The notes under the pieces: generated by a model
What the model was told of the DNA's origin: nothing
Seen by the model: only the letters and a program-made list of their open reading frames with translations
Databases searched by the model: none
Made by a program: the position numbers and the translations under genes
Shown: positions 1-64,000 of the stretch, piece by piece
Layout: each line of letters opens with the position of its first letter
Position numbering within the stretch: the first letter of the stretch is position 1
Assembly (NCBI GenBank): GCA_964429695.1
Contig: CAYSCS010000068.1
Coordinates: forward strand, 15,352-79,351
Direction: 5' to 3'
Source of the DNA: an uncultured Eubacteriales bacterium
GTDB taxonomy: Bacteria; Acidobacteriota; Aminicenantia; Aminicenantales; Aminicenantaceae
DNA: 64,000 nucleotides

Positions 1-207
1 ATCACTCAAGGTTCACGCGAAGCGATAGGTAAAAAGGCATTATACGAGCCAAGGAAAGAAACGATGGTTCTTCTGGGTAATCCAGTCTTGATCGATAAGG
101 ATAAGGGTAAGGTGGAGGGGGACAAATTGACTTTTCACCTCTCGGATGGTAGAATCGTCGTAGAAAATAAAGGAAAAGAAAGGTCTATAATTTTAATAAA
201 ATCGTGA
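1..207 (+). CDS. lptA: LptA/OstA-family periplasmic LPS-transport protein, C-terminal fragment (5' end outside window)
   Basis: Frame 1 is open from the window edge to TGA 205-207 (...GDKLTFHLSDGRIVVENKGKERSIILIKS*). It has OstA-like beta-strand character and sits directly upstream of lptB-rpoN. Confidence 0.55.
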   Translation: MTQGSREAIGKKALYEPRKETMVLLGNPVLIDKDKGKVEGDKLTFHLSDGRIVVENKGKERSIILIKS

Positions 208-210
208 AGA

Positions 211-939
211 ATGAAGGCTCAACTGGAAGCAATTGGATTAGAGAAGAGCTACGCAAAGAAGAAAGTCGTAGAGGATGTTTCTTTGACTGTCTCAAGGGAG
301 GAAATAGTTGGCCTCCTCGGTCCAAATGGGGCAGGAAAGACCACAACTTTTTCTCTTATTTTAGGGCTTGTTCCCCCAGATAAGGGAAAAATCTATTTAA
401 ATGGAGAAGACATCACCGAGCTTCCCATGTATCTAAAGGTACGGAAGGGACTCTGTCTTCTTCCTCAAGAGCCATCTGCCTTTAGAGGCCTCAGTGTGGA
501 AGAGAACCTCCTTGCAATAAGGGAAGCCTTTCGAAACTCTAATTCTTGGAGCTTCGAACCTCTAGAGAGAATTCTTGAGGAATTCGGTCTTGAAAAAGTA
601 GCTAAAAGCAAAGCCTATGCTCTCTCTGGAGGGGAAAGGCGAAGACTTGAAATTGCTCGAGCCTTGATTACAGATCCTGATTACATTCTTCTCGATGAAC
701 CCTTTACCGGGATTGACCCCTTAGGAGTAAATGACCTTCAGCAGTTAATCCTCAACCTTAAAAAGAAAGGCATCGGAATACTTGTCACCGACCATAGCGT
801 CAGAGAAACCCTTAAGATTACAGATAGAGCTTACATCATTGACAGAGGAAGAATCTTCAAGGAAGGAACCCCCCTGGAGTTAATAAACTCCGAGGAAGTC
901 AGAAGAAATTACTTGGGAGATTATTTCTCTCTTGATTAA
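211..939 (+). CDS. lptB: LPS export ABC transporter ATP-binding protein LptB
   Basis: Walker A GPNGAGKTT, ABC signature LSGGERRR, Walker B ILLDEP. Canonical position between lptA and rpoN. Confidence 0.9.
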   Translation: MKAQLEAIGLEKSYAKKKVVEDVSLTVSREEIVGLLGPNGAGKTTTFSLILGLVPPDKGKIYLNGEDITELPMYLKVRKGLCLLPQEPSAFRGLSVEENLLAIREAFRNSNSWSFEPLERILEEFGLEKVAKSKAYALSGGERRRLEIARALITDPDYILLDEPFTGIDPLGVNDLQQLILNLKKKGIGILVTDHSVRETLKITDRAYIIDRGRIFKEGTPLELINSEEVRRNYLGDYFSLD

Positions 940-966
940 GCCCGTAGACTTAATTCGAGTCTGAAA

Positions 967-2430
967 ATGTCTATCAAGCAACGTCTGGACCAGAGGCAGG
1001 TGCAAAAGCTCATCCTTGCACCTGCCCTCCAGCAGGCAATAAAACTCCTTCCCTTAACAAACCTGGAGCTGATTGAGATAATAGATTCAGAACTTTCCCA
1101 AAACCCTGTCCTCGAAATAGAAGAAGAACTGACAGAAAAAGAAGAGGTTGCGGATGAAAAAGAGAAGAAGGAACAAGAATGGCTGGAAGAAAAAAAAGAA
1201 GAGAGAGAAGAATTCTATCAAGAAGTAGGGTCTGAAGATAAAGATTTTGAATATTATTTTCAAGAATATTTTGATGAAGGGTTTCGTCCCTTTTCTTTTG
1301 AACAAAAAGAAACTCCGCCCTTAGAGAACATACTCTCGAAGAGCCCCTCACTTTGGGACCATCTTAACTGGCAGGCCAATTTGACCTTTTTCGACGAGGA
1401 AGAACGAAAAATTGCCCTGAATATTATAGGAAACTTGAATGAGGATGGATATCTTGTGGCTTCACCTGAAGAGATATCCCGTCTCACGGGTGCTTCTCTG
1501 GCTGAAGTAAACAAAATCAGGGAAAAAATAAAGAGGTTTGACCCAGTGGGAGTTGCTTCCTTAGACCTCAAAGAAGCTCTTCTGACTCAAATGGACTCCC
1601 TTGGAATAGATGATGAAATTGCAAGAAAAATCATAAGCAATAATCTCCACCATCTGGAAAAGTCAGATTTTCCAGGCTTGGCCCGAGAATTGGGAATTCC
1701 CCTCTCAGATATAAAGCATCATCTGGAAGTAATAAAAGCCTTAGACCCTGCGCCAGGGAGGAAATACAGCCAAGAGAAAACCTCATATGTCGTTCCCGAC
1801 ATTTTAGTTTCTAAGGAAGGAAATGAGTTAAAAATATCCCTTAATGATGAGGGCTTACCCCGCCTGAAAATAAACAGCTACTACCGAAGATTATTGAACC
1901 AAGCTTCTAAGGATAACCCCGAAGCCGTCAGGTATCTAAGAGAGAAGATGAAAAAGGCACTCTGGTTTTTAAAAAGCCTTGATCAGAGGAATCGAACAAT
2001 CTATAAAGTTGCTCAATACATAGTGGAAAAACAGAAAGAATTCATCGAAAAAGGGATTGAGTTTCTAAAACCCCTAACCTTAATGGAACTCGCCCAGGAA
2101 ATCGGAGTCCACGAATCTACCGTGGGCAGGGTTGTAGCTAACAAATACATCATGACACCTCAAGGCGTGTTTCCTCTCAAGTATTTCTTTCACAAATCAA
2201 TTCCCAGCGATTTTGGCGAAGAGGTCTCCTCTTTGAGGATAAAGGAAAAAATAAAGAAACTCATCGAAAATGAGGATAGAAAGCTCCCCCTGAGTGACAT
2301 CGAAATTGAGAAAATTCTGGCAAAAGAAAATCTGAGAATAGCTCGCCGAACTATTGCTAAATACAGGAATCAATTGAAGATCCTCCCTTCTCATATAAGG
2401 AAGAAAAAATACATGATGGAGGAAGGATAA
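967..2430 (+). CDS. rpoN: RNA polymerase sigma-54 factor
   Basis: Region I (QRQVQKLILAPALQQAIKLL), acidic region II (EEELTEKEEVADEKEKKEQE...), C-terminal RpoN box ARRTIAKYR. Confidence 0.95.
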   Translation: MSIKQRLDQRQVQKLILAPALQQAIKLLPLTNLELIEIIDSELSQNPVLEIEEELTEKEEVADEKEKKEQEWLEEKKEEREEFYQEVGSEDKDFEYYFQEYFDEGFRPFSFEQKETPPLENILSKSPSLWDHLNWQANLTFFDEEERKIALNIIGNLNEDGYLVASPEEISRLTGASLAEVNKIREKIKRFDPVGVASLDLKEALLTQMDSLGIDDEIARKIISNNLHHLEKSDFPGLARELGIPLSDIKHHLEVIKALDPAPGRKYSQEKTSYVVPDILVSKEGNELKISLNDEGLPRLKINSYYRRLLNQASKDNPEAVRYLREKMKKALWFLKSLDQRNRTIYKVAQYIVEKQKEFIEKGIEFLKPLTLMELAQEIGVHESTVGRVVANKYIMTPQGVFPLKYFFHKSIPSDFGEEVSSLRIKEKIKKLIENEDRKLPLSDIEIEKILAKENLRIARRTIAKYRNQLKILPSHIRKKKYMMEEG

Positions 2431-2954
2431 TGGGCCTAAATCTTAAGACTCGCCGAGCAAATCTCACTCCAGAGATAGAGAAGTATTGCGAAAAGAGGCT
2501 AAGACGGCTGGAAAGACTCATAGGACAGCCAATCGGAGTTGATGTTTTACTTGGAATCGAAAAAGGTAGAAGCAAGGTTGAAATCAATGTGAAAACAAAA
2601 AAATCCTCTTTCAATACCATAGAAGAAACCCACGACATGTCAACTTCCCTAACCCTCGCCTTCGACAATATCGAAAAAAGAATAAAAAAAGAAAAAGAAA
2701 AAATCAGGGAAAAGAAAAGGAGAAAAAATCGAGTGGCTAAACCTTTCCCCATTTCTCTCCAAGAAAAAGAAGAGGCAATCCCTATCGCAAGATACAGGGA
2801 TTACTCTCTGAAACCGATGCCGCTTGAGGAAGCACTCCAGCAATTTAGGCTGAATAGAAAAGAAATCTTCGCTTTCAAGACTATTGAGACGGAAAAGTGG
2901 GCCGTGCTTTTCAGAAAGAAGGACGGAAATGTGGGACTCATGGAATTAGAATGA
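2430..2954 (+). CDS. hpf: ribosome hibernation promoting factor (long HPF / sigma-54 modulation protein)
   Basis: RaiA/S30AE-like N-terminal half, K/E-rich linker, C-terminal long-HPF domain (YSLKPMPLEEALQQF...). Its ATG overlaps the rpoN stop by 1 nt. Confidence 0.85.
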   Translation: MGLNLKTRRANLTPEIEKYCEKRLRRLERLIGQPIGVDVLLGIEKGRSKVEINVKTKKSSFNTIEETHDMSTSLTLAFDNIEKRIKKEKEKIREKKRRKNRVAKPFPISLQEKEEAIPIARYRDYSLKPMPLEEALQQFRLNRKEIFAFKTIETEKWAVLFRKKDGNVGLMELE

Positions 2955-2978
2955 TCTTCTTAAAAGGAAAGTGAAAAA

Positions 2979-3449
2979 TTGAAAATACACAATTTCTTAA
3001 GCCAAGAGATGGTTATACCTGACCTTGTAAGTAGAGATAGAGAGGGTGTTTTGAGGGAAATGGTTCTCTATCTCAAGAAGAAAAACTACGTCTCCAAGGA
3101 AAAACAGCTTTATGAGAAGCTCCTGCAAAGGGAAAATCTGGGAAGCACAGCAATCGCAGATGGAATTGCCATACCTCATTGTAAATTCAAGGGTGTGAAG
3201 AATGCCCTCGTCTTACTTGCCATTTCCAGGCAAGGAGTCAATTTCAATTCTCTGGATGGCAAACCATCTCACCTTTTCTTCCTTGTCATCTCTTCTCCTG
3301 ACAACCCCAGCCTGAATCTCCAGATTCTTGCAGCAATAGCCTGCCTCGTGCGTAAGGCTCCCTCCTTAAGGGAAAAGATACTAGGCGCAGAAAATAAAGA
3401 AATGATTCTTAATATCATCCGCGAGGAAGAAGAAAAAATAGATGAATAA
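2979..3449 (+). CDS. ptsN: PTS EIIA-Ntr (nitrogen regulatory IIA)
   Basis: EIIA type-2 fold with phosphorylatable His in GIAIPHCK. TTG start preceded by AGGAAAG. Position after rpoN-hpf. Confidence 0.8.
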   Translation: MKIHNFLSQEMVIPDLVSRDREGVLREMVLYLKKKNYVSKEKQLYEKLLQRENLGSTAIADGIAIPHCKFKGVKNALVLLAISRQGVNFNSLDGKPSHLFFLVISSPDNPSLNLQILAAIACLVRKAPSLREKILGAENKEMILNIIREEEEKIDE

Positions 3450-4353
3450 TGAAAGTAGTCAATCTTTCGCTGGAAGCAATTTCTACAAGAAATTAAAGAA
3501 ATCCCTTAAGCTTACTCCCGTTGTTGGATTAGCTGAATTTAAGAGAAGACTCAATCTCTATGGGCTGAAAAAATGCTCACTCGGGGTGAAGGTCTGGGGT
3601 AAAAAAGAAATGACGAGACTCGAAGCTCTCTCTACTGAAGAAAAAGAGAGGTTCTTGAGAAGGAGGATGAAAAAGGAAGTTCTCTGCCTTATTGTTGCAG
3701 ACAATCTATCTTTTCTAAAAGAAATCAAGGATGAAGCAAAAAAAAGAGCCATCTCCCTCTTTCTCTCTCCCCTTCCCCAGAAAAAATGTCGTCAGGAACT
3801 CGATGGACTGATTAGGAAATTTTCCCTTCAGACATGCCTGATTTCAGGTGGATTGCTTCAGATTTTCGGCTTGGGAGTTCTCATCATTGGAGATAGCGGG
3901 ATAGGAAAGAGCGAAAGTGCCCTAGAACTCATCTCTAGGGGGCATCTTTTTGTCTCAGATGATGTAGTCTCCATCAAAGTCGTAGAAAACAAGCTATTTG
4001 GAGAAGCTCCTCCCCTCAGTCGATACTTCATGGAGATAAGAGGTCTGGGAATCATCAACATCAGAGAAATCTTCGGCCCCAAGGCGGTGCTGGAGCACAC
4101 AGAAATAAACCTTGTCATCCATCTGAAAAAGTGGGAAAGAGGAAAAGAATATGATAGGCTTGGACTCGAATTTTCAGAAAATTATAAGGTCTTGGAATAC
4201 AATCTTCCCCAGATAAGCATCCCCGTGGCACCGGGAAGAAATATCGCCACTCTGATTGAAGTCGCCTGTAAGGTTCATATCCTGAGAGAAAAGGGATATC
4301 TAGCCTCTAGAGAAATAGATAAAAAATTGAGGCGCGCACTTTCAACACCTTGA
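3442..4353 (+). CDS. hprK: HPr kinase/phosphorylase
   Basis: P-loop GDSGIGKSE and C-terminal HprK signature region (EIRGLGIINIREIFG). Overlaps ptsN by 8 nt. Confidence 0.9.
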   Translation: MNNESSQSFAGSNFYKKLKKSLKLTPVVGLAEFKRRLNLYGLKKCSLGVKVWGKKEMTRLEALSTEEKERFLRRRMKKEVLCLIVADNLSFLKEIKDEAKKRAISLFLSPLPQKKCRQELDGLIRKFSLQTCLISGGLLQIFGLGVLIIGDSGIGKSESALELISRGHLFVSDDVVSIKVVENKLFGEAPPLSRYFMEIRGLGIINIREIFGPKAVLEHTEINLVIHLKKWERGKEYDRLGLEFSENYKVLEYNLPQISIPVAPGRNIATLIEVACKVHILREKGYLASREIDKKLRRALSTP

Positions 4354-5225
4354 AAGAAAAAAAGATTTACCAGGAAAACAGATTCCTCATCATCACCGGT
4401 CTCTCAGGCTCGGGGAAGACCACGGTGAGTCGTTTTCTAGAAGACATGGGATATTATTGTATGGATAATCTCCCCACCAAGCTCATCCCGAATTTTGTAG
4501 ACCTGTGGATGAGAAGAGAGGTGGAAATAGGAAATGTGGCCCTTGTAGTCGACATCCGGGAAGCACGCTTTACGAAAGAATTCCCCAAAGTACTGGAGGA
4601 AATTCGCCAAAAAATTTCCCCAAAAATAATCTTTCTTGAAGCCTCAGATGAAACCCTTGTTAAGAGATTCAAGGAAACGAGAAGGCCACACCCCCTTGCC
4701 AAAAGGAAATCTGTGCTGGAAAGCGTCGCTCTGGAAAGAAAGCGTCTTGAAGGGATAAAGAAGCTGGCGGATGAAGTAATAGATACGACAAACATAAATG
4801 TCTGGGAGTTGAAAAAATTTTTGACCTCAAGGCTTCTAAAAATAAAAGCCCAGAAGCTTCAAATCCTAATCACCAGTTTCGGCTATAAATACGGCATCCC
4901 CTTAGATTCTGACCTTGTCTTCGATACCAGATTCCTACCTAATCCATTTTATATCGACAAGCTAAGAGAAAAGACAGGGAAAAATCCCTCGGTCAAGGCC
5001 TATGTGCTCGAAGCTGAGGAAACCAAGGAATTCCTTGCTGAATTATTCCGTTTTGTTGAGTTTCTCCTGCCTAAATTTATCGAAGAAGGAAAGAGCTTTC
5101 TAAATATCTCCATAGGATGCACAGGGGGGAAGCACAGGGCGGTCGTTCTTGCAGAGGCACTGAAGGATTATCTCAAGGAAAAGAATTTCCCCACAAGAAT
5201 CTACCACCGTGATATCTATAAATAG
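4350..5225 (+). CDS. rapZ: RNase adapter protein RapZ (YhbJ family P-loop protein)
   Basis: N-terminal P-loop GLSGSGKTT and C-terminal IGCTGGKHRAV motif. TTG start overlaps the hprK stop (cTTGAa). Confidence 0.85.
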   Translation: MKEKKIYQENRFLIITGLSGSGKTTVSRFLEDMGYYCMDNLPTKLIPNFVDLWMRREVEIGNVALVVDIREARFTKEFPKVLEEIRQKISPKIIFLEASDETLVKRFKETRRPHPLAKRKSVLESVALERKRLEGIKKLADEVIDTTNINVWELKKFLTSRLLKIKAQKLQILITSFGYKYGIPLDSDLVFDTRFLPNPFYIDKLREKTGKNPSVKAYVLEAEETKEFLAELFRFVEFLLPKFIEEGKSFLNISIGCTGGKHRAVVLAEALKDYLKEKNFPTRIYHRDIYK

Positions 5226-5329
5226 TTCGACTCATAGAAATTCCTCAAACTCAGGTTTAAAACCATGTTTATTCTCTTGCAATTAAGTGGTAAAATACAT
5301 TCAAAAATCAATAATTTGAAAAGCGAAAG

Positions 5330-5734
5330 ATGATTGGCGGAATCATTGTCTCCCACGGAAAGCTGGCAGAAGAACTTCTCAATGCGCTGACCATAATCCT
5401 GGGAGAAGTTGTCAACATCGAAGCGATTTCCATAGGCTGGTATGATGACGTCGAAGAATCAAGAAAAAAGATTAACCAGAGCCTGAAGCGGGTCGACCAG
5501 AAGAATGGAGTGATAATCTTCACTGATATGTTTGGAGGGACTCCTTCCAATCTGAGCTTCAGCTTTTTAAAAGATAATCAAGTTGAAATTATTACTGGTG
5601 TAAATCTGCCCATGCTGATAAAGTTTGTTTCTCTACAGAGGAGCCACAATCTAAAAGAAGTTGCAAGAAAGGTTGTTGAACAGGGCAAGAAGAATATTCA
5701 TCTCGCAAGCGCTCTGCTCAATTCAAAACATTAA
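5330..5734 (+). CDS. PTS EIIA component, mannose/fructose family
   Basis: N-terminus MIGGIIVSHGKLAEEL with the conserved His10 of EIIA-Man; about 134 aa. Confidence 0.75.
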   Translation: MIGGIIVSHGKLAEELLNALTIILGEVVNIEAISIGWYDDVEESRKKINQSLKRVDQKNGVIIFTDMFGGTPSNLSFSFLKDNQVEIITGVNLPMLIKFVSLQRSHNLKEVARKVVEQGKKNIHLASALLNSKH

Positions 5735-5750
5735 AGCTATCTTCCTGAAA

Positions 5751-6020
5751 ATGGTTGAAAAAAAAGTCAAAATCAAAAACAAATTAGGATTACACGCTCG
5801 AGCTGCCGTGAAATTTGTAAATCTGGCCAATCGCTTTCGATCCTCTGTCAGAATTGAAAAGGATGGAAACGAAGTTGATGGAAAGAGCATCCTGGGAATA
5901 CTTACCCTGGCAGCTGTTCAGGGAACAGAACTCATTCTGAAGGTTTCAGGTAAAGATGAAGAAGGAGCACTCAAGGCTTTGGTCGCTCTCGTGAATAATA
6001 AATTCGATGAGAAAGAATAG
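5751..6020 (+). CDS. ptsH: phosphocarrier protein HPr
   Basis: 89 aa from ATG 5751. His15 motif GLHARAA and Ser46 motif GKSILG are both present. The track ORF start at 5661 overlaps the preceding gene and is rejected. Confidence 0.9.
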   Translation: MVEKKVKIKNKLGLHARAAVKFVNLANRFRSSVRIEKDGNEVDGKSILGILTLAAVQGTELILKVSGKDEEGALKALVALVNNKFDEKE

Positions 6021-6026
6021 AAATCG

Positions 6027-7790
6027 ATGGAGTATTTCAGATTAAGAGGAATTGGAGTCTCACCGGGAATAGCAATAGGTGAGGCCTGTCTTACTGAAAG
6101 AGTCGTTTTCACTTCGAGAAAGAAGACAATCTCTGCGGATGAGGTTCCAATAGAGCTTACAAGGCTGAGAAACGCCTTTAAAGAAACTAAGAATCAGCTT
6201 ACTCAGATAAAAGAGAAGATAAAAGAAATAAGCGGGGAGGAACATTCGTTCATTTTCGAGGCTCACCTCCTCATTCTCGAAGACCAATCCCTCTTCTCCA
6301 GCATCGAAAAAACAATCGTAAGGGATAAGGCAAACGCAGAATGGGCAATCTCTAGAGTGCATGATAAATACAAAGAACTCTTTGAGTCTTTGAGCGATGA
6401 ATATTTTAAACAGAGACTTTCCGATGTTTCTGATGTATTGACAAGAATATATAAGAATCTTGAACCCGAAGAAGAGAAAAAGGGGGACGACGATTCAGAA
6501 AAAATATTGGTGGCTCATGACCTTCTTCCTTCTGAGGCTGCCTTGACTCTAAGCAGAGGAAATACTCTGGCAGTAGCCATGGACATGGGAGGCCAGACTT
6601 CTCATACAGCAATCCTTGCCCGCTCTCTTAATATCCCCGCCGTGGTTGCACTGCGAGAAATAACCCAGAAAGTAAGGAATGGGGATGTTTTGATTGTCGA
6701 TGGAACCGACGGTGAGGTAATCATTAACCCACCGCCTGCAATAAAAAGAGAATTCTTGAGCAAGAAGAAGAAGTATGATGATTATCGAAAAGAATTGCGG
6801 AAAATAGCCAAACTTAAGTCTATGACTCTGGATGAGGTTAAATTTTTTCCGCTTGCGAACATAGAGCTCCCAGAGGAGGTAGGTCTTGCTTTCTCCCTCG
6901 GTGCCGAAGGAATAGGTTTATTTCGTTCAGAGTTTCTCTATCTCCAGAGAACCTCCCTTCCCAGTGAAGAAGACCACTTCCAAATTTATTCACGAATCGC
7001 AAGAGATGCCTATCCCTCCCCTGTCTACCTCAGAACCGTTGATGTTGGAGGGGAGAAAAACCTGCCCCAGCTGAAGGTTGAGAAGGAACCAAATCCAGCT
7101 CTCGGACTGAGGGCAGTCCGTCTTTCATTGAGGGATAAGGAGCTCTTCAAGACCCAGATCAGGGCTATCTTGAGAGCAAGCTTGATGAAAAATGTGAGGA
7201 TTATGATTCCGATGATTACCGAGGTTGAAGAGATAGAAGAAGTGAAGCTCATCTTGCGAGAAGTGAAGGAAGAGCTGAGGCTGAAAAGAGTCAAGTTCGA
7301 TGAAAATATACCTCTCGGAGTGATGATTGAAGTTCCTGCAGCTGCGGCTTTAACCGATATTCTTATCAGGGAAGTGGATTATATAAGCATTGGAACAAAT
7401 GACCTTATTCAGTATTATCTTGCAGTCGATAGGTCCAACGAGCTTGTTTCCTATCTCTATAAACCCCTCCATCCTTCAGTTTTAAGGCTTCTGCGCTTCA
7501 TCATTACCACAGCTGAAAAAGAGGGGAAGGAAGTAACAGTCTGCGGAGAGATGGCCGCAGACCCTCTTTCTGCACTGGTCCTCCTTGGATTTGGTTTAAA
7601 GAAGTTTAGCATGAATCCGATCTTCATTCCCAGAGTCAAAAGCACACTGCGCTCTGTAGAATACAGGGGCATTCGAAATATCGTAAGGAAAGCAATCACC
7701 TTGAGGACTGCCCAGGAGATTGAAGAATATCTTTTAGAAAAGGTGTTGCTCAAGTACCCCAAGGCTTTTTTGATGAATCAAGTCAAATAA
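6027..7790 (+). CDS. ptsI: phosphoenolpyruvate-protein phosphotransferase (Enzyme I)
   Basis: Phospho-His region GGQTSHTAILARSLNIPAVV and PEP-utilising C-terminal domain (IGTNDLIQY, CGEMA). Confidence 0.95.
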   Translation: MEYFRLRGIGVSPGIAIGEACLTERVVFTSRKKTISADEVPIELTRLRNAFKETKNQLTQIKEKIKEISGEEHSFIFEAHLLILEDQSLFSSIEKTIVRDKANAEWAISRVHDKYKELFESLSDEYFKQRLSDVSDVLTRIYKNLEPEEEKKGDDDSEKILVAHDLLPSEAALTLSRGNTLAVAMDMGGQTSHTAILARSLNIPAVVALREITQKVRNGDVLIVDGTDGEVIINPPPAIKREFLSKKKKYDDYRKELRKIAKLKSMTLDEVKFFPLANIELPEEVGLAFSLGAEGIGLFRSEFLYLQRTSLPSEEDHFQIYSRIARDAYPSPVYLRTVDVGGEKNLPQLKVEKEPNPALGLRAVRLSLRDKELFKTQIRAILRASLMKNVRIMIPMITEVEEIEEVKLILREVKEELRLKRVKFDENIPLGVMIEVPAAAALTDILIREVDYISIGTNDLIQYYLAVDRSNELVSYLYKPLHPSVLRLLRFIITTAEKEGKEVTVCGEMAADPLSALVLLGFGLKKFSMNPIFIPRVKSTLRSVEYRGIRNIVRKAITLRTAQEIEEYLLEKVLLKYPKAFLMNQVK

Positions 7791-7815
7791 TCCTCTAAGA
7801 AATTTCGGCCCAATT

Positions 7816-8628
7816 TTAAGAGGATTTCTGAGCTAAACCTTCTTCTAAAGATTTGAAAAGGCCGACAAATTGAGAAAGTGAAACCTGCTCAGGACGCGCA
7901 TTCTCTTCTATTCTGTATTTATGGAATATTTCTTTCATCCCTAAATCTGGAGAAAACATCCTGGCTTCTTTGAGGTTGTTTAAGAGTTTCTTTCTTCTCT
8001 GTTTAAAGCAGAACCTTAGAAAAATTAAAAAAGAACAAACATCTACTGCATAAAGAGGGCGCTTTCTTTTCTTAAGGGAAATCAAAGCCGAATCCACTTT
8101 GGGTGGAGGCAAGAAGCATGAAGGAGGGACAATGAAATGAAGTCTCGTGAAGAATTCATTCTGGATGAGGATGGAGAGAGGCGCGTATCTTTTTGAGCCG
8201 GGCTCGGCACAAACCCTTTCTGCCACTTCTTTCTGGAGAAGAAATACACACTCAGAGATGACCTCTTTCTCTTCCAAGATTCTAAAGAGAATGGGGGAGG
8301 AAATGGAGTAAGGAAGGTTCCCAACGATTTTGACACTCTTTCCACTTGAAAGGCTTTTAAAATTGAGTTTAAGAACATCTTCATTGATTATCTCAACTTT
8401 GGGATAGCCTAGGGCTTCAAGATGGGGAATGAGTTCTCTGTCTTTTTCGATGGCAATCACCCGAGCCCCTCTTTGGGCAAGGTACCGGGTCAGAGCTCCT
8501 TTTCCTGCTCCTATTTCGATAACGAGCTCCTCATCTTGGGGATTGATGATGTGAACTATATTTTTGAGGATTCTCCTTTCCTTAAGAAAATGTTGTCCGA
8601 GAGTTTTTCTTTTTGCTCTTTTCATCAT
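7816..8628 (-). CDS. rsmA: 16S rRNA (adenine1518/1519-N6)-dimethyltransferase
   Basis: KsgA N-terminus KKTLGQHFL and SAM-binding motif VIEIGAGKGALT. Confidence 0.9.
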   Translation of the reverse strand: MMKRAKRKTLGQHFLKERRILKNIVHIINPQDEELVIEIGAGKGALTRYLAQRGARVIAIEKDRELIPHLEALGYPKVEIINEDVLKLNFKSLSSGKSVKIVGNLPYSISSPILFRILEEKEVISECVFLLQKEVAERVCAEPGSKRYAPLSILIQNEFFTRLHFIVPPSCFLPPPKVDSALISLKKRKRPLYAVDVCSFLIFLRFCFKQRRKKLLNNLKEARMFSPDLGMKEIFHKYRIEENARPEQVSLSQFVGLFKSLEEGLAQKSS

Positions 8629-8768
8629 TATTTTCTTTAAAGTAAATAAATTCTTTCCCTCAAAAACTCTGCTTTAAAGAATATCAGGAGAGGAAAATTT
8701 TGTCGACGTCTTGCAGAAAATTTTCTTTTCGAAAAGATTGCAAAGCTAAAAATAACCTCAAAAGATGA

Positions 8769-8797
8769 TTGTCTCCTAAAAATTTTTCTGTTATAAA
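8769..8797 (+). promoter_or_regulatory. predicted sigma-70-type promoter (TTGTCT / 17 nt / TGtTATAAA) for the 8895 secreted-protein gene
   Basis: Hexamers read directly: -35 at 8769-8774, -10 at 8792-8797 with an upstream TG. About 95 nt upstream of ATG 8895. Confidence 0.4.
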
Positions 8798-8894
8798 ATA
8801 GGCGCGCCAAAGATGAGAAACATAAAATTCTGATGCATAAACTATAAACCTGGAGTATATGGCTAACTCTAATTTCCTGAAATAAAGGAGTATC

Positions 8895-11378
8895 ATGCGA
8901 CTAAATAACTGGAAAATTATGATTAAGAAATTAACTTTCCCCCTTTTGCTTCAATTCTCTCTCCTCTCTCTTTCCCTCCTTGCCTCGGTAAACCTTTCTC
9001 AGACAGCAAGAGACTCCTTTTTCCCTGCCATTGCGGTAAACTCCTCAGGCGAGGTGATGGTAGTCTGGACAGAATGGGAAGGTGACAACAAGATGTACTA
9101 CCGAATCTTCCGCAATGGCCAATGGTCACAGATCCAAAATGCAGGGATTGTGAAAGAAAGGGCCTGGAGCAATCAGCTTTCTGTCGACTCTTACGGAACC
9201 TTTCACTGGACATGCGCGGATGGCTTCTCATCAGAATCAAGAGATATATATTACAGCTATTTTACAGGAAGTGGATGGGCAGCCGCTGAGATGCTTTATC
9301 GAAGCCCCTATAACTCAGCCTGGAACAAGATGGACATAGACACTAATAACGACATCCATGTCGTCTGGTATCACAGCCATATACCCAAAGGTGATGTCTA
9401 CCAATCAGATATTGTGACCATGGCTAAAAAGAGGATGGGCACCTGGCCCACAAGCTTCGAGTATGTCTCAAACAGCCGCACTCTTGAGTCTATCCACCCA
9501 GCAATCGCCGTTTTAAAAGGGAATGTCTATTGTTGCTGGATGGAGGGAGCAAGCCGTAAGCTTTATTTCAATGAGAAAGTAGGAGGGAGATGGGGTACAC
9601 CAAGAGAGATTGATCCCAGAGGATACTATCCCGACATGGAGGTGGATAGTTCAGGTGATCTTCACATCGTCTTCAGCTCAAGAGCGGGAAATATCTATTA
9701 CTTAACAAGGAGCGGAGGAAAATGGAGGACAAAGCAAATCCTCTCAAATGGAGGGGCTCCCCTTCAATTCCCTGACATCCATGAAAAAAATAATATTCTC
9801 GTTGCGGGCTGGGTCCAGGGACAGGGAGGAAACTGGGCGATTTATGGAGCCACAAAGCTTCCAGGTACCCAGTGGTCAGCACCTTTCAAGGTTTCAAACG
9901 CCCCAGGAGGGGAAGAAGGAAATAAACATGTTCAGGTTTTTCTCGATCAAAACAATTATGCTCATTTTGTCTGGGAACAAATAGGGGTTGGCGGAAAACA
10001 TGATATCTTCTATGAGAAGATTCCCATCCGCGGCGTTGAAGGTCCTTATATTGAAGTCGATAATTCTTATCTTACCTTCCAAACAGATGGCTCATACAAC
10101 CCTGAATCTCAGATCTTTAATCTTAGAGCTGGAGGTAAAGGAAGTTTTAATTATTCCTTATCCTCAAACAGAAGCTGGCTTCATGTCTCACCTAAGGAGG
10201 GGCATTCTCAAGGAGAATGGGACACAATCTCCGTTGAAGTGGATATTATAGGACTTGAAGATGGAACATATAATGGAACAATAACTATTACTGCCTCAGA
10301 AGCCTACAATAGCCCCTACGAAGTAATGGTTTCACTGACAATCGGTGAGCCACAGGGGCCGACCTATCTCGAATTAGACACTCAATCGCTTTCATTCTCT
10401 ACTAAAGAAGGGAGAAACCCCGGCTCACAAGCTTTCAAGCTCAGAGCCACTGGGGGCGCAGCAAGCTATAAAATTTCCACTAACAAAGATTGGCTCCATG
10501 TCTCTCCCCAACAAGGAAGCTCCTCAGGAGAATGGGATGAGATCACTGTCTCTGTGGAATGTGAGAACCTCAAGCATGGAACTCGGAATGGAACAATTAT
10601 CATCGAATCTGAAAAGGCGCAGAATAGCCCCCTTCATATAAGTGTAACTCTGGTGATCGAGAAAAGAGAGCTCCCCTCCATCCAGCTCAGCAGGACGTCC
10701 CTCTATTTCTGGGCCTATGCAAAAGGCGATAACCCTGAACCAAAGACATTTCTCATCAGGAACGGAGGGGCAAAGACTCTCGAGTATGAATTAGAGACAA
10801 ACAAAGAATGGCTTAAACTCTCGCCAAAAAAGGGAAGCTCAAGCGGAGAATGGGATACGATAACTGTCTCTGTAGAGATCTCATCTTTAAATGTGAACAA
10901 TCATACAGGAAAAATCACCATCAGAGCTCAGGGTGCAGATAACAGCCCCCTCTGGGTAAATCTCCAGCTTGAAATCATGCTCCCCCCAAATCCCTATCCT
11001 CCACTTAAAGTCAAGGTGACTAAAATCAACCATGAAGGCCTGATGATAAAAGAATATAAGAACAAAATCGAGTGGGAAGAAAACCCAAAAAATGATGGGC
11101 TTTTTGCAATCGAAAAATACAGAATCTACAGAAAAGACACTTCAGCCCCAGACTCGCCTTTTCTCTATCTGAATGAAGTGCAGGCAAACACCTTCATTTA
11201 TTTTGACGGAGGCTTCTCAACAAAGGCTGAAAGAAATAAATATGCCTATTCAGTTACCTGTTTAAGTTCTGATGGAAAAGAAAGCTTTAGGTCAGAATCT
11301 ATTGATGGGGAAGAAACCCAAGACGAGCCTCCAAAAGAAATAAATAAGAGGAAAGAAGCTTTCCCTCGCAGAAAATAA
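8895..11378 (+). CDS. secreted multidomain protein: signal peptide, beta-propeller-like region (sialidase/BNR_2-like), three BACON-like Ig-fold repeats, FN3-like C-terminal domain
   Basis: SD AAAGGAG precedes the ATG. Hydrophobic signal LTFPLLLQFSLLSLSLLASV. A blade-like motif (P-x-I-A-V-[DN]-x-x-G-x-[IV]-H-[IV]-V-W ... I-Y-Y ... G-x-W) recurs six to seven times. Three ~104-aa repeats carry W-L-[HK]-[VL]-S-P..G.S.GEWD.I.V.VE and NSP. The C-terminal segment (PYPPLKVKV...YRIYRKD...) is FN3-like. Confidence 0.6.
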   Translation: MRLNNWKIMIKKLTFPLLLQFSLLSLSLLASVNLSQTARDSFFPAIAVNSSGEVMVVWTEWEGDNKMYYRIFRNGQWSQIQNAGIVKERAWSNQLSVDSYGTFHWTCADGFSSESRDIYYSYFTGSGWAAAEMLYRSPYNSAWNKMDIDTNNDIHVVWYHSHIPKGDVYQSDIVTMAKKRMGTWPTSFEYVSNSRTLESIHPAIAVLKGNVYCCWMEGASRKLYFNEKVGGRWGTPREIDPRGYYPDMEVDSSGDLHIVFSSRAGNIYYLTRSGGKWRTKQILSNGGAPLQFPDIHEKNNILVAGWVQGQGGNWAIYGATKLPGTQWSAPFKVSNAPGGEEGNKHVQVFLDQNNYAHFVWEQIGVGGKHDIFYEKIPIRGVEGPYIEVDNSYLTFQTDGSYNPESQIFNLRAGGKGSFNYSLSSNRSWLHVSPKEGHSQGEWDTISVEVDIIGLEDGTYNGTITITASEAYNSPYEVMVSLTIGEPQGPTYLELDTQSLSFSTKEGRNPGSQAFKLRATGGAASYKISTNKDWLHVSPQQGSSSGEWDEITVSVECENLKHGTRNGTIIIESEKAQNSPLHISVTLVIEKRELPSIQLSRTSLYFWAYAKGDNPEPKTFLIRNGGAKTLEYELETNKEWLKLSPKKGSSSGEWDTITVSVEISSLNVNNHTGKITIRAQGADNSPLWVNLQLEIMLPPNPYPPLKVKVTKINHEGLMIKEYKNKIEWEENPKNDGLFAIEKYRIYRKDTSAPDSPFLYLNEVQANTFIYFDGGFSTKAERNKYAYSVTCLSSDGKESFRSESIDGEETQDEPPKEINKRKEAFPRRK
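10041..10976 (+). repeat. three tandem ~104-codon BACON-like domain repeats inside the 8895-11378 gene
   Basis: Repeat units start near 10041 (PYIEVDNSYLTF...), 10359 (PTYLELDTQSLSF...) and 10669 (LPSIQLSRTSLYF...). Conserved cores are SWLHVSPKEGHSQGEWDTISV, DWLHVSPQQGSSSGEWDEITV and EWLKLSPKKGSSSGEWDTITV. Confidence 0.75.
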
Positions 11379-11603
11379 AATTTGATTTATTATCTAAATC
11401 TATTTATTCCCTCTCTTCTTAAAACCCTTACTCAAAATTTAAAAATTTTTTTTTAAGCTCATTTCTGAACCTAATCCAAAAAATTTTTTCGATTTCCTTT
11501 TATTTTTATTACATGAATTAGCTTAATAATTTAATTGCAAAACGAGCTTGAAGCTTTTAATCATCTAAACTTGAAAAACAACGATTCATTCCCTGTCCTT
11601 GGT

Positions 11604-11632
11604 TTGACTCACTTTTTTGCCTGTGATATACA
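11604..11632 (+). promoter_or_regulatory. predicted sigma-70-type promoter (TTGACT / 17 nt / TGaTATACA) for the 11687 gene
   Basis: -35 at 11604-11609 and -10 at 11627-11632 with an extended TG; 55-nt leader containing SD AAGGAAG. Confidence 0.5.
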
Positions 11633-11686
11633 GGAAAATCACAAAATACTTGAATCAAATTGAAAGCAAAAAAGGAAGTAAAAATT

Positions 11687-14215
11687 ATGCATCTTCTTAA
11701 AAAATATTTTAGTATTCCCATCGAAAAAATAATATTTATTTTGACACTTTTTACCTATCTTTTCTTCATTTTTGCTTTCTTCTCACCTTCGCTACCCAGA
11801 CTCGGTATCTCCTTGCGAGGAGCAAGAGAAGAGTTGTTTTTCCTTCTCCTCTTTCTCTCTTTTCTTTTTTGCTTTCTTAAAAGAAAAAAACTACTTGTGG
11901 CCTTGAAGAAGAAGAAACTAAAAATCGTATCCCTCACCTTTCTCATCATCTCCCTTACCCTACTACTTACTCGACTCCCTTACCTAATCAATGATTTCAG
12001 CCTCTTAAACGCTGACAAATCAGTCACCCTCCTCATGGTTAAGAATATTGCAGAAGGAAAAAGCTTCCCTCTCTACTTTTATGGCCAACTCTACCAGGGA
12101 AGCTTGAATGCCTATCTTACTGCTCTAATCTTTTTTCTCATCCCCTCGTTGAAGATTTCCGTTCTTCTAATAAACATCATCTTTTTCTCCCTGTTTATCC
12201 TCTTTTCCTCCCTTCTCCTTCGTCGGATTACGGATTCAACCTCTTATTTCTATCCTGTTCTCATCCTTTGCCTCCCTCTTTCTGGGTTAGTTTTTTTTTC
12301 GAATGATGAAATAAGGGGATTTTCAGTAGTCGTCTTTTTTGAAATTCTTCTCATTTATCTTGCCTACAGAATCATTTTCGACTCACGTGATTATCATTTC
12401 TCAGTCGGCATGGTCACAGGAGTCCTCTTCTGGCTCTACCAGCCCTCTCTTTCCACAATCCTTCCCATCTATGCGGGAATATTTTTTTCTGAGCTCCGCA
12501 GGAGCCCTCTGCGAAAGTCTCTCTCCAAGGGTATTCTTGCCTTAACAGGGTTTATCGCTGGAAGCTTTCCCCATCTTTTGGGAGAAATTAATAACGAGTT
12601 TACAAACACCAAGGTTCTCTTCTTTTCAGGAGATTTTCCTGCCCATATAAAATCGATGAAGCTCTCTTCCTTACTGTCTGCTCTCAAAGCCTTGCTCTTT
12701 GATTTAGATTCGCAAAGAATCATCTCCCTCTTTTTCATCCTAATTTTCTTTGCAACCATTATTATTTGTTTATGTTTATTCATTAAGAAAAAAGAGACGA
12801 AAAAAATCTTCCTCCCAGCCCTCATGGCAGCAAATCTCTTACTCCTCCTCCTTTCCATGTATCCTCCCGTTCCTCGTTACATCGTTCATTACCGCTTTTT
12901 TTCGTTTTATCCTCTTTTGATCTGCTCAACATTCTTCATGGAATTTAAAATATTCTCAAGAAAAAGATTGAAATTTGCCTTTATCATCTTTTTTGCTTTT
13001 TTCTCTGGATGGAAATCTGTGAAAAATTATCCCATGCTCAGAGAGGCTCATTTCAAGAATAAAAAGGACATCTGCGAACTAAAAGAAGGAAGAGAAAACC
13101 TTATCCTGGGTAATTACTGGGATATGATGAAATACCTTCCTTTCATGGAAGACAAACTCCTCATCTCAACCCCTTCTGAAGTCAGAATCGACGGAGTTTT
13201 TCCTTATGCCAAGTACCTTCCCCTCGGCTTTAAGCTCGGAGAATTCTGGGAGAAAGAAAGTAGAGCTTTTCTGGTGCCAAGGAAGAAAGAGGCTTCGAGC
13301 GAAGAATTTCTCAGGGATTTAGGAATTTCCTTCGCCAAGAAAGAATTTTCTTCTGGACGTTATGCTCTTTATTCGAAATTCTCAAGAGAAATCTCACCTT
13401 ACCTCCTCGTGCTTCTCAATTCTGACCTCAAGAAAAGATGGGAAGGAGGAAAGAGGCCAAATTTCATCTATTTCAAAAATAAACTCCCCTCCCTTCCCGA
13501 GCTAAAGGTAAGGGAGGGGAACCTAATCCTCAATCTTCCAGAATGGGAAGACCTTCCTTCTCAAAGCAGGGGAGCTGAGTTTTTTAAGGATTGGCGGTAT
13601 TGCTTAAAGACAGAGGAAGAAAAGCTAAGCTTCCCTCTCAATCTAAAATCAAGAATAACAGCTTATTCATATCCCCAGCACATTTCACTCCAAGGAAATA
13701 AATACAAAGCCTTCATTAATTTTCTCGATATTCCTATTCTCGAGGCTGGAGAGGTCGAAATTAAGGGGAATTCACCTCAAGCGAAGTTAATCATATCTCG
13801 ACTAAGAGACGCCCTAACCTTCTTCCCCATCTGGGGAAAAGAGAGGAAACCCCGAATTGGAGTCCCCGTAGAAGGGCTTAAACTCGAGGTTGTTAACCCT
13901 TCCGTCGTCTCCATTGAGCTTCGTATTTTTTCCTTTTTTAACTTCGACTCATCCCTCTGGACAAACTTCTATCAGCAGACTCTTCATGTGAATGGGGAAA
14001 AAATCCCGCTTAAATATGGAGAAAACCGGATTCTTAATAAGCTTCACCAAGAAAGAGTAATTAAGTTGAACACAGAATTTAAAACTCTGCTTTATGCTCT
14101 CGATTCCAGAGGAAATGTCACCTTCCCCAATTCTGGGGCAATACTCGAAAGCATTATCCTCCATGAAAAAGGGCAAAGTTACATTCTGAATCCATTTTTA
14201 TCTCCGCTTGAGTGA
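11687..14215 (+). CDS. polytopic membrane protein, GT-C-fold glycosyltransferase-like (ArnT/PMT-like) with a ~400-aa soluble C-terminal domain
   Basis: About a dozen hydrophobic helices over the first ~440 aa. The first loop (LNADKSVTLLMVKNIAEGKSFPLYFYGQLYQGSLNAYL) resembles the ArnT/PMT loop-1 region. ATG 11687 with an SD is preferred over TTG 11660. Confidence 0.5.
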   Translation: MHLLKKYFSIPIEKIIFILTLFTYLFFIFAFFSPSLPRLGISLRGAREELFFLLLFLSFLFCFLKRKKLLVALKKKKLKIVSLTFLIISLTLLLTRLPYLINDFSLLNADKSVTLLMVKNIAEGKSFPLYFYGQLYQGSLNAYLTALIFFLIPSLKISVLLINIIFFSLFILFSSLLLRRITDSTSYFYPVLILCLPLSGLVFFSNDEIRGFSVVVFFEILLIYLAYRIIFDSRDYHFSVGMVTGVLFWLYQPSLSTILPIYAGIFFSELRRSPLRKSLSKGILALTGFIAGSFPHLLGEINNEFTNTKVLFFSGDFPAHIKSMKLSSLLSALKALLFDLDSQRIISLFFILIFFATIIICLCLFIKKKETKKIFLPALMAANLLLLLLSMYPPVPRYIVHYRFFSFYPLLICSTFFMEFKIFSRKRLKFAFIIFFAFFSGWKSVKNYPMLREAHFKNKKDICELKEGRENLILGNYWDMMKYLPFMEDKLLISTPSEVRIDGVFPYAKYLPLGFKLGEFWEKESRAFLVPRKKEASSEEFLRDLGISFAKKEFSSGRYALYSKFSREISPYLLVLLNSDLKKRWEGGKRPNFIYFKNKLPSLPELKVREGNLILNLPEWEDLPSQSRGAEFFKDWRYCLKTEEEKLSFPLNLKSRITAYSYPQHISLQGNKYKAFINFLDIPILEAGEVEIKGNSPQAKLIISRLRDALTFFPIWGKERKPRIGVPVEGLKLEVVNPSVVSIELRIFSFFNFDSSLWTNFYQQTLHVNGEKIPLKYGENRILNKLHQERVIKLNTEFKTLLYALDSRGNVTFPNSGAILESIILHEKGQSYILNPFLSPLE

Positions 14216-14224
14216 AATTCATTC

Positions 14225-16057
14225 TTAGAGGTAACCAAGAGACTTCAAAAGCTCAATCATCTTTTGGTCCGGGACCACCTCTTCGCCCTTCATTTTCAGA
14301 TTATTCGCTCCGGCTTGAATCACATGTTGAAAAAGGGGGATAACCTTCCTCACCTCATATTTTTTCTGCAAATAGAGGTTGAGCCTCTCCTGCGGGTCCT
14401 CAATAAGGTCATAAAATTCATATTCGCTGTAAGGAGGCGGAGGGTTACTAAAGAAGGCAAATGTCTTTTCAGTATAGGGAATGTTATAGATCACTTTTTG
14501 ATTTCTCTGGATTGTGGCTACCTTGAAGGGTAGTTCGGGAATATAGAAGCCGCTGGTAAGAGAAGAAATGAGAGCCCTCTTCTTTACTTTCCCTTTGAGG
14601 AAAAGAGAGAGGTCAATACCATCCACCGCTTTTCTTTCAAAGGGAAGACCGTAGTAATTCAAAACGAAAGGCATGATATCAATCAGACCAACTTCTGACT
14701 CTACAATCTTTCCTGCAAATTTCCCTTTTGGAAACTTGATGATAAGCGGTACGTGAATAAGTTCGTTGTAAAGAGAGTGAACATGCCCCCAACCAGAATG
14801 GTCAAAGAACTCTTCTCCGTGGTCAGAAATCAAGATTATCATCGAGTTCTCATAAAGATTCTTTCTCTTCAAGTACTCAATGAACTCTCCAAACCCGAGA
14901 TCAAAGGTATAAATTTCAGCGTCATAGAGGTCTAAATAAGCCTCTATCATCGCCTGAGGAAGCTCCTTGTACTGGTCTCTGTGTTGAGAGCCAACTGTGG
15001 GAGATGAAAGAGAGGTGAATTGCGGGGATTCGTTGAAAAGCTTCAGGTTTTCCAAAGGAGGGTTGTAAGGGCTATGTGTCTGATAGGTATGAAGGAAGTA
15101 GAAGGAAGAAGGGTTTTTATTTTTTTCAAGGTCGAGGGTAGTCAATTCAAAAAGCCTTTTCGTTGCTTGCGGAGAGAATTGGTCCATCGGGATGCTGTGG
15201 TAGAAATCAAACCCTCTGAAAAACCCAAAAACAGATGAGACATAGATACCACCGTTGAAACTTCGGGTTGAAAACTCTCTCGAAAGCTCTTCAACGAGAT
15301 AGTTGATCCGGGAAGAAATGACTGTTCCCCTTTTCACTCCATGATTGAATTCGTAAAGAGAAGTGAAAAGAGACATATGAGATGGAAGAGTCCAGGGCGC
15401 CTGGGCATATGCATTCTTAAAGACGACACTCTCCCTGGCAAAGGCATCGATATGGGGAGAAGTCTTGCGCTGATAACCATAGGTTTGAAGATGGTCTGCA
15501 CGAAGGGTGTCAGCACAGATAAGAAATATAAGCCTCCTTTCTCCATCTCTCTTTTTTTTAAAAAAAATTGGTTCCCCGATGAGCAAAATCCCCTTCCCCG
15601 CAGCCGCCAGAGTGATTTTATCATCTTTAGCTAATCTTATTTCTTCCCTGATAGAAACAGTATTCTTAGAAGAAATATTTTTTCCACTAAGAAGTGTGCT
15701 ATTCTGGTAAATTTTAACAAGAGAGTTTGTCTTTAAGCCAGAGAGAATCTCAAGGTGAAAAATATACTCTCCTTTAAGCTTGGGCCTAAAGCTTATCTTT
15801 CTCACCCCTTTCTCAAGCCTAAGAAGCTTCCCCCGCAGAGACGTCGACTCAAACTCAAAATAATCAATCCCCCTTACCTGAAAATGCTTGAGATTATTCT
15901 CTTTAAGAAAAGATTCTTCAAAAGAAGAAGATAGAGGCAAAGGAATTCTTCGAAATTCAATCCCTCTCTTCATAAAAGAGAAATAGATAATAAGCGAGAA
16001 GAAAATAAGAAGAAAAGCAAGGACTAATGCTTTCTTCATACGGATTTTATACCACAC
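14225..16057 (-). CDS. membrane-anchored alkaline-phosphatase-superfamily (sulfatase-fold) protein with Thr at the nucleophile position
   Basis: N-terminal TM. A ~150-aa beta-rich spacer domain follows. Metal-site motif LICADTLRADH. T223-LPSHMSLFTS aligns with the C-x-P-S-R-x-x-L-x-T-G sulfatase signature. SDHGEEF is present. C-terminus is LKSLGYL. Alternative start at ATG 16039. Confidence 0.75.
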   Translation of the reverse strand: MWYKIRMKKALVLAFLLIFFSLIIYFSFMKRGIEFRRIPLPLSSSFEESFLKENNLKHFQVRGIDYFEFESTSLRGKLLRLEKGVRKISFRPKLKGEYIFHLEILSGLKTNSLVKIYQNSTLLSGKNISSKNTVSIREEIRLAKDDKITLAAAGKGILLIGEPIFFKKKRDGERRLIFLICADTLRADHLQTYGYQRKTSPHIDAFARESVVFKNAYAQAPWTLPSHMSLFTSLYEFNHGVKRGTVISSRINYLVEELSREFSTRSFNGGIYVSSVFGFFRGFDFYHSIPMDQFSPQATKRLFELTTLDLEKNKNPSSFYFLHTYQTHSPYNPPLENLKLFNESPQFTSLSSPTVGSQHRDQYKELPQAMIEAYLDLYDAEIYTFDLGFGEFIEYLKRKNLYENSMIILISDHGEEFFDHSGWGHVHSLYNELIHVPLIIKFPKGKFAGKIVESEVGLIDIMPFVLNYYGLPFERKAVDGIDLSLFLKGKVKKRALISSLTSGFYIPELPFKVATIQRNQKVIYNIPYTEKTFAFFSNPPPPYSEYEFYDLIEDPQERLNLYLQKKYEVRKVIPLFQHVIQAGANNLKMKGEEVVPDQKMIELLKSLGYL

Positions 16058-16155
16058 TCCCTCTTAAATTTACAGAAATTAACTCCCCCACAAAATAAAA
16101 CATCTTCATCAGTAAAAAAAGAAATTAACCAAAAAATTTTTAAGAATAAGAGGCC

Positions 16156-17220
16156 TTAAAGATTGAATCTATAAATCAGGGAAAGGGAGTATTCGACTCC
16201 TCCAAGATTAACCCTTATTTCATCTTCCACGGTCTCAGACCAGAGATACTTGAAATAAATCTTCAGCGCCAGAAAAGGAAGAGGGTCAAAATATGTGCCT
16301 GCCTGAAGATGATATCCCACATCCGAACCGCCCACTGAAGAAATCACGAAGTCCTCCGGGTATTTTTCCTTGTAGACTATATAATCCACTCCTGTGCCAA
16401 TAAAGGGAGTGAATAAATAAACCTTTCTCAAATATCTGAGGGCAAGGGAAAATGAGGTGATGGTGAGCTTGAGTTCTTCTGCGGTAAGTGAGGTCTTTCC
16501 TTCCTTACTGAAATGAGAGGCGCTTGTCCAGAGATCAAAGTTATTGATTCCTACCGGAAGAAGAAAAGAGAGCTCCCCTCTAAATACATAACCTCCATCT
16601 CCATAGACTTCTTTAAAAACAGAATCCTGGAAGAAAGAATATCCATAGGAAAACCCAACAGCAATATCTCTTATTTTTTTCTCAACTTGAGGCGTTTCCT
16701 CTTTTACAGGAGTTACACCTCTTTTGAGTTCTTCAATTTCAGCTGGCTTTGCACTCATCTCTTCTTGTTTTTCCTCTTTTTCTTCTTCGATTATCTGCTC
16801 ACCTTTTTCACTCTCTTCAGAGGTTGAAAAAGCTTCTTCGGAGAAGACTATCACAATCCCATTTTCTTTTTCTTCTAAGGTATAATGGGGGATTCTTTCG
16901 ATGAAGTTGAAGACTACCCGCGCCACTTCGGGCTTAAACAGTGCGCTTCTTATACTCGCTAATTCACCTTCCTCAATTTCAATAAGCGGGTCGATGCTAA
17001 TTTTAGAAACAGGTGTGAAATCTAAAACGAGGCAAAGAGGGTCTTCGAGGGTAAAGACCTCATAGGTGAGCTCACCCTTATATTCAACTAAGATTTCAAG
17101 CTGATGGTCCAACTTTTGATAGATGATGCGCGATAGCTCTCCTGTGACCTCACTCTGTGCAAAGAGAATGCTCGCTGACACTAAAAGTGCAAGAAAAATT
17201 AAATTCAATCCCTTTTTCAT
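16156..17220 (-). CDS. outer-membrane protein: signal peptide, AMIN-like domain, acidic linker, C-terminal beta-barrel
   Basis: Signal peptide LIFLALLVSASILFAQS. AMIN-like segment (LEILVEYKGELTYEVFTLEDPLCLVLDF). E-rich linker. Alternating-hydrophobic strands (IAVGFSYGYSF..., ITSFSLALRYL..., LKIYFKYLW..., YSLSLIYRFNL). SD GAGGAGG. Confidence 0.6.
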   Translation of the reverse strand: MKKGLNLIFLALLVSASILFAQSEVTGELSRIIYQKLDHQLEILVEYKGELTYEVFTLEDPLCLVLDFTPVSKISIDPLIEIEEGELASIRSALFKPEVARVVFNFIERIPHYTLEEKENGIVIVFSEEAFSTSEESEKGEQIIEEEKEEKQEEMSAKPAEIEELKRGVTPVKEETPQVEKKIRDIAVGFSYGYSFFQDSVFKEVYGDGGYVFRGELSFLLPVGINNFDLWTSASHFSKEGKTSLTAEELKLTITSFSLALRYLRKVYLFTPFIGTGVDYIVYKEKYPEDFVISSVGGSDVGYHLQAGTYFDPLPFLALKIYFKYLWSETVEDEIRVNLGGVEYSLSLIYRFNL

Positions 17221-17282
17221 TCTTTCCTCCTCTATGGGCTATCCTTAAAATCGTCTCTTTGCCTTTGAAAGAATAGAGCTCT

Positions 17283-17311
17283 TTTATAATGGATTTATCA
17301 TCCTTTGTCAA
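17283..17311 (-). promoter_or_regulatory. predicted sigma-70-type promoter (TTGACA / 17 nt / TATAAA) for the OMP-sulfatase-fold operon
   Basis: Reverse complement of 17283-17311 reads TTGACAaaggatgataaatccatTATAAA; 62-nt leader with SD. Confidence 0.5.
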
Positions 17312-17423
17312 TTTTTTTCTAATTCAGCTCAATATCAGGAAAAATTAGGTAAATTTCGGGCTATAATGGCATGAAATATTACTTGAGGTCTTGCGATGTT
17401 TTCCGTAATATAGCTAAAGAGAA

Positions 17424-18188
17424 ATGAATAACCAAAAAGATTTTGAAGAAAAAAGCGTTCATAAAGTACTTCTCAATAAGAAGCAATCTGCTTTAAAAAA
17501 ATATTCCGCTCTCTTTATCGGAAAAGAAAACATCTGGCAGATACTTAAATATGAGCTAATCACCCTTCTTTTCTCCTGGATACCAGGGGCGCTGGGGATA
17601 ATCCTGAGAAGAATCTTCTACCGCCTGATCCTCAAAAAAATTGGAAAAGGAGTGGCACTTGGGCACCACATTACCCTCCGACATCCACATAAAATCTCAA
17701 TCGGAAATAATTCTTTCATAGATGATTATGCGGTACTCGATGCAAAAGGAGAGAAGAATACAGGCATTATCATAGGAGAAAACGTCATCCTCGGACGCAA
17801 TACAATTCTAAGCTGTAAGGGAGGCTCAATTTTTCTTGAAGATTTCTCGAACATCTCTTCAAATTGTTCCCTTCTCTCTGAGACTGAAATAAGAGTGGGA
17901 AAATATACTTTCCTTGCCGGTCATTGTTACCTTGTTGCCGGAGGGAATCACAGCTTTGAACGCACAGACACTCCTATCATGTTTCAACCTTCAATCACAA
18001 AAGGAGGAATCCATATCGCCGAAGATTGCTGGCTTGGAGCCTCTGTGACTGTGCTTGATGGAGTAAGTATAGGAAAAGGGAGTGTAATCGGTGCAGGTTC
18101 TCTCCTCATCGATTCCCTCCCCGAATACTCGGTTGCAGTTGGCTCTCCCGCAAAGAGAATAAGGGATAGAAGAGAAGATAAAGTGTGA
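17424..18188 (+). CDS. hexapeptide-repeat (left-handed beta-helix) acyl/acetyltransferase with N-terminal membrane segment
   Basis: Repeated [LIV]-G-x-x-x-x hexapeptides (IGNNSFIDD, IIGENVILGRN, IAEDCWLGASV, IGKGSVIGAGS), WcaF/LacA-like. Hydrophobic LITLLFSWIPGALGIIL near the N-terminus. Confidence 0.75.
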   Translation: MNNQKDFEEKSVHKVLLNKKQSALKKYSALFIGKENIWQILKYELITLLFSWIPGALGIILRRIFYRLILKKIGKGVALGHHITLRHPHKISIGNNSFIDDYAVLDAKGEKNTGIIIGENVILGRNTILSCKGGSIFLEDFSNISSNCSLLSETEIRVGKYTFLAGHCYLVAGGNHSFERTDTPIMFQPSITKGGIHIAEDCWLGASVTVLDGVSIGKGSVIGAGSLLIDSLPEYSVAVGSPAKRIRDRREDKV

Positions 18189-18241
18189 TAGGTTTTCACC
18201 TTTCTAAAATTTTTTCCTCCAATATATCATCTCTAGTTTAA

Positions 18242-18270
18242 TTGACTAAGGGGTTCATATTCTTTATACT
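18242..18270 (+). promoter_or_regulatory. predicted sigma-70-type promoter (TTGACT / 17 nt / TATACT) for the B12-rSAM/GT2 pair
   Basis: -35 at 18242-18247 and -10 at 18265-18270, read directly. Confidence 0.45.
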
Positions 18271-18302
18271 TTCATCTAACTCGATGCTTATTTAAAGTTA
18301 AG

Positions 18303-19721
18303 ATGAAAGTAATTCTCATCAATCCTCCTGCTGAGAAGCTTGTACGGACTTTTGCCCCGGACTCGATAACAGAAGAAATGGGGTTATACCCTCCTCTGGG
18401 TCTCTTGTATGTGGGAACTCATGCTCTTCAATCACTAAAGAATCAAATTCAACTCCAAATCCTCGATGCTCAGGTTGAGAAAATGAGCAGCAAGAAGATA
18501 GAAAAATTCATAGAAAAAGAAAATCCAGATGTAGTGGGAATCAGCAGTATGACCTTTCTTGTCCTCGATGCCTTGGAAGTGGCGCGCATCGTAAAGAAAA
18601 CCTGTCCTGAAGCTTATGTGGTTGCCGGCGGAATCCATGCCACTATCTATCCCCACGAAATGCTCTCTCAACCCGAAATAGATGCTGTAGTCATCGGAGA
18701 AGGTGAACTCGTTTTCACCCAGCTTCTGGAGGCCCTGTTGAGAAAAAAAGAACTCTCTCAAATCAAAGGTCTTGGATACAAGGTCGATGGAAAAATAATC
18801 ATAAACCAGCAAAATGAGTTTATCAGCAACCTCGATGGCCTGCCCATCCCTGAAAGGACATTACTTCCCTATAAAAAATACTACAACCTTCTTGGGACCG
18901 GTAAAGAAATAATGACCAGCCTCCTGACTTCAAGAGGATGCCCCCACAATTGTATCTTCTGCACTCAGAAGGATGGTCGAATCTGTCGCATGCGTTCCCC
19001 AGAAAATGTTCTCATGGAAATCGAGGCCTGTGTAAGACTTGGAATAACGGATTTCAATGTCGTCGATGATACCTTTACCATCAACCGTAAAAGAGTGATT
19101 GAAATATCAGATCTCATCATTCGCAAGGGATTAAAAATTACCATGGATGTCAATGCTCGAGTTGACCAGGTTGATCAGATGCTTCTCGACAAACTCGCTC
19201 AAGCAGGATGCAACCGAATCCGTTTTGGGGTTGAGAGTGGCAATCCAGAAGTGCTCAAGAACTTAAGAAAGGGGATAACCCTCAATCAGGCAAGAGAGGC
19301 TTTTAGAATGGCAAAAAAGGCTGGCATCGTCACCTTCGCCTATTTCATGGTTGGTTCTCCAGGCGAGACAAAAAAAGAAGTAAAACAAAGCATAAAACTG
19401 GCAAAGGAACTCGACCCGGATTTTGTTCAATTTCTTATCACGACTCCTTTTCCTGCTTCTGACCTGTATGAGCTGGGCAGAGAAAAGGGAATACTCAAGG
19501 GAGACTATTGGAGGGAATTTTCTGCTCATCCTGAGGAAGGGTTTACTCCTCAATGGTGGACTGAAAACTTCACGCCAGGAGAGCTTGAGAAATGGCAGAA
19601 GAGGGCACATCTTAGCTTCTATTATCGCCCAAGGTATATTCTTAGACAGCTACGGAGTTTGAAGTCTCTCAGGGAATTCAAAAGAAAAGCTCATGCAGGT
19701 TTAAGGATATTCTGGGGATAG
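18303..19721 (+). CDS. B12-binding-domain radical SAM protein (class B rSAM)
   Basis: N-terminal cobalamin-binding-like domain (MKVILINPP...PPLGLLYVGT). Radical SAM cluster motif SRGCPHNCIFC (CxxxCxxC). Confidence 0.8.
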   Translation: MKVILINPPAEKLVRTFAPDSITEEMGLYPPLGLLYVGTHALQSLKNQIQLQILDAQVEKMSSKKIEKFIEKENPDVVGISSMTFLVLDALEVARIVKKTCPEAYVVAGGIHATIYPHEMLSQPEIDAVVIGEGELVFTQLLEALLRKKELSQIKGLGYKVDGKIIINQQNEFISNLDGLPIPERTLLPYKKYYNLLGTGKEIMTSLLTSRGCPHNCIFCTQKDGRICRMRSPENVLMEIEACVRLGITDFNVVDDTFTINRKRVIEISDLIIRKGLKITMDVNARVDQVDQMLLDKLAQAGCNRIRFGVESGNPEVLKNLRKGITLNQAREAFRMAKKAGIVTFAYFMVGSPGETKKEVKQSIKLAKELDPDFVQFLITTPFPASDLYELGREKGILKGDYWREFSAHPEEGFTPQWWTENFTPGELEKWQKRAHLSFYYRPRYILRQLRSLKSLREFKRKAHAGLRIFWG

Positions 19722-19722
19722 G

Positions 19723-20421
19723 ATGAAGACCATAAGTGTAATCATACCTGTCTTCAACGAGCAGGATACAATCCTCAAAGTAGTGAGAAAGGTCAAAGAG
19801 GTTCCTATATCCAAAGAAATAATCATCGTCGATGATGCCTCTACCGATAGAACCTCAGAACTGCTGAAGCAACTGGAAAGTGACCCTGAGATAAAGATAA
19901 TTACCCATTCTAAAAACCTCGGTAGGGGAACGGCCATCAGCACAGGCCTCGAACATGCCCAGGGAAAAATTACAATCTTTCAGGATGCTGACCTCGAGCT
20001 TGACCCCGCGAACTATCCTCGATTGATTCAACCTATTCTCGAGGGAGAAACAAAAGTAGTTTTTGGCTCGAGATTCCTAGGAAAAGGATTTATCACAGGG
20101 ATGGGCTTTACCTATTATGTAGGAAATGTCATCCTCACGGCTCTCACCGATCTCCTCTTTAAAAACGCAAGGCTAACCGATGTCTTGACGATGTTCCAGG
20201 TGACAGAAACGCAAATCCTTAAAAGTCTCAATCTTCGAAAGACAAGATGGGAATTTCCAATAGAAATAATGGCAAAGCTGCTGAGGAGGGGATATGATAT
20301 CCTTGAGATTCCGGTGGAATACATCCCGAGGACGAAAAAGTCAGGAAAAAAAATAAACTGGAAAGCATTCTTTCCCTGCCTCTTCACGCTTCTCAAATTC
20401 AGATTTTCAAAAAAGTTCTGA
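19723..20421 (+). CDS. family 2 glycosyltransferase, Dpm1/Ppm1-like (polyprenyl-phosphate sugar synthase-like)
   Basis: ISVIIPVFNEQDTI, IIIVDDASTDRT, and DAD (QDADLE) DxD motif. About 230 aa with no large membrane domain. Starts 2 nt after the rSAM stop. Confidence 0.7.
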   Translation: MKTISVIIPVFNEQDTILKVVRKVKEVPISKEIIIVDDASTDRTSELLKQLESDPEIKIITHSKNLGRGTAISTGLEHAQGKITIFQDADLELDPANYPRLIQPILEGETKVVFGSRFLGKGFITGMGFTYYVGNVILTALTDLLFKNARLTDVLTMFQVTETQILKSLNLRKTRWEFPIEIMAKLLRRGYDILEIPVEYIPRTKKSGKKINWKAFFPCLFTLLKFRFSKKF

Positions 20422-20655
20422 ATAAATTCTCACTGACTCAATCCTCAACCTTCATATTTCACACAATCTCCTGCTTAATTGATAAAAATGTTAATACTTG
20501 ATTTAGTAACTAAAAGATATTATTGAGATAAGCGTGGAATTACCTTTTCCCCTACCATATGCTCATCCGCTAATTTCACGTTTATCAAACTACTTTTTTT
20601 CTCCTTCAATTTAAAAATCAACCGTGAGAGGTAAAAAATAAAGGAAGGGGAAAAG

Positions 20656-22773
20656 TTATCTATAGAAAGCTTCCTTCCTTTGAAGCAAAACCTTATCAAA
20701 CCAGAGCGAAGTCTCTCCTGAAGCATAGATTCTTAGCCCCACAGCTGTTTCTCTCTCAAGATGAAAGCAAAGACTGAATTCCTTATACTTAAAGGAAGAA
20801 TTGAAATCTCTTCCATAAACATCACGGGAAAAAAGAAGCCGTCTTTTTTTAAGATCAAAGACATCAATCTTCGCCAACCACTCACCTGGAGGGGAGGAGT
20901 CCTGAGTTTTCAAGAAAAACAAAGCTTCATATTCTCCTCTTGAAAGGGTAATTGCTTCAGATTGAACAAGAGAGGCTCTTTTTTTCTCGGCTAAAAAAGC
21001 ATACCTATTTGAGGCTTCTTCATCATACCTCGGTATCCCCCCTTCCCCGAAAAATACCTCACCTTCAATGATTTTTTTCTTTCCTTCATCTTCAACCGAA
21101 GAAGGATTAAGCTCATAGAGTTCAACATGGGTTTTCCAGATGGGATAGCGGACAATTAGTCTTGCTCTTCGCATTACGTGGGGAAAATCATTCTGGTAGA
21201 CCTTCTTTTCATCGAAAAAGGGATTGATAATAAGATGTGATATTCGGTATTTAGAGATAAAATCTTTTCCCTTGTTTATATATCCGGTGTGGTAGGAATG
21301 AGCCTCATGCTTGTTCTCCATAGCCATCACCGGAGCCAGAAGACCTCCTATAGACATTTTCTCAAAGGCAAATCCTAAATCTCTCGAATAAGTTCTCAGA
21401 TCAAAACGAGGAAAAAATACCCAGATAAAATATTGCTTAAGGTTAAAGAATAAAGAAATCAAAATGAGTGCTGAAAGTATCACTTTTCTCAGAGAAGGAG
21501 AAAGAAATATTTTCAGTTTCCCTCTCCAGATAGAAAGAAAATAAGCACAGACAAAAGTTAATCCAAAACTGGTTCCAACAAGAAGAATTGAACAGATAGA
21601 AATCGATTTCAAATTCATCGGTTTTAATCCCAGGATAAAGAGACCACTCAAGACAAAAAGAAGCCATAAAAAAAACAGGGGATAAAAGAAAAAAGGAATC
21701 CTCGTTGGTTTTTCAATCGACTTCGCTTTTGAAAACTCAAATAGTGAACCTACGGCAAGGACAACGATGGGAAAGATGAGAGGAATAGCGTGCCTCATTG
21801 GCCTGTAGTAAATAAGCGAATAATGGATGTAATTGCTGATAAGCCAAAGTCCAGATATCCAGAACAGTGGGGTAATTTTTTGGGGGAACCTCAAGTAAAA
21901 ATACAACAAAAAAGGAAGAAAAATTAGAGCAAGAATAGTTTCAACAGGCATATTGTTGAAATAATGAAGGGGTCTTATCCAGAAATTCCTGAGAGCCTCT
22001 GCTACGCCATGGGGTGAAAGCCATTTATAGTTATCTCTTGCTATATCCTGAAATAATTCTTTGTGAGGGAAATAAAAAAAGAAAAAATAAAAGATAGCTA
22101 TGACTCCCATCCCAAGAATAAAAATGCCGCAGAGAGTAAATGTCTTCTTCAGGTTTTTATTGTTTTTAAAAAAAGCATGAATTAGTGCGCCAAAAACAAT
22201 CGAGGGGAGGATGAGGAGGAACGTCCCTTTGACAGTGAAAGAAAGAGAACATGCTCCTCCAGCCAGGAAGTAAAATAATCTTTCTCTTCCTTTTGAAAGC
22301 TCTAAAAAGTAAATCGAAAGAAGGGTAAAGAAGAGCATGGGCATAACTCGGACTGCAATCCTGCTGAACATGGTAAACTGGTAGTTAACTCCAAGAAGTA
22401 GGACTCCAAGGAGAGCGAAATTATTCCCAAGGCTTTTCTTAAGAATGAAATAGAGGAGAAAAAGGAGGAGTGAACTGAAAAGTGCGGGGACAGAGTTCAT
22501 CTGCGCAATCCCCACCCCAAAGAAACGGAAGATAGCATAGGTGATAAGGTGAGAAATTGGAGTGACATACATGAGGTTCCATTCATCTGTTTTCCATTTC
22601 CCAAAAATAACCTTATTCCTCGCATTTGAAACATACTGACCAGGGTCCCCTATGTGTCCAATGCTGTAAGGATCAAGCCTCCGGGGTGGGTCTGCACCCA
22701 AATGGATGAAACGCAGGGAGATAACAAATACAAAAATGAGGAAAAAAACAATGCTCTTCTTCATCTCTTCCAT
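20656..22773 (-). CDS. polytopic membrane protein, GT-C-fold glycosyltransferase-like (GT39/GT83, ArnT/PMT-like) with C-terminal beta-rich domain
   Basis: First loop LGADPPRRLDPYSIGHIGDPGQYVSNARNKVIFGKW matches the ArnT/PMT_2-type loop as I remember it. More than 12 hydrophobic helices. Soluble ~150-aa C-terminus. Confidence 0.6.
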   Translation of the reverse strand: MEEMKKSIVFFLIFVFVISLRFIHLGADPPRRLDPYSIGHIGDPGQYVSNARNKVIFGKWKTDEWNLMYVTPISHLITYAIFRFFGVGIAQMNSVPALFSSLLLFLLYFILKKSLGNNFALLGVLLLGVNYQFTMFSRIAVRVMPMLFFTLLSIYFLELSKGRERLFYFLAGGACSLSFTVKGTFLLILPSIVFGALIHAFFKNNKNLKKTFTLCGIFILGMGVIAIFYFFFFYFPHKELFQDIARDNYKWLSPHGVAEALRNFWIRPLHYFNNMPVETILALIFLPFLLYFYLRFPQKITPLFWISGLWLISNYIHYSLIYYRPMRHAIPLIFPIVVLAVGSLFEFSKAKSIEKPTRIPFFFYPLFFLWLLFVLSGLFILGLKPMNLKSISICSILLVGTSFGLTFVCAYFLSIWRGKLKIFLSPSLRKVILSALILISLFFNLKQYFIWVFFPRFDLRTYSRDLGFAFEKMSIGGLLAPVMAMENKHEAHSYHTGYINKGKDFISKYRISHLIINPFFDEKKVYQNDFPHVMRRARLIVRYPIWKTHVELYELNPSSVEDEGKKKIIEGEVFFGEGGIPRYDEEASNRYAFLAEKKRASLVQSEAITLSRGEYEALFFLKTQDSSPPGEWLAKIDVFDLKKRRLLFSRDVYGRDFNSSFKYKEFSLCFHLERETAVGLRIYASGETSLWFDKVLLQRKEAFYR

Positions 22774-22786
22774 GTTTGGTCCTTTC

Positions 22787-22816
22787 TAAATATCATACGC
22801 TTTTAACAGGTGTCAA
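22787..22816 (-). promoter_or_regulatory. predicted sigma-70-type promoter (TTGACA / 18 nt / TGaTATTTA) for GT-C gene 20656-22773
   Basis: Reverse complement reads TTGACAcctgttaaaagcgtatgaTATTTA. Only 13 nt lie between the -10 and the ATG. Confidence 0.4.
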
Positions 22817-23350
22817 TAAATCGCTACGCCATAACGAGACTCGACACCCGAAATATATTAGAATCAGGAAGCTTAAGAATTGTCCTTTGGCTAATCATCT
22901 TTTTACTTTAAATTTCAAGAAAATTACACAAACCCAAGCTTATATAAAAATCGTTCATCGCGCTTTTTAGTGGCTAAGCACTTCTCGTTTTTATCGCCAA
23001 CAATGACTGCTGAGCATAAAAATTTGGCTCTTCTCCAAATAAGGCAATAAAAACATATATGGGAAAAAGGAAAAGAAATAGATTCTTCTTTTAATTTTGA
23101 GGGTTAAATTTATAAGAATAGAAAAAAGTCCAACTTTTATTCTCCAGTTTATATCGCGGCTCTTATTCCCACTCTTCCCTCAGCAATATCTTTCAATTAC
23201 TCATTCGAAGATAAAAATTTTCATCAACTACTCTGGAGATGAACTAAAATTTTATAGGCTTTAAAAAGCAAAAAAATTCTTGAACGAGGGAAAGTATGAT
23301 AAAATTCATACATGCCTTTAAAAATATTCGATTTTGTGTAAGACGCGAAG

Positions 23351-23737
23351 ATGGAGGAAGCAGAAAAAATTTATCATTCCCTTTTCAAAGAAAAAATCCC
23401 GCTCATTTTGAACCAAAGATTTCAAGAAGCAACTGAGAAAATAATAGCCAATAATTCTAATGATTATCTCTCGAAGTCAGATTCTGCACTGGGTCGAATA
23501 AAAGATTTAGAGGCTTTAGAGATGGCTGCAAGATTCAAAAGAAGGCTCCCCTCCCTTTCTCTTAAATTTAGGATCATGGTCTTTCTTGCCGAAACCTTAC
23601 CCCAGAATCAAAGAATCTTCGTCAACGCTAAAGACAACTCCTTCAAGGCTTGGGCATCTCTTCTTTTTTCTGGAATAAGGAGTGTTTTCAAATTTTTTAA
23701 AGGTATTTATCTCTTGCGGAATTTAAAGAATGTATGA
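23351..23737 (+). CDS. hypothetical protein (128 aa), translationally coupled to the GMC oxidoreductase
   Basis: ORF only. It overlaps the next gene by 8 nt. No motif recognised and the SD is weak. Confidence 0.35.
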   Translation: MEEAEKIYHSLFKEKIPLILNQRFQEATEKIIANNSNDYLSKSDSALGRIKDLEALEMAARFKRRLPSLSLKFRIMVFLAETLPQNQRIFVNAKDNSFKAWASLLFSGIRSVFKFFKGIYLLRNLKNV

Positions 23738-25304
23738 TGTCTTAATCATAGGGTCAGGGATTTCTGGCGTATCAACCGCACTGAGACTCTCTGACTTGGG
23801 AATAAAAACCTGTATCCTAGATGTAGGAATTGAGCCCCGTGAAAGGCATGAAATCAAAGAAAACCTTTATGACTACCGTTTGAAGAATGACTCATTTGAG
23901 CTCATGATCGGGAAAAACTTCGAGGGACTCCATAACCTGAAGAGCACTAACCAGACACTTCCGGCAAAGCTCGTCTCTCCCGGGATGAAGTTTGTCACCG
24001 AGCGAGCAGAGGAGCTTTCACCTCTTCTTTCCAGAAACTTCACTGCCGTCCAGAGTTTTGCGAAGGGTGGCCTTGCCAATGCCTGGGGAGCAGGCCTGAT
24101 GAGGTTCAACCGCAGAGACCTTGAAGGTTTTCCCATCAAAGAAGAAGAGCTTGCTCCTTACTATGAGAGGTTAATAGAAGAAATCGGGATAAGCGGTGAA
24201 AATGACGACCTGACCCCTTTTTTTGGAGAAGACAAACTGCTCCAGAAACCGCTCAAGCTTTCGGCTAATGCTCGGATAATTCTTAAGAATTATTTAAAGA
24301 AAAGAAAAAGATTGAACAGAAAAGGGGTTTTCATCGGCAGGCCCCGACTTGCCGTTCTCTCCGAGGAGAAGGAAGGGAGGAAAGCCTGTGAATATCATAA
24401 CCTCGAATTCTGGCAGCCTCATCTCCCCTACATCTACCATCCTTCCCTCACCCTGGATAAGCTCATCTCTTCAGGAAAAGTAATTTATAAAAGAGGGCTT
24501 CTGGCAAGGGCATGGTTTCACAGGGAAGGAAAAGTGGTGGTTGAAGCAGATTACCTCCTTGAAAAAAGAAAGATTTATCTTGAATGCCGTAAGCTTGTTT
24601 TAGCCGCTGGTGCCATTTCGAGTGCAAAACTTGCCCTGACTTCAAGAAAAGATTATCGCTCCAAGCTACCCCTTCTCGATAACACTGCACTCCAGTTTCC
24701 TTTCATCATCCCTCAAAGAATAGGGAAAAAACTCGAAACAGATGCTTTCGGGCTGACCCAGCTTAATTTTGTGTATGAAGCAAAGAATCAAGGGCTTCTT
24801 CAGGGAAGTATTCTTGAGGTTACCTCCCCTTCAAGGGCTGAATTTTTCTCAAGTCTCCCTCTTGCAGCGGCAGATAATCTGCGTTTGATAAAATATCTTC
24901 TTCCAGCCCTGATTGTGATGCAACTTTATCTCCCTTCCCTTCAACCCGCATCTTTACGCTTGAATGAAAGCGGCGAGCTCGAGATTGAAGGAGAAGTAAT
25001 TAATATCCAAGAGTCTGTAAAAAGGGAAATAATCCGCATTTTCAGATCACTTGGGGCCTTCTCCTTCCCTCGCTTTGTGGTGAAGGTACCTAATGGGCTT
25101 GGAATTCATTACGCTGGGACACTCCCCATGGTTTCCTCACCTCAAAGCCCCTATCAGTGCAATAAATTTGGCGAACTCCACGGAGAGCAAGACGTATATG
25201 TGGTCGATGGAGCACTCTTCCCCCGCCTTCCTTCCAAGAACTTTTCATTTGCCGTAATGGCCAATGCCATGCGAATTGCAGAACATATCGCAAAAACTCT
25301 TTAA
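23730..25304 (+). CDS. FAD-dependent oxidoreductase, GMC family
   Basis: N-terminal Rossmann motif DVLIIGSGISGVSTA. C-terminal GMC-like region (HYAGTLPM...VYVVDGALFP...MANAMRIAEHI). Confidence 0.7.
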   Translation: MYDVLIIGSGISGVSTALRLSDLGIKTCILDVGIEPRERHEIKENLYDYRLKNDSFELMIGKNFEGLHNLKSTNQTLPAKLVSPGMKFVTERAEELSPLLSRNFTAVQSFAKGGLANAWGAGLMRFNRRDLEGFPIKEEELAPYYERLIEEIGISGENDDLTPFFGEDKLLQKPLKLSANARIILKNYLKKRKRLNRKGVFIGRPRLAVLSEEKEGRKACEYHNLEFWQPHLPYIYHPSLTLDKLISSGKVIYKRGLLARAWFHREGKVVVEADYLLEKRKIYLECRKLVLAAGAISSAKLALTSRKDYRSKLPLLDNTALQFPFIIPQRIGKKLETDAFGLTQLNFVYEAKNQGLLQGSILEVTSPSRAEFFSSLPLAAADNLRLIKYLLPALIVMQLYLPSLQPASLRLNESGELEIEGEVINIQESVKREIIRIFRSLGAFSFPRFVVKVPNGLGIHYAGTLPMVSSPQSPYQCNKFGELHGEQDVYVVDGALFPRLPSKNFSFAVMANAMRIAEHIAKTL

Positions 25305-25326
25305 GGAGAATGAAAAGAGAAAGAAA

Positions 25327-26193
25327 ATGAAAACAATCCTCATTTCAGGTGCTGATGGTTTTATTGCCGGACAACTTGCCCGAAGGCTTAAAGCATCAGG
25401 TTTAAGGCTAGTTGGGCTTGCCTTAAGAGCTCGACCTCTTAAATTTTTCGACTCTGTGTATCAGGGAACTCTCCTTACTCCTCTTGAAGGATTGTTCGAA
25501 AAGGAAAAAATTGATGCCTTCATTCACTGCGCCTACCACCCAGGAAAGGACGAACTCAGGGTAAATGTGGAGGGCACAAAACTATGGGCAGAAGAGGCAA
25601 AGAAGAATGGAGTAAGATTACAGATTTTCTTGAGTTCAATTTCGGCTCGAGAAGACTCCTTTACTAACTATGGCAAATCTAAATATGAAACAGAAAGATG
25701 GTTCTTGAAAAATGGTCAGGTAGTACTCCGTCTTGGTCTTGTCATTGGAGAGGGAGGCTTTTTCAAGAAGATGGTTTCGATGATGGAAAAGTGTCCAGTG
25801 ATTCCCCTTCTTAACCGAGGAGAGTCTGCGGTCTATCTTACAGGTATAGAAGATTTATGCCAGCTCATCGAAAAAATTGTTCGAGAGGAACAAGAAATAA
25901 GGAATGGAGTTCTCTGGAATTTCTTCCAGCCCCACCCCCTGACCCTCAAAGAAGTTCTTAAAGAAATTAAAAGAGAGGAAAGCATCCGGTGCTTCTTCCT
26001 TCCCCTTCCCTATAATCTTGTGCTTTATGCTGTCATGGTCCTCGAGAAATTCCCGTTTTTAAGACTCAAGATAAACAGCAATAACATCAAAGGCTTGAAA
26101 CAGAACGATCGCCTTGACTTTGATTCTGATTTTCTCAAGCTTGGTTACCAAGAAAAATCTTTTAGCGAGCTCTTAAGGATGTCAAAAAAATGA
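25327..26193 (+). CDS. NAD(P)-dependent epimerase/dehydratase/reductase (extended SDR)
   Basis: ILISGADGFIAG (GxxGxxG) and catalytic YGKSK (YxxxK). ATG 25327 chosen; the track start 25264 overlaps the GMC gene. Confidence 0.75.
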   Translation: MKTILISGADGFIAGQLARRLKASGLRLVGLALRARPLKFFDSVYQGTLLTPLEGLFEKEKIDAFIHCAYHPGKDELRVNVEGTKLWAEEAKKNGVRLQIFLSSISAREDSFTNYGKSKYETERWFLKNGQVVLRLGLVIGEGGFFKKMVSMMEKCPVIPLLNRGESAVYLTGIEDLCQLIEKIVREEQEIRNGVLWNFFQPHPLTLKEVLKEIKREESIRCFFLPLPYNLVLYAVMVLEKFPFLRLKINSNNIKGLKQNDRLDFDSDFLKLGYQEKSFSELLRMSKK

Positions 26194-26219
26194 GGAACTA
26201 AGAGTTTAGGTAAAATTCC

Positions 26220-27197
26220 TTAGGGCATTCTTTTGGTGATGAACTTCCACAGATATTCCCTCGGGACACCTAAAAAACTTCTCCTCCATACTCTATCACA
26301 TTTTGAGCATGCTTTAAGGAGTTCTATCTGCCCCTCGGCAAGCCTCATCCTCAACTCAATCATCCTTTCCCCATTCCAGATCTTCTTCAGGGATTCATGC
26401 TTGACGTTTCCCAGAATGTAGGCACCAAAAAAATCCTGGGTGCAGGCAAGAACAGAACCATCCCAGAAGACGACAAGCGCATTCCAAGGGAATGGGCAGA
26501 GAGTATATTTCTTTCCCTTCTGCCTCTCTCCCAGGTGCCCGGCCCAGTTGTGCATTTCTTTGGTAACAAACTCATTGAGTGGCAACCCCTTGAAATTATT
26601 TAAAAATTTCTTCTTTTTCTCATCTAAATCTTTTTTCTTGGTAGGCCCAAAACTTATGACTTCAATGGCTGTAACAGGCTTCTTGGACTTTTTCTCTTTC
26701 TTCAACTCAAGGAAACGGATGATGTTTGAGACTGTCTTTTCGAAATCTCCACCCTGACGAATACGCTCATAAGTTTCTTTTTCATACCCATCAAAGGAAA
26801 AGCTCAAGCGGTCGAGACCCGAGCGAATCATTTCGTTCGAGAGCTCTGCATTTAAAAGAGACCCATTGGTGTGGAGGCGCGTAAACATTCCCCTTTTTTT
26901 TGCATAACAAATGGCCTCAATGAGACGGGAATAGAGGAGGGATTCTCCTCTGTGGGCAAGGTTAACCTCGAAGGCAAATTCTCTAGCTTCATCAATGATT
27001 TTTTTTAAAAGCTCAAATTCCATAAATCCTCTATCCTTCTTTTCGAGTTCCCGGTTGGGACACATGATACACCTGTAGTTACAAATGCTTGTTAATTCTA
27101 CCCAGAGTCTTAGAGGAAAGTAAGGGAGATTTTTTGATTTTTTCCAGTAATGGAAGGAAACTTCAACAAGCCTTAACCAGTAAAAAGAGGAGTCCAT
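26220..27197 (-). CDS. radical SAM protein with reduced SPASM/twitch-type C-terminal Cys domain
   Basis: CNYRCIMC (CxxxCxxC). C-terminal C-x12-G-x4-C (CPFPWNALVVFWDGSVLAC) followed only by CSKC, so 4 rather than 7 auxiliary Cys. Confidence 0.75.
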   Translation of the reverse strand: MDSSFYWLRLVEVSFHYWKKSKNLPYFPLRLWVELTSICNYRCIMCPNRELEKKDRGFMEFELLKKIIDEAREFAFEVNLAHRGESLLYSRLIEAICYAKKRGMFTRLHTNGSLLNAELSNEMIRSGLDRLSFSFDGYEKETYERIRQGGDFEKTVSNIIRFLELKKEKKSKKPVTAIEVISFGPTKKKDLDEKKKKFLNNFKGLPLNEFVTKEMHNWAGHLGERQKGKKYTLCPFPWNALVVFWDGSVLACTQDFFGAYILGNVKHESLKKIWNGERMIELRMRLAEGQIELLKACSKCDRVWRRSFLGVPREYLWKFITKRMP

Positions 27198-28432
27198 GCT
27201 CTTTTTTTCTCTTCAGAATTTTCGATATAAACCGCGCAAGCCATATCACCAATGATGTTGGTGGTTGTTCTGCACATATCAAGGAAGCGGTCTACTCCAA
27301 GAATGAGGGCGATACCTTCCAGGGGAATGCCGATCTGCTTGAGAACCATCGCTAAGGTTATAATCCCGGCTGCAGGTACCCCTGCAGCTCCCACTGAAGC
27401 CAGAGTTGCCATAAACACTATGGTAATCTGATCCGTGAGATGAAGAGGAATTCCATAAATTTGGGCGATGAAAACTGAGGCAACTCCCTGATAGAGAGCA
27501 GTCCCATCCATGTTGATAGTTGCTCCAAGAGGGATGATAAAACTCGAATACTCACGCTTCACTCCTATATATTCGACACATTCCATACTCACAGGAAGGG
27601 CTGCGTTTGAGCTTGAGGTGCTAAAGGCAATGATCATGGCTTCCTTTATGGCTTTGAAGAAGAGGAGAGGATTCGTCTTCCCCAGAAACCTTACTGAAAG
27701 GCTGTTAAAAGTGAAGGTATAGATGAGAAGCCCTCCCACCACGACAAGAGAATATTTGAGAAGCGTGAAGAGGATGTGAACTCCATACTGCCCGATGACA
27801 GCTGCAATCAAAGCAAGAACTCCGTAAGGTGCAAGCTTCATGGCGATGTGGACAACCTGGATGATGGCGTCATTCACGCCATCAAGAAAGTCTATGATGA
27901 TTTTAGATTTTTCCCTCTTAATCATGGTCAGGATTATCCCGAAAAGAAGGGCAAGGAAAATAACCTGGAGCATGTTACCCTCGACTAGAGCTTTTACAGG
28001 ATTTGTAGGTACTATGTCTACTAATACATCGATTGCAGAGGGCTTTTCCTCCAGAGTCTTGAGTCTCATTTGAGCCTTCGATTCATAATTCTTATAGAGC
28101 TCTGCTCTGACATTTTCATTGAGACCCGCTCCTGGTTTTACGAGATTAGCCAGAATAAGTCCCACCGAAATGGCAAGCATCGTAGTAACCATGAAATAGA
28201 TTATTGCTTTTATCCCTATTCGTCCAAGCTTCCTTAAATCACCGAGGCTTGCTGTGCCCAGCATGAGTGAGACAAACACAAGCGGAACTACAATCATGGT
28301 AATCAACCGAATGAAGATGGTTCCCACCGGCTCTATCAGAGAGGCCTTTTCCCTGAAGACAAGACCGGTAGCAATTCCCAGGATTAAACCAATGAAGATT
28401 CTTGTATGGAGTTTAATCCTTATCTTTTTCAT
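27173..28432 (-). CDS. dicarboxylate/amino acid:cation symporter (DAACS/GltP family)
   Basis: Multi-TM protein with family motif AFSTSSSNAALP and GIPLEGIALILGVDR. Its 3' end overlaps the rSAM start by 25 nt. Confidence 0.85.
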   Translation of the reverse strand: MKKIRIKLHTRIFIGLILGIATGLVFREKASLIEPVGTIFIRLITMIVVPLVFVSLMLGTASLGDLRKLGRIGIKAIIYFMVTTMLAISVGLILANLVKPGAGLNENVRAELYKNYESKAQMRLKTLEEKPSAIDVLVDIVPTNPVKALVEGNMLQVIFLALLFGIILTMIKREKSKIIIDFLDGVNDAIIQVVHIAMKLAPYGVLALIAAVIGQYGVHILFTLLKYSLVVVGGLLIYTFTFNSLSVRFLGKTNPLLFFKAIKEAMIIAFSTSSSNAALPVSMECVEYIGVKREYSSFIIPLGATINMDGTALYQGVASVFIAQIYGIPLHLTDQITIVFMATLASVGAAGVPAAGIITLAMVLKQIGIPLEGIALILGVDRFLDMCRTTTNIIGDMACAVYIENSEEKKRAWTPLFTG

Positions 28433-28471
28433 CTTTCCTTAAAACCAGGTCATGAAAAAACGTTAGTGTTT

Positions 28472-28500
28472 ATGATATTGAGCTTAAAAGCCGAAGTCAA
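28472..28500 (-). promoter_or_regulatory. predicted sigma-70-type promoter (TTGACT / 17 nt / TATCAT) for the DAACS-rSAM unit
   Basis: Reverse complement reads TTGACTtcggcttttaagctcaaTATCAT. The -35 lies in a small palindrome, AGTCAAtttTTGACT. Confidence 0.45.
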
Positions 28501-28514
28501 TTTTTGACTAAGGC

Positions 28515-29465
28515 TCAGTACCAGTCAGGAAAGATATCGTTCCCCGGGGAGTCGAAAAGAAGTCGAGCTTCCCTACTTTGAAGGTCAAAAATGAAAAGTT
28601 TCCAGTCTCCGTTATGATCACGCTGAGAGGAAGAGTTGAAAGCGATATTCTTTCCATCGGGGGAGAAACAGGGAAAATAATCATAGGTCTTATCCCAGAA
28701 AGTGAGCCTTGTTTTCTCACTCCCATCATGATTCATTATCCAGATGTCGCCCTTCCCATCAGCGCTGGAGTCTACATAAACAAGTTTTTTCCCGTCCCTT
28801 GAGAAACGAGCCCTGCATCCCTTTCCCCCCTCAGTCAAAAATTCTGACTTCCTCTTCTCCAGATCATAGAGCGCTACATCCCAGCCGATTGTCCTTTTTG
28901 CGGTGAATGTAAGGAGCGGTGCTGAAGGAGAAATATGGGGAATAGCGTTATTCCTTGAGAAATCGGAGATCACCTTCTTTATTTCTCCCGTAGAAAGAGA
29001 GACTTCGAAAATGTCTATTTCCTCTCTCAAGAATTTTTTTAAATGTCTTGAAAAGGCGATTCTCTTTCCATCAGGAAACCAACAGGGAGATTTTTCATCA
29101 GAAGACAAGGAAGTCGCCGCTTTTATTCCTCCGCTTTCAAGATCGAGGACAAAGATATCGTAATTTCCTTTCGGGTTTGCGGAAAAGGCAATTCTCTTCC
29201 CTTCAGGTGACCAGACAGGGTACTCATCCTCCCAGGTGTTATCGGTCAATTTCTTCAGATTCTTCCCTTCGATGAGATAAATTTCATTGTCCCCATCAAA
29301 GTTACTCTGAAAAATAATTTTTCCTTCTATAAGAAATCTGGGGGTAAAACTCTGTTTGTTATCTTCTTCTGCAATTAAATTCCCTCCTCCCTTACATGTT
29401 CCAAGAAAAAAGAGGAAGAAAAGAGAAAATAGAAAAGTCTTTGACTTCATTTCCTCCTCATTCAA
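28515..29465 (-). CDS. periplasmic TolB-like PD40/WD40-like beta-propeller protein
   Basis: Signal peptide, then repeated PD40 motifs (YPVWSPEGKRIAFSA, SPCWFPDGKRIAFSR, FPCFSPDGKNIAF). Overlaps the upstream sulfatase-fold gene by 8 nt. Confidence 0.75.
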   Translation of the reverse strand: MNEEEMKSKTFLFSLFFLFFLGTCKGGGNLIAEEDNKQSFTPRFLIEGKIIFQSNFDGDNEIYLIEGKNLKKLTDNTWEDEYPVWSPEGKRIAFSANPKGNYDIFVLDLESGGIKAATSLSSDEKSPCWFPDGKRIAFSRHLKKFLREEIDIFEVSLSTGEIKKVISDFSRNNAIPHISPSAPLLTFTAKRTIGWDVALYDLEKRKSEFLTEGGKGCRARFSRDGKKLVYVDSSADGKGDIWIMNHDGSEKTRLTFWDKTYDYFPCFSPDGKNIAFNSSSQRDHNGDWKLFIFDLQSREARLLFDSPGNDIFPDWY

Positions 29466-30798
29466 TGTAACCTAAGGCCCTGAGTCTTTCTAACTCTTTC
29501 TCTGATAGATTGGGTTTAGCATCCTTCTGATCTACTCTTAAGTAACCATACTGGTTAAAGAACTCGATATATCTTTTTTCCATTTCCTTTTGAATATGCT
29601 CTTTTTCCGCAGAAATATCTTTTCTTTCTAAAGGGTCCTTATAAATGTCGAATAAATAATTTTTTTTCAGGTTCAATTGATTCAAGAGCGGAGAGTCAAC
29701 CTTTACCAGATGGTAATTATTATAAACTACAGACCATGTTCCTAAGTGACCCTTGATGAAAAGGAATCTATTCTTTTTTCCTTCAAATAGATTTATCCCT
29801 TGAATTTCATAAGGAATGGAAAGCCCTGCTTCTGCAAGAAGAGTAGGGTAGATATCCATGAGGCTCACTGGGTATTTTATTCGCTTTGGCTTTCTTTTCG
29901 GCGAGTAGAATATCAATGGCACCCGCACGCTGGAATTGAAGGTAAGAGGACCGTGGTTGTAGAAGAAATTATATTCTCCTAGCTCCTCTCCATGATCTGA
30001 ACTAATGATGAACAGAGAATTTTTGTCATATTGTTTTTCAAAAAAGAGGTCCACAATTTTTTTTAATTCAGAGTCGATGTATTTTATGGCTCCATCGTAG
30101 AGAGCCAGAAAATAACCTTCTTTTGTCTTCTCATCAATATATTTTCTATGACTAGCAATTATCTTTTCTTTTACCTCCATGATGACTCTTCCTTCGGGTC
30201 TCTTTTCGACAAACTCTCGGGGAGGAAGATAAGGAGAATGTGGTTCAATGTAATGGACCCAGAGAAAGAAGGGATTAGACTTGGTTTCACTTAAAAATTT
30301 TAAGATGTTCTTGGTGATGAATGGAGTCGACTCTCTCTTCTCTTCTGTCTTTTCCCATACTTGAAGATAATCATCAAAACCCTGATTGAATTTGAATTTT
30401 TCAGATAAATTGGGATTATCAACTATGGCATAATTATAATAACCTCTGAGTTTCAGAGCTTCAGCAAGGGTAATAAATTTTTCTTTGAGAAAATCTCTAT
30501 TGGGTCTGGTCTTATGGACGAAAGGGTGCAGCCCTGTCATCATGGAAGCAATGGAAGCGGAAGTTTTAGGTATAGGAGCATAGGCATATTCGAAGACTAC
30601 GGTTTTTTTCGCGAATTCATCGAGATGAGGCGTTGTTTGGTAAGGGTAGCCATAGAGAGAGATGTGGTCTGCTCTTAAAGCATCTATCGTAACTAATATT
30701 ATGTTAGGCAGTTCTTTCTTTTCTCTGAAGTTTTTACAAGATTTGATAAAAATAAATGAAAAAAAGAAAAGAAAAATTAAATAACCTCTCTTTTTCAC
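29458..30798 (-). CDS. membrane-anchored sulfatase-fold (alkaline-phosphatase superfamily) protein with Thr at the nucleophile position
   Basis: LVTIDALRADH. T79-SASIASMMTG aligns with C-x-P-S-R-x-x-L-x-T-G. SSDHGEEL is present. C-terminus is LRALGYIE. GTG start. Confidence 0.75.
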   Translation of the reverse strand: MKKRGYLIFLFFFSFIFIKSCKNFREKKELPNIILVTIDALRADHISLYGYPYQTTPHLDEFAKKTVVFEYAYAPIPKTSASIASMMTGLHPFVHKTRPNRDFLKEKFITLAEALKLRGYYNYAIVDNPNLSEKFKFNQGFDDYLQVWEKTEEKRESTPFITKNILKFLSETKSNPFFLWVHYIEPHSPYLPPREFVEKRPEGRVIMEVKEKIIASHRKYIDEKTKEGYFLALYDGAIKYIDSELKKIVDLFFEKQYDKNSLFIISSDHGEELGEYNFFYNHGPLTFNSSVRVPLIFYSPKRKPKRIKYPVSLMDIYPTLLAEAGLSIPYEIQGINLFEGKKNRFLFIKGHLGTWSVVYNNYHLVKVDSPLLNQLNLKKNYLFDIYKDPLERKDISAEKEHIQKEMEKRYIEFFNQYGYLRVDQKDAKPNLSEKELERLRALGYIE

Positions 30799-30804
30799 CC
30801 TGCT

Positions 30805-30833
30805 TATTTAACATTTTGAGCCCCCAAAGTCAA
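30805..30833 (-). promoter_or_regulatory. predicted sigma-70-type promoter (TTGACT / 17 nt / TGtTAAATA) only 6 nt from the GTG start of 29458-30798
   Basis: Reverse complement reads TTGACTttgggggctcaaaatgtTAAATA. No SD fits between the -10 and the start codon. Confidence 0.4.
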
Positions 30834-31143
30834 ACAAATCCTTTAGAATTTCCCTTTATGGAGATATTTCTCAATTCTCGAGTTTTGAAATGCTTACTGG
30901 AATTTTATCTCTTTAATTCAAAACCAAAGCTAACACTTTTTAAGAATTTTTAATTTTTCCCCATCTGCACATAAAATTTTCTTTAAAACCCACCCTCCTT
31001 AGGAGAGAAAGAAGAAAAGGTAAAAAATATTATCTTTTAAGTATATTAAACCCTTTTTACATCCTTCCTTTGAAAAAAAAAGTCGACTTTTCTTTAAATT
31101 TTAATTGGCATCTATTTCTTCTCTTCCTAAGTTGATTTTCTGT

Positions 31144-31172
31144 TTTACTTACTTAAGCGCATTAGCTATAAT
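31144..31172 (+). promoter_or_regulatory. predicted sigma-70-type promoter (TTTACT / 17 nt / TATAAT) 8 nt from ATG 31181
   Basis: Perfect TATAAT at 31167-31172; -35 matches 4 of 6; no SD before the ATG. Confidence 0.4.
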
Positions 31173-31180
31173 TTAAAAAA

Positions 31181-33085
31181 ATGAGCAAAGCAAAATTTCA
31201 CTTTCATGTCATTGCCTTCGGCATCTTAATATTATTTTTAGTTTTAATCTCCACAATCATAAAAATAAATTTATTTTCTTTTAGAAAGAACAAATCCTTT
31301 ATTGAAAAAAAAGAAATCATCCCCATTGTAAAAAAGCCTTTTGATATTTTTAAAACTCATCCATTTTTTTTTGCCATTAACAATTATTATTTAGACTTTT
31401 CTGAACTTCAAAATCAATTAACCTGGAAATTGGATGAAAACTTAGAAGGAGGATTGAATTTTGAGCTGATAATATATGTCAATAAAGAAAATGGAAAGGG
31501 AACTCTGCCAAGATTAACTACTTTTTCCTTATTTCAAAAAAATGGATATAAAGAAGAAATATTATTTCAAAAAGATATTTCTGAATTTCAATTCAAAGAG
31601 CATAAAAAATATTTTTATTTTAAAAAAAAAGTAAAGATCTTTAATAAATTTAAAGAAGGCTCTCTTCTTTGTTTTAAGTTTAATTTCCTACCTGAATATG
31701 AAAACAAACAGATTCTTTATGGAATAACGATTCCCCAAATTGAAAATTCTAATCTTATCAATGGATTATCTGAAAAAAACCCCAATCTTCTAATTTTATC
31801 CATAGATACCCTGCGTTCTGATTTCATGGGGGTTTATAAAGCTCTATCCGGGGAATCTTTCGAATTTAGCTTCTCTCCAAATCTGGATTACTTTGCACAA
31901 AGCGCAGTCCTCTTTAAAAATGCCTATACGCCCCTTTCCGCCACCTGGCCAGCGTTGGCTTCCCTGTTCACCTCGAAGTATCCCTTTGAGCATGGCATCA
32001 TGTACAATCGAGAGCAGCTCTCATCCTATTTTGATACGATTGCAACCCATATGCTTAATTTGGGATATTCCTCTTTATCTCTCCACGGGAATGCCTTTGG
32101 TCTGATGATTCCGGGAATTGAAGAGAAATATGAGTTTTTTAACGATGACGTTGAATTGATTAAAGCTGCCATTCGCTTCCTCGAAAGAGACTCCCATCTT
32201 CCTTTTTTCCACTGGTATCATTTTGTAGGAGTTCACGCACCATACACTCCTCCCAAATGGGTGATGCCCATCATTGCCCGGGGGAAACAGTATCGTCAAT
32301 ATAAACTATCTTCAATCATGAAAGGTGAAGCTCAGGTAACGCCAGAAGACCTGGAGTATATAAGAATGCTCTATGCGGGGGAGCTTTATAACCTAGACAT
32401 GGAGTTGAAAAAGATATTTGATTTCTTGAAGATAAATAATCTATGGGATAATTCTTTGATTATTGTCACCTCTGACCATGGTGAAGACCTCTATCAGCAT
32501 CATAATCACTTCTATCACTATCCTTCTTTGTATAATACCTCTTTGAAAATTCCTCTCATGATTAAATTTCCTTTTCAAAGAAAACAGATTGTCATCAAGG
32601 AACCAGTTTCTCTTCTTGACCTTTTCCCTACCATAGCCAAATATTTTTCGAATGATAAACTCAAACACTACAGAGATTCAGATTTTTCAGGTCTTTCTCT
32701 GTTACCACTTCTCAAAGGAAACAAAAAAGGATTCAAAAAGAGGAATATTTTTGCTGGAGTCGAGGAATACAAAATTCTCTCTCTCTTGCATAAAGACTTG
32801 AAGGTAGTTTTTAATCCTAAAAAATTGATCCCTTTAAATCTTGTCTCCATGCCTTATCCTTATGAAGAAATAGAACTCTACAATTTGGAGAAAGACTCAC
32901 TTGAAGAAAAAAATATTTACCCCAATAATGTGAGCTTAGCCCGAGAATTAATCAAACAAATTGAGGCATTCAGGAAAGAGCATATGGATAAAAAGAAAAT
33001 TCAACCGGCTTATTTTATAAAGACCTCTAAAGATATATCCGAGACTATCCTGGAAAGACTGAGAACCCTTGGATATATAAAATAA
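31181..33085 (+). CDS. membrane-anchored sulfatase-fold (alkaline-phosphatase superfamily) protein with Thr at the nucleophile position
   Basis: N-terminal TM. A ~160-aa K/F-rich spacer domain follows. ILSIDTLRSDF. T255-WPALASLFTS aligns with the sulfatase signature. TSDHGEDL is present. C-terminus is LRTLGYIK. Confidence 0.75.
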   Translation: MSKAKFHFHVIAFGILILFLVLISTIIKINLFSFRKNKSFIEKKEIIPIVKKPFDIFKTHPFFFAINNYYLDFSELQNQLTWKLDENLEGGLNFELIIYVNKENGKGTLPRLTTFSLFQKNGYKEEILFQKDISEFQFKEHKKYFYFKKKVKIFNKFKEGSLLCFKFNFLPEYENKQILYGITIPQIENSNLINGLSEKNPNLLILSIDTLRSDFMGVYKALSGESFEFSFSPNLDYFAQSAVLFKNAYTPLSATWPALASLFTSKYPFEHGIMYNREQLSSYFDTIATHMLNLGYSSLSLHGNAFGLMIPGIEEKYEFFNDDVELIKAAIRFLERDSHLPFFHWYHFVGVHAPYTPPKWVMPIIARGKQYRQYKLSSIMKGEAQVTPEDLEYIRMLYAGELYNLDMELKKIFDFLKINNLWDNSLIIVTSDHGEDLYQHHNHFYHYPSLYNTSLKIPLMIKFPFQRKQIVIKEPVSLLDLFPTIAKYFSNDKLKHYRDSDFSGLSLLPLLKGNKKGFKKRNIFAGVEEYKILSLLHKDLKVVFNPKKLIPLNLVSMPYPYEEIELYNLEKDSLEEKNIYPNNVSLARELIKQIEAFRKEHMDKKKIQPAYFIKTSKDISETILERLRTLGYIK

Positions 33086-33111
33086 ATATCCTCATATTTT
33101 AAAATAAGAAT

Positions 33112-34506
33112 ATGCAAAAAAGAATCACAAGAAGAGATTTCATAATCAAAACATCGCACCTCTTAGGCCTCTCAGGGTTAACAGGGAGTGGAACATTTTT
33201 TCAAAGCTGTAAATTAAAAAAAGAATTCACAATTCTTATAAAAAATGCTCAAGTCGTTGACATATTGAAAAACAAATTAATTTTTACAGATATTGGGATA
33301 ACCGGCAATATCATCAAAACTATGGGAAAGATATCAGAATCGAGAGCAGAAGTTGTAATCGAAGCTAAAGGTAAATTCATTATTCCTGGATTAATCGACA
33401 TGCACGTTCATTTTACTGATCAAGCTTTTTCAGAACTTTTCCTTTCAAATGGAGTGACGAGCGTCAGAGATTTAGGAAATGAAACCTCTTTCATCCTTTC
33501 ATTAAGGGATAAAATAAATTCAGGAAAACTTGAAGGGCCGAGCATCTATGCCTCAGGCCCTATCATTAACAACAGAAAGATTCCCTACGGAGCCAGTTTC
33601 TATACCATAGTGGTGAAAAATGAAGAGGAAGCGAGAAGGGTTATCCGGAGCCTAGCTGAGAAAAAGGTCGATTGGATAAAAATCTACATGACTCTACCAG
33701 GAAAACTGGTGAGAACAATAATTATGGAAGCCCAAAAAAATAATTTGCCTGTTGCTGGTCATCTGCGAAAAACAGATGCCAGGTTCGCTGCCAAATGCGG
33801 GATAAAGACCTTAGAACATACAACAGGAATAGCAGAGGCTCTTCTTGGGAAAAAAGACTTCGTTGATGCCCCACCTCTTCAGACCATATCAGATAGAGTC
33901 TGGCTTCATGTTGATAAAACGAAATATAATAGCCTGATTGAACTCTTGGTCAAAAAGGAAGTTTATATTCTTGCTAATCTCACTGTCTTTGAAATACTAG
34001 CCTCACCTCCAGAAAAGATTAAAGATGTTTCTGACGTTAAATTGATGCCCCCACATTTCATCAAGAAATGGAAAAACTTTATCTATTATCGAAAGAAAAA
34101 TCCAGAAAACTGGAAGATGACAAAAAATAGGATTGAAGAATTTTTACTCCTCTTCAAGAATAAAGGGGGGAAAATCCTGGCCGGGACTGATACTCCATGG
34201 CCCCTCCTTATTCCAGGAATATCGCTTCATAGAGAATTAGAATTATTAGTTGAGGCTGGATTATCTTCACAGGAAGCGCTTTTAGCTGCAACTTTTTATC
34301 CTGCTGAGGCTCTGGGACAGATGAAAAACATAGGAACAATCGAAGAGGGAAAAAGGGCCGATTTAATAATTCTCAAAAAAAATCCTCTTCACAACATAAG
34401 TAATACTAAGAATATAGAAATCACTATCAAGGATGGAAAAATTATTCATAGAAAAGAACAATTGCCTAGAATTCCCAACCGATATATGCCTTCTTATTTC
34501 AAATAA
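33112..34506 (+). CDS. periplasmic amidohydrolase-superfamily metallohydrolase with Tat-type signal
   Basis: Twin-arginine motif ITRRDFIIKT. Metal motif PGLIDMHVHF. C-terminal GTIEEGKRADLIIL is typical of the amidohydrolase fold. Confidence 0.75.
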   Translation: MQKRITRRDFIIKTSHLLGLSGLTGSGTFFQSCKLKKEFTILIKNAQVVDILKNKLIFTDIGITGNIIKTMGKISESRAEVVIEAKGKFIIPGLIDMHVHFTDQAFSELFLSNGVTSVRDLGNETSFILSLRDKINSGKLEGPSIYASGPIINNRKIPYGASFYTIVVKNEEEARRVIRSLAEKKVDWIKIYMTLPGKLVRTIIMEAQKNNLPVAGHLRKTDARFAAKCGIKTLEHTTGIAEALLGKKDFVDAPPLQTISDRVWLHVDKTKYNSLIELLVKKEVYILANLTVFEILASPPEKIKDVSDVKLMPPHFIKKWKNFIYYRKKNPENWKMTKNRIEEFLLLFKNKGGKILAGTDTPWPLLIPGISLHRELELLVEAGLSSQEALLAATFYPAEALGQMKNIGTIEEGKRADLIILKKNPLHNISNTKNIEITIKDGKIIHRKEQLPRIPNRYMPSYFK

Positions 34507-34600
34507 TTAAAGCAAACAATAATTTGGTGCTAATAACCTCGGAAGAGCCTAAATCTAATAAAGAGAGTAAAAATAATTCTCACAAGGGGAAAAAGTCACA

Positions 34601-34629
34601 TTGACAAGAATAATTTGTTTGGATAATAT
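34601..34629 (+). promoter_or_regulatory. predicted sigma-70-type promoter (TTGACA / 17 nt / TAATAT) for the second propeller-BACON gene
   Basis: -35 at 34601-34606 and -10 at 34624-34629, read directly. Confidence 0.5.
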
Positions 34630-34660
34630 ACGTCCTAAATTTTGAATGGAGGTCAAGAAA

Positions 34661-36460
34661 ATGAAAGGATGGAAAAAATCACTTATGATTTCAATAATAT
34701 TAATTTTAATTTCTTCCAGCCTCCATGGTTCAAGAAACATATCTCGCAGTCAAGCAGGAAGCGGAGCTCCAGCTGTTGCGGTGAACAAGGATGGAGTAGT
34801 GCTTGTAGTGTGGGTTGAAGATGTAAACAAGGATGAAAATGCTGGAACTCTCTTTTATAGCGTTTATAAAAATAATGAATGGACAGACCCGAGAAATCTC
34901 GGAATCACTCTCTACTTAGCATGGACGCCACAACTCGATGTTGATGCCCAAGGCAATTTTCATCTTGCTTATGCCGATGGTGCATCAAGACTCAATAGAG
35001 AAGTGTATCACTGCGTCTATAACCCTCAGTCAGGATGGGGGAAATCTTCGATGATCTGGCTCAGCCCTGAAAACTCAGCTTGGCATAAAATAGATGTCGA
35101 GGAAGATAGAGTTTATATTGTCTGGTTCCATGAACATGCAGGAATATATGAAGGGTCAGATATTGTCATGCAATCCAAAAGAATAGATGATTCTTCATGG
35201 CCAAGCCTTTATGAAAGGCTCTCTTATACTGCCCAAGCCTTAAGCATACATCCTGCTTTTAAAGTAAAAAATAACATAGTGCACGCTGTGTGGATGGAAG
35301 GTTCACCTCTTCATGCGCCCTGGAGACTCTTCTACAAGGAGGCAGAAAGAGGGTCTAACTGGATGACAGTTCCTCATGTAGAGATATCTTCCCTTGGGTA
35401 TTATCCTGAGCTCGAAATAGATGACAAGGGTAATATTCATGTTGTTTATTCCAACCGTACAGGAAACTTTTTTTATCGAAAAAAGGTTGCTCAAGGTGGA
35501 TGGAAACCCGTTGAGATAATATCAAATAGATATGCTCCACTCCAGTTTGGAGATATTAGATACAACAACAATGTGCTTGTTGCTGTTTGGGTTCAAACAG
35601 AGCTACAAGGAACATCTGTCTATTACTCAAAGAAAAGCGTTGATGGGAAATGGGATATTCCAACTCAAATCGAACAGGGACATGATGCCTTTCTTCCCAA
35701 GCTATGGCTTGATGACAATGGGTATGCCCATTTTGTATGGAAAGATAGAGGAGAGATTTTCTATGAAAAAATCTCTATCCCGATTCCTGACCCCTTCTTA
35801 AGAATCAACCCTGAATCTCTTTCTTTCACAGTTGAGGGAGAAAATCCGGAACCTGGTACCCTTTCAGTAAAAAACATAGGAGAGAAGCCATTAAGTTATA
35901 GAGTTCAGGTCGATCAAACCTGGTTGAATGTGGCGCCAGGATCTGGAAGATTGGAGAAAGACGAAGAAGATGTACTCCAGTGTACAGTGGATGCAATCGA
36001 ACTTGATGAGGGAACTTACACAGGACGTATAGAGGTCTCCAGTACCCAAGCTATAAATAGCCCACAATATGTGAATGTAACTTTAGAAGTCCTTGCTCCG
36101 CCCATATATCCGCCTTTAAATTTTAAAGGAGAATTATTAGAAAATAAGGCTTTATTCTTCCGTGAATACCTCCACCATCTTAGTTGGGAGCCCAATCCCC
36201 TAAACCGTGATATTGAGCATTATCGATTATATGAGATTGACGGTGTCAACCGAATATTACTTGAAGAGTTCTCTTCCTCGACGTTTGAATTCACACGCAG
36301 AAACATAGATCCTTCCAAAACATATACTTATGAACTTTGGGCGGTGGATAAAAAGGGGCGCATGAGTAACGAACCTGCTACACTCGAAATGAGCGGCTCC
36401 TTAAGCGTAACTTTAAGCAAAGAAAAATCTAGTTCATCTGGAAGTCAAAAAGGAAATTAA
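34661..36460 (+). CDS. secreted paralogue of 8895-11378: signal peptide, beta-propeller-like region, one BACON-like repeat, FN3-like domain
   Basis: Same blade motifs (APAVAVNKDGVVLVVWVE, GNFHLAYADG, DRVYIVWFHEH, GNIHVVYSNRTGNFFY, NNVLVAVWVQ). One BACON-like unit (TWLNVAPGSG...GTYTGRIEVSS...NSPQYVNVTLEV). ATG 34661 is preferred because GGAGG lies 8 nt upstream; the track start is 34646. Confidence 0.6.
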   Translation: MKGWKKSLMISIILILISSSLHGSRNISRSQAGSGAPAVAVNKDGVVLVVWVEDVNKDENAGTLFYSVYKNNEWTDPRNLGITLYLAWTPQLDVDAQGNFHLAYADGASRLNREVYHCVYNPQSGWGKSSMIWLSPENSAWHKIDVEEDRVYIVWFHEHAGIYEGSDIVMQSKRIDDSSWPSLYERLSYTAQALSIHPAFKVKNNIVHAVWMEGSPLHAPWRLFYKEAERGSNWMTVPHVEISSLGYYPELEIDDKGNIHVVYSNRTGNFFYRKKVAQGGWKPVEIISNRYAPLQFGDIRYNNNVLVAVWVQTELQGTSVYYSKKSVDGKWDIPTQIEQGHDAFLPKLWLDDNGYAHFVWKDRGEIFYEKISIPIPDPFLRINPESLSFTVEGENPEPGTLSVKNIGEKPLSYRVQVDQTWLNVAPGSGRLEKDEEDVLQCTVDAIELDEGTYTGRIEVSSTQAINSPQYVNVTLEVLAPPIYPPLNFKGELLENKALFFREYLHHLSWEPNPLNRDIEHYRLYEIDGVNRILLEEFSSSTFEFTRRNIDPSKTYTYELWAVDKKGRMSNEPATLEMSGSLSVTLSKEKSSSSGSQKGN

Positions 36461-36575
36461 CAGAGAAGGATAATTTTTTTTGACTAGCCTAGCCAAGAAA
36501 TGTTCGTTACCGATCTAAGTTATCTCGAGATTAAAATAATTTGAAGGATGATATTTTTATCTATTAACCTTGGAG

Positions 36576-37103
36576 ATGGGAGCTCTATCCTCAATAATAC
36601 TTATTCTTCTCTCCCTTCTCACTTACTCTGCAGGTAAAGTTGGAAGAGAGAGAAATAGCGACGAAGTCAAGACAAAAATCTTCGATTTGATCATACTTAT
36701 CCTCATCTGGTCTTTAGGAATATACGCAGGAACAAGGTTCGACTTAAAAAGATGGGTCTTACTTCTTATTTTTACCATCATCTCTTTTTTTCTGGGTCTA
36801 CTAACAACTTCATTCAGAAAAAAGGAAAAGACTCAAAGAAACGCTTCTCATATCCAAAAAAAAAATTCTCAAAACATCTCTTCCTCTCTCTGGAATTCAG
36901 GGAAGAGATTTTTTAAAAGAGTGGGTGTATTTCAGACAAGGATCATTCTCTCTTTTTTCTATTTCATCTTCGTCTCTCCCCTCGCTCTTGGCGTAAAACT
37001 CTTATCTGACCCTTTAAAAATTAAACAGCATAAGGAAATTTCTTTCTGGTCAAAGAGAAGAGAAAAAAGAAATGATTTCGATGAATTCAGGAGACAGTTC
37101 TAA
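36576..37103 (+). CDS. small membrane protein, SxtJ-like (companion of carbamoyltransferases)
   Basis: Three to four hydrophobic helices. The C-terminal half (FFKRVGVFQTRIILSFFYFIFVSPLALGVKLLSDPLKIK...SFWSKR) resembles my recollection of the SxtJ-family consensus. Abuts the carbamoyltransferase ATG. Confidence 0.45.
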   Translation: MGALSSIILILLSLLTYSAGKVGRERNSDEVKTKIFDLIILILIWSLGIYAGTRFDLKRWVLLLIFTIISFFLGLLTTSFRKKEKTQRNASHIQKKNSQNISSSLWNSGKRFFKRVGVFQTRIILSFFYFIFVSPLALGVKLLSDPLKIKQHKEISFWSKRREKRNDFDEFRRQF

Positions 37104-38878
37104 TGTATATCCTAGGCATCTCTTGCTATTATCATGACGCAGCAGCGGCTTTGATCAAAGATGGCAAGCTCGTAGCAGCAGCCGAGGAAGAGAGATTCAC
37201 GAGGATAAAACACGATTTTGATTTCCCGCAGAATGCCATCCAATTCTGCCTTGACCATGAAGGGATAACCGCAAAGGAGCTCGACTACGTCGTTTTCTAT
37301 GAAAAGCCCTTTCAGAAATTCGAAAGAATCTTGATGACAATATTTCAGAGTTTTCCAAGGTCATGGAGTACATTTAAGGAAGCCATGATTACCTGGCTTG
37401 CTGATAAGCTCTGGATAAAGAACACCCTAAGGGAGAGGATAGGCGTCGAAGAAAAGAAAATACTCTTCAGTGAGCATCATCTATCGCATGCTGCGAGCGC
37501 CTTTTATCCTTCTCCCTTCGAGGAAGCAGCTATACTTACCGTCGATGGAGTTGGGGAGTGGACCACCGCCACCATGGGAATCGGAAAAGGAAATGAAATC
37601 AAGCTTCTCAAGGAAATAAAATTCCCGCATTCACTCGGTCTCCTATACAGCGCCTTTACGGCTTTCCTTGGTTTCAAGGTAAATGAAGGAGAATACAAAG
37701 TGATGGGGATGGCACCTTATGGAATTCCCCGCTATGTGGATAAGATTTATGACCATCTCATAAAGGTTTCTGAGGATGGTTCATTCTGGCTCAACATGGA
37801 TTATTTCTCCTATCATTATTCTGATGAAAAGACATTCAACTCTAAGTTTGAATCAATTTTTGGAAAACCTAGAAATCCAGAGATGAATTTTTTCACCTCA
37901 AAGACAAGATTCCCTTCTTATTTTGGAAAAAAGCCTCATGATTTTGAGGAACTCTGTCGCAAGAATGAACACTATGCTGATATTGCTGCCAGTATTCAGC
38001 TAGTGACAGAAGAAGTTTTATTGAAACTCGCAAATCATCTCTACCGAGAAACAGGCTTAAAAAATCTCTGTATCGCCGGCGGGGTTGGGCTGAATTCAAA
38101 AGCAAACGGAAGAATTCTCATTGAGACCCCCTTTGAGAATCTCTTCGTCCAGCCTTCAGCCGGAGATGGAGGAGGTGCGCCAGGGGCTGCGTGGTATGCC
38201 TACCATGGACTTCTTGGAAAGCCGCGAAATTTCATTCTGGAACATGCCTATTGGGGAAAAGCGTATTCAGAAGAGGAAATACTAATTTTTCTCAAAAAAA
38301 ATAACATATCTCATGAATATTTCTCTGATGAAGAAAAACTTCTGGAGAGGATAGTTGAATATCTTCTCCAGGGAAAGGTCGTCGGCTGGTTTCAAGGAAG
38401 GTTTGAATGGGGGCCAAGAGCCCTGGGCAATAGGAGTCTCCTCGCAGACCCAAGAAGTGAAGAGATGAAGGATCTCGTGAATCTGAAGATAAAATTCAGA
38501 GAACCTTTCAGGCCTTTTGCCCCTGTAATACTGGAAGAAAAAGCAAAAGATTTTTTTCATGGAGATGGAGTCGAAAAACAATTCCCAGCTAGATACATGC
38601 TCCTTATCCTCCCCCTCAAAGAAGAAAAGGCCCATCTTATAAACGCGGTAAATCACATGGGTACGGGAAGGCTACAGACAATTAGAGAAGAATGGAACCC
38701 CCGTTATTATAGAGTGGTAAAAAAATTTGAAGAAGCAACGGGTCTGCCCGTTCTTCTCAACACTTCTTTTAACCTTAAAGGTGAACCAATAGTGAATTCA
38801 CCCTCAAACGCATTCGAAACCTTCGCCAAGAGCGGAATAGATGCTTTAGTCTTGGAAAATTTTCTCGTCACAAAATAG
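37103..38878 (+). CDS. carbamoyltransferase (NodU/CmcH family)
   Basis: N-terminus MYILGISCYYHDAAAALIKDGKLVAAAEEERFTRIKHD, and C-terminal NTSFNLKGEPIV. Confidence 0.9.
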   Translation: MYILGISCYYHDAAAALIKDGKLVAAAEEERFTRIKHDFDFPQNAIQFCLDHEGITAKELDYVVFYEKPFQKFERILMTIFQSFPRSWSTFKEAMITWLADKLWIKNTLRERIGVEEKKILFSEHHLSHAASAFYPSPFEEAAILTVDGVGEWTTATMGIGKGNEIKLLKEIKFPHSLGLLYSAFTAFLGFKVNEGEYKVMGMAPYGIPRYVDKIYDHLIKVSEDGSFWLNMDYFSYHYSDEKTFNSKFESIFGKPRNPEMNFFTSKTRFPSYFGKKPHDFEELCRKNEHYADIAASIQLVTEEVLLKLANHLYRETGLKNLCIAGGVGLNSKANGRILIETPFENLFVQPSAGDGGGAPGAAWYAYHGLLGKPRNFILEHAYWGKAYSEEEILIFLKKNNISHEYFSDEEKLLERIVEYLLQGKVVGWFQGRFEWGPRALGNRSLLADPRSEEMKDLVNLKIKFREPFRPFAPVILEEKAKDFFHGDGVEKQFPARYMLLILPLKEEKAHLINAVNHMGTGRLQTIREEWNPRYYRVVKKFEEATGLPVLLNTSFNLKGEPIVNSPSNAFETFAKSGIDALVLENFLVTK

Positions 38879-38896
38879 AATAAAAAAGAGGAAATT

Positions 38897-39076
38897 ATGA
38901 AAACAAGAAAGAGTATAAAATTTAAGCTGGAAATATTCAGAGAGTTGTTAGTCTTTCTCTGGCAGAAGAAACTCTGGTGGCTGATCCCGATGATAATCGT
39001 CTTGATTCTTTTTGGGTTGCTCTTAATCTATACTCAGAGTTCTGTGGTTGCTCCCTTCATCTATACTCTCTTTTAG
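38897..39076 (+). CDS. 59-aa membrane peptide, DUF5989/SxtK-like (not in the ORF track because it is under 60 aa)
   Basis: ATG 38897 with SD AAGAGGAAA upstream. Sequence MKTRKSIKFKLEIFRELLVFLWQKKLWWLIPMIIVLILFGLLLIYTQSSVVAPFIYTLF*. Basic N-terminus plus one TM, in the conserved position after a carbamoyltransferase. Confidence 0.55.
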   Translation: MKTRKSIKFKLEIFRELLVFLWQKKLWWLIPMIIVLILFGLLLIYTQSSVVAPFIYTLF

Positions 39077-39098
39077 GGAGTGGAAAGAAGAATAAGAA

Positions 39099-39227
39099 AT
39101 GAAGAAGTGGTTATTAAGAATTTTTCTTTTGCTCTTCGGCTTCCTTTTGGCTTTCCTTATTTTAGAACTTGGAACCAGGTTTTTCTGGACGAAGTTAAGC
39201 GAACTCGACCATTCTTCATATAGATAG
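39099..39227 (+). pseudogene. 43-codon ORF resembling only the signal-anchor start of a larger exported enzyme (possible truncated remnant)
   Basis: MKKWLLRIFLLLFGFLLAFLILELGTRFFWTKLSELDHSSYR*. It stops 2 nt before the convergent cupin gene end. Confidence 0.3.
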
Positions 39228-39229
39228 CT

Positions 39230-39616
39230 TCATTCCCTACCGTAATCGTCCTTGAGCCTTACAATGTCAGCTTCATCTGAATCCCCAATCCAGATCTCCA
39301 TCACCCTTGCCTCCTTGCTCCCTATGCAGCGGAGTCTGTGAGCAGATTTTCTGGGAATGAAAATTTCTTCGTTTACCCTTGCTCTCCAGGTTCTCTCCCC
39401 CAGGGTAATTTCCAAACCCTCATCAAGCACAACCCAGAACTCACTTCGGCGTTGGTGATATTGAAGAGAAAGAGCCTCACCTGGCTTTACAGAAATGATT
39501 TTTATCGACCTTGCCTTTTGATGAGGATATGAGCGGAATTTTCCCCACGGCCTTCTATCCTCGATTATCCCCTCTCTAAAGCTTCTTTCCTCTTCCTCAG
39601 TTCCTCTTTCTACCAT
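39230..39616 (-). CDS. cupin-domain protein, mannose-6-phosphate isomerase type II C-terminal-domain-like
   Basis: WGKFRSY...IKIISVKPGEALSLQYHQRRSEFWVVLDG-like core and EIFIPRKSAHRL, typical of PMI/ManC cupin modules. Confidence 0.7.
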   Translation of the reverse strand: MVERGTEEEERSFREGIIEDRRPWGKFRSYPHQKARSIKIISVKPGEALSLQYHQRRSEFWVVLDEGLEITLGERTWRARVNEEIFIPRKSAHRLRCIGSKEARVMEIWIGDSDEADIVRLKDDYGRE

Positions 39617-39723
39617 ATAAATGATGCTCAGCTTATTTTTTGTTATTTATCTATTGCTGAATTTTGCTTTAATTATGTGGGTCTTTCTCTCTTATTTACT
39701 ATTTCCCTTTTATCTCTTACTCC

Positions 39724-40179
39724 TCAGAAAGGAATCTCCTCATCTTCTTCATCAGGGTGCGAGAGGTCAGCCTGTTCATCCGGAAAATCAGGCGGACTAG
39801 GTTCCACATAGGCTTCTTCAGGCTCAGCCTCTTCTTTTTTGCCGAGGAGGATTATGTTTTGGGCCTCAATTTCGGTAGTGAGCCTCTTCTGTCCGCTTTT
39901 ATCCTGCCAGCTTCGGGAACGAAGCTTTCCCTCTAGGTAAATTTGCTTCCCCTGGTTCAGGTATTTTTCGCAGAATTCAGCAAGTTTCCCCCAGACAACA
40001 ATCCGGTGCCATTCGACGCGAACATCACTCTCATTGGTGCTGGGATTAAAGAAACGCTCGTTAGTGGCAAGAGTAAACCTTGCCACTGCCCTCTCTGTCT
40101 GAGGAATGTAGCGCAACTCAGGCTTTTGTCCCAGTCGGCCGATCAAGATTACCTTGTTAAGACTGTTTATGTCCCTCAT
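39724..40179 (-). CDS. ssb: single-stranded DNA-binding protein
   Basis: OB-fold N-terminus LNKVILIGRLGQKPELRY and acidic C-terminal tip DEEDEEIPF. Confidence 0.9.
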   Translation of the reverse strand: MRDINSLNKVILIGRLGQKPELRYIPQTERAVARFTLATNERFFNPSTNESDVRVEWHRIVVWGKLAEFCEKYLNQGKQIYLEGKLRSRSWQDKSGQKRLTTEIEAQNIILLGKKEEAEPEEAYVEPSPPDFPDEQADLSHPDEEDEEIPF

Positions 40180-41020
40180 CCTTGGATTGAAGCTCCTTTA
40201 TTTTCTGTTGGGCAATCTTTGTCTCCTCCTCCAGAGGATACTTACTGATTAAAAGCTTGAAAACCGCAATGGCCTCTTCTTTCCTTCCCAGTTCTGAAAG
40301 GCTTATCCCTTTTTTCAAATATGCAACAGGAATCTTATCTCCATGGGAGTAATTGAGGATTAACTCATTGAACTCATCGATGGCTTTTTCAAATTTCCCC
40401 TGGCTAAAATAACATTCTCCAATCCAGTAGGCTGCGTTATCTGCAAGCGGGCTATCCGGAAATTGTTCTACATAAAGCTGGAATCCTTCCCTCGCCAGGT
40501 CATAGTTACCGTTCAGATAATCTGAATATGCCATGTTGTAGATCTCTTGAGGTGAGAGAGTTGGGGGAGGCATGGGCCTAGGCTTTTCCTCTGCTTGTGG
40601 CTTTTCTCTCTCTTTTTGGGGTGAAGATGCCTTTCCCTCGGCCAGTTCACTCTCGGGGAAAGAAACACTCTTTAGCGCCGAAAGTTCAGCCGAGAATTTC
40701 ATAAATTGCGTATTCAGCATCTCAATCTTCTCAAGGAGAACCTGATAGAGAGCAGGAATCTTCTTCTGGTCTTCATTGAAACGAGCCTGCTCTTCCTGAA
40801 ATTTCCTTAAGGTTGAGAATAAATCGTTGAGCTCGCTCTTCATCACCTTCAAATCCTCAGAATTCTTCTCTATTTTCTCTTCGAGAAGAAGGATTTTCTG
40901 TTTAAGTACTTGCACGTCTTGATAGATGAGTTCGTAGGCCTTCTTGCTTTTGTCCACACCATTTAAGAGAGAAGAAAGGAGAAAAAGTAAAATTATTCCA
41001 GAGGAAATTTTATTTGCCAT
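40157..41020 (-). CDS. cpoB: Tol-Pal system protein CpoB/YbgF
   Basis: Signal peptide, coiled-coil N-terminal half, and C-terminal TPR block (YNMAYSDYLNGNYDLAREGFQLYVEQFPDSPLADNAAYWIGECYF). Confidence 0.85.
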   Translation of the reverse strand: MANKISSGIILLFLLSSLLNGVDKSKKAYELIYQDVQVLKQKILLLEEKIEKNSEDLKVMKSELNDLFSTLRKFQEEQARFNEDQKKIPALYQVLLEKIEMLNTQFMKFSAELSALKSVSFPESELAEGKASSPQKEREKPQAEEKPRPMPPPTLSPQEIYNMAYSDYLNGNYDLAREGFQLYVEQFPDSPLADNAAYWIGECYFSQGKFEKAIDEFNELILNYSHGDKIPVAYLKKGISLSELGRKEEAIAVFKLLISKYPLEEETKIAQQKIKELQSKDEGHKQS

Positions 41021-41023
41021 CTT

Positions 41024-41575
41024 CTATTTTTCGATGATCAGGAATTGGGCCCTCCTGTTTTTCTGCCAGGCATCCTCGTTATGCCCAGGATCAAGGGGCT
41101 GACTTTTTCCATAGGAAATCGTCTTCATCCTTTCGGGTGAGATTCCAAGGGAAACAAGATAGTCAAAGGTGCTCTTTGCCCTTCTTTCACCCAATGCAAG
41201 GTTATATTCTTCTGTTCCTCTCTCATCGCAGTGCCCCTCGATGAGGATTTTTACAGTTTTGAATTTCTTCAGCCATGCTGCGTTTGCCTCAAGAACAGGC
41301 TTTGCATCTCCACGAATGAAGTACTTGTCAAAGTCAAAATGAATCATCTTCAGCGGCATTTCCCTGTTCAGCTCATCGAGAGACTTGGCCATGAAGATTT
41401 CTTCTTCGCTGAGCTCCGGTCCTTTAACCACAGCCGGTTCTTCAACCTTCTCTACCTTTGGCTGTTCGGCAACTTTTGGTGGGGGTGGGGGAACTTCTGC
41501 TACTTTCTTACGACAGGAAAGGAAGAACGAAAAAATAAAAATGAAGGTAAGACTCATAATCACAATTTTCTTCAT
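41024..41575 (-). CDS. pal: peptidoglycan-associated lipoprotein Pal
   Basis: Lipobox FFLSC and OmpA-like domain (IEGHCDERGTEEYNLALGERRA). Confidence 0.9.
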   Translation of the reverse strand: MKKIVIMSLTFIFIFSFFLSCRKKVAEVPPPPPKVAEQPKVEKVEEPAVVKGPELSEEEIFMAKSLDELNREMPLKMIHFDFDKYFIRGDAKPVLEANAAWLKKFKTVKILIEGHCDERGTEEYNLALGERRAKSTFDYLVSLGISPERMKTISYGKSQPLDPGHNEDAWQKNRRAQFLIIEK

Positions 41576-41681
41576 TCGTCCTCCAAAATAAATGGGTTTA
41601 ATTTTTTCGTCCTCTTTATACCGTTTAATTCTCCTTCTGTCAATAGATATACTTAAATAATTCGCTTGAAAATCCGATTTC

Positions 41682-42971
41682 TTACTCTCGAGACCAATCA
41701 GGAAGCTTATTATCCCCTTTGGATGTCAGACGGCGCAAGTTTGCCCCGTCATAATCTATGCTATAAAGCTGAATCGTCCCGTCCAGGTTCGAAGAGAAAA
41801 CGAGATGGCGCCCATCAGGCGACCAGGAAGGAGATTCGTTACGAGCATTGCTTTCCGTGAGTTTGATGATTTGATTCGTCCTCAAATTCAGGACATAAAG
41901 GTCGAAGATTTGGTCAACCCTCGAAACATAAGCAATCCTATCTCCCGTAGGGGACCAGGCTGGGGCATCATGATAGGTTCCTCCAAAGCTCACCCTTCTT
42001 ACATTTGAGCCTTCGGCATCCATGATATATATCTGAGGCGTGCCGCTTCTATCTGAAGTAAAAGCTATCTCACGACTTGATGGAGACCAGGAAGGAGCAG
42101 TGTCAATGGAATCATTGAATGTCAGACGTTTGACATTCTTGCCGTCGCTAAAGGCAACGTAGATCTCAGGGTTTCCATCCTGGGTAGAACAGAAAGCAAT
42201 CTTCTTCCCATCTGGTGAAAAATCGGGAGAAAACGATGTTCCTCGCACTGGCAGTTCTTGGAGCTTTCCTTCATAAATATCAAGGATACAGAGAGAAGTG
42301 CTTTGGCCTCGGTAAGAAGTGTAAGCTATCTTTTTCCCATCAGCCGACCAGGCAGGCATATAGTCTCTTACCTTGTTGAAGGTAATCCTAGTTTGATTAA
42401 AGCCATCGTAATCCATCATATAAAGCTCATCATTTCCATCCCTATTAGAAACAAAGACGATTTTGGTGGTAAAAATTCTCTTTTCTCCAAAAACCCTCAT
42501 AATTTCATCCGCAAGTCTGTGGGCTGCAAGGCGGAGCGTTTCTTTCTGGGCCTGGTAGCGCTTGCCAAAAATGAACTTCTCACTCTTTACGTCATAAAGC
42601 TTGGCTTCAAAAAGGAAGCCCCCCTTCTCTCCTTCCGAGACCTTCCCCACGAGAAGAATCTTGGCCTGGATTGATTCCCAGTCCTTGAAGAAAATTTTTT
42701 CCACATCAAGAGGTCTTATGTAGCTGTAATAGCTTTCGGGAAGAGGAGCAAAGACCCGGCTATACTTGATGTCACTGATTAGTACCTCATAGAGTTCTTG
42801 TGAGGCTTCGACAAGGACCGAAGATTCTCCTTCCACCACAAATTTGGGTAAAGCAAAAGGAATAACAGGCATTCCTTCTTTTATACTTAAAACTACTTCC
42901 TGTTGGAGAGAGAGCATGAGTGATGAAGTAATTATCAATATTCCATAAATTAAGATAAATTTATTTTTCAT
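41682..42971 (-). CDS. tolB: Tol-Pal system beta-propeller protein TolB
   Basis: TolB N-terminal domain followed by PD40 repeats (PAWSADGKKIAYTS, PDFSPDGKKIAFCS, PSWSPSSREIAFTS, PAWSPTGDRIAYVS, PSWSPDGRHLVFSS). Confidence 0.9.
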   Translation of the reverse strand: MKNKFILIYGILIITSSLMLSLQQEVVLSIKEGMPVIPFALPKFVVEGESSVLVEASQELYEVLISDIKYSRVFAPLPESYYSYIRPLDVEKIFFKDWESIQAKILLVGKVSEGEKGGFLFEAKLYDVKSEKFIFGKRYQAQKETLRLAAHRLADEIMRVFGEKRIFTTKIVFVSNRDGNDELYMMDYDGFNQTRITFNKVRDYMPAWSADGKKIAYTSYRGQSTSLCILDIYEGKLQELPVRGTSFSPDFSPDGKKIAFCSTQDGNPEIYVAFSDGKNVKRLTFNDSIDTAPSWSPSSREIAFTSDRSGTPQIYIMDAEGSNVRRVSFGGTYHDAPAWSPTGDRIAYVSRVDQIFDLYVLNLRTNQIIKLTESNARNESPSWSPDGRHLVFSSNLDGTIQLYSIDYDGANLRRLTSKGDNKLPDWSRE

Positions 42972-43783
42972 TTCGAGTGTTCAAAGATGAGATGGATCAC
43001 TAAATAATCTTCCTCATACTCTCCAGGGAGCGGAGGAAAGGGAGCAGAGGATTGAACCGCTCTGAGCGCAGAGAGATCGAGCGACTTCACACCGCTCGAT
43101 TCTTCTATTTTCAATTCAGAAACTTGCCCATTTCTTAAAATCTTGAAATAAACGATGGTTTGAAAATTTCCGCGAAGACCAGGTTCAACAAGGGAAGTAA
43201 ACCAGTTGCTAGAAACTTTTCCCAGGATGATTTGAAGATAATAGGTAAAGGGAAATGTTGAGAGCCCGATCTGGGAAGCATATCCTGAGCCTAGTCCAGT
43301 ACCAGAGCCCGACCCAACTCCAATTCTCAGACCTGAACCCGAGCCTGTGCCTGAGCCTGACCCTTCTTGAAAAAAGCCTTCTCTCTTCGCTCCAGAAGCT
43401 TCCTTAGGTTCAGACTGCTTCTGAATTGAAGCCTTTTTTTCAACCTTGGGTTTAATCTCCTTTTTGGGTTTTTCCACTGGGTGTCTCAAAGATGAGCTAC
43501 TTTGCTGCTCGAGTTTCTGAGGAGTCGTGAGGTCTCTGAGTGTTTCTCTGCGGGTTATTTCTGTCACTCCAATTCTCTCCGCCTTCCCGCCTCCGCCTCC
43601 ACCTCCCCCTCCCCCAGGAAGCGAGATTAGATTTACATAGTGAACTAATCCCTTTTTTGAATTCTTGGGAAAATAGGGCGAAAGGAAGACAAGTAGAAAA
43701 AGAGCAATGTGGAGGGTTATAGAGAGGATGAAGGCTCTCTTCAAGGCTGTCTCCTGCTTCTTTATGCTCCCAAATTCCATCAT
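42968..43783 (-). CDS. TolA/TonB-family energy-transducer protein (TolA position in the operon)
   Basis: N-terminal TM, low-complexity linker (G10 run, K/E-rich segment, GS/GT repeats), and TonB_C-like C-terminus (FQTIVYFKILRNGQVSELKIEESSG...APFPPLP). Confidence 0.7.
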   Translation of the reverse strand: MMEFGSIKKQETALKRAFILSITLHIALFLLVFLSPYFPKNSKKGLVHYVNLISLPGGGGGGGGGGKAERIGVTEITRRETLRDLTTPQKLEQQSSSSLRHPVEKPKKEIKPKVEKKASIQKQSEPKEASGAKREGFFQEGSGSGTGSGSGLRIGVGSGSGTGLGSGYASQIGLSTFPFTYYLQIILGKVSSNWFTSLVEPGLRGNFQTIVYFKILRNGQVSELKIEESSGVKSLDLSALRAVQSSAPFPPLPGEYEEDYLVIHLIFEHSK

Positions 43784-44214
43784 TTTCTTGATTCAGGCTC
43801 CAAGGGCTCAACCACCAGCCCTACGACTTCCACTCCTGCTTTCTTGACAATGTCGAGGATATTAATCACAAATCCATAGGTAAGACTTTCATCAGCTCGA
43901 ATGAAGACGATTTTCTTATCTTTGCCGAAAAAATGTTCCCTGAGTTTTTGTTCAAGCAGGAATTGATTTATCATTGAATCCTCTATGTGGATGTAGCGGT
44001 CCTTAGTGATGGTAAGAGTCAAACCCTCCTCAGCCGGAGTGGACTCAGTCTCAGCTTGAGGAAGATTGACCCCTATCCCGGATTGAATCATCGGTGCAGT
44101 GACCATGAAGATGATGAGGAGAACGAGCATCACATCCACGAAGGGAGTGACGTTGATTTCAGAAAGAGAGGTACCTAACTTTCTCCTTGTTATCTGAGGG
44201 GACTTAAGAGCCAT
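43780..44214 (-). CDS. tolR: biopolymer transport protein TolR (ExbD family)
   Basis: INVTPFVDVMLVLLIIFMV motif; operon position. Confidence 0.85.
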   Translation of the reverse strand: MALKSPQITRRKLGTSLSEINVTPFVDVMLVLLIIFMVTAPMIQSGIGVNLPQAETESTPAEEGLTLTITKDRYIHIEDSMINQFLLEQKLREHFFGKDKKIVFIRADESLTYGFVINILDIVKKAGVEVVGLVVEPLEPESRK

Positions 44215-44866
44215 AGATTCTCTCCACCAGGTTGACGAATTCTATCGAGAAATCTTCCATTTCAGTTATCATTTCTTTAATGCGATGGAGGAAATGATTG
44301 TAGGCAATTACTGCAGGAATGGCAGCAAAAAGCCCTGCCGCAGTGGCAATCAAGGCTTCAGCGATTCCAGGCGCCACTGTCACCAGGCTTGCCGACCTCA
44401 CAATCCCTATGTTATGGAAGGCATCCATGATTCCCCACACTGTACCAAAAAGACCGATGAAAGGAGTCACGCTTCCGGTCGTTGCCAGAAAATTCATCAT
44501 TTTCTCTAATCTTGAAATCTCCCTGTTCGAGGCTTTGACCATGGCCCTCGATAAACTCTCGAGGTTCGCAGGGGAAAGAGAAGGACGAGGGTTTGATTTC
44601 GTCAGATAAGAAAGCTCCTTAAAGCCTGCCTGAAAGAGGACAGCAAGAGGAGCGTATTTATATTTTCGAGAAGCTTCACTCACTTCCTGAAGGTTTCTGC
44701 TTCCTCTAAATACTTTTAAAAATTTTTGTGATTGAAGGAACGCAGTTCGAAGAGTACTCCTTTTAAAGAAAATTATCGCCCACGAGAAAACAGAAAAGAA
44801 AACCAAGATTACAAGGACAAGTTTGACTACTGGCCCTGCTTCTGCGATTAACCTTAAAAAGTTCAT
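44204..44866 (-). CDS. tolQ: Tol-Pal proton-channel protein TolQ (MotA/ExbB family)
   Basis: Three TM helices with TGSVTPFIGLFGTVWGIM and GIAEALIATAAGL. ATG 44866 (MNFLRLIAEAG...) is preferred to the track start 44908. Confidence 0.85.
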   Translation of the reverse strand: MNFLRLIAEAGPVVKLVLVILVFFSVFSWAIIFFKRSTLRTAFLQSQKFLKVFRGSRNLQEVSEASRKYKYAPLAVLFQAGFKELSYLTKSNPRPSLSPANLESLSRAMVKASNREISRLEKMMNFLATTGSVTPFIGLFGTVWGIMDAFHNIGIVRSASLVTVAPGIAEALIATAAGLFAAIPAVIAYNHFLHRIKEMITEMEDFSIEFVNLVERIYGS

Positions 44867-44879
44867 GATTTCTAAGGCA

Positions 44880-44908
44880 AAATTAACACACACCCGGATT
44901 ATTGTCAA
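44880..44908 (-). promoter_or_regulatory. predicted sigma-70-type promoter (TTGACA / 17 nt / TGtTAATTT) for the tol-pal operon
   Basis: Reverse complement reads TTGACAataatccgggtgtgtgtTAATTT. The -10 ends 13 nt before ATG 44866, and there is no SD. Confidence 0.45.
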
Positions 44909-45258
44909 TCAGCCCAAAATCTGGCTAAAAGCCTCCTCCGCTCAAAAATTGAGGCATTCCTTAGGATGAAGAGAACATCTCATTTTCCTTCCGTCTCCCT
45001 CAAAATTCAGATGCATTCATCTCTTTCAAAATCGATTCTTATTAAAGTTTTTGATGGAGCTTTGAGTAATCTAAGTTGTGAATATTCCTTCGGAAAAACC
45101 CCCTTTTCTTTATGTTTAAGATAATTTTTGGAATTAACTTGAGGGATATCACTTTTTCTCTATCTGGCCCAAAGACTGACTCCCCCTCTCTTCCGCTTTC
45201 AAATATCTCTCCCTTAATTTGCCTTAATTCCATGTTTCTACTTGAATTAGAGCTTAAA

Positions 45259-45287
45259 TTGACAAAAAATGAGGGAAATAATAGATT
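45259..45287 (+). promoter_or_regulatory. predicted sigma-70-type promoter (TTGACA / 17 nt / TAGATT) for ktrBA
   Basis: -35 at 45259-45264 and -10 at 45282-45287; 13 nt to ATG 45301. Confidence 0.45.
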
Positions 45288-45300
45288 GAAACGAAACACC

Positions 45301-46662
45301 ATGCTAAAGAAGATGAGATTGGAAAAAAAAGAGGAGAGAAAATTTCAACCCGCCCAAGTGCTGATAGCAAGCTTCCTCATCTCCATATTTGTGGGAACGA
45401 TGCTCCTTCTTCTCCCCCTCAGCTCAAAATCAGGTCACATCTCTTTCATCGATGCCCTCTTCACTGCCACCTCTGCCATCTGTGTCACTGGTCTCACCGT
45501 CAGAGAAACGGCAACCTATTTCTCTACCTTCGGTCAAATAGTCCTCCTCACTCTCATCCAACTGGGCGGATTGGGAATAATGACATTTTCCACTCTCATC
45601 CTCTTTGTCGCAGGGAAAAAAATTTCAATAAAGGACAGGCTCATCCTCCAGGAGGGCTTTCATCCTTCTTATCCCTATGAAGTCAAGGCATTAATCAAGA
45701 AAGTCGTCCTATATTTCCTGGTCATCGAAGCTTTTGGCTTCCTCTCTCTCTTTCTAAGCTTTTATTCAAACTTTCCTCTTCCCCAAGCCATCTTCAATTC
45801 TCTCTTTCATTCTGTCTCTGCCTTCTGCAATGCAGGATTTTCGCTTTTCAGCACAAGCCTTGTTTCCTACCATGGACACATAGGAGTAAACTTAACAATC
45901 ATCATTCTAATCGTTCTAGGTGGCCTTGGCTTTTTGGTTCTGGATGAAATAAGTAAAATAAAGAAGTTTTTCTCCAAGAAGGAAAAGAAGAAAGCCTCTC
46001 TCCATACGAAACTTGTCCTCAGGATGACGTCCTTCCTCATCCTCTTTCCTTTTTTACTTTTCCTTGCGCTTGAGTGGGGTCATTCGTTAAAAGGATTTTC
46101 TTTGAAAAATAAAATCATAATCTCCCTTTTTCAGGTTATTACTCCCCGCACAGCAGGTTTTAACACCATTGATTTGAACACCCTTAGTTTCGCCACCATC
46201 TTTCTCCTCATCATGCTCATGTTTGTGGGGGCTTCTCCCGGTTCAACAGGAGGAGGAGTGAAGACGATTACCATCGGAGTCATCTTCGCCTTCCTCAAGG
46301 CAAAGATTGCAGCCCGAGAGTCTATAAGCATCTATCAACGTTCCCTCCCCTTTGAAACCATAACCAAGGCCTACACCATTGTGACTCTCTCGCTTCTAAT
46401 TATCTTTCTAAATTCTTTTTTGCTCCTCCTATTACATCCATGGGCGAGCATAAGTATGGTCATTTTCGAAGTTTTTTCAGCCTTCGGGACCGTGGGTCTT
46501 TCACTTGGAATGACTCCGAAGTTATGTGTTTTGGGGAAAATTGTAATCATTCTCACCATGTATATAGGCAGGATTGGTGCCCTCACTCTTCTCTATGCTC
46601 TGAGCCGCGCCACCCCCTTTGGAAAATATGCCTATGTTGAAGAAAATGTGATGATAGGATAG
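45301..46662 (+). CDS. ktrB: K+ transporter membrane subunit, TrkH/KtrB family
   Basis: Multi-TM protein with repeated pore-loop-like motifs (TATSAICVTGLT, FCNAGFSLF, PRTAGFNTI, FGTVGLSLG). ATG 45301 is preferred; the track start 45112 adds a non-homologous 63 aa that spans the promoter. Confidence 0.8.
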   Translation: MLKKMRLEKKEERKFQPAQVLIASFLISIFVGTMLLLLPLSSKSGHISFIDALFTATSAICVTGLTVRETATYFSTFGQIVLLTLIQLGGLGIMTFSTLILFVAGKKISIKDRLILQEGFHPSYPYEVKALIKKVVLYFLVIEAFGFLSLFLSFYSNFPLPQAIFNSLFHSVSAFCNAGFSLFSTSLVSYHGHIGVNLTIIILIVLGGLGFLVLDEISKIKKFFSKKEKKKASLHTKLVLRMTSFLILFPFLLFLALEWGHSLKGFSLKNKIIISLFQVITPRTAGFNTIDLNTLSFATIFLLIMLMFVGASPGSTGGGVKTITIGVIFAFLKAKIAARESISIYQRSLPFETITKAYTIVTLSLLIIFLNSFLLLLLHPWASISMVIFEVFSAFGTVGLSLGMTPKLCVLGKIVIILTMYIGRIGALTLLYALSRATPFGKYAYVEENVMIG

Positions 46663-46686
46663 AATCAGCAAAGGAGATTCAAAGTA

Positions 46687-47334
46687 ATGAAATTTGCGGT
46701 AATTGGATTGGGAAGTTTTGGCTCAAACGTGGTCAAGACACTCTATGAGGAAGGAAATGAAGTACTTGCCATAGACAGGGAGAAGGAAAAGGTTGATGCG
46801 GTGAAGAACTTTTCCTCTCATGCCGTATGCATGGATGCGACATCCAAAGAAAATCTGATGGCTCTCGGCATCCAAGAGATGGACGTAGTCGTCGTAAGCC
46901 TCGGCCCTGAGATGGAATCCTCAATTCTTACTGTCCTCCATCTCCATGAACTCGAGGTTAAGAGGATTATAGCCAAAGCCCTCAGCGAGGACCATGCCAA
47001 GATTCTCGAAGCCGTGGGTGCTACAGAAGTCATCTTCCCCGAAAAAGACATGGCCATTAAAACTGCTCATCGCCTTAGCAATCCAAACTTGCTCGAATAC
47101 ATCCCGCTTCTTTCTGGGTTCAGCATCCAGGAAATTGCTCCCCCCGAAAAATTCATCGGCAAAAGCCTCAAAGAGCTGGATTTAAGAAATAGATATGGCG
47201 TCCATGTCATCGCCATCAAGGAACTAATCCCTGAAAAGACAACCCTCATCCCTAGGGCTGATTTCGTGATTAAAGATAGTGATATCCTGATTATAATAGG
47301 CGAAGAGGAAAAGCTCGCCAAACTATCCTCTTAG
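46687..47334 (+). CDS. ktrA: K+ uptake regulatory subunit (RCK: TrkA-N plus TrkA-C), KtrA-sized
   Basis: Rossmann motif VIGLGSFGSNV and C-terminal RCK_C segment (LKELDLRNRYGVHVIAIK); 215 aa. Confidence 0.8.
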   Translation: MKFAVIGLGSFGSNVVKTLYEEGNEVLAIDREKEKVDAVKNFSSHAVCMDATSKENLMALGIQEMDVVVVSLGPEMESSILTVLHLHELEVKRIIAKALSEDHAKILEAVGATEVIFPEKDMAIKTAHRLSNPNLLEYIPLLSGFSIQEIAPPEKFIGKSLKELDLRNRYGVHVIAIKELIPEKTTLIPRADFVIKDSDILIIIGEEEKLAKLSS

Positions 47335-47538
47335 AAGAAAAAACTCCTCGCGTAAATCCTCAATTTCTGTGAAATCTATTTCCATTCCTTGCGTTTTTCT
47401 CAAGGGTGAAAAAAATCCAAAATGAGAGAAATGAATCACCCCCAAACTCATTACTTTCAACATACATCCCTTCTGCATTTCTTCCTAACTTGGTGGAGAT
47501 AAGAGGGGCCTTCTCCTCCAAGGCTCTGTGCCTTTATG

Positions 47539-49887
47539 TTACTCCAGAAGACTCTTGAGGATTGCGAGGGCTGCCTGTTTCGAAAGCTCTCCACTTTCTT
47601 TCGCCGGACCAACACAGGAAGGACATCCTTCTTGACAAGGACAGACTTCAATTGTCCTTGCACATTGTTCAAGGAGCTTTTTCTCGAGGTCAAAGAGAGA
47701 GGGACTAAGGCCGACCCCTCCTGGAAAATTGTCATAGATGAAAATGTTTGGTTCAAACCCAGCCTCAGCAAAGAAAATCGCCTCTTCTTCCTGAGGCTGG
47801 AATTTAAAGCTAATGTTTCGAGGAGGGAGTGAGCGGCCGCTGATGTTGTCCCCTATGCAGACCCCCACATCATGAAGGTCACACATCATGAAAAGAGGTG
47901 CAACATGGTGGATGAGGTAAGCAAGACCGAAGAGCCCGTTTATCTTCTGTTCAGGAGTGAATGGAAGCGAACCAATTATTTCGGAGGGAATGGTTAACCA
48001 GTAACTCGTGGTATGCATTTCGTTTTGAGGCAGGCTCAAGTCGCCTGCGCCCACATTCTCCATGGTGTGAAATTTTATCTTCTTAAACCCTACAACTTGA
48101 GTTGCAACATGAACCTCGCCGTGGGAAATGGTGCATTTTTCGAGATTCCTTTTATCGAAAATATGGAGAATTTTTATCTTTGTATAATCAATGGCATCAG
48201 TGAAATAATCTACATCCGTCTTCTTTACGTATGCCTTCCGCTCGCCATAGTCAAGTCTCTCCACATAATACTGTTCTCCCTCACAGATGTAGATTGCCTT
48301 GGGATGGAGGGTAGTAAGAGCAGATGAAAAATCAACTTCGGCAATAGCCTTCGTCTTTTCACTCGTATCGACAACGACGAAATTATCGGAACTGATACTT
48401 CTCAAACTCACTCCATCTGCAGGATAGGCATCGGAAACCCAGAACCATTTCCCTCCTGAATAATGGACGAGGTTCTCTTCCTCAAGGAATTTCAAAATCT
48501 CTGAAATCTCTACATTCCCGAATCTCTCTCCCTCATAAAAGGGAAGTTCGAAGGCAGCACACTCGATGTGACTAGTGAGGATGGAAAGATTGTCAGGGTT
48601 GATGAGGGCTCTCTCAGGGCTTCTGGAGAAGAAATACTCAGGGTTGTTGACGATGAACTGGTCGAGAGGAGAGCTGGAGGCTACGAGAATGGCTGCTGAT
48701 TTTCCTGTCTTCCTCCCCGCGCGTCCGGCTCTCTGCCAGGTACTGGCTATTGTCCCGGGATAGGAAGCAAGCACCGCCACATCGAGACTCCCGATATCAA
48801 TCCCCAGCTCAAGCGCATTGGTTGAGACTACTCCCCTAATTTTTCCTTTCCTCAGATTTTCTTCAATCTCCCTCCTCCTAAGAGGCAAATATCCTCCCCT
48901 GTAACCTCTTATCAGTCCCTCATCCTTTATGGTCTTTTCTATGTCTTCCTTGAGATAAGTGAGGAGAACTTCTGTGATCAGGCGGCTCTGGGCAAAGACA
49001 ATGGTCTGGAGTCCACTCTGGAGGAAAAGGGAAGCCACCCTCCTTGATTCATTGACATAGGAACGCCTGATTCCCAGAAATTTGTTAACAACAGGAGGAG
49101 TATAGAAGATAAAATATTTTTCTCCACGCGGAGCACCATTATCATCCACAAGAGAAACAGGTGCTTCAATCATTCTCTCCCCGATTTCGAGAGGATTAGC
49201 GATGGTTGCCGTGGAGAGGATGAATTGAGGGGAGGAACCATAGAATTTTGCCACTCTTTTCAGTCTTCTCAAGACATTAGCAAGATGACTCCCAAAGATT
49301 CCCCGATAGTTATGCAACTCATCGATGACCACATATTTGAGATTCTCAAAAAGTTTTATCCACTTGGTATGATGGGGAAGAATCCCTGTATGAAGCATAT
49401 CAGGATTGGTGAGGATGATATGCCCCCTTGCCCTTATCGCTTTTCTTGCATCCTGAGGGGTATCACCATCATAGGTGAAAACCCTTATTTCTTCAGGGAG
49501 AAGGGCAATTGTCTCATCCAATTCTGCTTTCTGGTCCTGGGAAAGAGCCTTGGTGGGAAAAAGATAGATGGCTCGTGAAGATGGGTCTTTAAGAATCGAA
49601 TCTAAAACAGGAAGGTTATAACAGAGAGTTTTTCCTGAGGCTGTGGGAGTTACGACCACAATGTTCTTTTTTTCTTTAAGAAGCTCCCAGGAATGATATT
49701 GATGAGTATAAAGCCTTTCAAAGCCCTTTTCCTGGAGAGCCTTGAGCAAAGAGGGATGGACATCCTGGGGGTAATCCCTGTATCTTCCTTCTTGAGCAGG
49801 GAGGTGTCTTATGGCACGGATGCAATCATGCTTCGCACCAAGCTCTTCAAGAAGCCTAAGTGCTTTTAAAAGATTTTCTTCTTTCAT
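47539..49887 (-). CDS. DEAD/DEAH-box helicase with C-terminal DUF1998/MZB Cys-cluster domain (MrfA/YprA-like)
   Basis: Walker A TPTASGKT, DExH VIDELH, and C-terminal FPGGVGL...CPCQEGCPSC four-Cys motif. Confidence 0.8.
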   Translation of the reverse strand: MKEENLLKALRLLEELGAKHDCIRAIRHLPAQEGRYRDYPQDVHPSLLKALQEKGFERLYTHQYHSWELLKEKKNIVVVTPTASGKTLCYNLPVLDSILKDPSSRAIYLFPTKALSQDQKAELDETIALLPEEIRVFTYDGDTPQDARKAIRARGHIILTNPDMLHTGILPHHTKWIKLFENLKYVVIDELHNYRGIFGSHLANVLRRLKRVAKFYGSSPQFILSTATIANPLEIGERMIEAPVSLVDDNGAPRGEKYFIFYTPPVVNKFLGIRRSYVNESRRVASLFLQSGLQTIVFAQSRLITEVLLTYLKEDIEKTIKDEGLIRGYRGGYLPLRRREIEENLRKGKIRGVVSTNALELGIDIGSLDVAVLASYPGTIASTWQRAGRAGRKTGKSAAILVASSSPLDQFIVNNPEYFFSRSPERALINPDNLSILTSHIECAAFELPFYEGERFGNVEISEILKFLEEENLVHYSGGKWFWVSDAYPADGVSLRSISSDNFVVVDTSEKTKAIAEVDFSSALTTLHPKAIYICEGEQYYVERLDYGERKAYVKKTDVDYFTDAIDYTKIKILHIFDKRNLEKCTISHGEVHVATQVVGFKKIKFHTMENVGAGDLSLPQNEMHTTSYWLTIPSEIIGSLPFTPEQKINGLFGLAYLIHHVAPLFMMCDLHDVGVCIGDNISGRSLPPRNISFKFQPQEEEAIFFAEAGFEPNIFIYDNFPGGVGLSPSLFDLEKKLLEQCARTIEVCPCQEGCPSCVGPAKESGELSKQAALAILKSLLE

Positions 49888-49912
49888 CCACAGAGACTCT
49901 TCTCATTTTTAA

Positions 49913-49941
49913 ATATTATTATTTGTTGGGGAAATGGTCAA
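49913..49941 (-). promoter_or_regulatory. predicted sigma-70-type promoter (TTGACC / 17 nt / TAATAT) for the helicase gene
   Basis: Reverse complement reads TTGACCatttccccaacaaataaTAATAT; 25-nt leader. Confidence 0.45.
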
Positions 49942-50339
49942 TCTCTTAGAAAGTTCCTCTGAATTTGATAATTTGTTTCGCAAAAAATTAGAAATGACCC
50001 GGGCAAAATGAACAGGCTATCTCATCTTAAAAAAATAATTAAGGAAAGTCTTCAAACTTGAAATTATGAGGCTCTATTTTAAAGATTCCCCTTTGTATTT
50101 TTTTAATCACCATAAAATAAATAAATTAGATTGTTTTGAAGCAACCTTCTAGAAGATGTCTTATTCAAATTCTCTAACAGGGGTAAAAGGTAAGGAGAAA
50201 TTTGATTTTGAAAGCCGATGAGCCTGAGAGTAAACTCAAGGACACATTCCCAAATTCGCTTAAGGAGTTACTTCTTCTCTTTCTATTCTCCTTCTTTTCC
50301 TCGATGAGGCTTCCTCAATATGCTAAAATAAAATTTAAA

Positions 50340-52853
50340 ATGATAGAAGAGATTCGAGTTAAAAAAGCTTCACAGCACAACTTGAAAAGAATCGACGTAA
50401 ATCTCCCTAGGAACAAACTCATCGTCATCACAGGTCCGAGTGGTTCTGGAAAATCTTCCCTTGCTTTTGATACCCTTTTTGCCGAAGGGCAACGCCGCTA
50501 CCTTGAATGCCTTTCCACCTATGCCCGTCAGTATATCGAGCAGATGGAAAAGCCCGAGGTAGAGGCGATTGAAGGAATTTCACCTTCTATTTCTATCGAC
50601 CAGCGCACAATCTCCTCTAATCCCCGCTCTACTGTGGGGACAGTCACAGAAATTTATGACTTTTTGAGACTCCTTTTTGCCAGAGTGGGTACTCCCCACT
50701 GTCCGAAATGTGGGAGGAAAGTAAGTTCCCAGACTAAAGAACAAATAAGAGAAAAAATCTTAACCGGTTTCGATAAAGAAAGGGTGATGATTCTCTCTCC
50801 CTTAATCAAGGGGCGCAAAGGAGAGTACCACCGCCTCTTCGAGTGGTTGAGGAAGAAGGGATTTCTTAGAATCAGGGTTGATGGCGATTTTATGGAACTC
50901 GATGAAGAAATAACTCTGAGCAAGACAAGAAAACACAACATCGATGTCCTGGTGGATGAGATAAAAATTCAAAGAGAATCGGCTTCACGACTCAATGAAG
51001 CCGTGGAGAAAGCCCTTGAGATGTCAGAAGGAGACTTACTCCTGCTCTCCGAGGATGGAAAAGAAACCTTCTTCTCTCAGCATCTCCTCTGCCCCTATTG
51101 TGAAATAAGCCTTCCTGAGCTTGAGCCAAGAACATTTTCTTTTAACAGTCCTTACGGCGCCTGCCCTGAATGTAATGGGCTTGGCTATCAGACTGTGTAT
51201 AACGAATGGGGAGAACTCGAACTCACCGAAGAGGTATGTCCTCTCTGCGAGGGAGCAAGGTTGAAGAAAGAGAGTCTCGCCATAAAAGTAGGAGAGATGA
51301 ACATTCATGAATTGAGCTCGCTTTCGGTGAGCCAGCTGATGAAAAAGCTCTCTTCCCTGAGTTTTCCTCCTGCCCAGGAAAGAGTGGCCTCAAAAATCAT
51401 GAAGGAGATAATGACTCGTTTAATAGTCATGGAAGAGCTGGGAATGTCATACCTTGAGTTAAGCCGCACCACAGGCTCCCTCTCAGGGGGAGAAGCAAGA
51501 AGAGTGAGACTCGCAGCTCAGGTTGGTTCCCGGTTGAGAGGAATCTTATACGTCCTCGATGAACCAACGATTGGACTTCACCAGAGAGACAATAAACGCT
51601 TGATTTCTTTATTAAAAGACATCCGGGACGAAGGAAATTCTGTTATAGTTGTGGAGCATGATGAACAGACAATTCGAGCCGCTGATTATATCCTCGACCT
51701 CGGCCCGGGAGCAGGAGAGCAGGGTGGGTATAAAGTTGCTGAAGGGCCTCTTAACCTTGTGCTCGCTACCCCTCAGTCACTCACCGCTCAATATCTCAGA
51801 AAAGAAAAATTTATTGAATATCCTCAGCAGAGAAGAAAGCCAAGAGGGTGGTTGACAATCATCCAAGCAGCCGAGCACAACTTGAAAAATATCGATGTGC
51901 GGATACCCCTCTCGGTGATGACTGCAGTAACCGGAGTCTCAGGCTCTGGAAAGAGCACTCTCGTCTATGACATCCTCTACAAAGGACTGCTGAACATCTT
52001 CTATAAAACAAAGCAAAAAGCAGGCAAGCATCTATCGATATTGGGAGTAGAAAAAATCGATAAAGTGATTTCCATAGACCAGAAACCAATTGGCAGGACT
52101 CCCCGTTCAAATCCGGCTACCTACACGGGCCTTTTCACGCACTTGAGAAGGCTTTTTGCTCTGACCGCAGAATCAAGAATAAGGGGTTATTCTCCAGGAC
52201 GCTTCAGCTTCAACCTGAAGGGAGGACGCTGTGAGGAATGCGAGGGGGCGGGTTCAAAGAAGATAGAAATGCACTTCTTGCCCGATGTCTTCGTTACTTG
52301 TGATAGATGCCAGGGAAAACGTTATAACAGCGAAACCCTTTCTGTGCTTTACAAAGGAAAAAACATAGCTGATTATCTTGCGATGAGTGTCGAGGAAGCC
52401 TATGAATTGCTGAAGGCCCATCCTGTCCTTAAAAGAAAACTGGGATTATTGAAAAGAGTCGGGCTGGGTTATTTAAGGCTCGGTCAGCCTGCCCCTACTC
52501 TTTCTGGTGGAGAGGCACAGCGCATCAAGCTCACCAAGGAGTTGAGCCGCAAAGCGACAGGAAAGACCCTTTACCTGCTGGATGAGCCGACTACTGGGCT
52601 TCATTTCGATGATGTAAAAAAGCTCATGGACGTTCTCTCTGAATTGGTAAGACTGGGGAACACCGTGGTAGTTATTGAACACAACCTTGAAGTTATTAAA
52701 TGTTGCGATTATATTATTGACCTGGGGCCAGAAGGAGGGGAAGAGGGGGGCTGGATTGTGGCTGAAGGTACTCCTGAGGAAGTGGCAAGGAATGAAAAAT
52801 CCTACACAGGGAAATTTCTGAAAAAGGCATTATGGAAACGAGCGATTGTCTGA
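50340..52853 (+). CDS. uvrA: excinuclease ABC subunit A (UvrA) variant lacking the insertion domain
   Basis: Two ABC modules (GPSGSGKSS and GVSGSGKST; two LSGGE signatures). The first-module Zn pairs are present, and CEECEG/CDRC supply the C-terminal Zn finger. Only ~23 residues separate CPECNG from CPLCEG. An alternative TTG start at 50202/50208 has a strong SD. Confidence 0.85.
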   Translation: MIEEIRVKKASQHNLKRIDVNLPRNKLIVITGPSGSGKSSLAFDTLFAEGQRRYLECLSTYARQYIEQMEKPEVEAIEGISPSISIDQRTISSNPRSTVGTVTEIYDFLRLLFARVGTPHCPKCGRKVSSQTKEQIREKILTGFDKERVMILSPLIKGRKGEYHRLFEWLRKKGFLRIRVDGDFMELDEEITLSKTRKHNIDVLVDEIKIQRESASRLNEAVEKALEMSEGDLLLLSEDGKETFFSQHLLCPYCEISLPELEPRTFSFNSPYGACPECNGLGYQTVYNEWGELELTEEVCPLCEGARLKKESLAIKVGEMNIHELSSLSVSQLMKKLSSLSFPPAQERVASKIMKEIMTRLIVMEELGMSYLELSRTTGSLSGGEARRVRLAAQVGSRLRGILYVLDEPTIGLHQRDNKRLISLLKDIRDEGNSVIVVEHDEQTIRAADYILDLGPGAGEQGGYKVAEGPLNLVLATPQSLTAQYLRKEKFIEYPQQRRKPRGWLTIIQAAEHNLKNIDVRIPLSVMTAVTGVSGSGKSTLVYDILYKGLLNIFYKTKQKAGKHLSILGVEKIDKVISIDQKPIGRTPRSNPATYTGLFTHLRRLFALTAESRIRGYSPGRFSFNLKGGRCEECEGAGSKKIEMHFLPDVFVTCDRCQGKRYNSETLSVLYKGKNIADYLAMSVEEAYELLKAHPVLKRKLGLLKRVGLGYLRLGQPAPTLSGGEAQRIKLTKELSRKATGKTLYLLDEPTTGLHFDDVKKLMDVLSELVRLGNTVVVIEHNLEVIKCCDYIIDLGPEGGEEGGWIVAEGTPEEVARNEKSYTGKFLKKALWKRAIV

Positions 52854-53862
52854 ATCACAAACCATAAAAGAAGCGATGGCATTTAAAAACATTGTGGGAA
52901 ACGAGAAGGCAAAAACACTCCTTCGAAGGTACCTGGAGCTCAAAAAGATGCCCAATTCGATGCTCTTCTGGGGTCCTGAAGGGGTGGGCAAAATGAGCCT
53001 GGCAAAAGAAGTCGCAAAGGCAATAAACTGCAAAAAACTGCAAGAAGATGCATGCGATTCATGCTCCTCCTGCAGGGCGGTGATGAATGAAAATCATCCA
53101 GATATAATGTTCATCTATCCCAAGGGAAACATGCTAAAGATTGAACAGATGAGGATGTTGAAGCAGATTGCTTACTTCAAGCCGATGATTGGTAAAAAAA
53201 GAGTATTCATCATCGATGATGCGGAGAAAATGAATGAAGAAGCAGCAAATTCTCTTCTGAAAACTCTAGAAGAACCCCCAGCCTTTACCCATGTAATTCT
53301 CATCACCACTAATCCTTTCCTCATCCTCCCCACCATAAAATCTCGCTGCCAGATTGTGCGGCTCTCCCCTCTTTCAAGCGAAGAAATCGAAAAGGTTCTC
53401 ATAGAAAAAGGGTATCAAAGGGAAAGGGCAAGGATAATATCCCTTCTCTCTCGAGGGAACCTCAAAGAGGCCTTGACTCTTGACTGGGATGAAATAAACA
53501 CGATAAGAGGAGAAGCATGGAGGCTTTTTATCTCCCTCATCACCGGGCAGGGTGTTGGTCAGAGGTTGGAAAATTATTATTCCCAGAATCTTTCGAGGGG
53601 TGAATGGGAACAGCTTCTGGAGATGATTGCCTCCTTTTGCAGGGATTTAATCCTGATTAAAGAAAGAGGAGAGGAGAGGCTTCTTTTAAACCCAGATTTT
53701 CTGGAGGAGATCCGAAGGGTTGAGGCTGAAGCGAATATCGAGCGATGCCTTGATTATCTCCCTAAAATAGACTTTACCCTTTATGGCTTTAACAAAAATC
53801 TTAACCTGAACCTCCTTACAGCTTCCTTTTTTGCAAATTTTAGTGGAGAAACTCATGCCTGA
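52846..53862 (+). CDS. holB: DNA polymerase III delta-prime subunit
   Basis: FKNIVGNEKAKTLL, P-loop-like WGPEGVGKMSLA, Zn-module C-x-x-C (CDSCSSC), and SRCQ sensor motif. Confidence 0.8.
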   Translation: MSESQTIKEAMAFKNIVGNEKAKTLLRRYLELKKMPNSMLFWGPEGVGKMSLAKEVAKAINCKKLQEDACDSCSSCRAVMNENHPDIMFIYPKGNMLKIEQMRMLKQIAYFKPMIGKKRVFIIDDAEKMNEEAANSLLKTLEEPPAFTHVILITTNPFLILPTIKSRCQIVRLSPLSSEEIEKVLIEKGYQRERARIISLLSRGNLKEALTLDWDEINTIRGEAWRLFISLITGQGVGQRLENYYSQNLSRGEWEQLLEMIASFCRDLILIKERGEERLLLNPDFLEEIRRVEAEANIERCLDYLPKIDFTLYGFNKNLNLNLLTASFFANFSGETHA

Positions 53863-54535
53863 AGTAATCCTTGTCCTTCAAGAAAGAACGGGAAAGATTC
53901 TAAGAGCTTGGAATGAAAAGGAGGATTTGAAAAAAGGAGACCTCTGTCTCATCGAATCAGACCTGGGCGGAGACCTTGCGAGGGTTGTGGATACTTCAAG
54001 GTCTATCGCCAATCATCCTAAGGCTACGAAAGATGTGACCAAAATAATACGCAAAGCGAGTGAGGAAGATAAGGAAAAATTTCGAGAACTGAGGAATAAA
54101 GAGCAAAAGGCATTTGAATTTTGCCTTGAGAGAATAAAGGCCCTGAACCTTCCCATGAAGCTTGTAAGAGTAAATTATTTCTTCAACGAAAAGAAGGGAA
54201 TTTTCTATTATACGGCCGATGGCAGAGTAGATTTTCGCCAACTCGTAAGAGATTTAGCCAAAGAATTAAAGATGAGGATTGAAATGCGTCAAATTGGAGT
54301 TCGCGACGAAGCAAAGCTTCTGGGCGGGCTTGGGGTTTGCGGAAGGACACTTTGCTGTTTTTCATTCATGAAGAGTTTTGAACCCGTCACGATTCAGAAA
54401 GCAAAGAAACAACAGATTGTCATCAATCCCACAAAGATTTCAGGACTTTGCGGACGGCTGATGTGCTGCCTTGCCTTTGAAGAAGAGTCAAAGGGTAGGA
54501 TGTATGCTGAAGAAGAAAAGATCGAGGAAGATTGA
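53855..54535 (+). CDS. ricT: PSP1-domain protein (RicT/YaaT-like)
   Basis: PSP1 C-terminal domain with Cys-rich CGRTLCCFSF...GLCGRLMCCL. ATG 53855 with GGAGA SD. Typical position after holB. Confidence 0.75.
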   Translation: MPEVILVLQERTGKILRAWNEKEDLKKGDLCLIESDLGGDLARVVDTSRSIANHPKATKDVTKIIRKASEEDKEKFRELRNKEQKAFEFCLERIKALNLPMKLVRVNYFFNEKKGIFYYTADGRVDFRQLVRDLAKELKMRIEMRQIGVRDEAKLLGGLGVCGRTLCCFSFMKSFEPVTIQKAKKQQIVINPTKISGLCGRLMCCLAFEEESKGRMYAEEEKIEED

Positions 54536-54555
54536 ATCTTTCCCTGATGAGGAGC

Positions 54556-55200
54556 CTATTTCTTAATTCTGAACTGGACTATTGAAGAGACGGCAACCAA
54601 AATCCCCTCTTTTGAGAATGCCTTCACCTGCCAGGAGTACTTTTCACCTGCGCTCATCAGGCCTCTGATTTCTTCAGGCAAAAGGATAAAATTTTCCTTG
54701 GTTACGCCAGTCCAGAGAAGCTTCTCATTGTAGAGGTAAATCTTATATTCTACATCTTCTGCAAGTTTCTTCCAGGTAAACTCATAGGGAATAGTGCCCA
54801 CCTCAATCACCGGTGAAATGAGGGTGATCGACTCCCCTCTGACAAGGTCTTCGTTGATGAAAAATGCCGGAGAACTCGTCTTCAGGCGAGGAAGCAAAGC
54901 AATGATCGCGATGAGAAGCACGCCTACAATCACCGTAGCTGCTGCCCATTGTCTGGGAGTGAAAAAGGAAGTGAACTTTTCATACCAGAGAGCCCATCTT
55001 TTTTCTTCTCCTCCCTCCAAGTCCTTGAAAATCTCATCTCCTTTATATTTAATCGCCTTTATCAATTCATAGCGCTCTGCCATCTTCTCAAAGCAGTAAG
55101 AACAATTGAAGTAGTGCTCTTCAAACTCTTCCTTTTTCCCCTCGCTCATCCGCTCAAAAAGGTAGTCATCTATTAGATTTTCGAATTCACATTTTCTCAT
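54556..55200 (-). CDS. anti-sigma factor (zf-HC2 type) with one TM and a periplasmic domain
   Basis: N-terminal C-x26-H-x3-C-x2-C (MRKCEF...EEHYFNCSYC), a central TM (AAATVIVGVLLIAIIALL), downstream of the ECF sigma. Confidence 0.65.
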   Translation of the reverse strand: MRKCEFENLIDDYLFERMSEGKKEEFEEHYFNCSYCFEKMAERYELIKAIKYKGDEIFKDLEGGEEKRWALWYEKFTSFFTPRQWAAATVIVGVLLIAIIALLPRLKTSSPAFFINEDLVRGESITLISPVIEVGTIPYEFTWKKLAEDVEYKIYLYNEKLLWTGVTKENFILLPEEIRGLMSAGEKYSWQVKAFSKEGILVAVSSIVQFRIKK

Positions 55201-55265
55201 CGCTTATACCTTTCACTTGATTTCAATTATTTAGTCGATTCTCGAACAAAAAAACGAAATAATTT

Positions 55266-55760
55266 TCATTTTTTAATTATTTTTCTCAGAACCTTCTGAA
55301 TGTAATTCACTCGTTCGCTCACACGGCGGGGAGAGATGCCTAATCTCTTACCCACTTCCTCTCTTGAAAGCCCTTTATAATAATAGAGGTAGAGAAGCTC
55401 TCTGTAGCGTGGCTTGAGCTTTTTTAGAGCTTGAGCAATCAATTCCATTCTTTCCCTGTTTTCCACCTCCTCCTCCGGAGTGGGAAAAGGATTCGGCTCA
55501 GGAGCATGCTTCAGCACCTTGCTTTTTTCTCTTATGTAGTCGACTATCCTGCGGCTAGTAATGGTATAGATGAAGGTTCCTAGAGAAGATTCTCCCCTAA
55601 ATTCACCCTTCTTTATTTTTTCTATGACGTTGAGGATGATCTCACTGACAACATCTTCCCAGTCAGGATTGTTCGCCCCGAGCGACCTCTTCACCCTAAA
55701 TCCGATGATAGGACGATAACGGATTATAATCTCTTCGAAATCTGAATTATTCTTATTCAC
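55266..55760 (-). CDS. ECF-subfamily RNA polymerase sigma-70 factor
   Basis: Region 2 (DWEDVVSEIILNVIEKI) and region 4 HTH (LSREEVGKRLGISPRRVSERV). Confidence 0.85.
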   Translation of the reverse strand: MNKNNSDFEEIIIRYRPIIGFRVKRSLGANNPDWEDVVSEIILNVIEKIKKGEFRGESSLGTFIYTITSRRIVDYIREKSKVLKHAPEPNPFPTPEEEVENRERMELIAQALKKLKPRYRELLYLYYYKGLSREEVGKRLGISPRRVSERVNYIQKVLRKIIKK

Positions 55761-55820
55761 TTTTTTTATTATATAAGAGGATTCTTTAAGTTAGCAAGCT
55801 CGCGTATTGGAATCATCTAA

Positions 55821-55997
55821 ACGGATGGAAACCTGAGCGTGCATCTCTCAAAGCTTGAAGAAGCAGGCTATATCTTAATTAGAAAATCTTTTCGAGGGAA
55901 AAAACCTCTTACCATGTGCTCGATTACCGAAAGAGGAAGAGAAGCGTTCGCTGCCTATCTCAAGGCCTTGGAGAGTTATCTCCCCCAAAAGAAATAA
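55821..55997 (+). pseudogene. 3' remnant of a winged-helix (HTH_34-like) transcriptional regulator
   Basis: TDGNLSVHLSKLEEAGYILIRKSFRGKKPLTMCSITERGREAFAAYLKALESYL matches the wing and C-terminal half of this family. There is an in-frame TAA at 55818-55820 and no ATG upstream; the only option is an internal GTG at 55839. Confidence 0.5.
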
Positions 55998-56008
55998 AGA
56001 CCTCTTCC

Positions 56009-56860
56009 CTAACGCTCCGCCCAGCCAAGTTTCTCCTGGAGAAGGTCAAAATAATTTCTTTTCGGTGAGGATATGAGACGGAGTTCATAGCTGCTCGTCT
56101 TTACCTCAACCACATCATTCTTCTCTAGAAGATTACCTCTTTGTCCATCAAGCGTAAGATAGACCTCCTCTCCTCCCGTAAGAAGCTGGATCTTTATTCG
56201 CGATTCTGAAGAAATCACCATCGGCCGAAAAGATAACGTATGAGGACATATAGGAGCGATGATGATGGCCGGGATGTAAGGCTGGATGATTGGTCCTCCA
56301 GCTGAGAGAGAGTAGGCAGTCGATCCCGTCGGGGTTGAGATGATGAGACCATCAGCCCTTAGGCTAGCGATTTTCTTTTCATCGATCCAGATAGTGAACT
56401 GAATCATCCTTGCCAGGGCACCCTTGTTAATCACCACATCATTCAAGCAGTAATATAATTTCCCCTTCGCCTCTGCCTCAAGCATCCTCCTCGGGCTTAC
56501 AATCTCCTCATTTCCCTCAAGGAATGATTCAAAAGTGAGATACATCTCTTCGAGGGGTACTTCTGTCAGAAAGCCAAGTGAGCCTAGGTTTACACCCAGG
56601 ATAGGAACACCTTCCTGCGCTGCCAGATGCGCCACGCTCAAGAGAGTCCCATCCCCTCCGAGAACCACAAGCAAATCAACTTTCCCTGGAAGCTCATCGC
56701 GTCTCACTCCCTGACCTCTTTTGAGTTTTTCTGCTGCCACTTCTTCCAGTAAACATCCAATTCCTCTCTTCTTGAAATAGCTGAGAAGCTCTTCGAGGAT
56801 GCTCTCAATCCCTGGTGCATGAGGCTTGATCACAACTCCAACCCGCTCAATGCTTCTCAT
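56009..56860 (-). CDS. nadK: NAD+ kinase
   Basis: GGDGTLL motif and NadK C-terminal beta-sandwich region (TPTGSTAYSLSAGGPI). Confidence 0.9.
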   Translation of the reverse strand: MRSIERVGVVIKPHAPGIESILEELLSYFKKRGIGCLLEEVAAEKLKRGQGVRRDELPGKVDLLVVLGGDGTLLSVAHLAAQEGVPILGVNLGSLGFLTEVPLEEMYLTFESFLEGNEEIVSPRRMLEAEAKGKLYYCLNDVVINKGALARMIQFTIWIDEKKIASLRADGLIISTPTGSTAYSLSAGGPIIQPYIPAIIIAPICPHTLSFRPMVISSESRIKIQLLTGGEEVYLTLDGQRGNLLEKNDVVEVKTSSYELRLISSPKRNYFDLLQEKLGWAER

Positions 56861-57638
56861 TCCCTACTATCTCCTTAATCAGAGACTGAATCTCATTTCG
56901 CGAAAGATGACTCTCGCCATATCTTAGGTGAAGAAAAAATTCCTGATTTCCCCTCTGTCCCCTGAGCGAAGGCTTCATCAGGCCCCAAATTCCGAATCCT
57001 AGCTCCATCACTTCCTCCACCACTGATTTTAAAATCTGCTCATGGAGTTGGGGATCGCTAATGATACCCTTTTTCCCCACTTTTCCTTTTCCCGCCTCAA
57101 ACTGAGGCTTTAGAAGAACTAGGATATCAGCCGAGGAGACAAAGGACTTCAAGGCAGGTAACACTTTGAGAATCGAAATGAAGGAAAGGTCCACTGTCAC
57201 GAGGTCCAGCCTATCCCCAAAATCCTCTCTCTTTAAATAGCGAGCATTCTTCTCTATCATCACTACCCTGACGTCTCTTCTGAGCTTCCAATCAAGCTGA
57301 GTGGTATCCACATCCACGGCATAAACTTTCCTTGCTCCTCTTTGAAGAAGGCAGTCGGTAAAACCTCCAGTTGATGCCCCCAGGTCTGCTGCCACCATCC
57401 CTTTGACTCGAATCTGGAAAGAATCTAAAGCCTCCTCAAGCTTCAAGCCTCCCCGACTGACGTAGGGCATTCTCTCTTTGAGCACTATCTCCTTGGTCCT
57501 CTCTATCATCATGCCAGGCTTTTCTACTCTCTTGCCTGAGCAAAAGACAAGCCCCGCCATCACCAAAGCCCGAGCCTTCTCTCTCGTCTCTACTAGGCCT
57601 CTCTCCACAAGAAGCCTATCGATTCTTTCCTTATCCAT
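56847..57638 (-). CDS. tlyA: TlyA-family rRNA (cytidine-2'-O)-methyltransferase
   Basis: S4-like N-terminus RIDRLLVERGLVETREKA and FtsJ-like SAM motif DLGASTGGFTD. ATG 57638 preferred. Confidence 0.85.
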   Translation of the reverse strand: MDKERIDRLLVERGLVETREKARALVMAGLVFCSGKRVEKPGMMIERTKEIVLKERMPYVSRGGLKLEEALDSFQIRVKGMVAADLGASTGGFTDCLLQRGARKVYAVDVDTTQLDWKLRRDVRVVMIEKNARYLKREDFGDRLDLVTVDLSFISILKVLPALKSFVSSADILVLLKPQFEAGKGKVGKKGIISDPQLHEQILKSVVEEVMELGFGIWGLMKPSLRGQRGNQEFFLHLRYGESHLSRNEIQSLIKEIVGNEKH

Positions 57639-57679
57639 GTTATCTACAAAAAGCAAAATCCCTTATCCCTGCACCCGGT

Positions 57680-59647
57680 CTATTTTCCCCTCAACTTAAA
57701 AGAATTAATTTCATCCTCCCTTCTCTTTCTACCTTGGACCTTATTCCTTCTTTTTCCCTCAGCGTAGAATTCCCTGATCTGTCTCACAATCCCTTCCTCA
57801 TCCAGAAGTAACCTCTTCTTTATCTCGGAAGCATCCCCCAGGGGGTAAATCTCAAGCGGAATCCCTATTCTCTTGAATCTTATCCTGAATTTCTCTTCCC
57901 TGTCTAAAACCTCTCTCACTGCACTCCCCATGCCTCCTGCAATCACTCCTTCCTCGGCGGTAATGATTACATCCGCCTTCCTCGCGAAGCCTAAAATCAT
58001 CTCCTCATCCAGGGGTTTGGCAAACCTTGCATTTGCCACAGCCAGACTTATTCCTTCCTTCTCCAGCCTCTCTGCCGCTTTAAGAGAGGGATAGACCATG
58101 CTCCCCAGGGCGAAGAGTAAATCTTTGCCCTCTTTGAGAAGCTCGCTCTTCCCCACAGGGATTATCTTCAACTCCTCATCCAGCTTTACTCCATAACCTT
58201 TTCCTTTAGGAAAACGAAGGGCAGCAGGATGGGGATAAGAAAGCGCTGAATAAAGCATGTGGCGAAGCTCATTTTCATCTTTAGGTGCCATGAGAATAAT
58301 GTTGGGCATGTGACGCAGATAGACTATGTCGTTAATTCCTTGGTGGGTAGGACCATCTGCAGAAACAATCCCTGCCCTGTCCAAAGCAAACACCACGGGT
58401 ACATCCATCAGACAAACGTCGTGATAAATCTGATCATAGGCTCTCTGAAGAAAGGTAGAATAGATGGCTACTACAGGCTTAAACCCATTCAGAGCCAATC
58501 CAGTCGCAAAATCTACGGCATGTTGCTCGGCAATCCCTACATCGAAAAACCGCTCAGGAAAAAAATCAGCAAATTGCTTAAGTCCTGTGCCATCCGGCAT
58601 CGCAGCCGTGATTGCCATCACTTTAGGGTCTCTTCTGGCAATCTCACACATCGTCTCCCCAAACACTGAAGAATAAGTCGGCGTCTTATCTTTTTCCTTG
58701 ATTTCACCTGTTCTGAGGTCAAAAGGCGAGGCACTGTGAAATAGGGAAGGATTCTTTTGTGCAGGAAGATATCCCCTCCCTTTCTGCGTTACACAATGAA
58801 TGAGGACAGGCCCATCGTAAGTCTTTGCTTCCTCAAAAACTTCTATCAAAGAGCCAAGACTGTGTCCTTGGACAGGCCCAACATACTTTATCCCTAACTC
58901 CTCAAAGACAAGCCCGGGAAAGAATGTCTTCTTGATTACTTCCTCAATCGTGCGTGCCACCTTGATCATCGGCCACCCCAAGGTGGGAATAGACTTGAGG
59001 ATGGTTTTGGCATAGTCTTTGATTCTCAGGTAATACTGACCGGAGACAAGGTAGGAAAAATATTTTGAAAGCGCACCAACATTGGCAGAGATGGACATCT
59101 CGTTGTAGTTGAGAACCATGATCATTCTCTCCCTGAGGTGGCCGATTTGGTTCAATGCTTCCCAGGAAACACCGCCCGTAAGACTGCCGTCTCCAACCAC
59201 AACGATTACATGATAATCTTCCTTCTTCTTGTCCCGAGCCACTGCCATGCCTAGACCCGCTGAGAGGGCAGTCGAAGCATGGCCTGTGTTATAAACGTCA
59301 TACTCGCTCTCTTCCCGGCTGGGAAACCCGCACAGCCCTTCAAACTTACGCAGATTCTTGAAGAAAGCCTTTCTGCCCGTAATTATCTTATGAGTATAGC
59401 ATTGATGTCCCACATCCCAGATAATCTTGTCCCTCGGCGCATCGAACACATAATGAAGAGCAAGCGTAAGCTCCACCACACCCAGGTTAGGCGAAAGATG
59501 TCCTCCATTTCGAGAGACGACTTCAAGAATTAGCCCCCTTATTTCTCTCGCTAATCTAGCCAGCTCCTGGAGAGAGAGCTTCTTGAGGTCTGAAGGATAA
59601 TTGATCCTTTCCAGAACCTTTAATTTATTCTTTTCCTCCATTTCCAT
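57680..59647 (-). CDS. dxs: 1-deoxy-D-xylulose-5-phosphate synthase
   Basis: GGHLSPNLGVVELT and the TPP motif GDGSLTGG...N, plus transketolase-like C-terminal domains. Start ATG 59647 (MEMEEKNKLKVLERI...). It has a basic ~30-aa C-terminal tail. Confidence 0.9.
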   Translation of the reverse strand: MEMEEKNKLKVLERINYPSDLKKLSLQELARLAREIRGLILEVVSRNGGHLSPNLGVVELTLALHYVFDAPRDKIIWDVGHQCYTHKIITGRKAFFKNLRKFEGLCGFPSREESEYDVYNTGHASTALSAGLGMAVARDKKKEDYHVIVVVGDGSLTGGVSWEALNQIGHLRERMIMVLNYNEMSISANVGALSKYFSYLVSGQYYLRIKDYAKTILKSIPTLGWPMIKVARTIEEVIKKTFFPGLVFEELGIKYVGPVQGHSLGSLIEVFEEAKTYDGPVLIHCVTQKGRGYLPAQKNPSLFHSASPFDLRTGEIKEKDKTPTYSSVFGETMCEIARRDPKVMAITAAMPDGTGLKQFADFFPERFFDVGIAEQHAVDFATGLALNGFKPVVAIYSTFLQRAYDQIYHDVCLMDVPVVFALDRAGIVSADGPTHQGINDIVYLRHMPNIILMAPKDENELRHMLYSALSYPHPAALRFPKGKGYGVKLDEELKIIPVGKSELLKEGKDLLFALGSMVYPSLKAAERLEKEGISLAVANARFAKPLDEEMILGFARKADVIITAEEGVIAGGMGSAVREVLDREEKFRIRFKRIGIPLEIYPLGDASEIKKRLLLDEEGIVRQIREFYAEGKRRNKVQGRKRREDEINSFKLRGK

Positions 59648-60485
59648 CCAGTAAAATCGAAGCAAGATAAAAAAGCTCTTCAGAGCTGATTTCTGCCATT
59701 TGAAGAGCCTGATTTGCCTTTCTGACAAAATTCGATAACTTTTCCCTTGCTACTTCAAGCCCAAAAAGAAGCACAGAGTTTGGCCTTGCAAGCGAGGCGT
59801 GCTTCTCATCTGAGAGAGAATCAAGGATGTCGTCTCTTATCTGAAAGGCAAGCCCCAAGTTTCTTCCATATTCGAGAATACCCTCCATCTGAAGGGGGGT
59901 AGCCTCGCCGAGGAGCGCACCAACTTTCACAGAAGCAATAATTAGAGAGGCTGTTTTTTTGAGAACGAGAGAAAGATATTCATCCTCCGTCATCTTGGGA
60001 GAAGAAATGATATCCATCAATTGTCCCTCAATCATTCCCTTGACTCCGGCAAGACGGCTTATTTCTTCAATGAGCTTATTTTTTTGCCGCAGGAGGCGCT
60101 CTTCCACAGGTGCTTCGGCAAGAGTCTCAAAAGCAAGAGTCAGAAGCCCATCTCCTGCGAGTAATGCCACCTCTTCACCATAAGTCTTATGGCATGAGGG
60201 CTTCCCTCGACGAAAATCATCGTTATCCATGCAGGGTAAGTCGTCATGAATCAGGGAATAGTTGTGGATCAACTCCAGAGCACAGGCAAAAGGAAGAAGA
60301 ATTTCCTCAGAAACTTTGAAAAATTCACCTGAAGAAAGAACAAGCAGAGGTCGAAAACGTTTCCCCCCACCAAGAACCGCATAGCGCATCGCCTGAAAAA
60401 GCAGAGAATCGCTTTGAGAAAGGATGCGCCCCAGCTCTTTCTCCACGGCTTCCTTCTTCTTCTTCAGTCTTTCCTTTATCGTCAT
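59625..60485 (-). CDS. ispA: polyprenyl (farnesyl/geranylgeranyl) diphosphate synthase
   Basis: First DDxxxxD (LIHDDLPCMDNDDFRRGKP) and second DDxxD (FQIRDDILD). Confidence 0.85.
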   Translation of the reverse strand: MTIKERLKKKKEAVEKELGRILSQSDSLLFQAMRYAVLGGGKRFRPLLVLSSGEFFKVSEEILLPFACALELIHNYSLIHDDLPCMDNDDFRRGKPSCHKTYGEEVALLAGDGLLTLAFETLAEAPVEERLLRQKNKLIEEISRLAGVKGMIEGQLMDIISSPKMTEDEYLSLVLKKTASLIIASVKVGALLGEATPLQMEGILEYGRNLGLAFQIRDDILDSLSDEKHASLARPNSVLLFGLEVAREKLSNFVRKANQALQMAEISSEELFYLASILLDGNGGKE

Positions 60486-60491
60486 TTCCCA

Positions 60492-60782
60492 TCAAAAAAG
60501 GGAGCCATCTTCCCCCTCTCCTTTTTCCTCTTCTCTTTCGGAAGAAGAAAAATCCTCCCTCTCGAGGACAAAGGGCTGAGCCTCGACTTTTCCTTTCTCA
60601 TTCTTGAGCAGAATTTCTACCTTCTTCTCTGCCTTCTCCAGCTCTTCCCTCAAAAACCTGGCCAGTTTCACGCCTTTTTCAAAGAGCTTCAATGATTCGT
60701 TGAGGGATAATCCACCCCCTTCAAGTTTCTCTACAATTGCTTCTAACTCTTCCATTGCCTTTTCGAAGCTAGGTTCATTCAT
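60492..60782 (-). CDS. xseB: exodeoxyribonuclease VII small subunit
   Basis: FEKAMEELEAIVEKLEGGGLSLNESLKLFEKGVKLARF, with an acidic C-terminal tail. Confidence 0.85.
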   Translation of the reverse strand: MNEPSFEKAMEELEAIVEKLEGGGLSLNESLKLFEKGVKLARFLREELEKAEKKVEILLKNEKGKVEAQPFVLEREDFSSSEREEEKGEGEDGSLF

Positions 60783-62113
60783 CTTTTCTCCTTTGTGAGG
60801 CGAGATTGGATTTCCCTTACTCTGTCAACTTCTTTCACAAAACAGATAAATTCTCCTTTGAAAAAGGAAACTGTGACCTCATCCTCTTTATTAACCTCTT
60901 CGATTTTTCGAATGAGACGCTCGCCTCCATTAGTCCAGCAGATTGTATATCCTTTTTTTAATATATTCAGAGGACTCAGGTTGTGCAACCCCGCAGAAAG
61001 CCTCTCCCAGTGTGCGCTAAAATGCTGGATCTCCTTTTTAATAACACTTTGCATCTTTTCCTGGATTAGGGTTAATTTTGCCCTTGCTTCAGTGATTAGC
61101 TGTCGCGTACCGTGAAAGCTTTCCCACACCTTTTGCTCAAGTTCATCAATCTTCTGCTCGAGGTTAAGTAGCTTTACCTTGAAATTGGGGAATGCCCGAT
61201 GTTGAAGGAGACTGAGAACCTTGTTTCTTCTTTCCTCGAAGAGATATCTGTAGGCCTGGATTATTCTCTTCTCCATACTTTCGATGCGCTCTAAAAAAGC
61301 CTCTTCCTTCTCGATAACCATTTCCGCAGCGGCAGAAGGGGTCGAAGCGCGGAGATCGGCTACAAAATCGGCAATGGTGAAGTCTATCTCATGTCCAACC
61401 GCGGAAATGATGGGAATGGGACAGCGGAAAATTGCTCTGGCAACTTTCTCTTCATTGAAAGCCCACAAGTCTTCGATCGAGCCTCCACCTCTACCCACGA
61501 TGATTGCATCTAAATCAGGAATCTTACCCAGATATTCAATTCCTTCCACAATTTCCTCTGCAGCTCCCTCCCCTTGAACCTTCACTGGATAGAGGAGAAG
61601 ATGGAGCCGGGCGAAACGCCTCTCCAGGGTTCGGATGATATCCACGATGGCAGCTCCCCTCGGTGAAGTGACAACCCCCACTTTTTTGGGAAAAAGAGGA
61701 AGCCTCTTTTTGTGCTGGGGGTCAAAAAGCCCTTCTTTCTTTAGTTTTTCCTTGAGCTGCTCGAAGGCAAGCTGAAGGGCTCCTTTTCCCTTGGGCTCAA
61801 CCACTTCTGCTATGAGCTGGAGCTCTCCCCTAGATTCATAGACATTTATCCTTCCCTTACAGATTACCTTGAGCCCGTCCTTGATTTCAAAGGGAATAAG
61901 CCTTGCTTCAGAGCGAAAGATTACCACCCTCAACTGACAGGACTCATCCTTCAGAGTGAAATAAAGATGCCCGGATGGGTAACGACGGAAATTGGATATC
62001 TCCCCTTCGACCCAGACAAAGGGAAAAGCACTCTCCAGCTCAAGCCTAACCAGCCTTATGATTTCGGAGACGGTATAGATTCTATCAGGCTTCGTCAGAT
62101 AATCTTGCTCCAT
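60779..62113 (-). CDS. xseA: exodeoxyribonuclease VII large subunit
   Basis: OB-fold N-terminus (VWVEGEISNFRRYPSGHLYFTLKD), catalytic core (GRGGGSIEDLWAFN) and a coiled-coil C-terminus. ATG 62113 preferred. Confidence 0.9.
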   Translation of the reverse strand: MEQDYLTKPDRIYTVSEIIRLVRLELESAFPFVWVEGEISNFRRYPSGHLYFTLKDESCQLRVVIFRSEARLIPFEIKDGLKVICKGRINVYESRGELQLIAEVVEPKGKGALQLAFEQLKEKLKKEGLFDPQHKKRLPLFPKKVGVVTSPRGAAIVDIIRTLERRFARLHLLLYPVKVQGEGAAEEIVEGIEYLGKIPDLDAIIVGRGGGSIEDLWAFNEEKVARAIFRCPIPIISAVGHEIDFTIADFVADLRASTPSAAAEMVIEKEEAFLERIESMEKRIIQAYRYLFEERRNKVLSLLQHRAFPNFKVKLLNLEQKIDELEQKVWESFHGTRQLITEARAKLTLIQEKMQSVIKKEIQHFSAHWERLSAGLHNLSPLNILKKGYTICWTNGGERLIRKIEEVNKEDEVTVSFFKGEFICFVKEVDRVREIQSRLTKEKR

Positions 62114-62906
62114 TCTCTTCCTCAATGATTGTCTCTCTGTGGATGGAAATGCCTTTGCCGGTTGAGGCATTGATTTCTATCAGCACAGAGGAAAAAATCG
62201 TTCTCCCCCTCCCAGGCTCGAAGCGCTGGGGCATAGAGGTCAGGAAACGTCTGATCGCCTGCTCAGGGCGAATCCCGATGACCGAATCATAACCACCTAT
62301 CATCCCCACATCGCTGATGTATGCGGTTCCCTGGGGAAGAATCCTCTCATCTGCCGTAGGCACATGAGTATGAGTGCCGATGACGGCTGATACTCTGCCA
62401 TCCAGATAAAAACCCAAGGCTTGCTTTTCAGAAGTAGCTTCAGCGTGAAAATCGACAATGATTATGGGGGTAATTTCTCTCAGTTTTCTGACTTCATCCT
62501 CGGCTACCCTAAATGGACAGTCAATCGGCTCCATGAAAACTCGTCCCTGGAGGTTAATAATTCCCACCTTGATTCCATCTTTCTCCCCGAACACGTACGT
62601 TCCCCTGCCCGGAGTTAAGGGGGGATAGTTTGCTGGGCGCAAGAGCCTCGGCTCTTTCAGCAGAAAGCCACATACTTCCTTTTTGTCCCAGATATGATTT
62701 CCCGAAGTCAGGACATCGACATGAGAGAGGAGTTCATTCGCAATTTCCTCTGTTATTCCGATGCCTCCTGCAGCATTCTCACCATTAGCGACGAGCAAAA
62801 AAGGTGAATATTTATCTTTGAGCAGAGGAAGATATTTTTTCAAAGCCGTGCGACCTGGACGTCCAACAATGTCCCCAAGGAAAAGACAGCTTATTTTATC
62901 GAGCAT
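62085..62906 (-). CDS. ymdB: YmdB-family metallophosphoesterase (TIGR00282-like)
   Basis: [19 protein letters not shown] and [10 protein letters not shown] motifs. Directly downstream of rny, as in Bacillus. Confidence 0.85.
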
Positions 62907-64000
62907 ATTCCACTGCTCTCATTTCTCGAATGACAGTCACCTTAATCTGACCTGGATACTCAAGTTCCTGTTTTATCTTCTGGGCTATCTCTTTAGCAGC
63001 GAGGATCGCCTTTTCATCCGAAATTCTCTGACTCTCGACGATTATTCTAATTTCTCTTCCTGCCTGGAGAGCAAAGGCCTTAGCCACACCATCATACGAT
63101 TTGGCGATCTCCTCCAGCTTTTCCAACCTCTTGATGTAGGCCTCCAGAAGTTCACGCCGAGCACCAGGGCGTGCTGCGGAGAGGGTGTCGGCTGCCTGAA
63201 CAAGGACTGCCTCAATGCTAGGAAAATCGACGTCCCGATGATGGGAAGCAATCGCCTGCACTACCGCCTCTGATTCTCCGTACTTTTTGGCAAGCTCTAC
63301 GCTTAACTCGGTATGCGTTCCCTCAACCTCTCTATCAACTGCTTTCCCGATGTCATGAAGCAACCCTGCCCTCAAACCTACCGTGGCATTTGCACCAATT
63401 TCCTTAGCCATAAGAGCCGCAAGATAGGCCACTTCTTTGGAATGCTGAAGAACATTCTGGCCATAACTCGTGCGGTACTTAAGCTTACCAAGAAGCTTTA
63501 CAAGCTCAGGATGCATGTCCTGAATCCTGAATTCGAGAACCACCGATTCTCCTTCTTGTTTTATTTCCTGCTCTAGCTCTCCCTTGACTTTCTCTACTAC
63601 TTCTTCAATACGAGCAGGATGGATGCGACCATCAACTACGAGTTTCTCGATGGCGAGTCGAGCCAACTCTCTACGGATTGGATCAAAACTCGAAAGGATG
63701 ACTGCTTCTGGGGTGTCGTCCACGATGATGTCCACTCCTGTAGCCAGTTCAAGTGCCCTGATATTGCGTCCTTCTCTTCCGATTATCCTTCCTTTCATGT
63801 CGTCAGAAGGAAGGTCAACCACAGAAACCGTTGTCTCCACCACATGCTCTGCAGCTGAACGCTGGATTGCCTGACTGATGATTTCACGGGCGATAATCTG
63901 ACTTCTTTCTCGAGTTTCTTCCTCTATTTTCTTCAGGGTCTGAACGGCCTCGAGTTTTGCCTCATCCTCTATTTTTTTTGCCAGCTCCCTCTTTGCCTCC
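62896..64000 (-). CDS. rny: ribonuclease Y, C-terminal ~368 codons (5' end outside window)
   Basis: KH domain ([22 protein letters not shown]) and HD domain ([13 protein letters not shown]...LLHDIGK). The frame stays open upstream of the track's GTG at 63843 to the window edge (...[20 protein letters not shown]). Confidence 0.9.

What the first reader, a model, noticed from the sequence alone, without database searches (positions are those of the whole stretch)
8895..39616. About 30 kb envelope-decoration island with GT-C enzymes, Thr-type sulfatase-fold proteins and secreted propeller-BACON proteins, but no polysaccharide export or polymerisation genes
About 27 genes lie between rsmA (ends 8628) and the ssb/tol-pal block (starts 39724). 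Nearly all are membrane-anchored or signal-peptide proteins facing the periplasm or the outer surface.

Envelope-facing components:
- two GT-C-fold polytopic glycosyltransferase-like proteins (11687-14215, 20656-22773)
- a Dpm1/Ppm1-like GT2 (19723-20421)
- three sulfatase-fold proteins with Thr at the nucleophile position (14225-16057, 29458-30798, 31181-33085)
- a TolB-like propeller, a Tat-signal amidohydrolase and an AMIN-beta-barrel OMP
- two secreted propeller-BACON-FN3 paralogues

Cytoplasmic tailoring enzymes:
- a B12-radical SAM and a SPASM/twitch radical SAM
- a hexapeptide acyltransferase
- a GMC flavoenzyme plus an SDR
- a carbamoyltransferase with SxtJ/SxtK-like partners
- a cupin PMI

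Absent from the window are Wzx/Wzy/Wzz, any ABC or Wza-type exporter, a WecA/WbaP-type initiating transferase and an O-antigen ligase. This does not fit a classical O-antigen, capsule or EPS locus.

It fits better a system that makes and tailors a polyprenyl-phosphate monosaccharide donor, then decorates an already exported acceptor (protein, LPS or peptidoglycan) from the periplasmic side. I know of no characterised system with this composition.

Three component types are duplicated (propeller-BACON x2, GT-C x2, sulfatase-fold x3), which suggests parallel modules.
Basis: partly seen in the sequence, partly recalled or inferred. Interest (0 to 1): 0.72.

Follow-up and report, generated by a model that had tools for sequence, protein, structure and literature searches.

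The report
Conserved Aminicenantes envelope glycan-decoration locus
This 30 kb stretch is a real, conserved gene set of the uncultured bacterial group Aminicenantes that most likely builds a modified lipid-linked sugar and attaches it to an unidentified cell-envelope target from the outside of the inner membrane; the core mechanism is already known, but several partner proteins are new.

Summary
There are 22 genes rather than about 27, and 14 of 22 are envelope-targeted.

The window comes from a Candidatus Aminicenantes (Acidobacteriota) genome. The region is not a horizontally acquired island. It is a chromosomal locus that recurs, with shuffled gene order and different flanks, in more than 15 other Aminicenantes genomes at 30-77% protein identity. 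One genome holds 19 of the 22 genes on one contig.

The 851-aa protein with no Pfam match has a GT-C fold, shown by a confident AlphaFold2 model and Foldseek. The three sulfatase-fold proteins carry Thr in place of formylglycine and lack the motif Arg. The secreted BACON proteins start with a 7-bladed propeller resembling lectins and sialidases. No Wzx/Wzy/ABC/initiating-transferase genes occur in the window or in any sister locus examined.

The core logic is the known three-component extracytoplasmic glycosylation scheme (Gtr, Arn, GacIJKL, mycobacterial GT-C routes): a GT2 polyprenyl-phosphate-sugar synthase plus GT-C transferases. Sister loci carry GacJ-type DUF2304 and Arn-like formyltransferase/deacetylase genes.

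The new elements are the propeller-BACON proteins, the AMIN-barrel OMP, the Thr-type ectoenzymes and the radical-SAM/GMC/carbamoyl tailoring set.

The acceptor and the sugar are unknown. I rate it a new variant of a known kind, of moderate interest.

The parts
8895..11378 (+). BACON1: secreted protein with a signal peptide, a propeller, three BACON domains, an FN3-like domain and a basic tail (827 aa)
   Evidence: BACON_2 has three matched stretches and BACON two. It is 36% identical to BACON2 (P0078). Orthologues at 41-55% identity occur in 10 genomes.
11660..14215 (+). GT-C2: polytopic GT-C-fold glycosyltransferase with a roughly 370-aa periplasmic C-terminal part (alpha/beta domain plus beta-sandwich). 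The likely start is the ATG at 11687.
   Evidence: No Pfam, NCBIfam or PDB sequence hit. AlphaFold2 pLDDT 86.6. The top 20 Foldseek hits are all GT-C: PglB, AglB, STT3, ArnT, EmbA/B, ALG12/9, AftA/D. D110 is invariant in the first loop. Distant relatives carry PMT_2. Orthologues occur in genomes B and C.
14225..16057 (-). TM-anchored sulfatase-fold ectoenzyme 1, built as one TM, a spacer of about 140 aa, then an alkaline-phosphatase-superfamily domain. Thr nucleophile (PWTLPSH); SDHGE metal motif kept.
   Evidence: Sulfatase 118 bits. Thr aligns to the formylglycine position and His to the Arg. Orthologues at 57-59% identity in genomes B and C.
16156..17220 (-). Outer-membrane protein: signal peptide, AMIN-like domain, acidic linker, C-terminal beta-barrel
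   Evidence: OMP_b-brl 23.7 bits and AMIN E 0.05. Orthologues have clear AMIN hits. Present in 11/11 BACON2 loci and 14/25 GT-C loci.
17424..18188 (+). Hexapeptide-repeat (WcaF/WbbJ-like) acyltransferase with one N-terminal TM helix
   Evidence: Hexapep 50.7 bits. Best NCBIfam hits are WcaF-family. 63-70% identical in 8 genomes.
18303..19721 (+). B12-binding radical SAM enzyme, ending 2 nt before the GT2 start codon
   Evidence: B12-binding plus Radical_SAM. Best solved relative is AprD4, a sugar diol-dehydratase (E 3e-27). The rSAM-GT2-GT-C trio is conserved at 65-74% identity in L020/L036, L026, L028 and L029.
19723..20421 (+). GT2 glycosyltransferase, the candidate polyprenyl-phosphate-sugar synthase
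   Evidence: Glycos_transf_2 117 bits. Best NCBIfam similarities are AglJ, PpgS, PgfS, ArnC and Dol-P-hexose transferase, all below cut-off. A GT2 lies within 10 kb of the GT-C in 16/25 loci.
20656..22773 (-). GT-C glycosyltransferase (PMT_2/GT39-GT83-like) with a C-terminal periplasmic domain of about 250 aa
   Evidence: PMT_2 38.3 bits, above the cut-off. D28, D43 and D63 are invariant in the first loop. The family was found only in Aminicenantes-type MAGs. No PDB sequence relative.
23351..23737 (+). 128-aa protein of unknown family, overlapping the start of the GMC gene
   Evidence: No family hit. A 125-135-aa gene holds the same position in genomes B and C, at 42-47% identity.
23730..25304 (+). 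GMC-type FAD oxidoreductase
   Evidence: GMC_oxred_C 31.7 bits plus an N-terminal FAD motif. Weak PDB hits to glucose dehydrogenase, paromomycin oxidase and pyranose oxidase. 55-61% identical in genomes B and C.
25264..26193 (+). SDR/epimerase-family NAD(P) enzyme, the partner of the GMC enzyme
   Evidence: Epimerase 36.4 bits. 51-53% identical and adjacent to the GMC gene in genomes B and C.
26220..27197 (-). Radical SAM enzyme with a SPASM/twitch domain
   Evidence: Radical_SAM plus SPASM. The only solved relative is BtrN, an aminocyclitol dehydrogenase (E 3e-13). 59-68% identical in L020, L023, L034, L035 and L037.
27173..28432 (-). SDF-family Na+/dicarboxylate or amino-acid symporter, overlapping the rSAM-SPASM gene by 25 nt
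   Evidence: SDF 439 bits. The same SDF to rSAM-SPASM pair, at 77% and 59% identity, sits inside the L023 locus.
28515..29465 (-). PD40 (TolB-C-terminal-like) beta-propeller lipoprotein (lipobox LGTC)
   Evidence: PD40 86 bits. 50-59% identical in L001, L002, L009 and L032-L035.
29458..30798 (-). Sulfatase-fold lipoprotein 2 (lipobox IKSC), Thr nucleophile (PKTSAS)
   Evidence: Sulfatase 169 bits. Thr column. 55-64% identical in L007, L009 and L023.
31181..33085 (+). TM-anchored sulfatase-fold ectoenzyme 3, Thr nucleophile (SATWPA). A divergent paralogue in the lowest-GC part of the locus.
   Evidence: Sulfatase 120 bits. Only 28-30% identical to any protein in other loci. GC is 0.32 at 30-32 kb.
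33112..34506 (+). Tat-signal amidohydrolase, probably a lipoprotein
   Evidence: Amidohydro_1 89.9 bits. RRDF motif. 52-63% identical in 6 loci.
34646..36460 (+). BACON2: secreted protein with a 7-bladed propeller, one BACON domain and an FN3-like C-terminal domain (604 aa)
   Evidence: BACON_2 46 bits. AlphaFold2 pLDDT 90.8 with seven 4-stranded blades. Foldseek hits are the M. viridifaciens sialidase (E 2e-17) and Photorhabdus PLL/PHL 7-blade lectins (TM 0.65-0.75). About 100 clusters; those that carry a source name are labelled Aminicenantes or Acidobacteriota.
36570..37103 (+). 177-aa four-TM protein (SxtJ-position partner) whose stop overlaps the carbamoyltransferase start
   Evidence: No family hit. 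A 174-176-aa gene holds the same position in L018, L019, L020 and L006, at 36-40% identity.
37103..38878 (+). NodU/CmcH-family carbamoyltransferase
   Evidence: Carbam_trans_N 303 bits and Carbam_trans_C 222 bits. 74-76% identical in four genomes, where it usually lies between the two BACON genes.
38897..39076 (+). 59-aa single-TM DUF5989 protein
   Evidence: DUF5989 71.5 bits. Same position in L018, L019 and L020.
39230..39616 (-). Cupin-type mannose-6-phosphate isomerase domain protein. Membership of the locus is doubtful.
   Evidence: MannoseP_isomer 80.6 bits. It lies downstream of ssb on the tol-pal strand. It was not found in any related locus.

Best explanation
Window 8895-39076 is a vertically inherited envelope-glycan locus specific to Aminicenantes. 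It works by the lipid-linked-monosaccharide/GT-C route.

**Cytoplasmic steps (inferred).** A Dpm1/ArnC/GacI-like GT2 (19723-20421) loads a sugar onto polyprenyl phosphate at the cytoplasmic face. The sugar is tailored either before loading or while lipid-linked. The candidate tailoring enzymes are:
- the B12-radical SAM enzyme that abuts the GT2 gene (2-nt gap)
- the GMC oxidase plus SDR pair, giving oxidation then reduction, i.e. epimerisation in the manner of DprE1/E2
- the BtrN-like twitch radical SAM
- the membrane-tethered hexapeptide acyltransferase
- the carbamoyltransferase, held at the membrane by its two small TM partners

**Periplasmic steps (inferred).** After flipping by an unidentified protein, two distantly related GT-C enzymes (11660-14215 and 20656-22773) transfer the sugar to an already exported envelope acceptor. 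Each GT-C has invariant first-loop aspartates and a large periplasmic beta-rich domain that probably binds that acceptor.

**Extracytoplasmic partners (roles inferred).**
- Three Thr-nucleophile sulfatase-fold enzymes that add or remove phosphoester substituents
- A Tat amidohydrolase (de-acylation)
- A PD40 lipoprotein
- An AMIN-barrel OMP
- Two secreted proteins, each a 7-bladed lectin/sialidase-like propeller followed by BACON and FN3-like domains, which bind or trim the product at the cell surface

**Shown here:** gene content, folds, motifs and conserved co-location.

**Inferred:** every biochemical step, the sugar and the acceptor.
For: **Co-location across shuffled orders and different flanks**
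- With BACON2 as anchor: OMP 11/11, GT-C 10/11, BACON1 8/11, hexapeptide transferase 7/11.
- With the GT-C as anchor, among 25 GTDB species representatives: GT2 16/25, OMP 14/25, BACON 10/25.
- 19 of 22 genes lie on one contig of GCA_964400735.1.
- A second near-complete copy is in GCA_964584935.1.
- The SDF to rSAM-SPASM pair is conserved in L023.

**The GT-C and GT2 enzymes**
- GT-C fold of the 851-aa protein; its distant relatives carry PMT_2.
- PMT_2 in the 705-aa protein, with invariant D28, D43 and D63.
- The GT2 is most similar to polyprenyl-phosphate-sugar synthases: AglJ, PpgS, PgfS, ArnC.

**Sister loci carry signature genes of this route next to the orthologous GT-C**
- DUF2304 (GacJ/Rv3632, an activator of GacI/PpgS; bioRxiv 10.1101/180810)
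- Formyl_trans_N and Polysacc_deac_1, which are ArnA-N-like and ArnD-like
- A UbiA prenyl-phosphate transferase
- PglF-like dehydratase and DegT
- So the tailoring cassette varies around a constant GT2/GT-C/acyltransferase core, as in antigen-diversifying loci.

**The tailoring enzymes' nearest solved relatives act on sugars or cyclitols**
- AprD4, BtrN, pyranose/glucose oxidoreductases and paromomycin oxidase.

**Precedents and absences**
- C-terminal CBM-like domains on GT-C enzymes that bind the acceptor have precedent in GT136, EmbC and AftD (PMC11127046).
- No Wzx/Wzy/ABC/initiating-transferase genes in the window or in eight sister gene lists.
Against: - No flippase (GtrA, ArnE/F, Wzx, MATE) was found in the window or in sister loci.
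- DUF2304 is absent from the window.
- The window GT2 has no predicted TM segment and reaches no curated family cut-off.
- The window lacks nucleotide-sugar precursor genes that would name the sugar.
- Some GT-C homologues sit away from the locus (L021, L025), so the link is frequent but not obligatory.
- The roles given to the propeller-BACON, OMP, PD40, amidohydrolase and Thr-type enzymes rest only on co-location and fold.
- All evidence comes from MAGs of one lineage, so shared ancestry inflates the counts. The differing flanks and gene orders argue against pure inertia.
Confidence: 0.55

Rival explanations
1. Protein O- or N-glycosylation system. The GT-C enzymes glycosylate secreted proteins, first of all the two propeller-BACON proteins encoded beside them. 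They would use the lipid-linked sugar as actinobacterial or eukaryotic PMTs do, or act as an oligosaccharyltransferase does.
For: - The 705-aa enzyme hits the PMT_2 (protein mannosyltransferase) model.
- The best structural matches of GT-C2 are the oligosaccharyltransferases PglB, AglB and STT3.
- GT-C2 lies directly downstream of a BACON gene, on the same strand, in the window and in L003.
- 49 of 54 propeller-BACON proteins carry N-x-S/T two to three residues after the signal peptide.
Against: - GT-C2 lacks a conserved WWDxG motif. The equivalent site reads GNYW[D/H/N] and the Asp is not conserved.
- GT-C2 was seen in only 3 of the loci examined, while the N-x-S/T motif is nearly universal.
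- The motif sits in the first propeller strand and is probably structural.
- There are no Ser/Thr-rich linkers in the BACON proteins.
- PMT_2 also covers ArnT-like lipid and glycan transferases.
Confidence: 0.15
2. Arn-like modification of lipid A or the LPS core. The GT-C adds a tailored (amino)sugar, and the Thr-type enzymes add phospho-substituents, directly to LPS, changing surface charge.
For: - Sister loci place Formyl_trans_N, GT2, Polysacc_deac_1 and the GT-C together, the same family set as ArnA-N/ArnC/ArnD/ArnT.
- Automatic source names read 'ArnT family' or '4-amino-4-deoxy-L-arabinose transferase-like'.
- The Thr-type proteins give weak NCBIfam hits to EptA/CptA.
Against: - There is no sequence-level relation to solved ArnT, even with family profiles.
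- No ArnT model appears among the NCBIfam hits.
- ArnT lacks the 250-370-aa periplasmic beta-rich domains seen here.
- The window has no formyltransferase, deformylase or ArnB-like aminotransferase.
- The Thr-type enzymes have one TM helix, not the five-TM lipid-handling domain of EptA/LtaS.
Confidence: 0.12
3. Self-contained periplasmic assembly of a lipoglycan or polysaccharide by GT-C enzymes, as in mycobacterial arabinan, LM and LAM. The polymer would be built outside the cytoplasm from polyprenyl-phosphate monosaccharide donors, so no Wzx/Wzy or ABC exporter is needed.
For: - Two to three GT-C enzymes per locus, each with a large periplasmic domain.
- UbiA next to the GT-C in genome B.
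- An FAD oxidase plus SDR pair, analogous to DprE1/E2.
- Complete absence of classical export or polymerisation genes in every locus examined.
- Emb and Aft enzymes are among the structural matches.
Against: - The GMC enzyme is not homologous to DprE1.
- UbiA is absent from the window.
- No primer-forming enzyme was identified.
- Processivity cannot be read from sequence.
- Two GT-Cs are few for a polymer.
Confidence: 0.1
4. Degradative (PUL-like) locus. The propeller-BACON proteins, sulfatase-fold enzymes and amidohydrolase would break down an external sulfated or phosphorylated glycan, and the glycosyltransferase genes would be unrelated neighbours.
For: - BACON domains and sialidase-like propellers are common in glycan-degrading enzymes.
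- Faint BNR_4 hits.
- One sister-locus paralogue has a canonical CVASR sulfatase motif.
Against: - There is no TonB-dependent receptor, SusD, glycoside-hydrolase family or sugar importer in any locus.
- 13 of 14 sulfatase-fold proteins cannot form formylglycine.
- The GT-C, GT2 and acyltransferase genes co-travel with the secreted proteins through many rearrangements.
Confidence: 0.05
5. Aminoglycoside-like natural-product gene cluster embedded among unrelated envelope genes.
For: The nearest solved relatives of three cytoplasmic enzymes come from aminoglycoside pathways: AprD4, BtrN and paromomycin oxidase. The carbamoyltransferase family includes antibiotic-tailoring enzymes.
Against: - No cyclitol synthase, aminotransferase or resistance gene is present in the window.
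- These enzymes are interleaved with, and co-conserved with, GT-C and envelope genes.
- The locus is a core, vertically inherited feature next to rsmA.
Confidence: 0.03

Closest known systems
Three-component extracytoplasmic glycosylation systems (GtrA/GtrB/GtrV; ArnC/ArnE-F/ArnT; streptococcal GacI/GacJ/GacK/GacL; mycobacterial PpgS/Rv3632/Rv3779; the Citrobacter GT136 system)
   Same: - A GT2-type polyprenyl-phosphate-sugar synthase gene lies next to a GT-C transferase.
- The GT-C carries a periplasmic beta-rich, CBM-like domain, as in GT136, EmbC and AftD (PMC11127046).
- Sister loci carry the GacJ/Rv3632-type DUF2304 activator directly beside the GT2 (bioRxiv 10.1101/180810).
- Auxiliary SDR or oxidoreductase genes diversify the donor (PMC11127046).
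- The locus itself has no polymerase or exporter.
   Different: - No recognisable flippase.
- Two or three GT-C enzymes per locus. Neither is close in sequence to any characterised one, and one family has no Pfam model.
- The tailoring set is unusually rich: B12-rSAM, twitch rSAM, GMC plus SDR, and a carbamoyltransferase with two TM partners.
- A fixed retinue of extracytoplasmic proteins (propeller-BACON x2, AMIN-OMP, PD40, amidohydrolase, Thr-type sulfatase-fold enzymes) has no counterpart in the known systems.
- The acceptor is unknown.
GacH-type / LtaS / EptA alkaline-phosphatase-superfamily phosphotransferases that decorate envelope glycans (own knowledge for GacH)
   Same: - Extracytoplasmic sulfatase/AP-fold domain with a Thr nucleophile and retained metal ligands.
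- Encoded beside a GT2/GT-C decoration module.
   Different: - One TM helix or a lipobox instead of a five-TM lipid-donor domain.
- The domain keeps the C-terminal subdomain of true sulfatases (SGSH_C hits) and is closest in sequence to S1 sulfatases and phosphonate monoester hydrolases.
- The two TM-anchored forms have an extra spacer of about 140 aa.
- Hydrolase versus transferase cannot be told.
Mycobacterial decaprenyl-phosphate-arabinose / polyprenyl-phosphate-mannose pathways with Emb/Aft/Pim GT-C enzymes
   Same: - Lipid-linked monosaccharide donors are used outside the cytoplasm by several GT-C enzymes with periplasmic carbohydrate-binding domains.
- A flavoenzyme plus SDR pair could epimerise the donor.
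- UbiA is present in one sister locus.
   Different: - The GMC enzyme is not homologous to DprE1.
- The organism is a diderm acidobacterial lineage.
- There is no evidence of polymer formation.
- UbiA is absent from the window.
Photorhabdus PLL/PHL seven-bladed propeller lectins and the Micromonospora viridifaciens sialidase (propeller, Ig linker, CBM)
   Same: - Predicted 7-bladed propeller superposes on the PLL/PHL lectins (TM 0.65-0.75, rmsd about 4 Angstrom).
- The overall order of propeller then Ig-like then beta-sandwich matches the large sialidase form (E 2e-17).
   Different: - Sequence identity is 10-14%.
- Sialidases have 6 blades, and no Asp-box or BNR model is matched above threshold.
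- The invariant polar residues (D111, R118, N143, S144, H162, D172) are not repeated in every blade. They cluster in blades 2-3, which suggests one site rather than seven lectin sites (inference).

Membership tests
Three-component extracytoplasmic glycosylation system | GT2-family polyprenyl-phosphate-sugar synthase | tested here: inconclusive
   Glycos_transf_2 at 117 bits. The best NCBIfam similarities are polyprenyl-phosphate-sugar synthases (AglJ, PpgS, PgfS, ArnC), but all are far below the curated cut-offs. No TM segment is predicted. The substrate is untestable here.
Three-component extracytoplasmic glycosylation system | Integral-membrane GT-C-fold transferase with acidic residues in the first periplasmic loop | tested here: met
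   For 20656-22773: PMT_2 above the cut-off, with invariant D28, D43 and D63. For 11660-14215: the AlphaFold2 model matches only GT-C structures, and D110 is invariant.
Three-component extracytoplasmic glycosylation system | Dedicated flippase (GtrA, ArnE/F, Wzx-like or MATE) | tested here: not met
   No such Pfam family in any window ORF or in eight sister gene lists. The 177-aa four-TM protein is only a speculative candidate.
Three-component extracytoplasmic glycosylation system | GacJ/Rv3632-type DUF2304 partner of the GT2 (present in a subset of systems) | tested here: not met
   tblastn of two sister-locus DUF2304 proteins finds nothing in the window. It is present next to the GT2 in L002, L016 and L018.
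Three-component extracytoplasmic glycosylation system | An acceptor glycoconjugate made by a separate pathway | not testable with these tools
   Only 64 kb of this genome and 20-kb pieces of the others were available.
ArnT (GT83) lipid A aminoarabinose transferase pathway | Sequence orthology of the GT-C to ArnT | tested here: not met
   phmmer and two family profiles find no ArnT or any other GT-C chain in the PDB. NCBIfam gives only a sub-threshold Agl23-like hit.
ArnT (GT83) lipid A aminoarabinose transferase pathway | ArnA/ArnB/ArnD-type partner genes (formyltransferase-decarboxylase, aminotransferase, deformylase) | tested here: not met
   Absent from the window. Formyl_trans_N and Polysacc_deac_1 are present in sister loci L002 and L018.
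Classical O-antigen / capsule / EPS locus | Initiating phosphoglycosyltransferase plus Wzx/Wzy/Wzz or an ABC-2 exporter, Wza | tested here: not met
   None among the ORFs of roughly 130 aa or longer scanned across the 64 kb or in sister loci.
S1 formylglycine sulfatases | C/S-x-P/A-x-R maturation motif at the nucleophile | tested here: not met
   The three window proteins read T-L-P-S-H, T-S-A-S-I and T-W-P-A-L. Thr aligns to the formylglycine residue of 7oz8 and 4upk.
LtaS / EptA-type phosphotransferases | Thr nucleophile plus a multi-TM (about five helices) N-terminal lipid-donor domain | tested here: not met
   Thr is present, but there is only one TM helix or a lipobox. NCBIfam hits to EptA, CptA and LtaS are 20-50 bits against cut-offs of 400-1250.
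Oligosaccharyltransferases (PglB/AglB/STT3) | Conserved WWDxG motif after the last TM helix | tested here: not met
   The equivalent position reads G-[ND]-[YF]-[WF]-[D/H/N/T/S/A]. The Asp is not conserved, although PglB and AglB are the top fold matches.
GH33 sialidases | Six-bladed propeller with Asp-boxes and the catalytic Arg triad / Tyr-Glu | tested here: inconclusive
   The model has seven blades. No BNR model is matched above threshold, only a faint BNR_4 hit. Residue-level superposition was not available.
Genomic island (horizontally acquired) | tRNA or integrase boundary, compositional break, patchy distribution | tested here: not met
   No tRNA in the window. GC is 0.32-0.45 against 0.41-0.49 in the flanks, without a sharp edge. 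The locus is adjacent to rsmA in L004, L005, L006, L012, L019 and in L040, L042-L047.

The most novel reading that the evidence does not exclude
Aminicenantes build a lineage-specific surface coat without any Wzx/Wzy or ABC machinery.
- GT-C enzymes assemble or decorate an envelope glycan or lipoglycan in the periplasm from a heavily tailored polyprenyl-phosphate sugar (radical-SAM modified, epimerised, acylated, carbamoylated).
- Thr-type 'sulfatase-fold' ectoenzymes add phosphoester substituents.
- Dedicated 7-bladed propeller-BACON proteins recognise this glycan. They are held on the cell by a previously undescribed pairing between their C-terminal FN3-like domain and a small beta-barrel OMP.
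- That domain-plus-barrel pairing also recurs with unrelated cargo proteins in other Aminicenantes (L013, L015).
Probability: 0.15. Interest if true: 0.7.

Novelty: new variant of a known kind. Interest (0 to 1): 0.45.

Why it matters
**What is gained**
- Aminicenantes are abundant, uncultured anaerobes of sediments, aquifers and digesters, and nothing is known about their cell surface.
- This locus is a conserved and probably ancestral feature of the lineage, so it is the best genomic handle on that surface.
- It adds a GT-C family without a Pfam model. There are about 70 full-length representatives, and thousands of more distant PMT_2-type relatives.
- It adds a clade of sulfatase-fold enzymes that have swapped formylglycine for Thr.
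- It adds a lineage-restricted family of propeller-BACON proteins.
- It shows the three-component glycosylation scheme coupled to radical-SAM and carbamoyl tailoring.

**Limits**
- The core mechanism is not new.
- All functional statements are inferences from MAG sequence.

Tried and rejected
- **Exact look-up of the 827-aa protein** found nothing because the recorded gene uses a later start. The family was reached through the 604-aa paralogue instead.
- **Sequence searches of both GT-C proteins and two family profiles against the PDB** gave no GT-C hit. The fold was settled by structure prediction.
- **NCBIfam** gave no hit above a curated cut-off for any of the 20 locus proteins scanned.
- **Literature searches** for Aminicenantes plus BACON, glycosyltransferase or outer membrane, and for DUF5989, returned nothing useful.
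- **rSAM-SPASM as an anaerobic sulfatase-maturing enzyme acting on the Thr-type proteins.** I rejected this as the main reading. The proteins lack the C/S-x-P/A-x-R motif and its Arg. The rSAM's only solved relative is BtrN. No anSME model was among its top 25 NCBIfam hits.
- **GT-C2 as an oligosaccharyltransferase.** Rejected because the WWDxG Asp is not conserved.
- **Horizontally acquired island.** Rejected on rsmA-linked synteny and the lack of mobility markers.
- **PUL-like degradation locus.** Rejected for lack of any uptake or glycoside-hydrolase genes.
- **More distant GT-C2 relatives** (L017, L022) and some GT-C homologues (L021, L025) sit among unrelated genes, so they gave no functional clue.
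Residue-level active-site comparison of the propeller could therefore not be done.

Full report
**1. What is in the sequence**

Between rsmA/ksgA (7816-8628, minus strand) and ssb (39724-40179) I find 22 credible genes in at least seven transcription units on both strands.

- two BACON-domain secreted proteins (8895-11378 and 34646-36460)
- three Sulfatase-family proteins
- an OMP_b-brl barrel with a weak AMIN domain
- a hexapeptide transferase
- a B12-binding radical SAM enzyme
- a GT2
- a PMT_2 GT-C
- a GMC-type flavoenzyme
- an SDR
- a radical SAM/SPASM enzyme
- a PD40 propeller
- a Tat-signal amidohydrolase
- a NodU/CmcH-type carbamoyltransferase, followed by a 59-aa DUF5989 protein (38897-39076, 71.5 bits)
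- a cupin-type mannose-6-phosphate isomerase domain

NCBIfam placed none of these above a curated cut-off.

A simple hydropathy scan, plus reading the N-termini, shows signal peptides, lipoboxes or TM helices in 14 of 22 proteins. The other eight look cytoplasmic.

It lies inside the sulfatase-fold/PD40/rSAM-SPASM operon.

The rest of the window is housekeeping:
- upstream: an lptB-like ABC ATPase, rpoN, hpf, ptsN, hprK, rapZ, EIIA, ptsI
- downstream: ssb, cpoB, pal, tolB, tolA, tolR, tolQ, trkHA, an MrfA-like helicase, uvrA, holB, an ECF sigma factor, NAD kinase, tlyA, dxs, ispA, xseA

It contains no Wzx, Wzy, Wzz, Wza, ABC-2 exporter, WecA/WbaP-type or WaaL-type gene.

**2. Three specific claims checked**

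*Thr-type sulfatase-fold proteins.*
- In HMMER alignments to solved sulfatases, the Thr of PWTLPSH aligns with the formylglycine Ser/Cys, and His aligns with the motif Arg.
- In an alignment of the three window proteins with 11 paralogues and orthologues from related loci, 13 of 14 have Thr at this column. One (L020:2703-4139) has a canonical C-V-A-S-R.
- The SDHGE metal motif is retained, as the sequence shows directly.
- These proteins therefore cannot be formylglycine sulfatases and are more likely phosphoesterases or phosphotransferases.
- Unlike LtaS/EptA, they have one TM helix or a lipobox, not a five-helix lipid-handling domain.

*The 851-aa polytopic protein.*
- It has no Pfam, NCBIfam or PDB sequence hit.
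- With a 23-sequence alignment, AlphaFold2 gave pLDDT 86.6 and pTM 0.84.
- The first 20 Foldseek matches in the PDB are all GT-C enzymes: PglB, AglB, STT3, ArnT, EmbA/B, ALG12, ALG9, AftA, AftD.
- A profile search of 1.84 billion representatives found about 70 full-length relatives and 4179 hits at E<=1e-3. The more distant hits carry PMT_2.
- An Asp (D110) in the loop after the R-L-P helix is invariant.
- The position equivalent to the oligosaccharyltransferase WWDxG motif reads GNYW[D/H/N], and its Asp is not conserved.

*The 705-aa GT-C.*
- It passes the PMT_2 threshold and has invariant D28, D43 and D63 in its first loop.
- Neither the protein nor two family profiles find ArnT or any other GT-C chain in the PDB.
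- It is not a clear ArnT orthologue.
- The two GT-C families are related only at profile level (hhalign probability 91%, 17% identity over 171 columns).

**3. Whose genome, and is this a unit?**

Homologues of the 604-aa propeller-BACON protein number about 100 clusters. Those that carry a source name are labelled Candidatus Aminicenantes, Aminicenantales or Acidobacteriota. They fall into a roughly 600-aa type and a 700-880-aa type. The GT-C family has the same distribution. Several records are titled 'uncultured Eubacteriales' or 'Clostridiales', but they carry the same lineage-specific genes.

Co-location was tested from two independent anchors.
- *BACON2 as anchor, 11 loci, within 10 kb* (gene lists):

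| Gene | Loci |
|---|---|
| AMIN-OMP | 11/11 (directly adjacent in most) |
| 705-aa-type GT-C | 10/11 |
| BACON1 | 8/11 |
| Hexapeptide transferase | 7/11 (63-70% identity) |
| GT2 | 6/11 |
| Amidohydrolase | 6/11 |

- *GT-C as anchor, 25 GTDB species-representative loci*:

| Gene | Loci |
|---|---|
| GT2 | 16/25 |
| OMP | 14/25 |
| Propeller-BACON | 10/25 |
| rsmA | 7/25 |

Near-complete copies in other genomes:
- Genome GCA_964400735.1 carries 19 of the 22 window genes on one contig over about 47 kb, at 42-75% identity and in a different order. These include the B12-rSAM/GT2 pair, the 128-aa/GMC/SDR trio, the rSAM-SPASM and the carbamoyltransferase triad.
- GCA_964584935.1 carries a second near-complete copy.
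- The SDF to rSAM-SPASM pair recurs inside the L023 locus at 77% and 59% identity.
- Only the isomerase at 39230-39616 was never seen in another locus.

Flanking genes differ between genomes: ftsK-rsmA, Rnf/PAS/asparagine synthase, or DUF1015 and others. The set therefore stays together through rearrangement, which argues for functional coupling rather than mere inherited synteny.

The frequent rsmA adjacency, the absence of tRNA or mobility genes and the lack of a sharp GC boundary show that this is an ancestral chromosomal locus, not an acquired island.

The link is not absolute. Some GT-C homologues sit among unrelated genes (L021, L025).

**4. What the parts suggest**

*The GT2.* Its best similarities are to polyprenyl-phosphate-sugar synthases: AglJ, PpgS, PgfS, ArnC and haloarchaeal Dol-P-hexose transferase.

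*Sister loci.* In sister genomes the orthologous hexapeptide-transferase/GT-C block sits with different neighbours:
- A different GT2 (27-30% identity), followed directly by DUF2304, plus Formyl_trans_N, Polysacc_deac_1, TylF, Acetyltransf_6 and GFO_IDH.
- PglF-like dehydratase and DegT.
- A UbiA prenyl-phosphate transferase.

DUF2304 is GacJ. It forms a complex with the GlcNAc-P-undecaprenol synthase GacI and stimulates it, and its mycobacterial homologue Rv3632 does the same for PpgS. The GT-C enzyme GacL then transfers the sugar to the exported rhamnan (bioRxiv 10.1101/180810). Formyltransferase plus GT2 plus deacetylase plus GT-C is the family set of the Arn pathway (own knowledge). UbiA-type synthase plus GT-C with a C-terminal CBM, with an SDR epimerase that changes the donor sugar, is the GT136 system (PMC11127046).

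The locus therefore has a constant GT2/GT-C/acyltransferase core and swappable sugar-tailoring cassettes. That is the pattern expected for a lipid-linked-donor decoration system.

*The window's tailoring cassette.* It is unusual:
- A B12-radical SAM enzyme whose nearest solved relative is the sugar diol-dehydratase AprD4.
- A twitch radical SAM whose only solved relative is the aminocyclitol dehydrogenase BtrN.
- A GMC enzyme weakly related to sugar oxidoreductases, paired with an SDR.
- A carbamoyltransferase bracketed by two small membrane proteins.

*The secreted proteins.*
- The AlphaFold2 model of BACON2 (pLDDT 90.8) shows seven four-stranded blades, a BACON Ig-like domain and an FN3-like domain.
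- Foldseek matches the whole architecture to the large Micromonospora sialidase (E 2e-17). It matches the propeller to the seven-bladed Photorhabdus PLL/PHL lectins (TM 0.65-0.75, rmsd about 4 Angstrom).
- Polar residues invariant across both paralogue types (D111, R118, N143, S144, H162, D172) fall in loops of blades 2-3 on one face rather than repeating in each blade. This suggests one binding or catalytic site (inference).

**5. Most likely mechanism**

I commit to the following, at about 0.55 confidence for the overall logic.
1. A sugar is loaded on polyprenyl phosphate by the GT2.
2. It is tailored by the radical-SAM, GMC/SDR, acyl- and carbamoyl-transferases at the cytoplasmic face.
3. 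It is flipped by a protein not yet identified.
4. It is transferred by the two GT-C enzymes to an already exported envelope acceptor, which their periplasmic beta-rich domains recognise.

The Thr-type ectoenzymes, the amidohydrolase, the PD40 lipoprotein, the AMIN-barrel OMP and the propeller-BACON proteins then act on, bind or anchor the product outside the cytoplasm.

Shown here are the gene content, folds, motifs and conserved co-location. All chemistry is inferred.

The rivals differ mainly in the acceptor:
- secreted proteins, including the BACON proteins themselves (0.15)
- lipid A or the LPS core in an Arn-like manner (0.12)
- a polymer built entirely by the GT-C enzymes, as in mycobacterial arabinan/LAM (0.10)
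- a degradative locus (0.05)
- a natural-product cluster (0.03)

The last two fit poorly.

**6. Comparison with the known, and novelty**

The locus works like a three-component extracytoplasmic glycosylation system. As a member it meets the GT-C criterion. It meets the GT2 criterion only at superfamily level. It fails the flippase criterion, and the window also lacks DUF2304.

It is not an Arn pathway, an OST system, a classical O-antigen/capsule locus or a set of true sulfatases. A defining feature was tested and not met in each case.

I therefore rate it a new variant of a known kind. The new elements are:
- a GT-C family without a Pfam model
- Thr-type sulfatase-fold ectoenzymes with a single anchor
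- the lineage-restricted propeller-BACON proteins with their OMP partner
- the radical-SAM/carbamoyl tailoring set

**7. Verdict**

This is a real, coherent and conserved locus of an uncultured lineage.

Interest is 0.45. It is a useful, testable lead on the unknown cell surface of Aminicenantes, but the central mechanism is already known and every function is inferred from MAG sequence.

Noticed in passing
L013:7970-10856; L015:8399-10927; L014:9152-10294; window 36100-36460 (BACON2 residues 487-590): The FN3-like C-terminal domain of the propeller-BACON proteins (motif W-E/Q-x-N-P-x-N-R-D/N-I ... Y-R-I/L-Y) also ends unrelated secreted proteins in other Aminicenantes: an M6-peptidase-like protein, a DUF5122 propeller and a Sortilin/BNR protein. 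In L013 and L015 the very next gene is a small OMP_b-brl barrel. Together with the near-constant BACON2/AMIN-OMP adjacency, this suggests a cargo-domain plus barrel surface-anchoring pair.
   Followed up: partly
window 26220-28432; L023:1774-3974: An SDF-family symporter gene overlaps a radical SAM/SPASM gene by 25 nt. The same pair, at 77% and 59% identity, sits inside another genome's copy of the locus. A transporter wired to a twitch radical SAM enzyme is unexplained.
   Followed up: partly
window 30000-32000 (gene 31181-33085 and the 383-bp spacer before it): This is the lowest GC of the window (0.32, against about 0.42). The sulfatase-fold gene here is only 28-30% identical to anything in the related loci. 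It is either a fast-evolving or a separately acquired paralogue.
   Followed up: no
window 34730-34750 and 8990-9010 (mature N-termini of BACON2 and BACON1): An N-x-S/T tripeptide lies two to three residues after the predicted signal-peptide cleavage site in 49 of 54 family members of both paralogue types. It is probably part of the first propeller strand, but it is also a potential glycosylation sequon next to a GT-C whose best fold matches are oligosaccharyltransferases.
   Followed up: partly
L020:2703-4139: Among 14 sulfatase-fold proteins of these loci, one has a canonical Cys-type motif (C-V-A-S-R) and may be a true sulfatase. All the others have Thr.
   Followed up: no
L003:14608-16575 and L003:3109-6027: Genome GCA_964400735.1 carries two extra genes in its copy of the locus that are absent from the window. 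One is a third GT-C-like protein (655 aa, weak PMT_2/TMEM260-like hits). The other is a 972-aa protein with no family hit.
   Followed up: no
Record titles of L001, L005, L006, L009, L025, L027, L030 and others: Many third-party MAG assemblies titled 'uncultured Eubacteriales bacterium' or 'Clostridiales bacterium' carry these Aminicenantes-restricted genes in Aminicenantes-type synteny. Their taxonomic labels are probably wrong.
   Followed up: no
window 211-7790: There is a complete rpoN-linked regulatory block in this candidate-phylum genome: an lptB-like ABC ATPase, rpoN, hpf, ptsN (EIIA-Ntr), hprK, rapZ, EIIA-Man and ptsI.
   Followed up: no
window 8895-11378 and 34646-36460: Both propeller domains give a sub-threshold hit to NCBIfam NF053835, 'PDIAV motif-containing lipoprotein' (about 30 bits, cut-off 90). 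The blades here start with P-A/D-I-A-V-like motifs, so the two families may share a propeller repeat type.
   Followed up: no
window 23351-23737: A 128-aa protein with no family assignment overlaps the start of the GMC flavoenzyme gene. It is conserved in the same position in three genomes and may be a small subunit of the flavoenzyme.
   Followed up: no

Follow-up and report, generated by a model that had tools for sequence, protein, structure and literature searches.

Three sulfatase-fold proteins of an Aminicenantes-like bacterium carry threonine at the formylglycine position and a catalytic set probably suited to phosphoryl transfer

The window analysed here, a stretch of 64,000 nt from the genome of an Aminicenantes-like bacterium, encodes three proteins of the Pfam Sulfatase family (PF00884), hereafter S1 (610 aa; 14225..16057, minus strand), S2 (446 aa; 29458..30798, minus strand) and S3 (634 aa; 31181..33085, plus strand). 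No other PF00884 protein occurs in the window and all three ORFs were confirmed. The Pfam matches (E-values of 4.7e-34, 1.6e-49 and 1.4e-34; 118.5, 169.3 and 120.3 bits for S1, S2 and S3, respectively) all lie above the 25-bit gathering threshold, placing the three proteins in the family in its broad sense, and each is accompanied by weaker matches to Phosphodiest and SGSH_C. These proteins are named 'arylsulfatase A-like enzyme', 'choline-sulfatase' or 'sulfatase' in databases. In the database, S1 begins at Met7 (604 aa), which is probably its true start, so that residue numbers may shift by 6 while coordinates are unaffected.

The sulfatase signature is altered in all three. In S1, positions 15377..15394 (minus strand) translate as W-T-L-P-S-H, with T223 (ACT, 15389-15391) at the formylglycine position and H227 (15377-15379) at that of the signature Arg. 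The corresponding motifs are T79-S-A-S-I83 in S2 (30550..30564, minus strand; T79 is ACT at 30562-30564) and T255-W-P-A-L259 in S3 (31943..31957, plus strand; T255 is ACC at 31943-31945), the Arg position being occupied by Ile and Leu. In phmmer alignments with solved sulfatases and phosphonate monoester hydrolases (PMHs) of SulfAtlas family S1, T223, T79 and T255 occupy the column of the formylglycine Cys (or engineered Ser) and H227, I83 and L259 that of the signature Arg, and a 56-sequence family profile gave the same register. A [CS]-x-[PA]-x-R motif is absent throughout S1, S2 and S3, each of which has a single Cys located elsewhere than at the nucleophile position, while D-x-x-R-x-D and SDHGE occur once in each. 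These results agree with a preliminary description of this DNA, which had reported Thr instead of Cys or Ser at the formylglycine position, the loss of the Arg, the lack of any C/S-x-P-x-R and intact metal-binding motifs; its positions for the three Thr codons are exact, and profile alignment places Thr, and neither Cys nor Ser, in the nucleophile column.

Conservation of these positions was assessed in homologues. The nucleophile Thr is kept in 119/119 homologues of S1 (33-61% identity), as is the W-T pair, in 119/119 homologues of S2 (41-67% identity) and in 158 of the 159 S3-family domains, which derive from 149 representatives of 50%-identity clusters (28-51% identity to S3); it is also found in 119/120 relatives drawn from several phyla. 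Such invariance indicates that the Thr is under selection and did not arise by chance. At position +4 from the Thr, sampled family members have H, F, L, I, V or M but never R. The metal/phosphate site of S1 (D412-H413-G-E...H425; 14783..14824, minus strand) has His425 where sulfatases have Lys, and at least 119 of 121 aligned sequences keep any one of the residues D, H, G and H425. In S2, the equivalent residues (D268-H269-G-E...H282; 29953..29997, minus strand), which HHalign pairs with EptA residues, form invariant alignment columns and the catalytic set is completed by H187 (30238-30240, minus strand) and D39 (30682-30684, minus strand), both also in invariant columns. The S3 site (D432-H433-G-E...H446; 32474..32518, plus strand) is conserved too, with DHG in 157-159 of 159 aligned domains and His at the H446 position in 152 of the 158 domains having a residue there. 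The clade is large: S3 alone has matches at E <= 1e-30 in 787 clusters of 50% identity, and at least 566 relatives were found among species-representative genomes of Acidobacteriota, Planctomycetota, Myxococcota, Gemmatimonadota and others.

By overall sequence and structure, the best matches of S1-S3 are the formylglycine sulfatases and PMHs of SulfAtlas family S1, such as choline sulfatase, BT1918 (7oz8), Enterococcus EfAS (9koq) and the Rhizobium/Agrobacterium PMH (2vqr, 4uph), with E-values of 1e-20 to 1e-24 for sequence and TM-scores of 0.63-0.72 for structure. Shared features are the two-domain fold with SGSH_C, the first-strand Asp within D-x-x-R-x-D, the general-acid His in x-H-x-P-Y-x-P-P and, for PMH and EfAS, the D-H-G metal pair. 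The AF2 model of S2 (pLDDT 93) displays the fold of SulfAtlas family S1 (two-domain, alpha/beta, with a beta-sheet subdomain at the C-terminus), and every one of its 50 best PDB matches in Foldseek is an S1 sulfatase, a choline sulfatase or a PMH (TM 0.63-0.72). An NCBIfam model named 'manganese-dependent arylsulfatase' was considered as a possible characterised Thr-type enzyme and discarded, as it corresponds to the Cys-type Enterococcus EfAS.

The residues by which such enzymes handle sulfate are nonetheless those that differ. Ten residues of the Enterococcus arylsulfatase are essential according to mutagenesis (PMC12421950). Of these, D20, H220, D311 and H312 are retained in the Thr family, whereas C61 is replaced by Thr, R65 by Ile, His or Leu in S1-S3, and Q21 by Ala or Thr. 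The family lacks the loop carrying K110 and H112 (GK-x-H), and the 'gkyg' stretch of 6hr5 aligns as an insertion against the family profile; the place of K324, 12 residues after D-H, is taken by an adjacent invariant His, pairwise alignments there being uncertain by one residue. No Lys was found in the 15-20 residues that follow DHGE in S1, S2 or S3, and the sulfate-binding set of SulfAtlas family S1 (GK-x-H loop and Lys after D-[NH]-G) is thus lacking. For comparison, the syntenic island of a relative holds one textbook Cys-type sulfatase (DD, C-V-A-S-R, GKSH, DNG...K), which scores only 35-91 bits against S1-S3; the Thr-type proteins score 90-206 bits, the direct S2 orthologue being excluded. 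A Thr-O-sulfate intermediate has no efficient turnover route in established enzymology. Because S1-S3 offer no oxidisable Cys or Ser, have lost the Arg that binds the formylglycine hydrate, both sulfate-binding Lys and the GK-x-H His, and would have to pass through such an intermediate, they and the large multi-phylum family that resembles them are almost certainly not sulfatases, despite their sulfatase fold. This bears out the earlier proposal that they are not formylglycine sulfatases and that the Thr points to phosphoryl transfer.

Thr members of PF00884 are already on record, since 30 of the 59 seed sequences have Thr according to SulfAtlas in 2016 (PMC5066984); in the literature on Thr-type sulfatase-fold enzymes, that remark was all that was found and no characterised member of the present clade was met with. 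When family profiles were aligned with E. coli EptA by HHalign, D39/D183 corresponded to E244 and T79/T223 to T282, and, in an alignment with a probability of 94.6%, H187 to H385, D268 to D455, H269 to H456 and H282 to H468, so that the whole EptA/MCR constellation (E/D, Thr, His, Asp-His, His) is present by alignment. EptA, MCR-1 and EptC thus share these positions and a periplasm-facing active site with S1-S3, but S1-S3 lack the 5-TM N-terminal domain and, with one Cys per protein, the disulfides, have an additional sulfatase-type C-terminal subdomain and show a far weaker overall similarity. Scores against the NCBIfam models of these enzymes are only 16-50 bits for cut-offs of at least 500, and neither EptA nor MCR is among the PDB matches listed for the full-length queries; a fragment of S2 does match 4tn0 at E 7e-6. 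LtaS and OpgB likewise combine PF00884 with a Thr nucleophile, a metal bound via D/E, T and D-H, and an extracytoplasmic catalytic domain, and differ by their multi-TM domains and lipid donors. The LtaS NCBIfam model matches S1 only, and marginally (E 1e-4; 20.6 bits for a cut-off of 970). The third group to compare is NPP/autotaxin (PF01663), whose nucleophile motif, T-[FW]-P-x-[HL]-x-S-[IL]-x-T-G-x-Y-P-x-x-H-G, resembles that of S1-S3. These enzymes belong to another overall fold subclass; the PF01663 matches (38-42 bits for a 23-bit cut-off) score far lower than the PF00884 ones and cover just the N-terminal 50-60 residues in S2 and S3, and the residues of the NPP bimetallo Zn site (D-x-x-x-H plus H) were not identified in S1-S3.

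Outside the catalytic domain the three proteins differ. S1 consists of an N-terminal signal-anchor, a jelly-roll beta-sandwich, the PF00884 catalytic domain, which spans aa 176-470, and a C-terminal subdomain of SGSH_C type. Its N-terminal extracytoplasmic domain (aa 28-174; 15536..15976, minus strand), modelled by AF2 with a pLDDT of 91, weakly resembles a carbohydrate-binding module (CBM), Foldseek matches to CBM6, CBM36, CBM16, BcsB and Cry toxin structures having E-values of ca. 1e-4 and TM-scores of 0.41-0.49. S3 has the same order of parts with an N-domain of ca. 160 aa, whose similarity to that of S1 was undetectable. S2 begins with a short leader of signal or lipoprotein type (Cys21), followed directly by the catalytic domain and C-terminal subdomain. 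The preliminary description had given all three a single TM and a beta-rich spacer, which stands for S1 and S3 in so far as both have a membrane anchor and an extra N-domain, but not for S2. Its remark that they lack the 5-TM domain of LtaS and EptA is borne out by the single hydrophobic segment in each; since their fold is that of two-domain S1 sulfatases and PMHs and not LtaS- or EptA-like, they are not simply truncated forms of those enzymes. An N-terminal hydrophobic leader occurs in ca. 85% of sampled S1 and S2 homologues and ca. 70% of S3 representatives, and the presence of Tol-Pal genes indicates that the organism is diderm.

The gene context was examined by clustering all neighbouring ORFs of 80 loci from several phyla. 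Only PF00884 paralogues recur next to family genes (129 copies in 72/80 loci), with a TonB-receptor-like protein and an ABC-transporter ATPase found in 7-8 loci each, and the idea of a conserved operon partner was therefore rejected; across phyla the family appears as stand-alone genes, often in tandem repeats. A PD40 beta-propeller gene (28515..29465, minus strand) overlaps the S2 stop codon and is the only S2 neighbour also located beside a close S2 orthologue. In the window, the genes lie in an island that also encodes two GT-C-like membrane proteins, a GT2, a hexapeptide acyltransferase, a carbamoyltransferase and an epimerase. The earlier suggestion that the enzymes act on an envelope polymer is consistent with this local context in Aminicenantes, but gains nothing from the 80 loci in which paralogues alone recur. 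The GT-C, GT2, acyl- and carbamoyl-transferase context would be equally compatible with biosynthesis and with hydrolysis.

Taken with their export signals, these alignments make it probable that S1-S3 are exported proteins with a Thr-nucleophile phosphoryl-transfer catalytic set like that of EptA/MCR and LtaS, and they are best read as metallo-enzymes that would form a phospho-Thr intermediate. A divalent metal would have as ligands an Asp (D183/D39/D209), the hydroxyl of the Thr and the Asp-His pair within SDHGE, and would turn Thr223/79/255 into an alkoxide able to attack a phosphate ester and yield covalent phospho-Thr. Binding of the phosphoryl oxygens or of a second metal, and protonation of the leaving group, may fall to two invariant His (H328/H187/H352 and H425/H282/H446), after which water or, less likely, a glycan hydroxyl would resolve the phospho-Thr. 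Overall sequence and fold resemble those of true sulfatases more closely than those of any Thr enzyme, so that the case rests on few catalytic positions.

As to the reaction, we tentatively propose, as a possibility falling a little short of even, that S1-S3 are putative periplasmic hydrolases whose targets would be phosphodiester or phosphomonoester groups carried by glycans or by lipid head-groups. Hydrolysis is favoured over transfer by the lack of a multi-TM domain for the lipid donor such as EptA, LtaS and OpgB possess, by the CBM-like jelly roll of S1 and by the stand-alone, often tandem genes seen across phyla. The same Thr mechanism could serve periplasmic transferases that add phosphoethanolamine, phosphoglycerol or phosphocholine to the cell's own LPS, capsule or glycoprotein glycans, which we consider unlikely. 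The catalytic set is that of EptA, the island in the window includes GT-C-like, GT2, acyltransferase, carbamoyltransferase and epimerase genes, and S1 homologues were found elsewhere within a GT9/GT2/GT4/methyltransferase operon whose stop and start codons overlap (locus L007) and adjoining an Arn-like GT2/PMT_2/deacetylase/formyltransferase set (locus L006). However, EptA, LtaS, OpgB, BcsG and GacH reach their lipid donor through a multi-TM domain that S1-S3 lack, which makes a lipid-donor transferase role less likely than hydrolysis; tandem paralogues replace any conserved partner gene in the 80 loci, and a CBM-like domain is more typical of degradative enzymes. Where the preliminary description had left the choice between phospho-group transferases and hydrolases, its phosphoryl-transfer part therefore holds while the lipid-donor transferase is the less likely half.

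That the proteins might be catalytically dead, binding proteins that merely keep a sulfatase fold, would account for the missing sulfatase residues and the amplification into paralogue arrays, but is very improbable given that D, D-H, Thr and two His are invariant among sequences just 28-30% identical, which indicates selection on the active site. More doubtful still is a genuine sulfatase in which an unmodified Thr acts directly or is oxidised to a ketone by a radical-SAM dehydrogenase: the fold and best sequence matches are those of sulfatases, the general-acid His is retained, a radical-SAM/SPASM gene (26220-27197) belongs to the run of same-strand genes that includes S2, and the SulfAtlas authors remark that oxidation of Thr would yield a ketone (PMC5066984), but the whole family has lost the Arg and both Lys needed for binding sulfate and the aldehyde hydrate, and no FGE domain was detected among the ca. 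40 ORFs scanned in the 64 kb of visible genome. Nor could the radical-SAM/SPASM protein be retained as an anSME-like Thr maturase; its best NCBIfam match is a tungsten-cofactor maturase, far below cut-off, its sole PDB match is the BtrN twitch region, its gene was absent beside S2 orthologues, and its closest homologues near other family members adjoin SBP_bac_11-family solute-binding proteins. The boldest version, in which such an enzyme would convert the Thr to 2-amino-3-oxobutyrate whose hydrate, a 'methyl-formylglycine', would define a new class of sulfatase or phosphonatase, is the least credible of all; if true, the Thr-derived ketone would be a previously unseen protein-derived cofactor.

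Returning to Thr-based phosphoryl transfer, the chances are about even that the clade represents an uncharacterised, phylum-spanning bridge from formylglycine sulfatases and PMHs to the EptA/LtaS-type phosphotransferases. As it joins a sulfatase/PMH scaffold with an EptA-type catalytic set, it offers a natural test case for the nucleophile and charge switch in the alkaline-phosphatase superfamily. Since PF00884 counts include Thr-type proteins, the capacity of these phyla for sulfated-glycan degradation and organic-sulfur cycling is overestimated, and a check for C/S-x-P/A-x-R removes such false positives from sulfatase counts. If their substrates are phosphorylated glycans or lipid head-groups, S1-S3 would be candidate periplasmic phosphodiesterases, with a role in phosphorus scavenging or envelope remodelling in uncultured sediment bacteria.

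The three PF00884 proteins of the window, named arylsulfatase or sulfatase in databases, all carry a Pfam Sulfatase domain and correspond to S1 (14225-16057, minus strand, 610 aa), S2 (29458-30798, minus strand, 446 aa) and S3 (31181-33085, plus strand, 634 aa). When every ORF of 80 aa or longer in the window was compared by phmmer, no fourth copy emerged, and the three scored 112-134 bits with each other versus 75-89 bits with any solved sulfatase. The preliminary description had placed a Thr at the formylglycine position of each protein, and the codons were found exactly there: T223 (15389-15391) and H227 (15377-15379) in S1, T79 (30562-30564) in S2 and T255 (31943-31945) in S3, with the stretch 15377-15394 (minus strand) encoding W-T-L-P-S-H. 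As it also held, the motif [CS]-x-[PA]-x-R is absent from all three proteins and the metal motifs D-x-x-R-x-D and SDHGE are intact, with one copy each per protein; the single Cys of each protein lies outside the nucleophile position. In phmmer alignments with solved enzymes (BT1918/7oz8, 6hr5, the Enterococcus arylsulfatase EfAS/9koq, and the phosphonate monoester hydrolase (PMH)/AS set 4upk, 4upi, 4uph and 2vqr), the Thr falls on the Cys that becomes formylglycine, or on the Ser engineered in its place in mutant crystals, and the signature Arg column (position +4) is taken by H227, I83 and L259. A profile of 56 S2 homologues has Thr in the nucleophile column in the same register. The S1 ORF as listed starts with GTG (16039-16057, minus strand); since the identical database protein has 604 aa, a start at Met7 (ATG) fits, and the S1 residue numbers first assigned may exceed those of the real protein by 6.

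Conservation of the Thr extends across the family. It occurs in 119/119 homologues of S2 (41-67% identity to the query; S2 motif P-K-T-S-A-S), in which position +4 is F, L, I or V, and in all 119 homologues of S1 (33-61% identity; W-T), in which +4 is H (76) or F (42). For S3, HMMER was run index-free against 1.84 billion 50%-identity cluster representatives, and 149 of them, some being multidomain proteins as long as 1,549 aa, were examined; their aligned domains (28-51% identity) have Thr in 158 of 159 cases, with one Ser, and never Arg at +4. PF00884 ORFs from 80 genome loci, the matched ORF of each being 28-58% identical to S2, have Thr in 119 of 120 cases and a residue other than Arg at +4. 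The genome scan behind these loci detected at least 566 relatives in species-representative genomes of Acidobacteriota (Aminicenantes, Thermoanaerobaculia, Vicinamibacteria, Terriglobia), Planctomycetota, Myxococcota, Gemmatimonadota, KSB1 and others, a set that is partly biased because the Thr motif formed part of one of the three patterns scanned for; the S3 representative search is free of this bias. Judging from these alignments, the conservation of the Thr is more than chance.

When the AlphaFold2 model of S2 (mean pLDDT 93.2, pTM 0.90; 56-sequence alignment) was searched against the PDB with Foldseek, the 50 best matches consisted exclusively of S1-family formylglycine sulfatases, choline sulfatases or PMHs (TM 0.63-0.72), with no LtaS, EptA or NPP structure among these 50. 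Formylglycine sulfatases and PMHs are the closest enzymes in both sequence and fold, and their SGSH_C C-terminal subdomain is matched by S1, S2 and S3. By scaffold, the proteins are of the sulfatase/PMH type and not truncated LtaS or EptA (phosphoethanolamine transferase). Mutagenesis of EfAS has identified ten essential residues, D20, Q21, C61, R65, K110, H112, H220, D311, H312 and K324 (PMC12421950). Mapped to S2 via pairwise and profile alignments, D20 (D39), H220 (H187) and D311/H312 (D268/H269) are kept; Q21, C61 and R65 correspond to A40, T79 and I83; the K110/H112 loop is missing, the 'gkyg' of 6hr5 being inserted with respect to the family profile; and the adjacent invariant H282 stands in place of K324, the segment that follows DHGE being free of Lys in all three proteins. 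S1-S3 retain the metal site together with the general-acid His, and all three cationic residues holding the sulfate and the aldehyde hydrate are lost. A close relative (GCA_964400735.1, locus L001) offers a useful internal control: its syntenic island has four PF00884 genes, three Thr-type and one Cys-type. The latter (2449-3834, minus strand) displays the textbook set (DDQ, C-V-A-S-R, GKSH, DNG...K) and scores only 35-91 bits against S1-S3, versus 90-206 bits for the three Thr-type genes, or 659 bits where the direct orthologue of S2 is concerned. A Cys-type gene of this kind is absent from the window.

HHalign comparison of the family profiles with E. coli K-12 EptA aligned E244 with S2 D39 and S1 D183; T282, the second Thr of C-G-T-A-T-A-V-S and the equivalent of MCR-1 T285, with S2 T79 and S1 T223; and H385, D455, H456 and H468 with S2 H187, D268, H269 and H282 (probability 94.6%). 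These matches identify the invariant D/T/H/D-H/H as the phosphoethanolamine transferase constellation. The EptA, CptA, MCR, LtaS and YejM models of NCBIfam gave weak, sub-threshold local matches to the same two segments.

With the Thr, the lost Arg and Lys, family-wide conservation, a sulfatase-type fold, the residue-by-residue match to EptA and N-terminal leaders (see below), S1-S3 are probably Thr-dependent phosphoryl-transfer enzymes, in which a metal-activated Thr alkoxide would attack a phosphate ester to give a phospho-Thr intermediate, the acceptor being water or, with lower probability, a glycan hydroxyl. Of the two forms of this reading, a hydrolase has overall a little under an even chance. 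A transferase would agree with the EptA constellation and is rather doubtful, S1-S3 being devoid of the multi-TM domain of LtaS and EptA. That they are pseudo-enzymes, as the loss of the sulfate-holding residues might evoke, is very improbable; the metal site is kept and the Thr is nearly invariant. A true sulfatase of any kind, which fold and best sequence matches would favour, is more improbable still: formylglycine is needed for sulfate-ester turnover, and its Cys and the signature Arg are both replaced.

No characterised or solved member of the Thr clade was found in the literature, in PDB sequence searches or in the fold search, and we know of none. The presence of Thr proteins beside genuine sulfatases in PF00884 has been published (SulfAtlas, PMC5066984) and the general lesson is therefore already known; the SulfAtlas example concerns uncharacterised TxNxE-motif proteins (PMC5066984), which look LtaS-like and from which the S1-S3 clade differs.

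Anaerobic sulfatase maturases belong to the radical-SAM/SPASM class, and a gene of this class (26220-27197, minus strand, 325 aa) ends a same-strand run composed of S2, a PD40 protein, an SDF symporter and itself. Oxidation of Thr would give a ketone (PMC5066984). A link between this gene and the Thr was tested for these two reasons, and an anSME-like protein was ruled out, the best family match, well under its cut-off, being the tungsten-cofactor oxidoreductase maturase. In the PDB the protein matches only the BtrN twitch region, the gene is absent beside S2 orthologues at the loci inspected, and its closest homologues elsewhere (loci L018 and L028) adjoin SBP_bac_11-family solute-binding proteins. 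The co-orientation with S2 was treated as coincidental.

The single-TM anchor followed by a spacer, as first described, fits S1 and S3 but not S2. In S1 and S3, which have an N-domain, a basic stretch precedes a hydrophobic segment of 18-20 residues with no obvious cleavage site, so that they look like signal anchors; the S2 leader is short and ends at Cys21, Cys being the consensus residue of that column among homologues. Leaders occur in ca. 85% of sampled S1/S2 homologues and ca. 70% of S3 representatives, with lipobox-like motifs in a fraction, and from their sequences are as expected of exported proteins. The S1 N-domain (aa 28-174) was modelled as a beta-sandwich jelly roll (pLDDT 91) with weak Foldseek matches to CBM6, CBM36, CBM16, BcsB and Cry toxin structures (E ca. 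1e-4, TM 0.41-0.49), which weakly suggests glycan binding. The S3 N-domain (31298-31774, plus strand, ca. 160 aa) has no detectable similarity to it (HHalign probability 0.07%) and is conserved in close S3 relatives.

The region is chromosomal and the cell diderm, as indicated for the envelope by Tol-Pal genes (40157-44908: TolQ, TolR, a TolA-like protein with a TonB_C domain, TolB, an OmpA-family Pal-like protein and a TPR protein), which flank the island, as does an ordinary housekeeping cluster, rpoN-hpf-ptsN-hprK-rapZ (967-5734). Around S1-S3, the island encodes two BACON-domain proteins, two large membrane proteins (one PMT_2/GT-C, the second with no family match found), a GT2, a hexapeptide acyltransferase, a B12-radical-SAM enzyme, an epimerase, a carbamoyltransferase, an amidohydrolase, a PD40 propeller and an outer-membrane beta-barrel protein (OMP_b-brl) whose counterparts in L001 and L006, another relative's locus, also carry an AMIN domain; parts of it are common to close relatives. 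BACON domains are usually discussed for Bacteroidota; the two large BACON/BACON_2 proteins of this Aminicenantes-like genome (8895-11378 and 34646-36460, both plus strand) have equivalents adjoining Thr-type genes in L001 and L006. An 851-aa ORF with a TTG start (11660-14215, plus strand), convergent with S1 and ending 10 bp from its stop codon, had no Pfam/NCBIfam match; its translation is very hydrophobic in the N-terminal half and soluble-looking in the C-terminal half, and it may be a divergent GT-C-type glycosyltransferase. The set at 17424-22773 (hexapeptide acyltransferase, B12-binding radical-SAM protein that is BchE/HpnJ-like below cut-off, 232-aa GT2 and PMT_2 GT-C protein), to which L006 adds a formyltransferase and a polysaccharide deacetylase, resembles by analogy an Arn-type periplasmic glycan-modification pathway.

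Elsewhere, an S1 homologue (35% identical) lies within a GT9/GT2/GT4/methyltransferase operon. In the 80 loci, which span several phyla, no neighbour but a further PF00884 paralogue recurs (129 copies, 72 loci), so that the link to envelope glycans holds in certain lineages without marking the family as a whole; the action on an envelope polymer put forward earlier thus finds a context in some lineages but no partner throughout the family. Of the 80 loci (L008-L087), 7-8 carry a TonB-dependent-receptor-like protein and likewise 7-8 an ABC-transporter ATPase; their recurrence, together with the frequent tandem duplication of family members, is a hint that some lineages use the proteins in a catabolic role tied to uptake.
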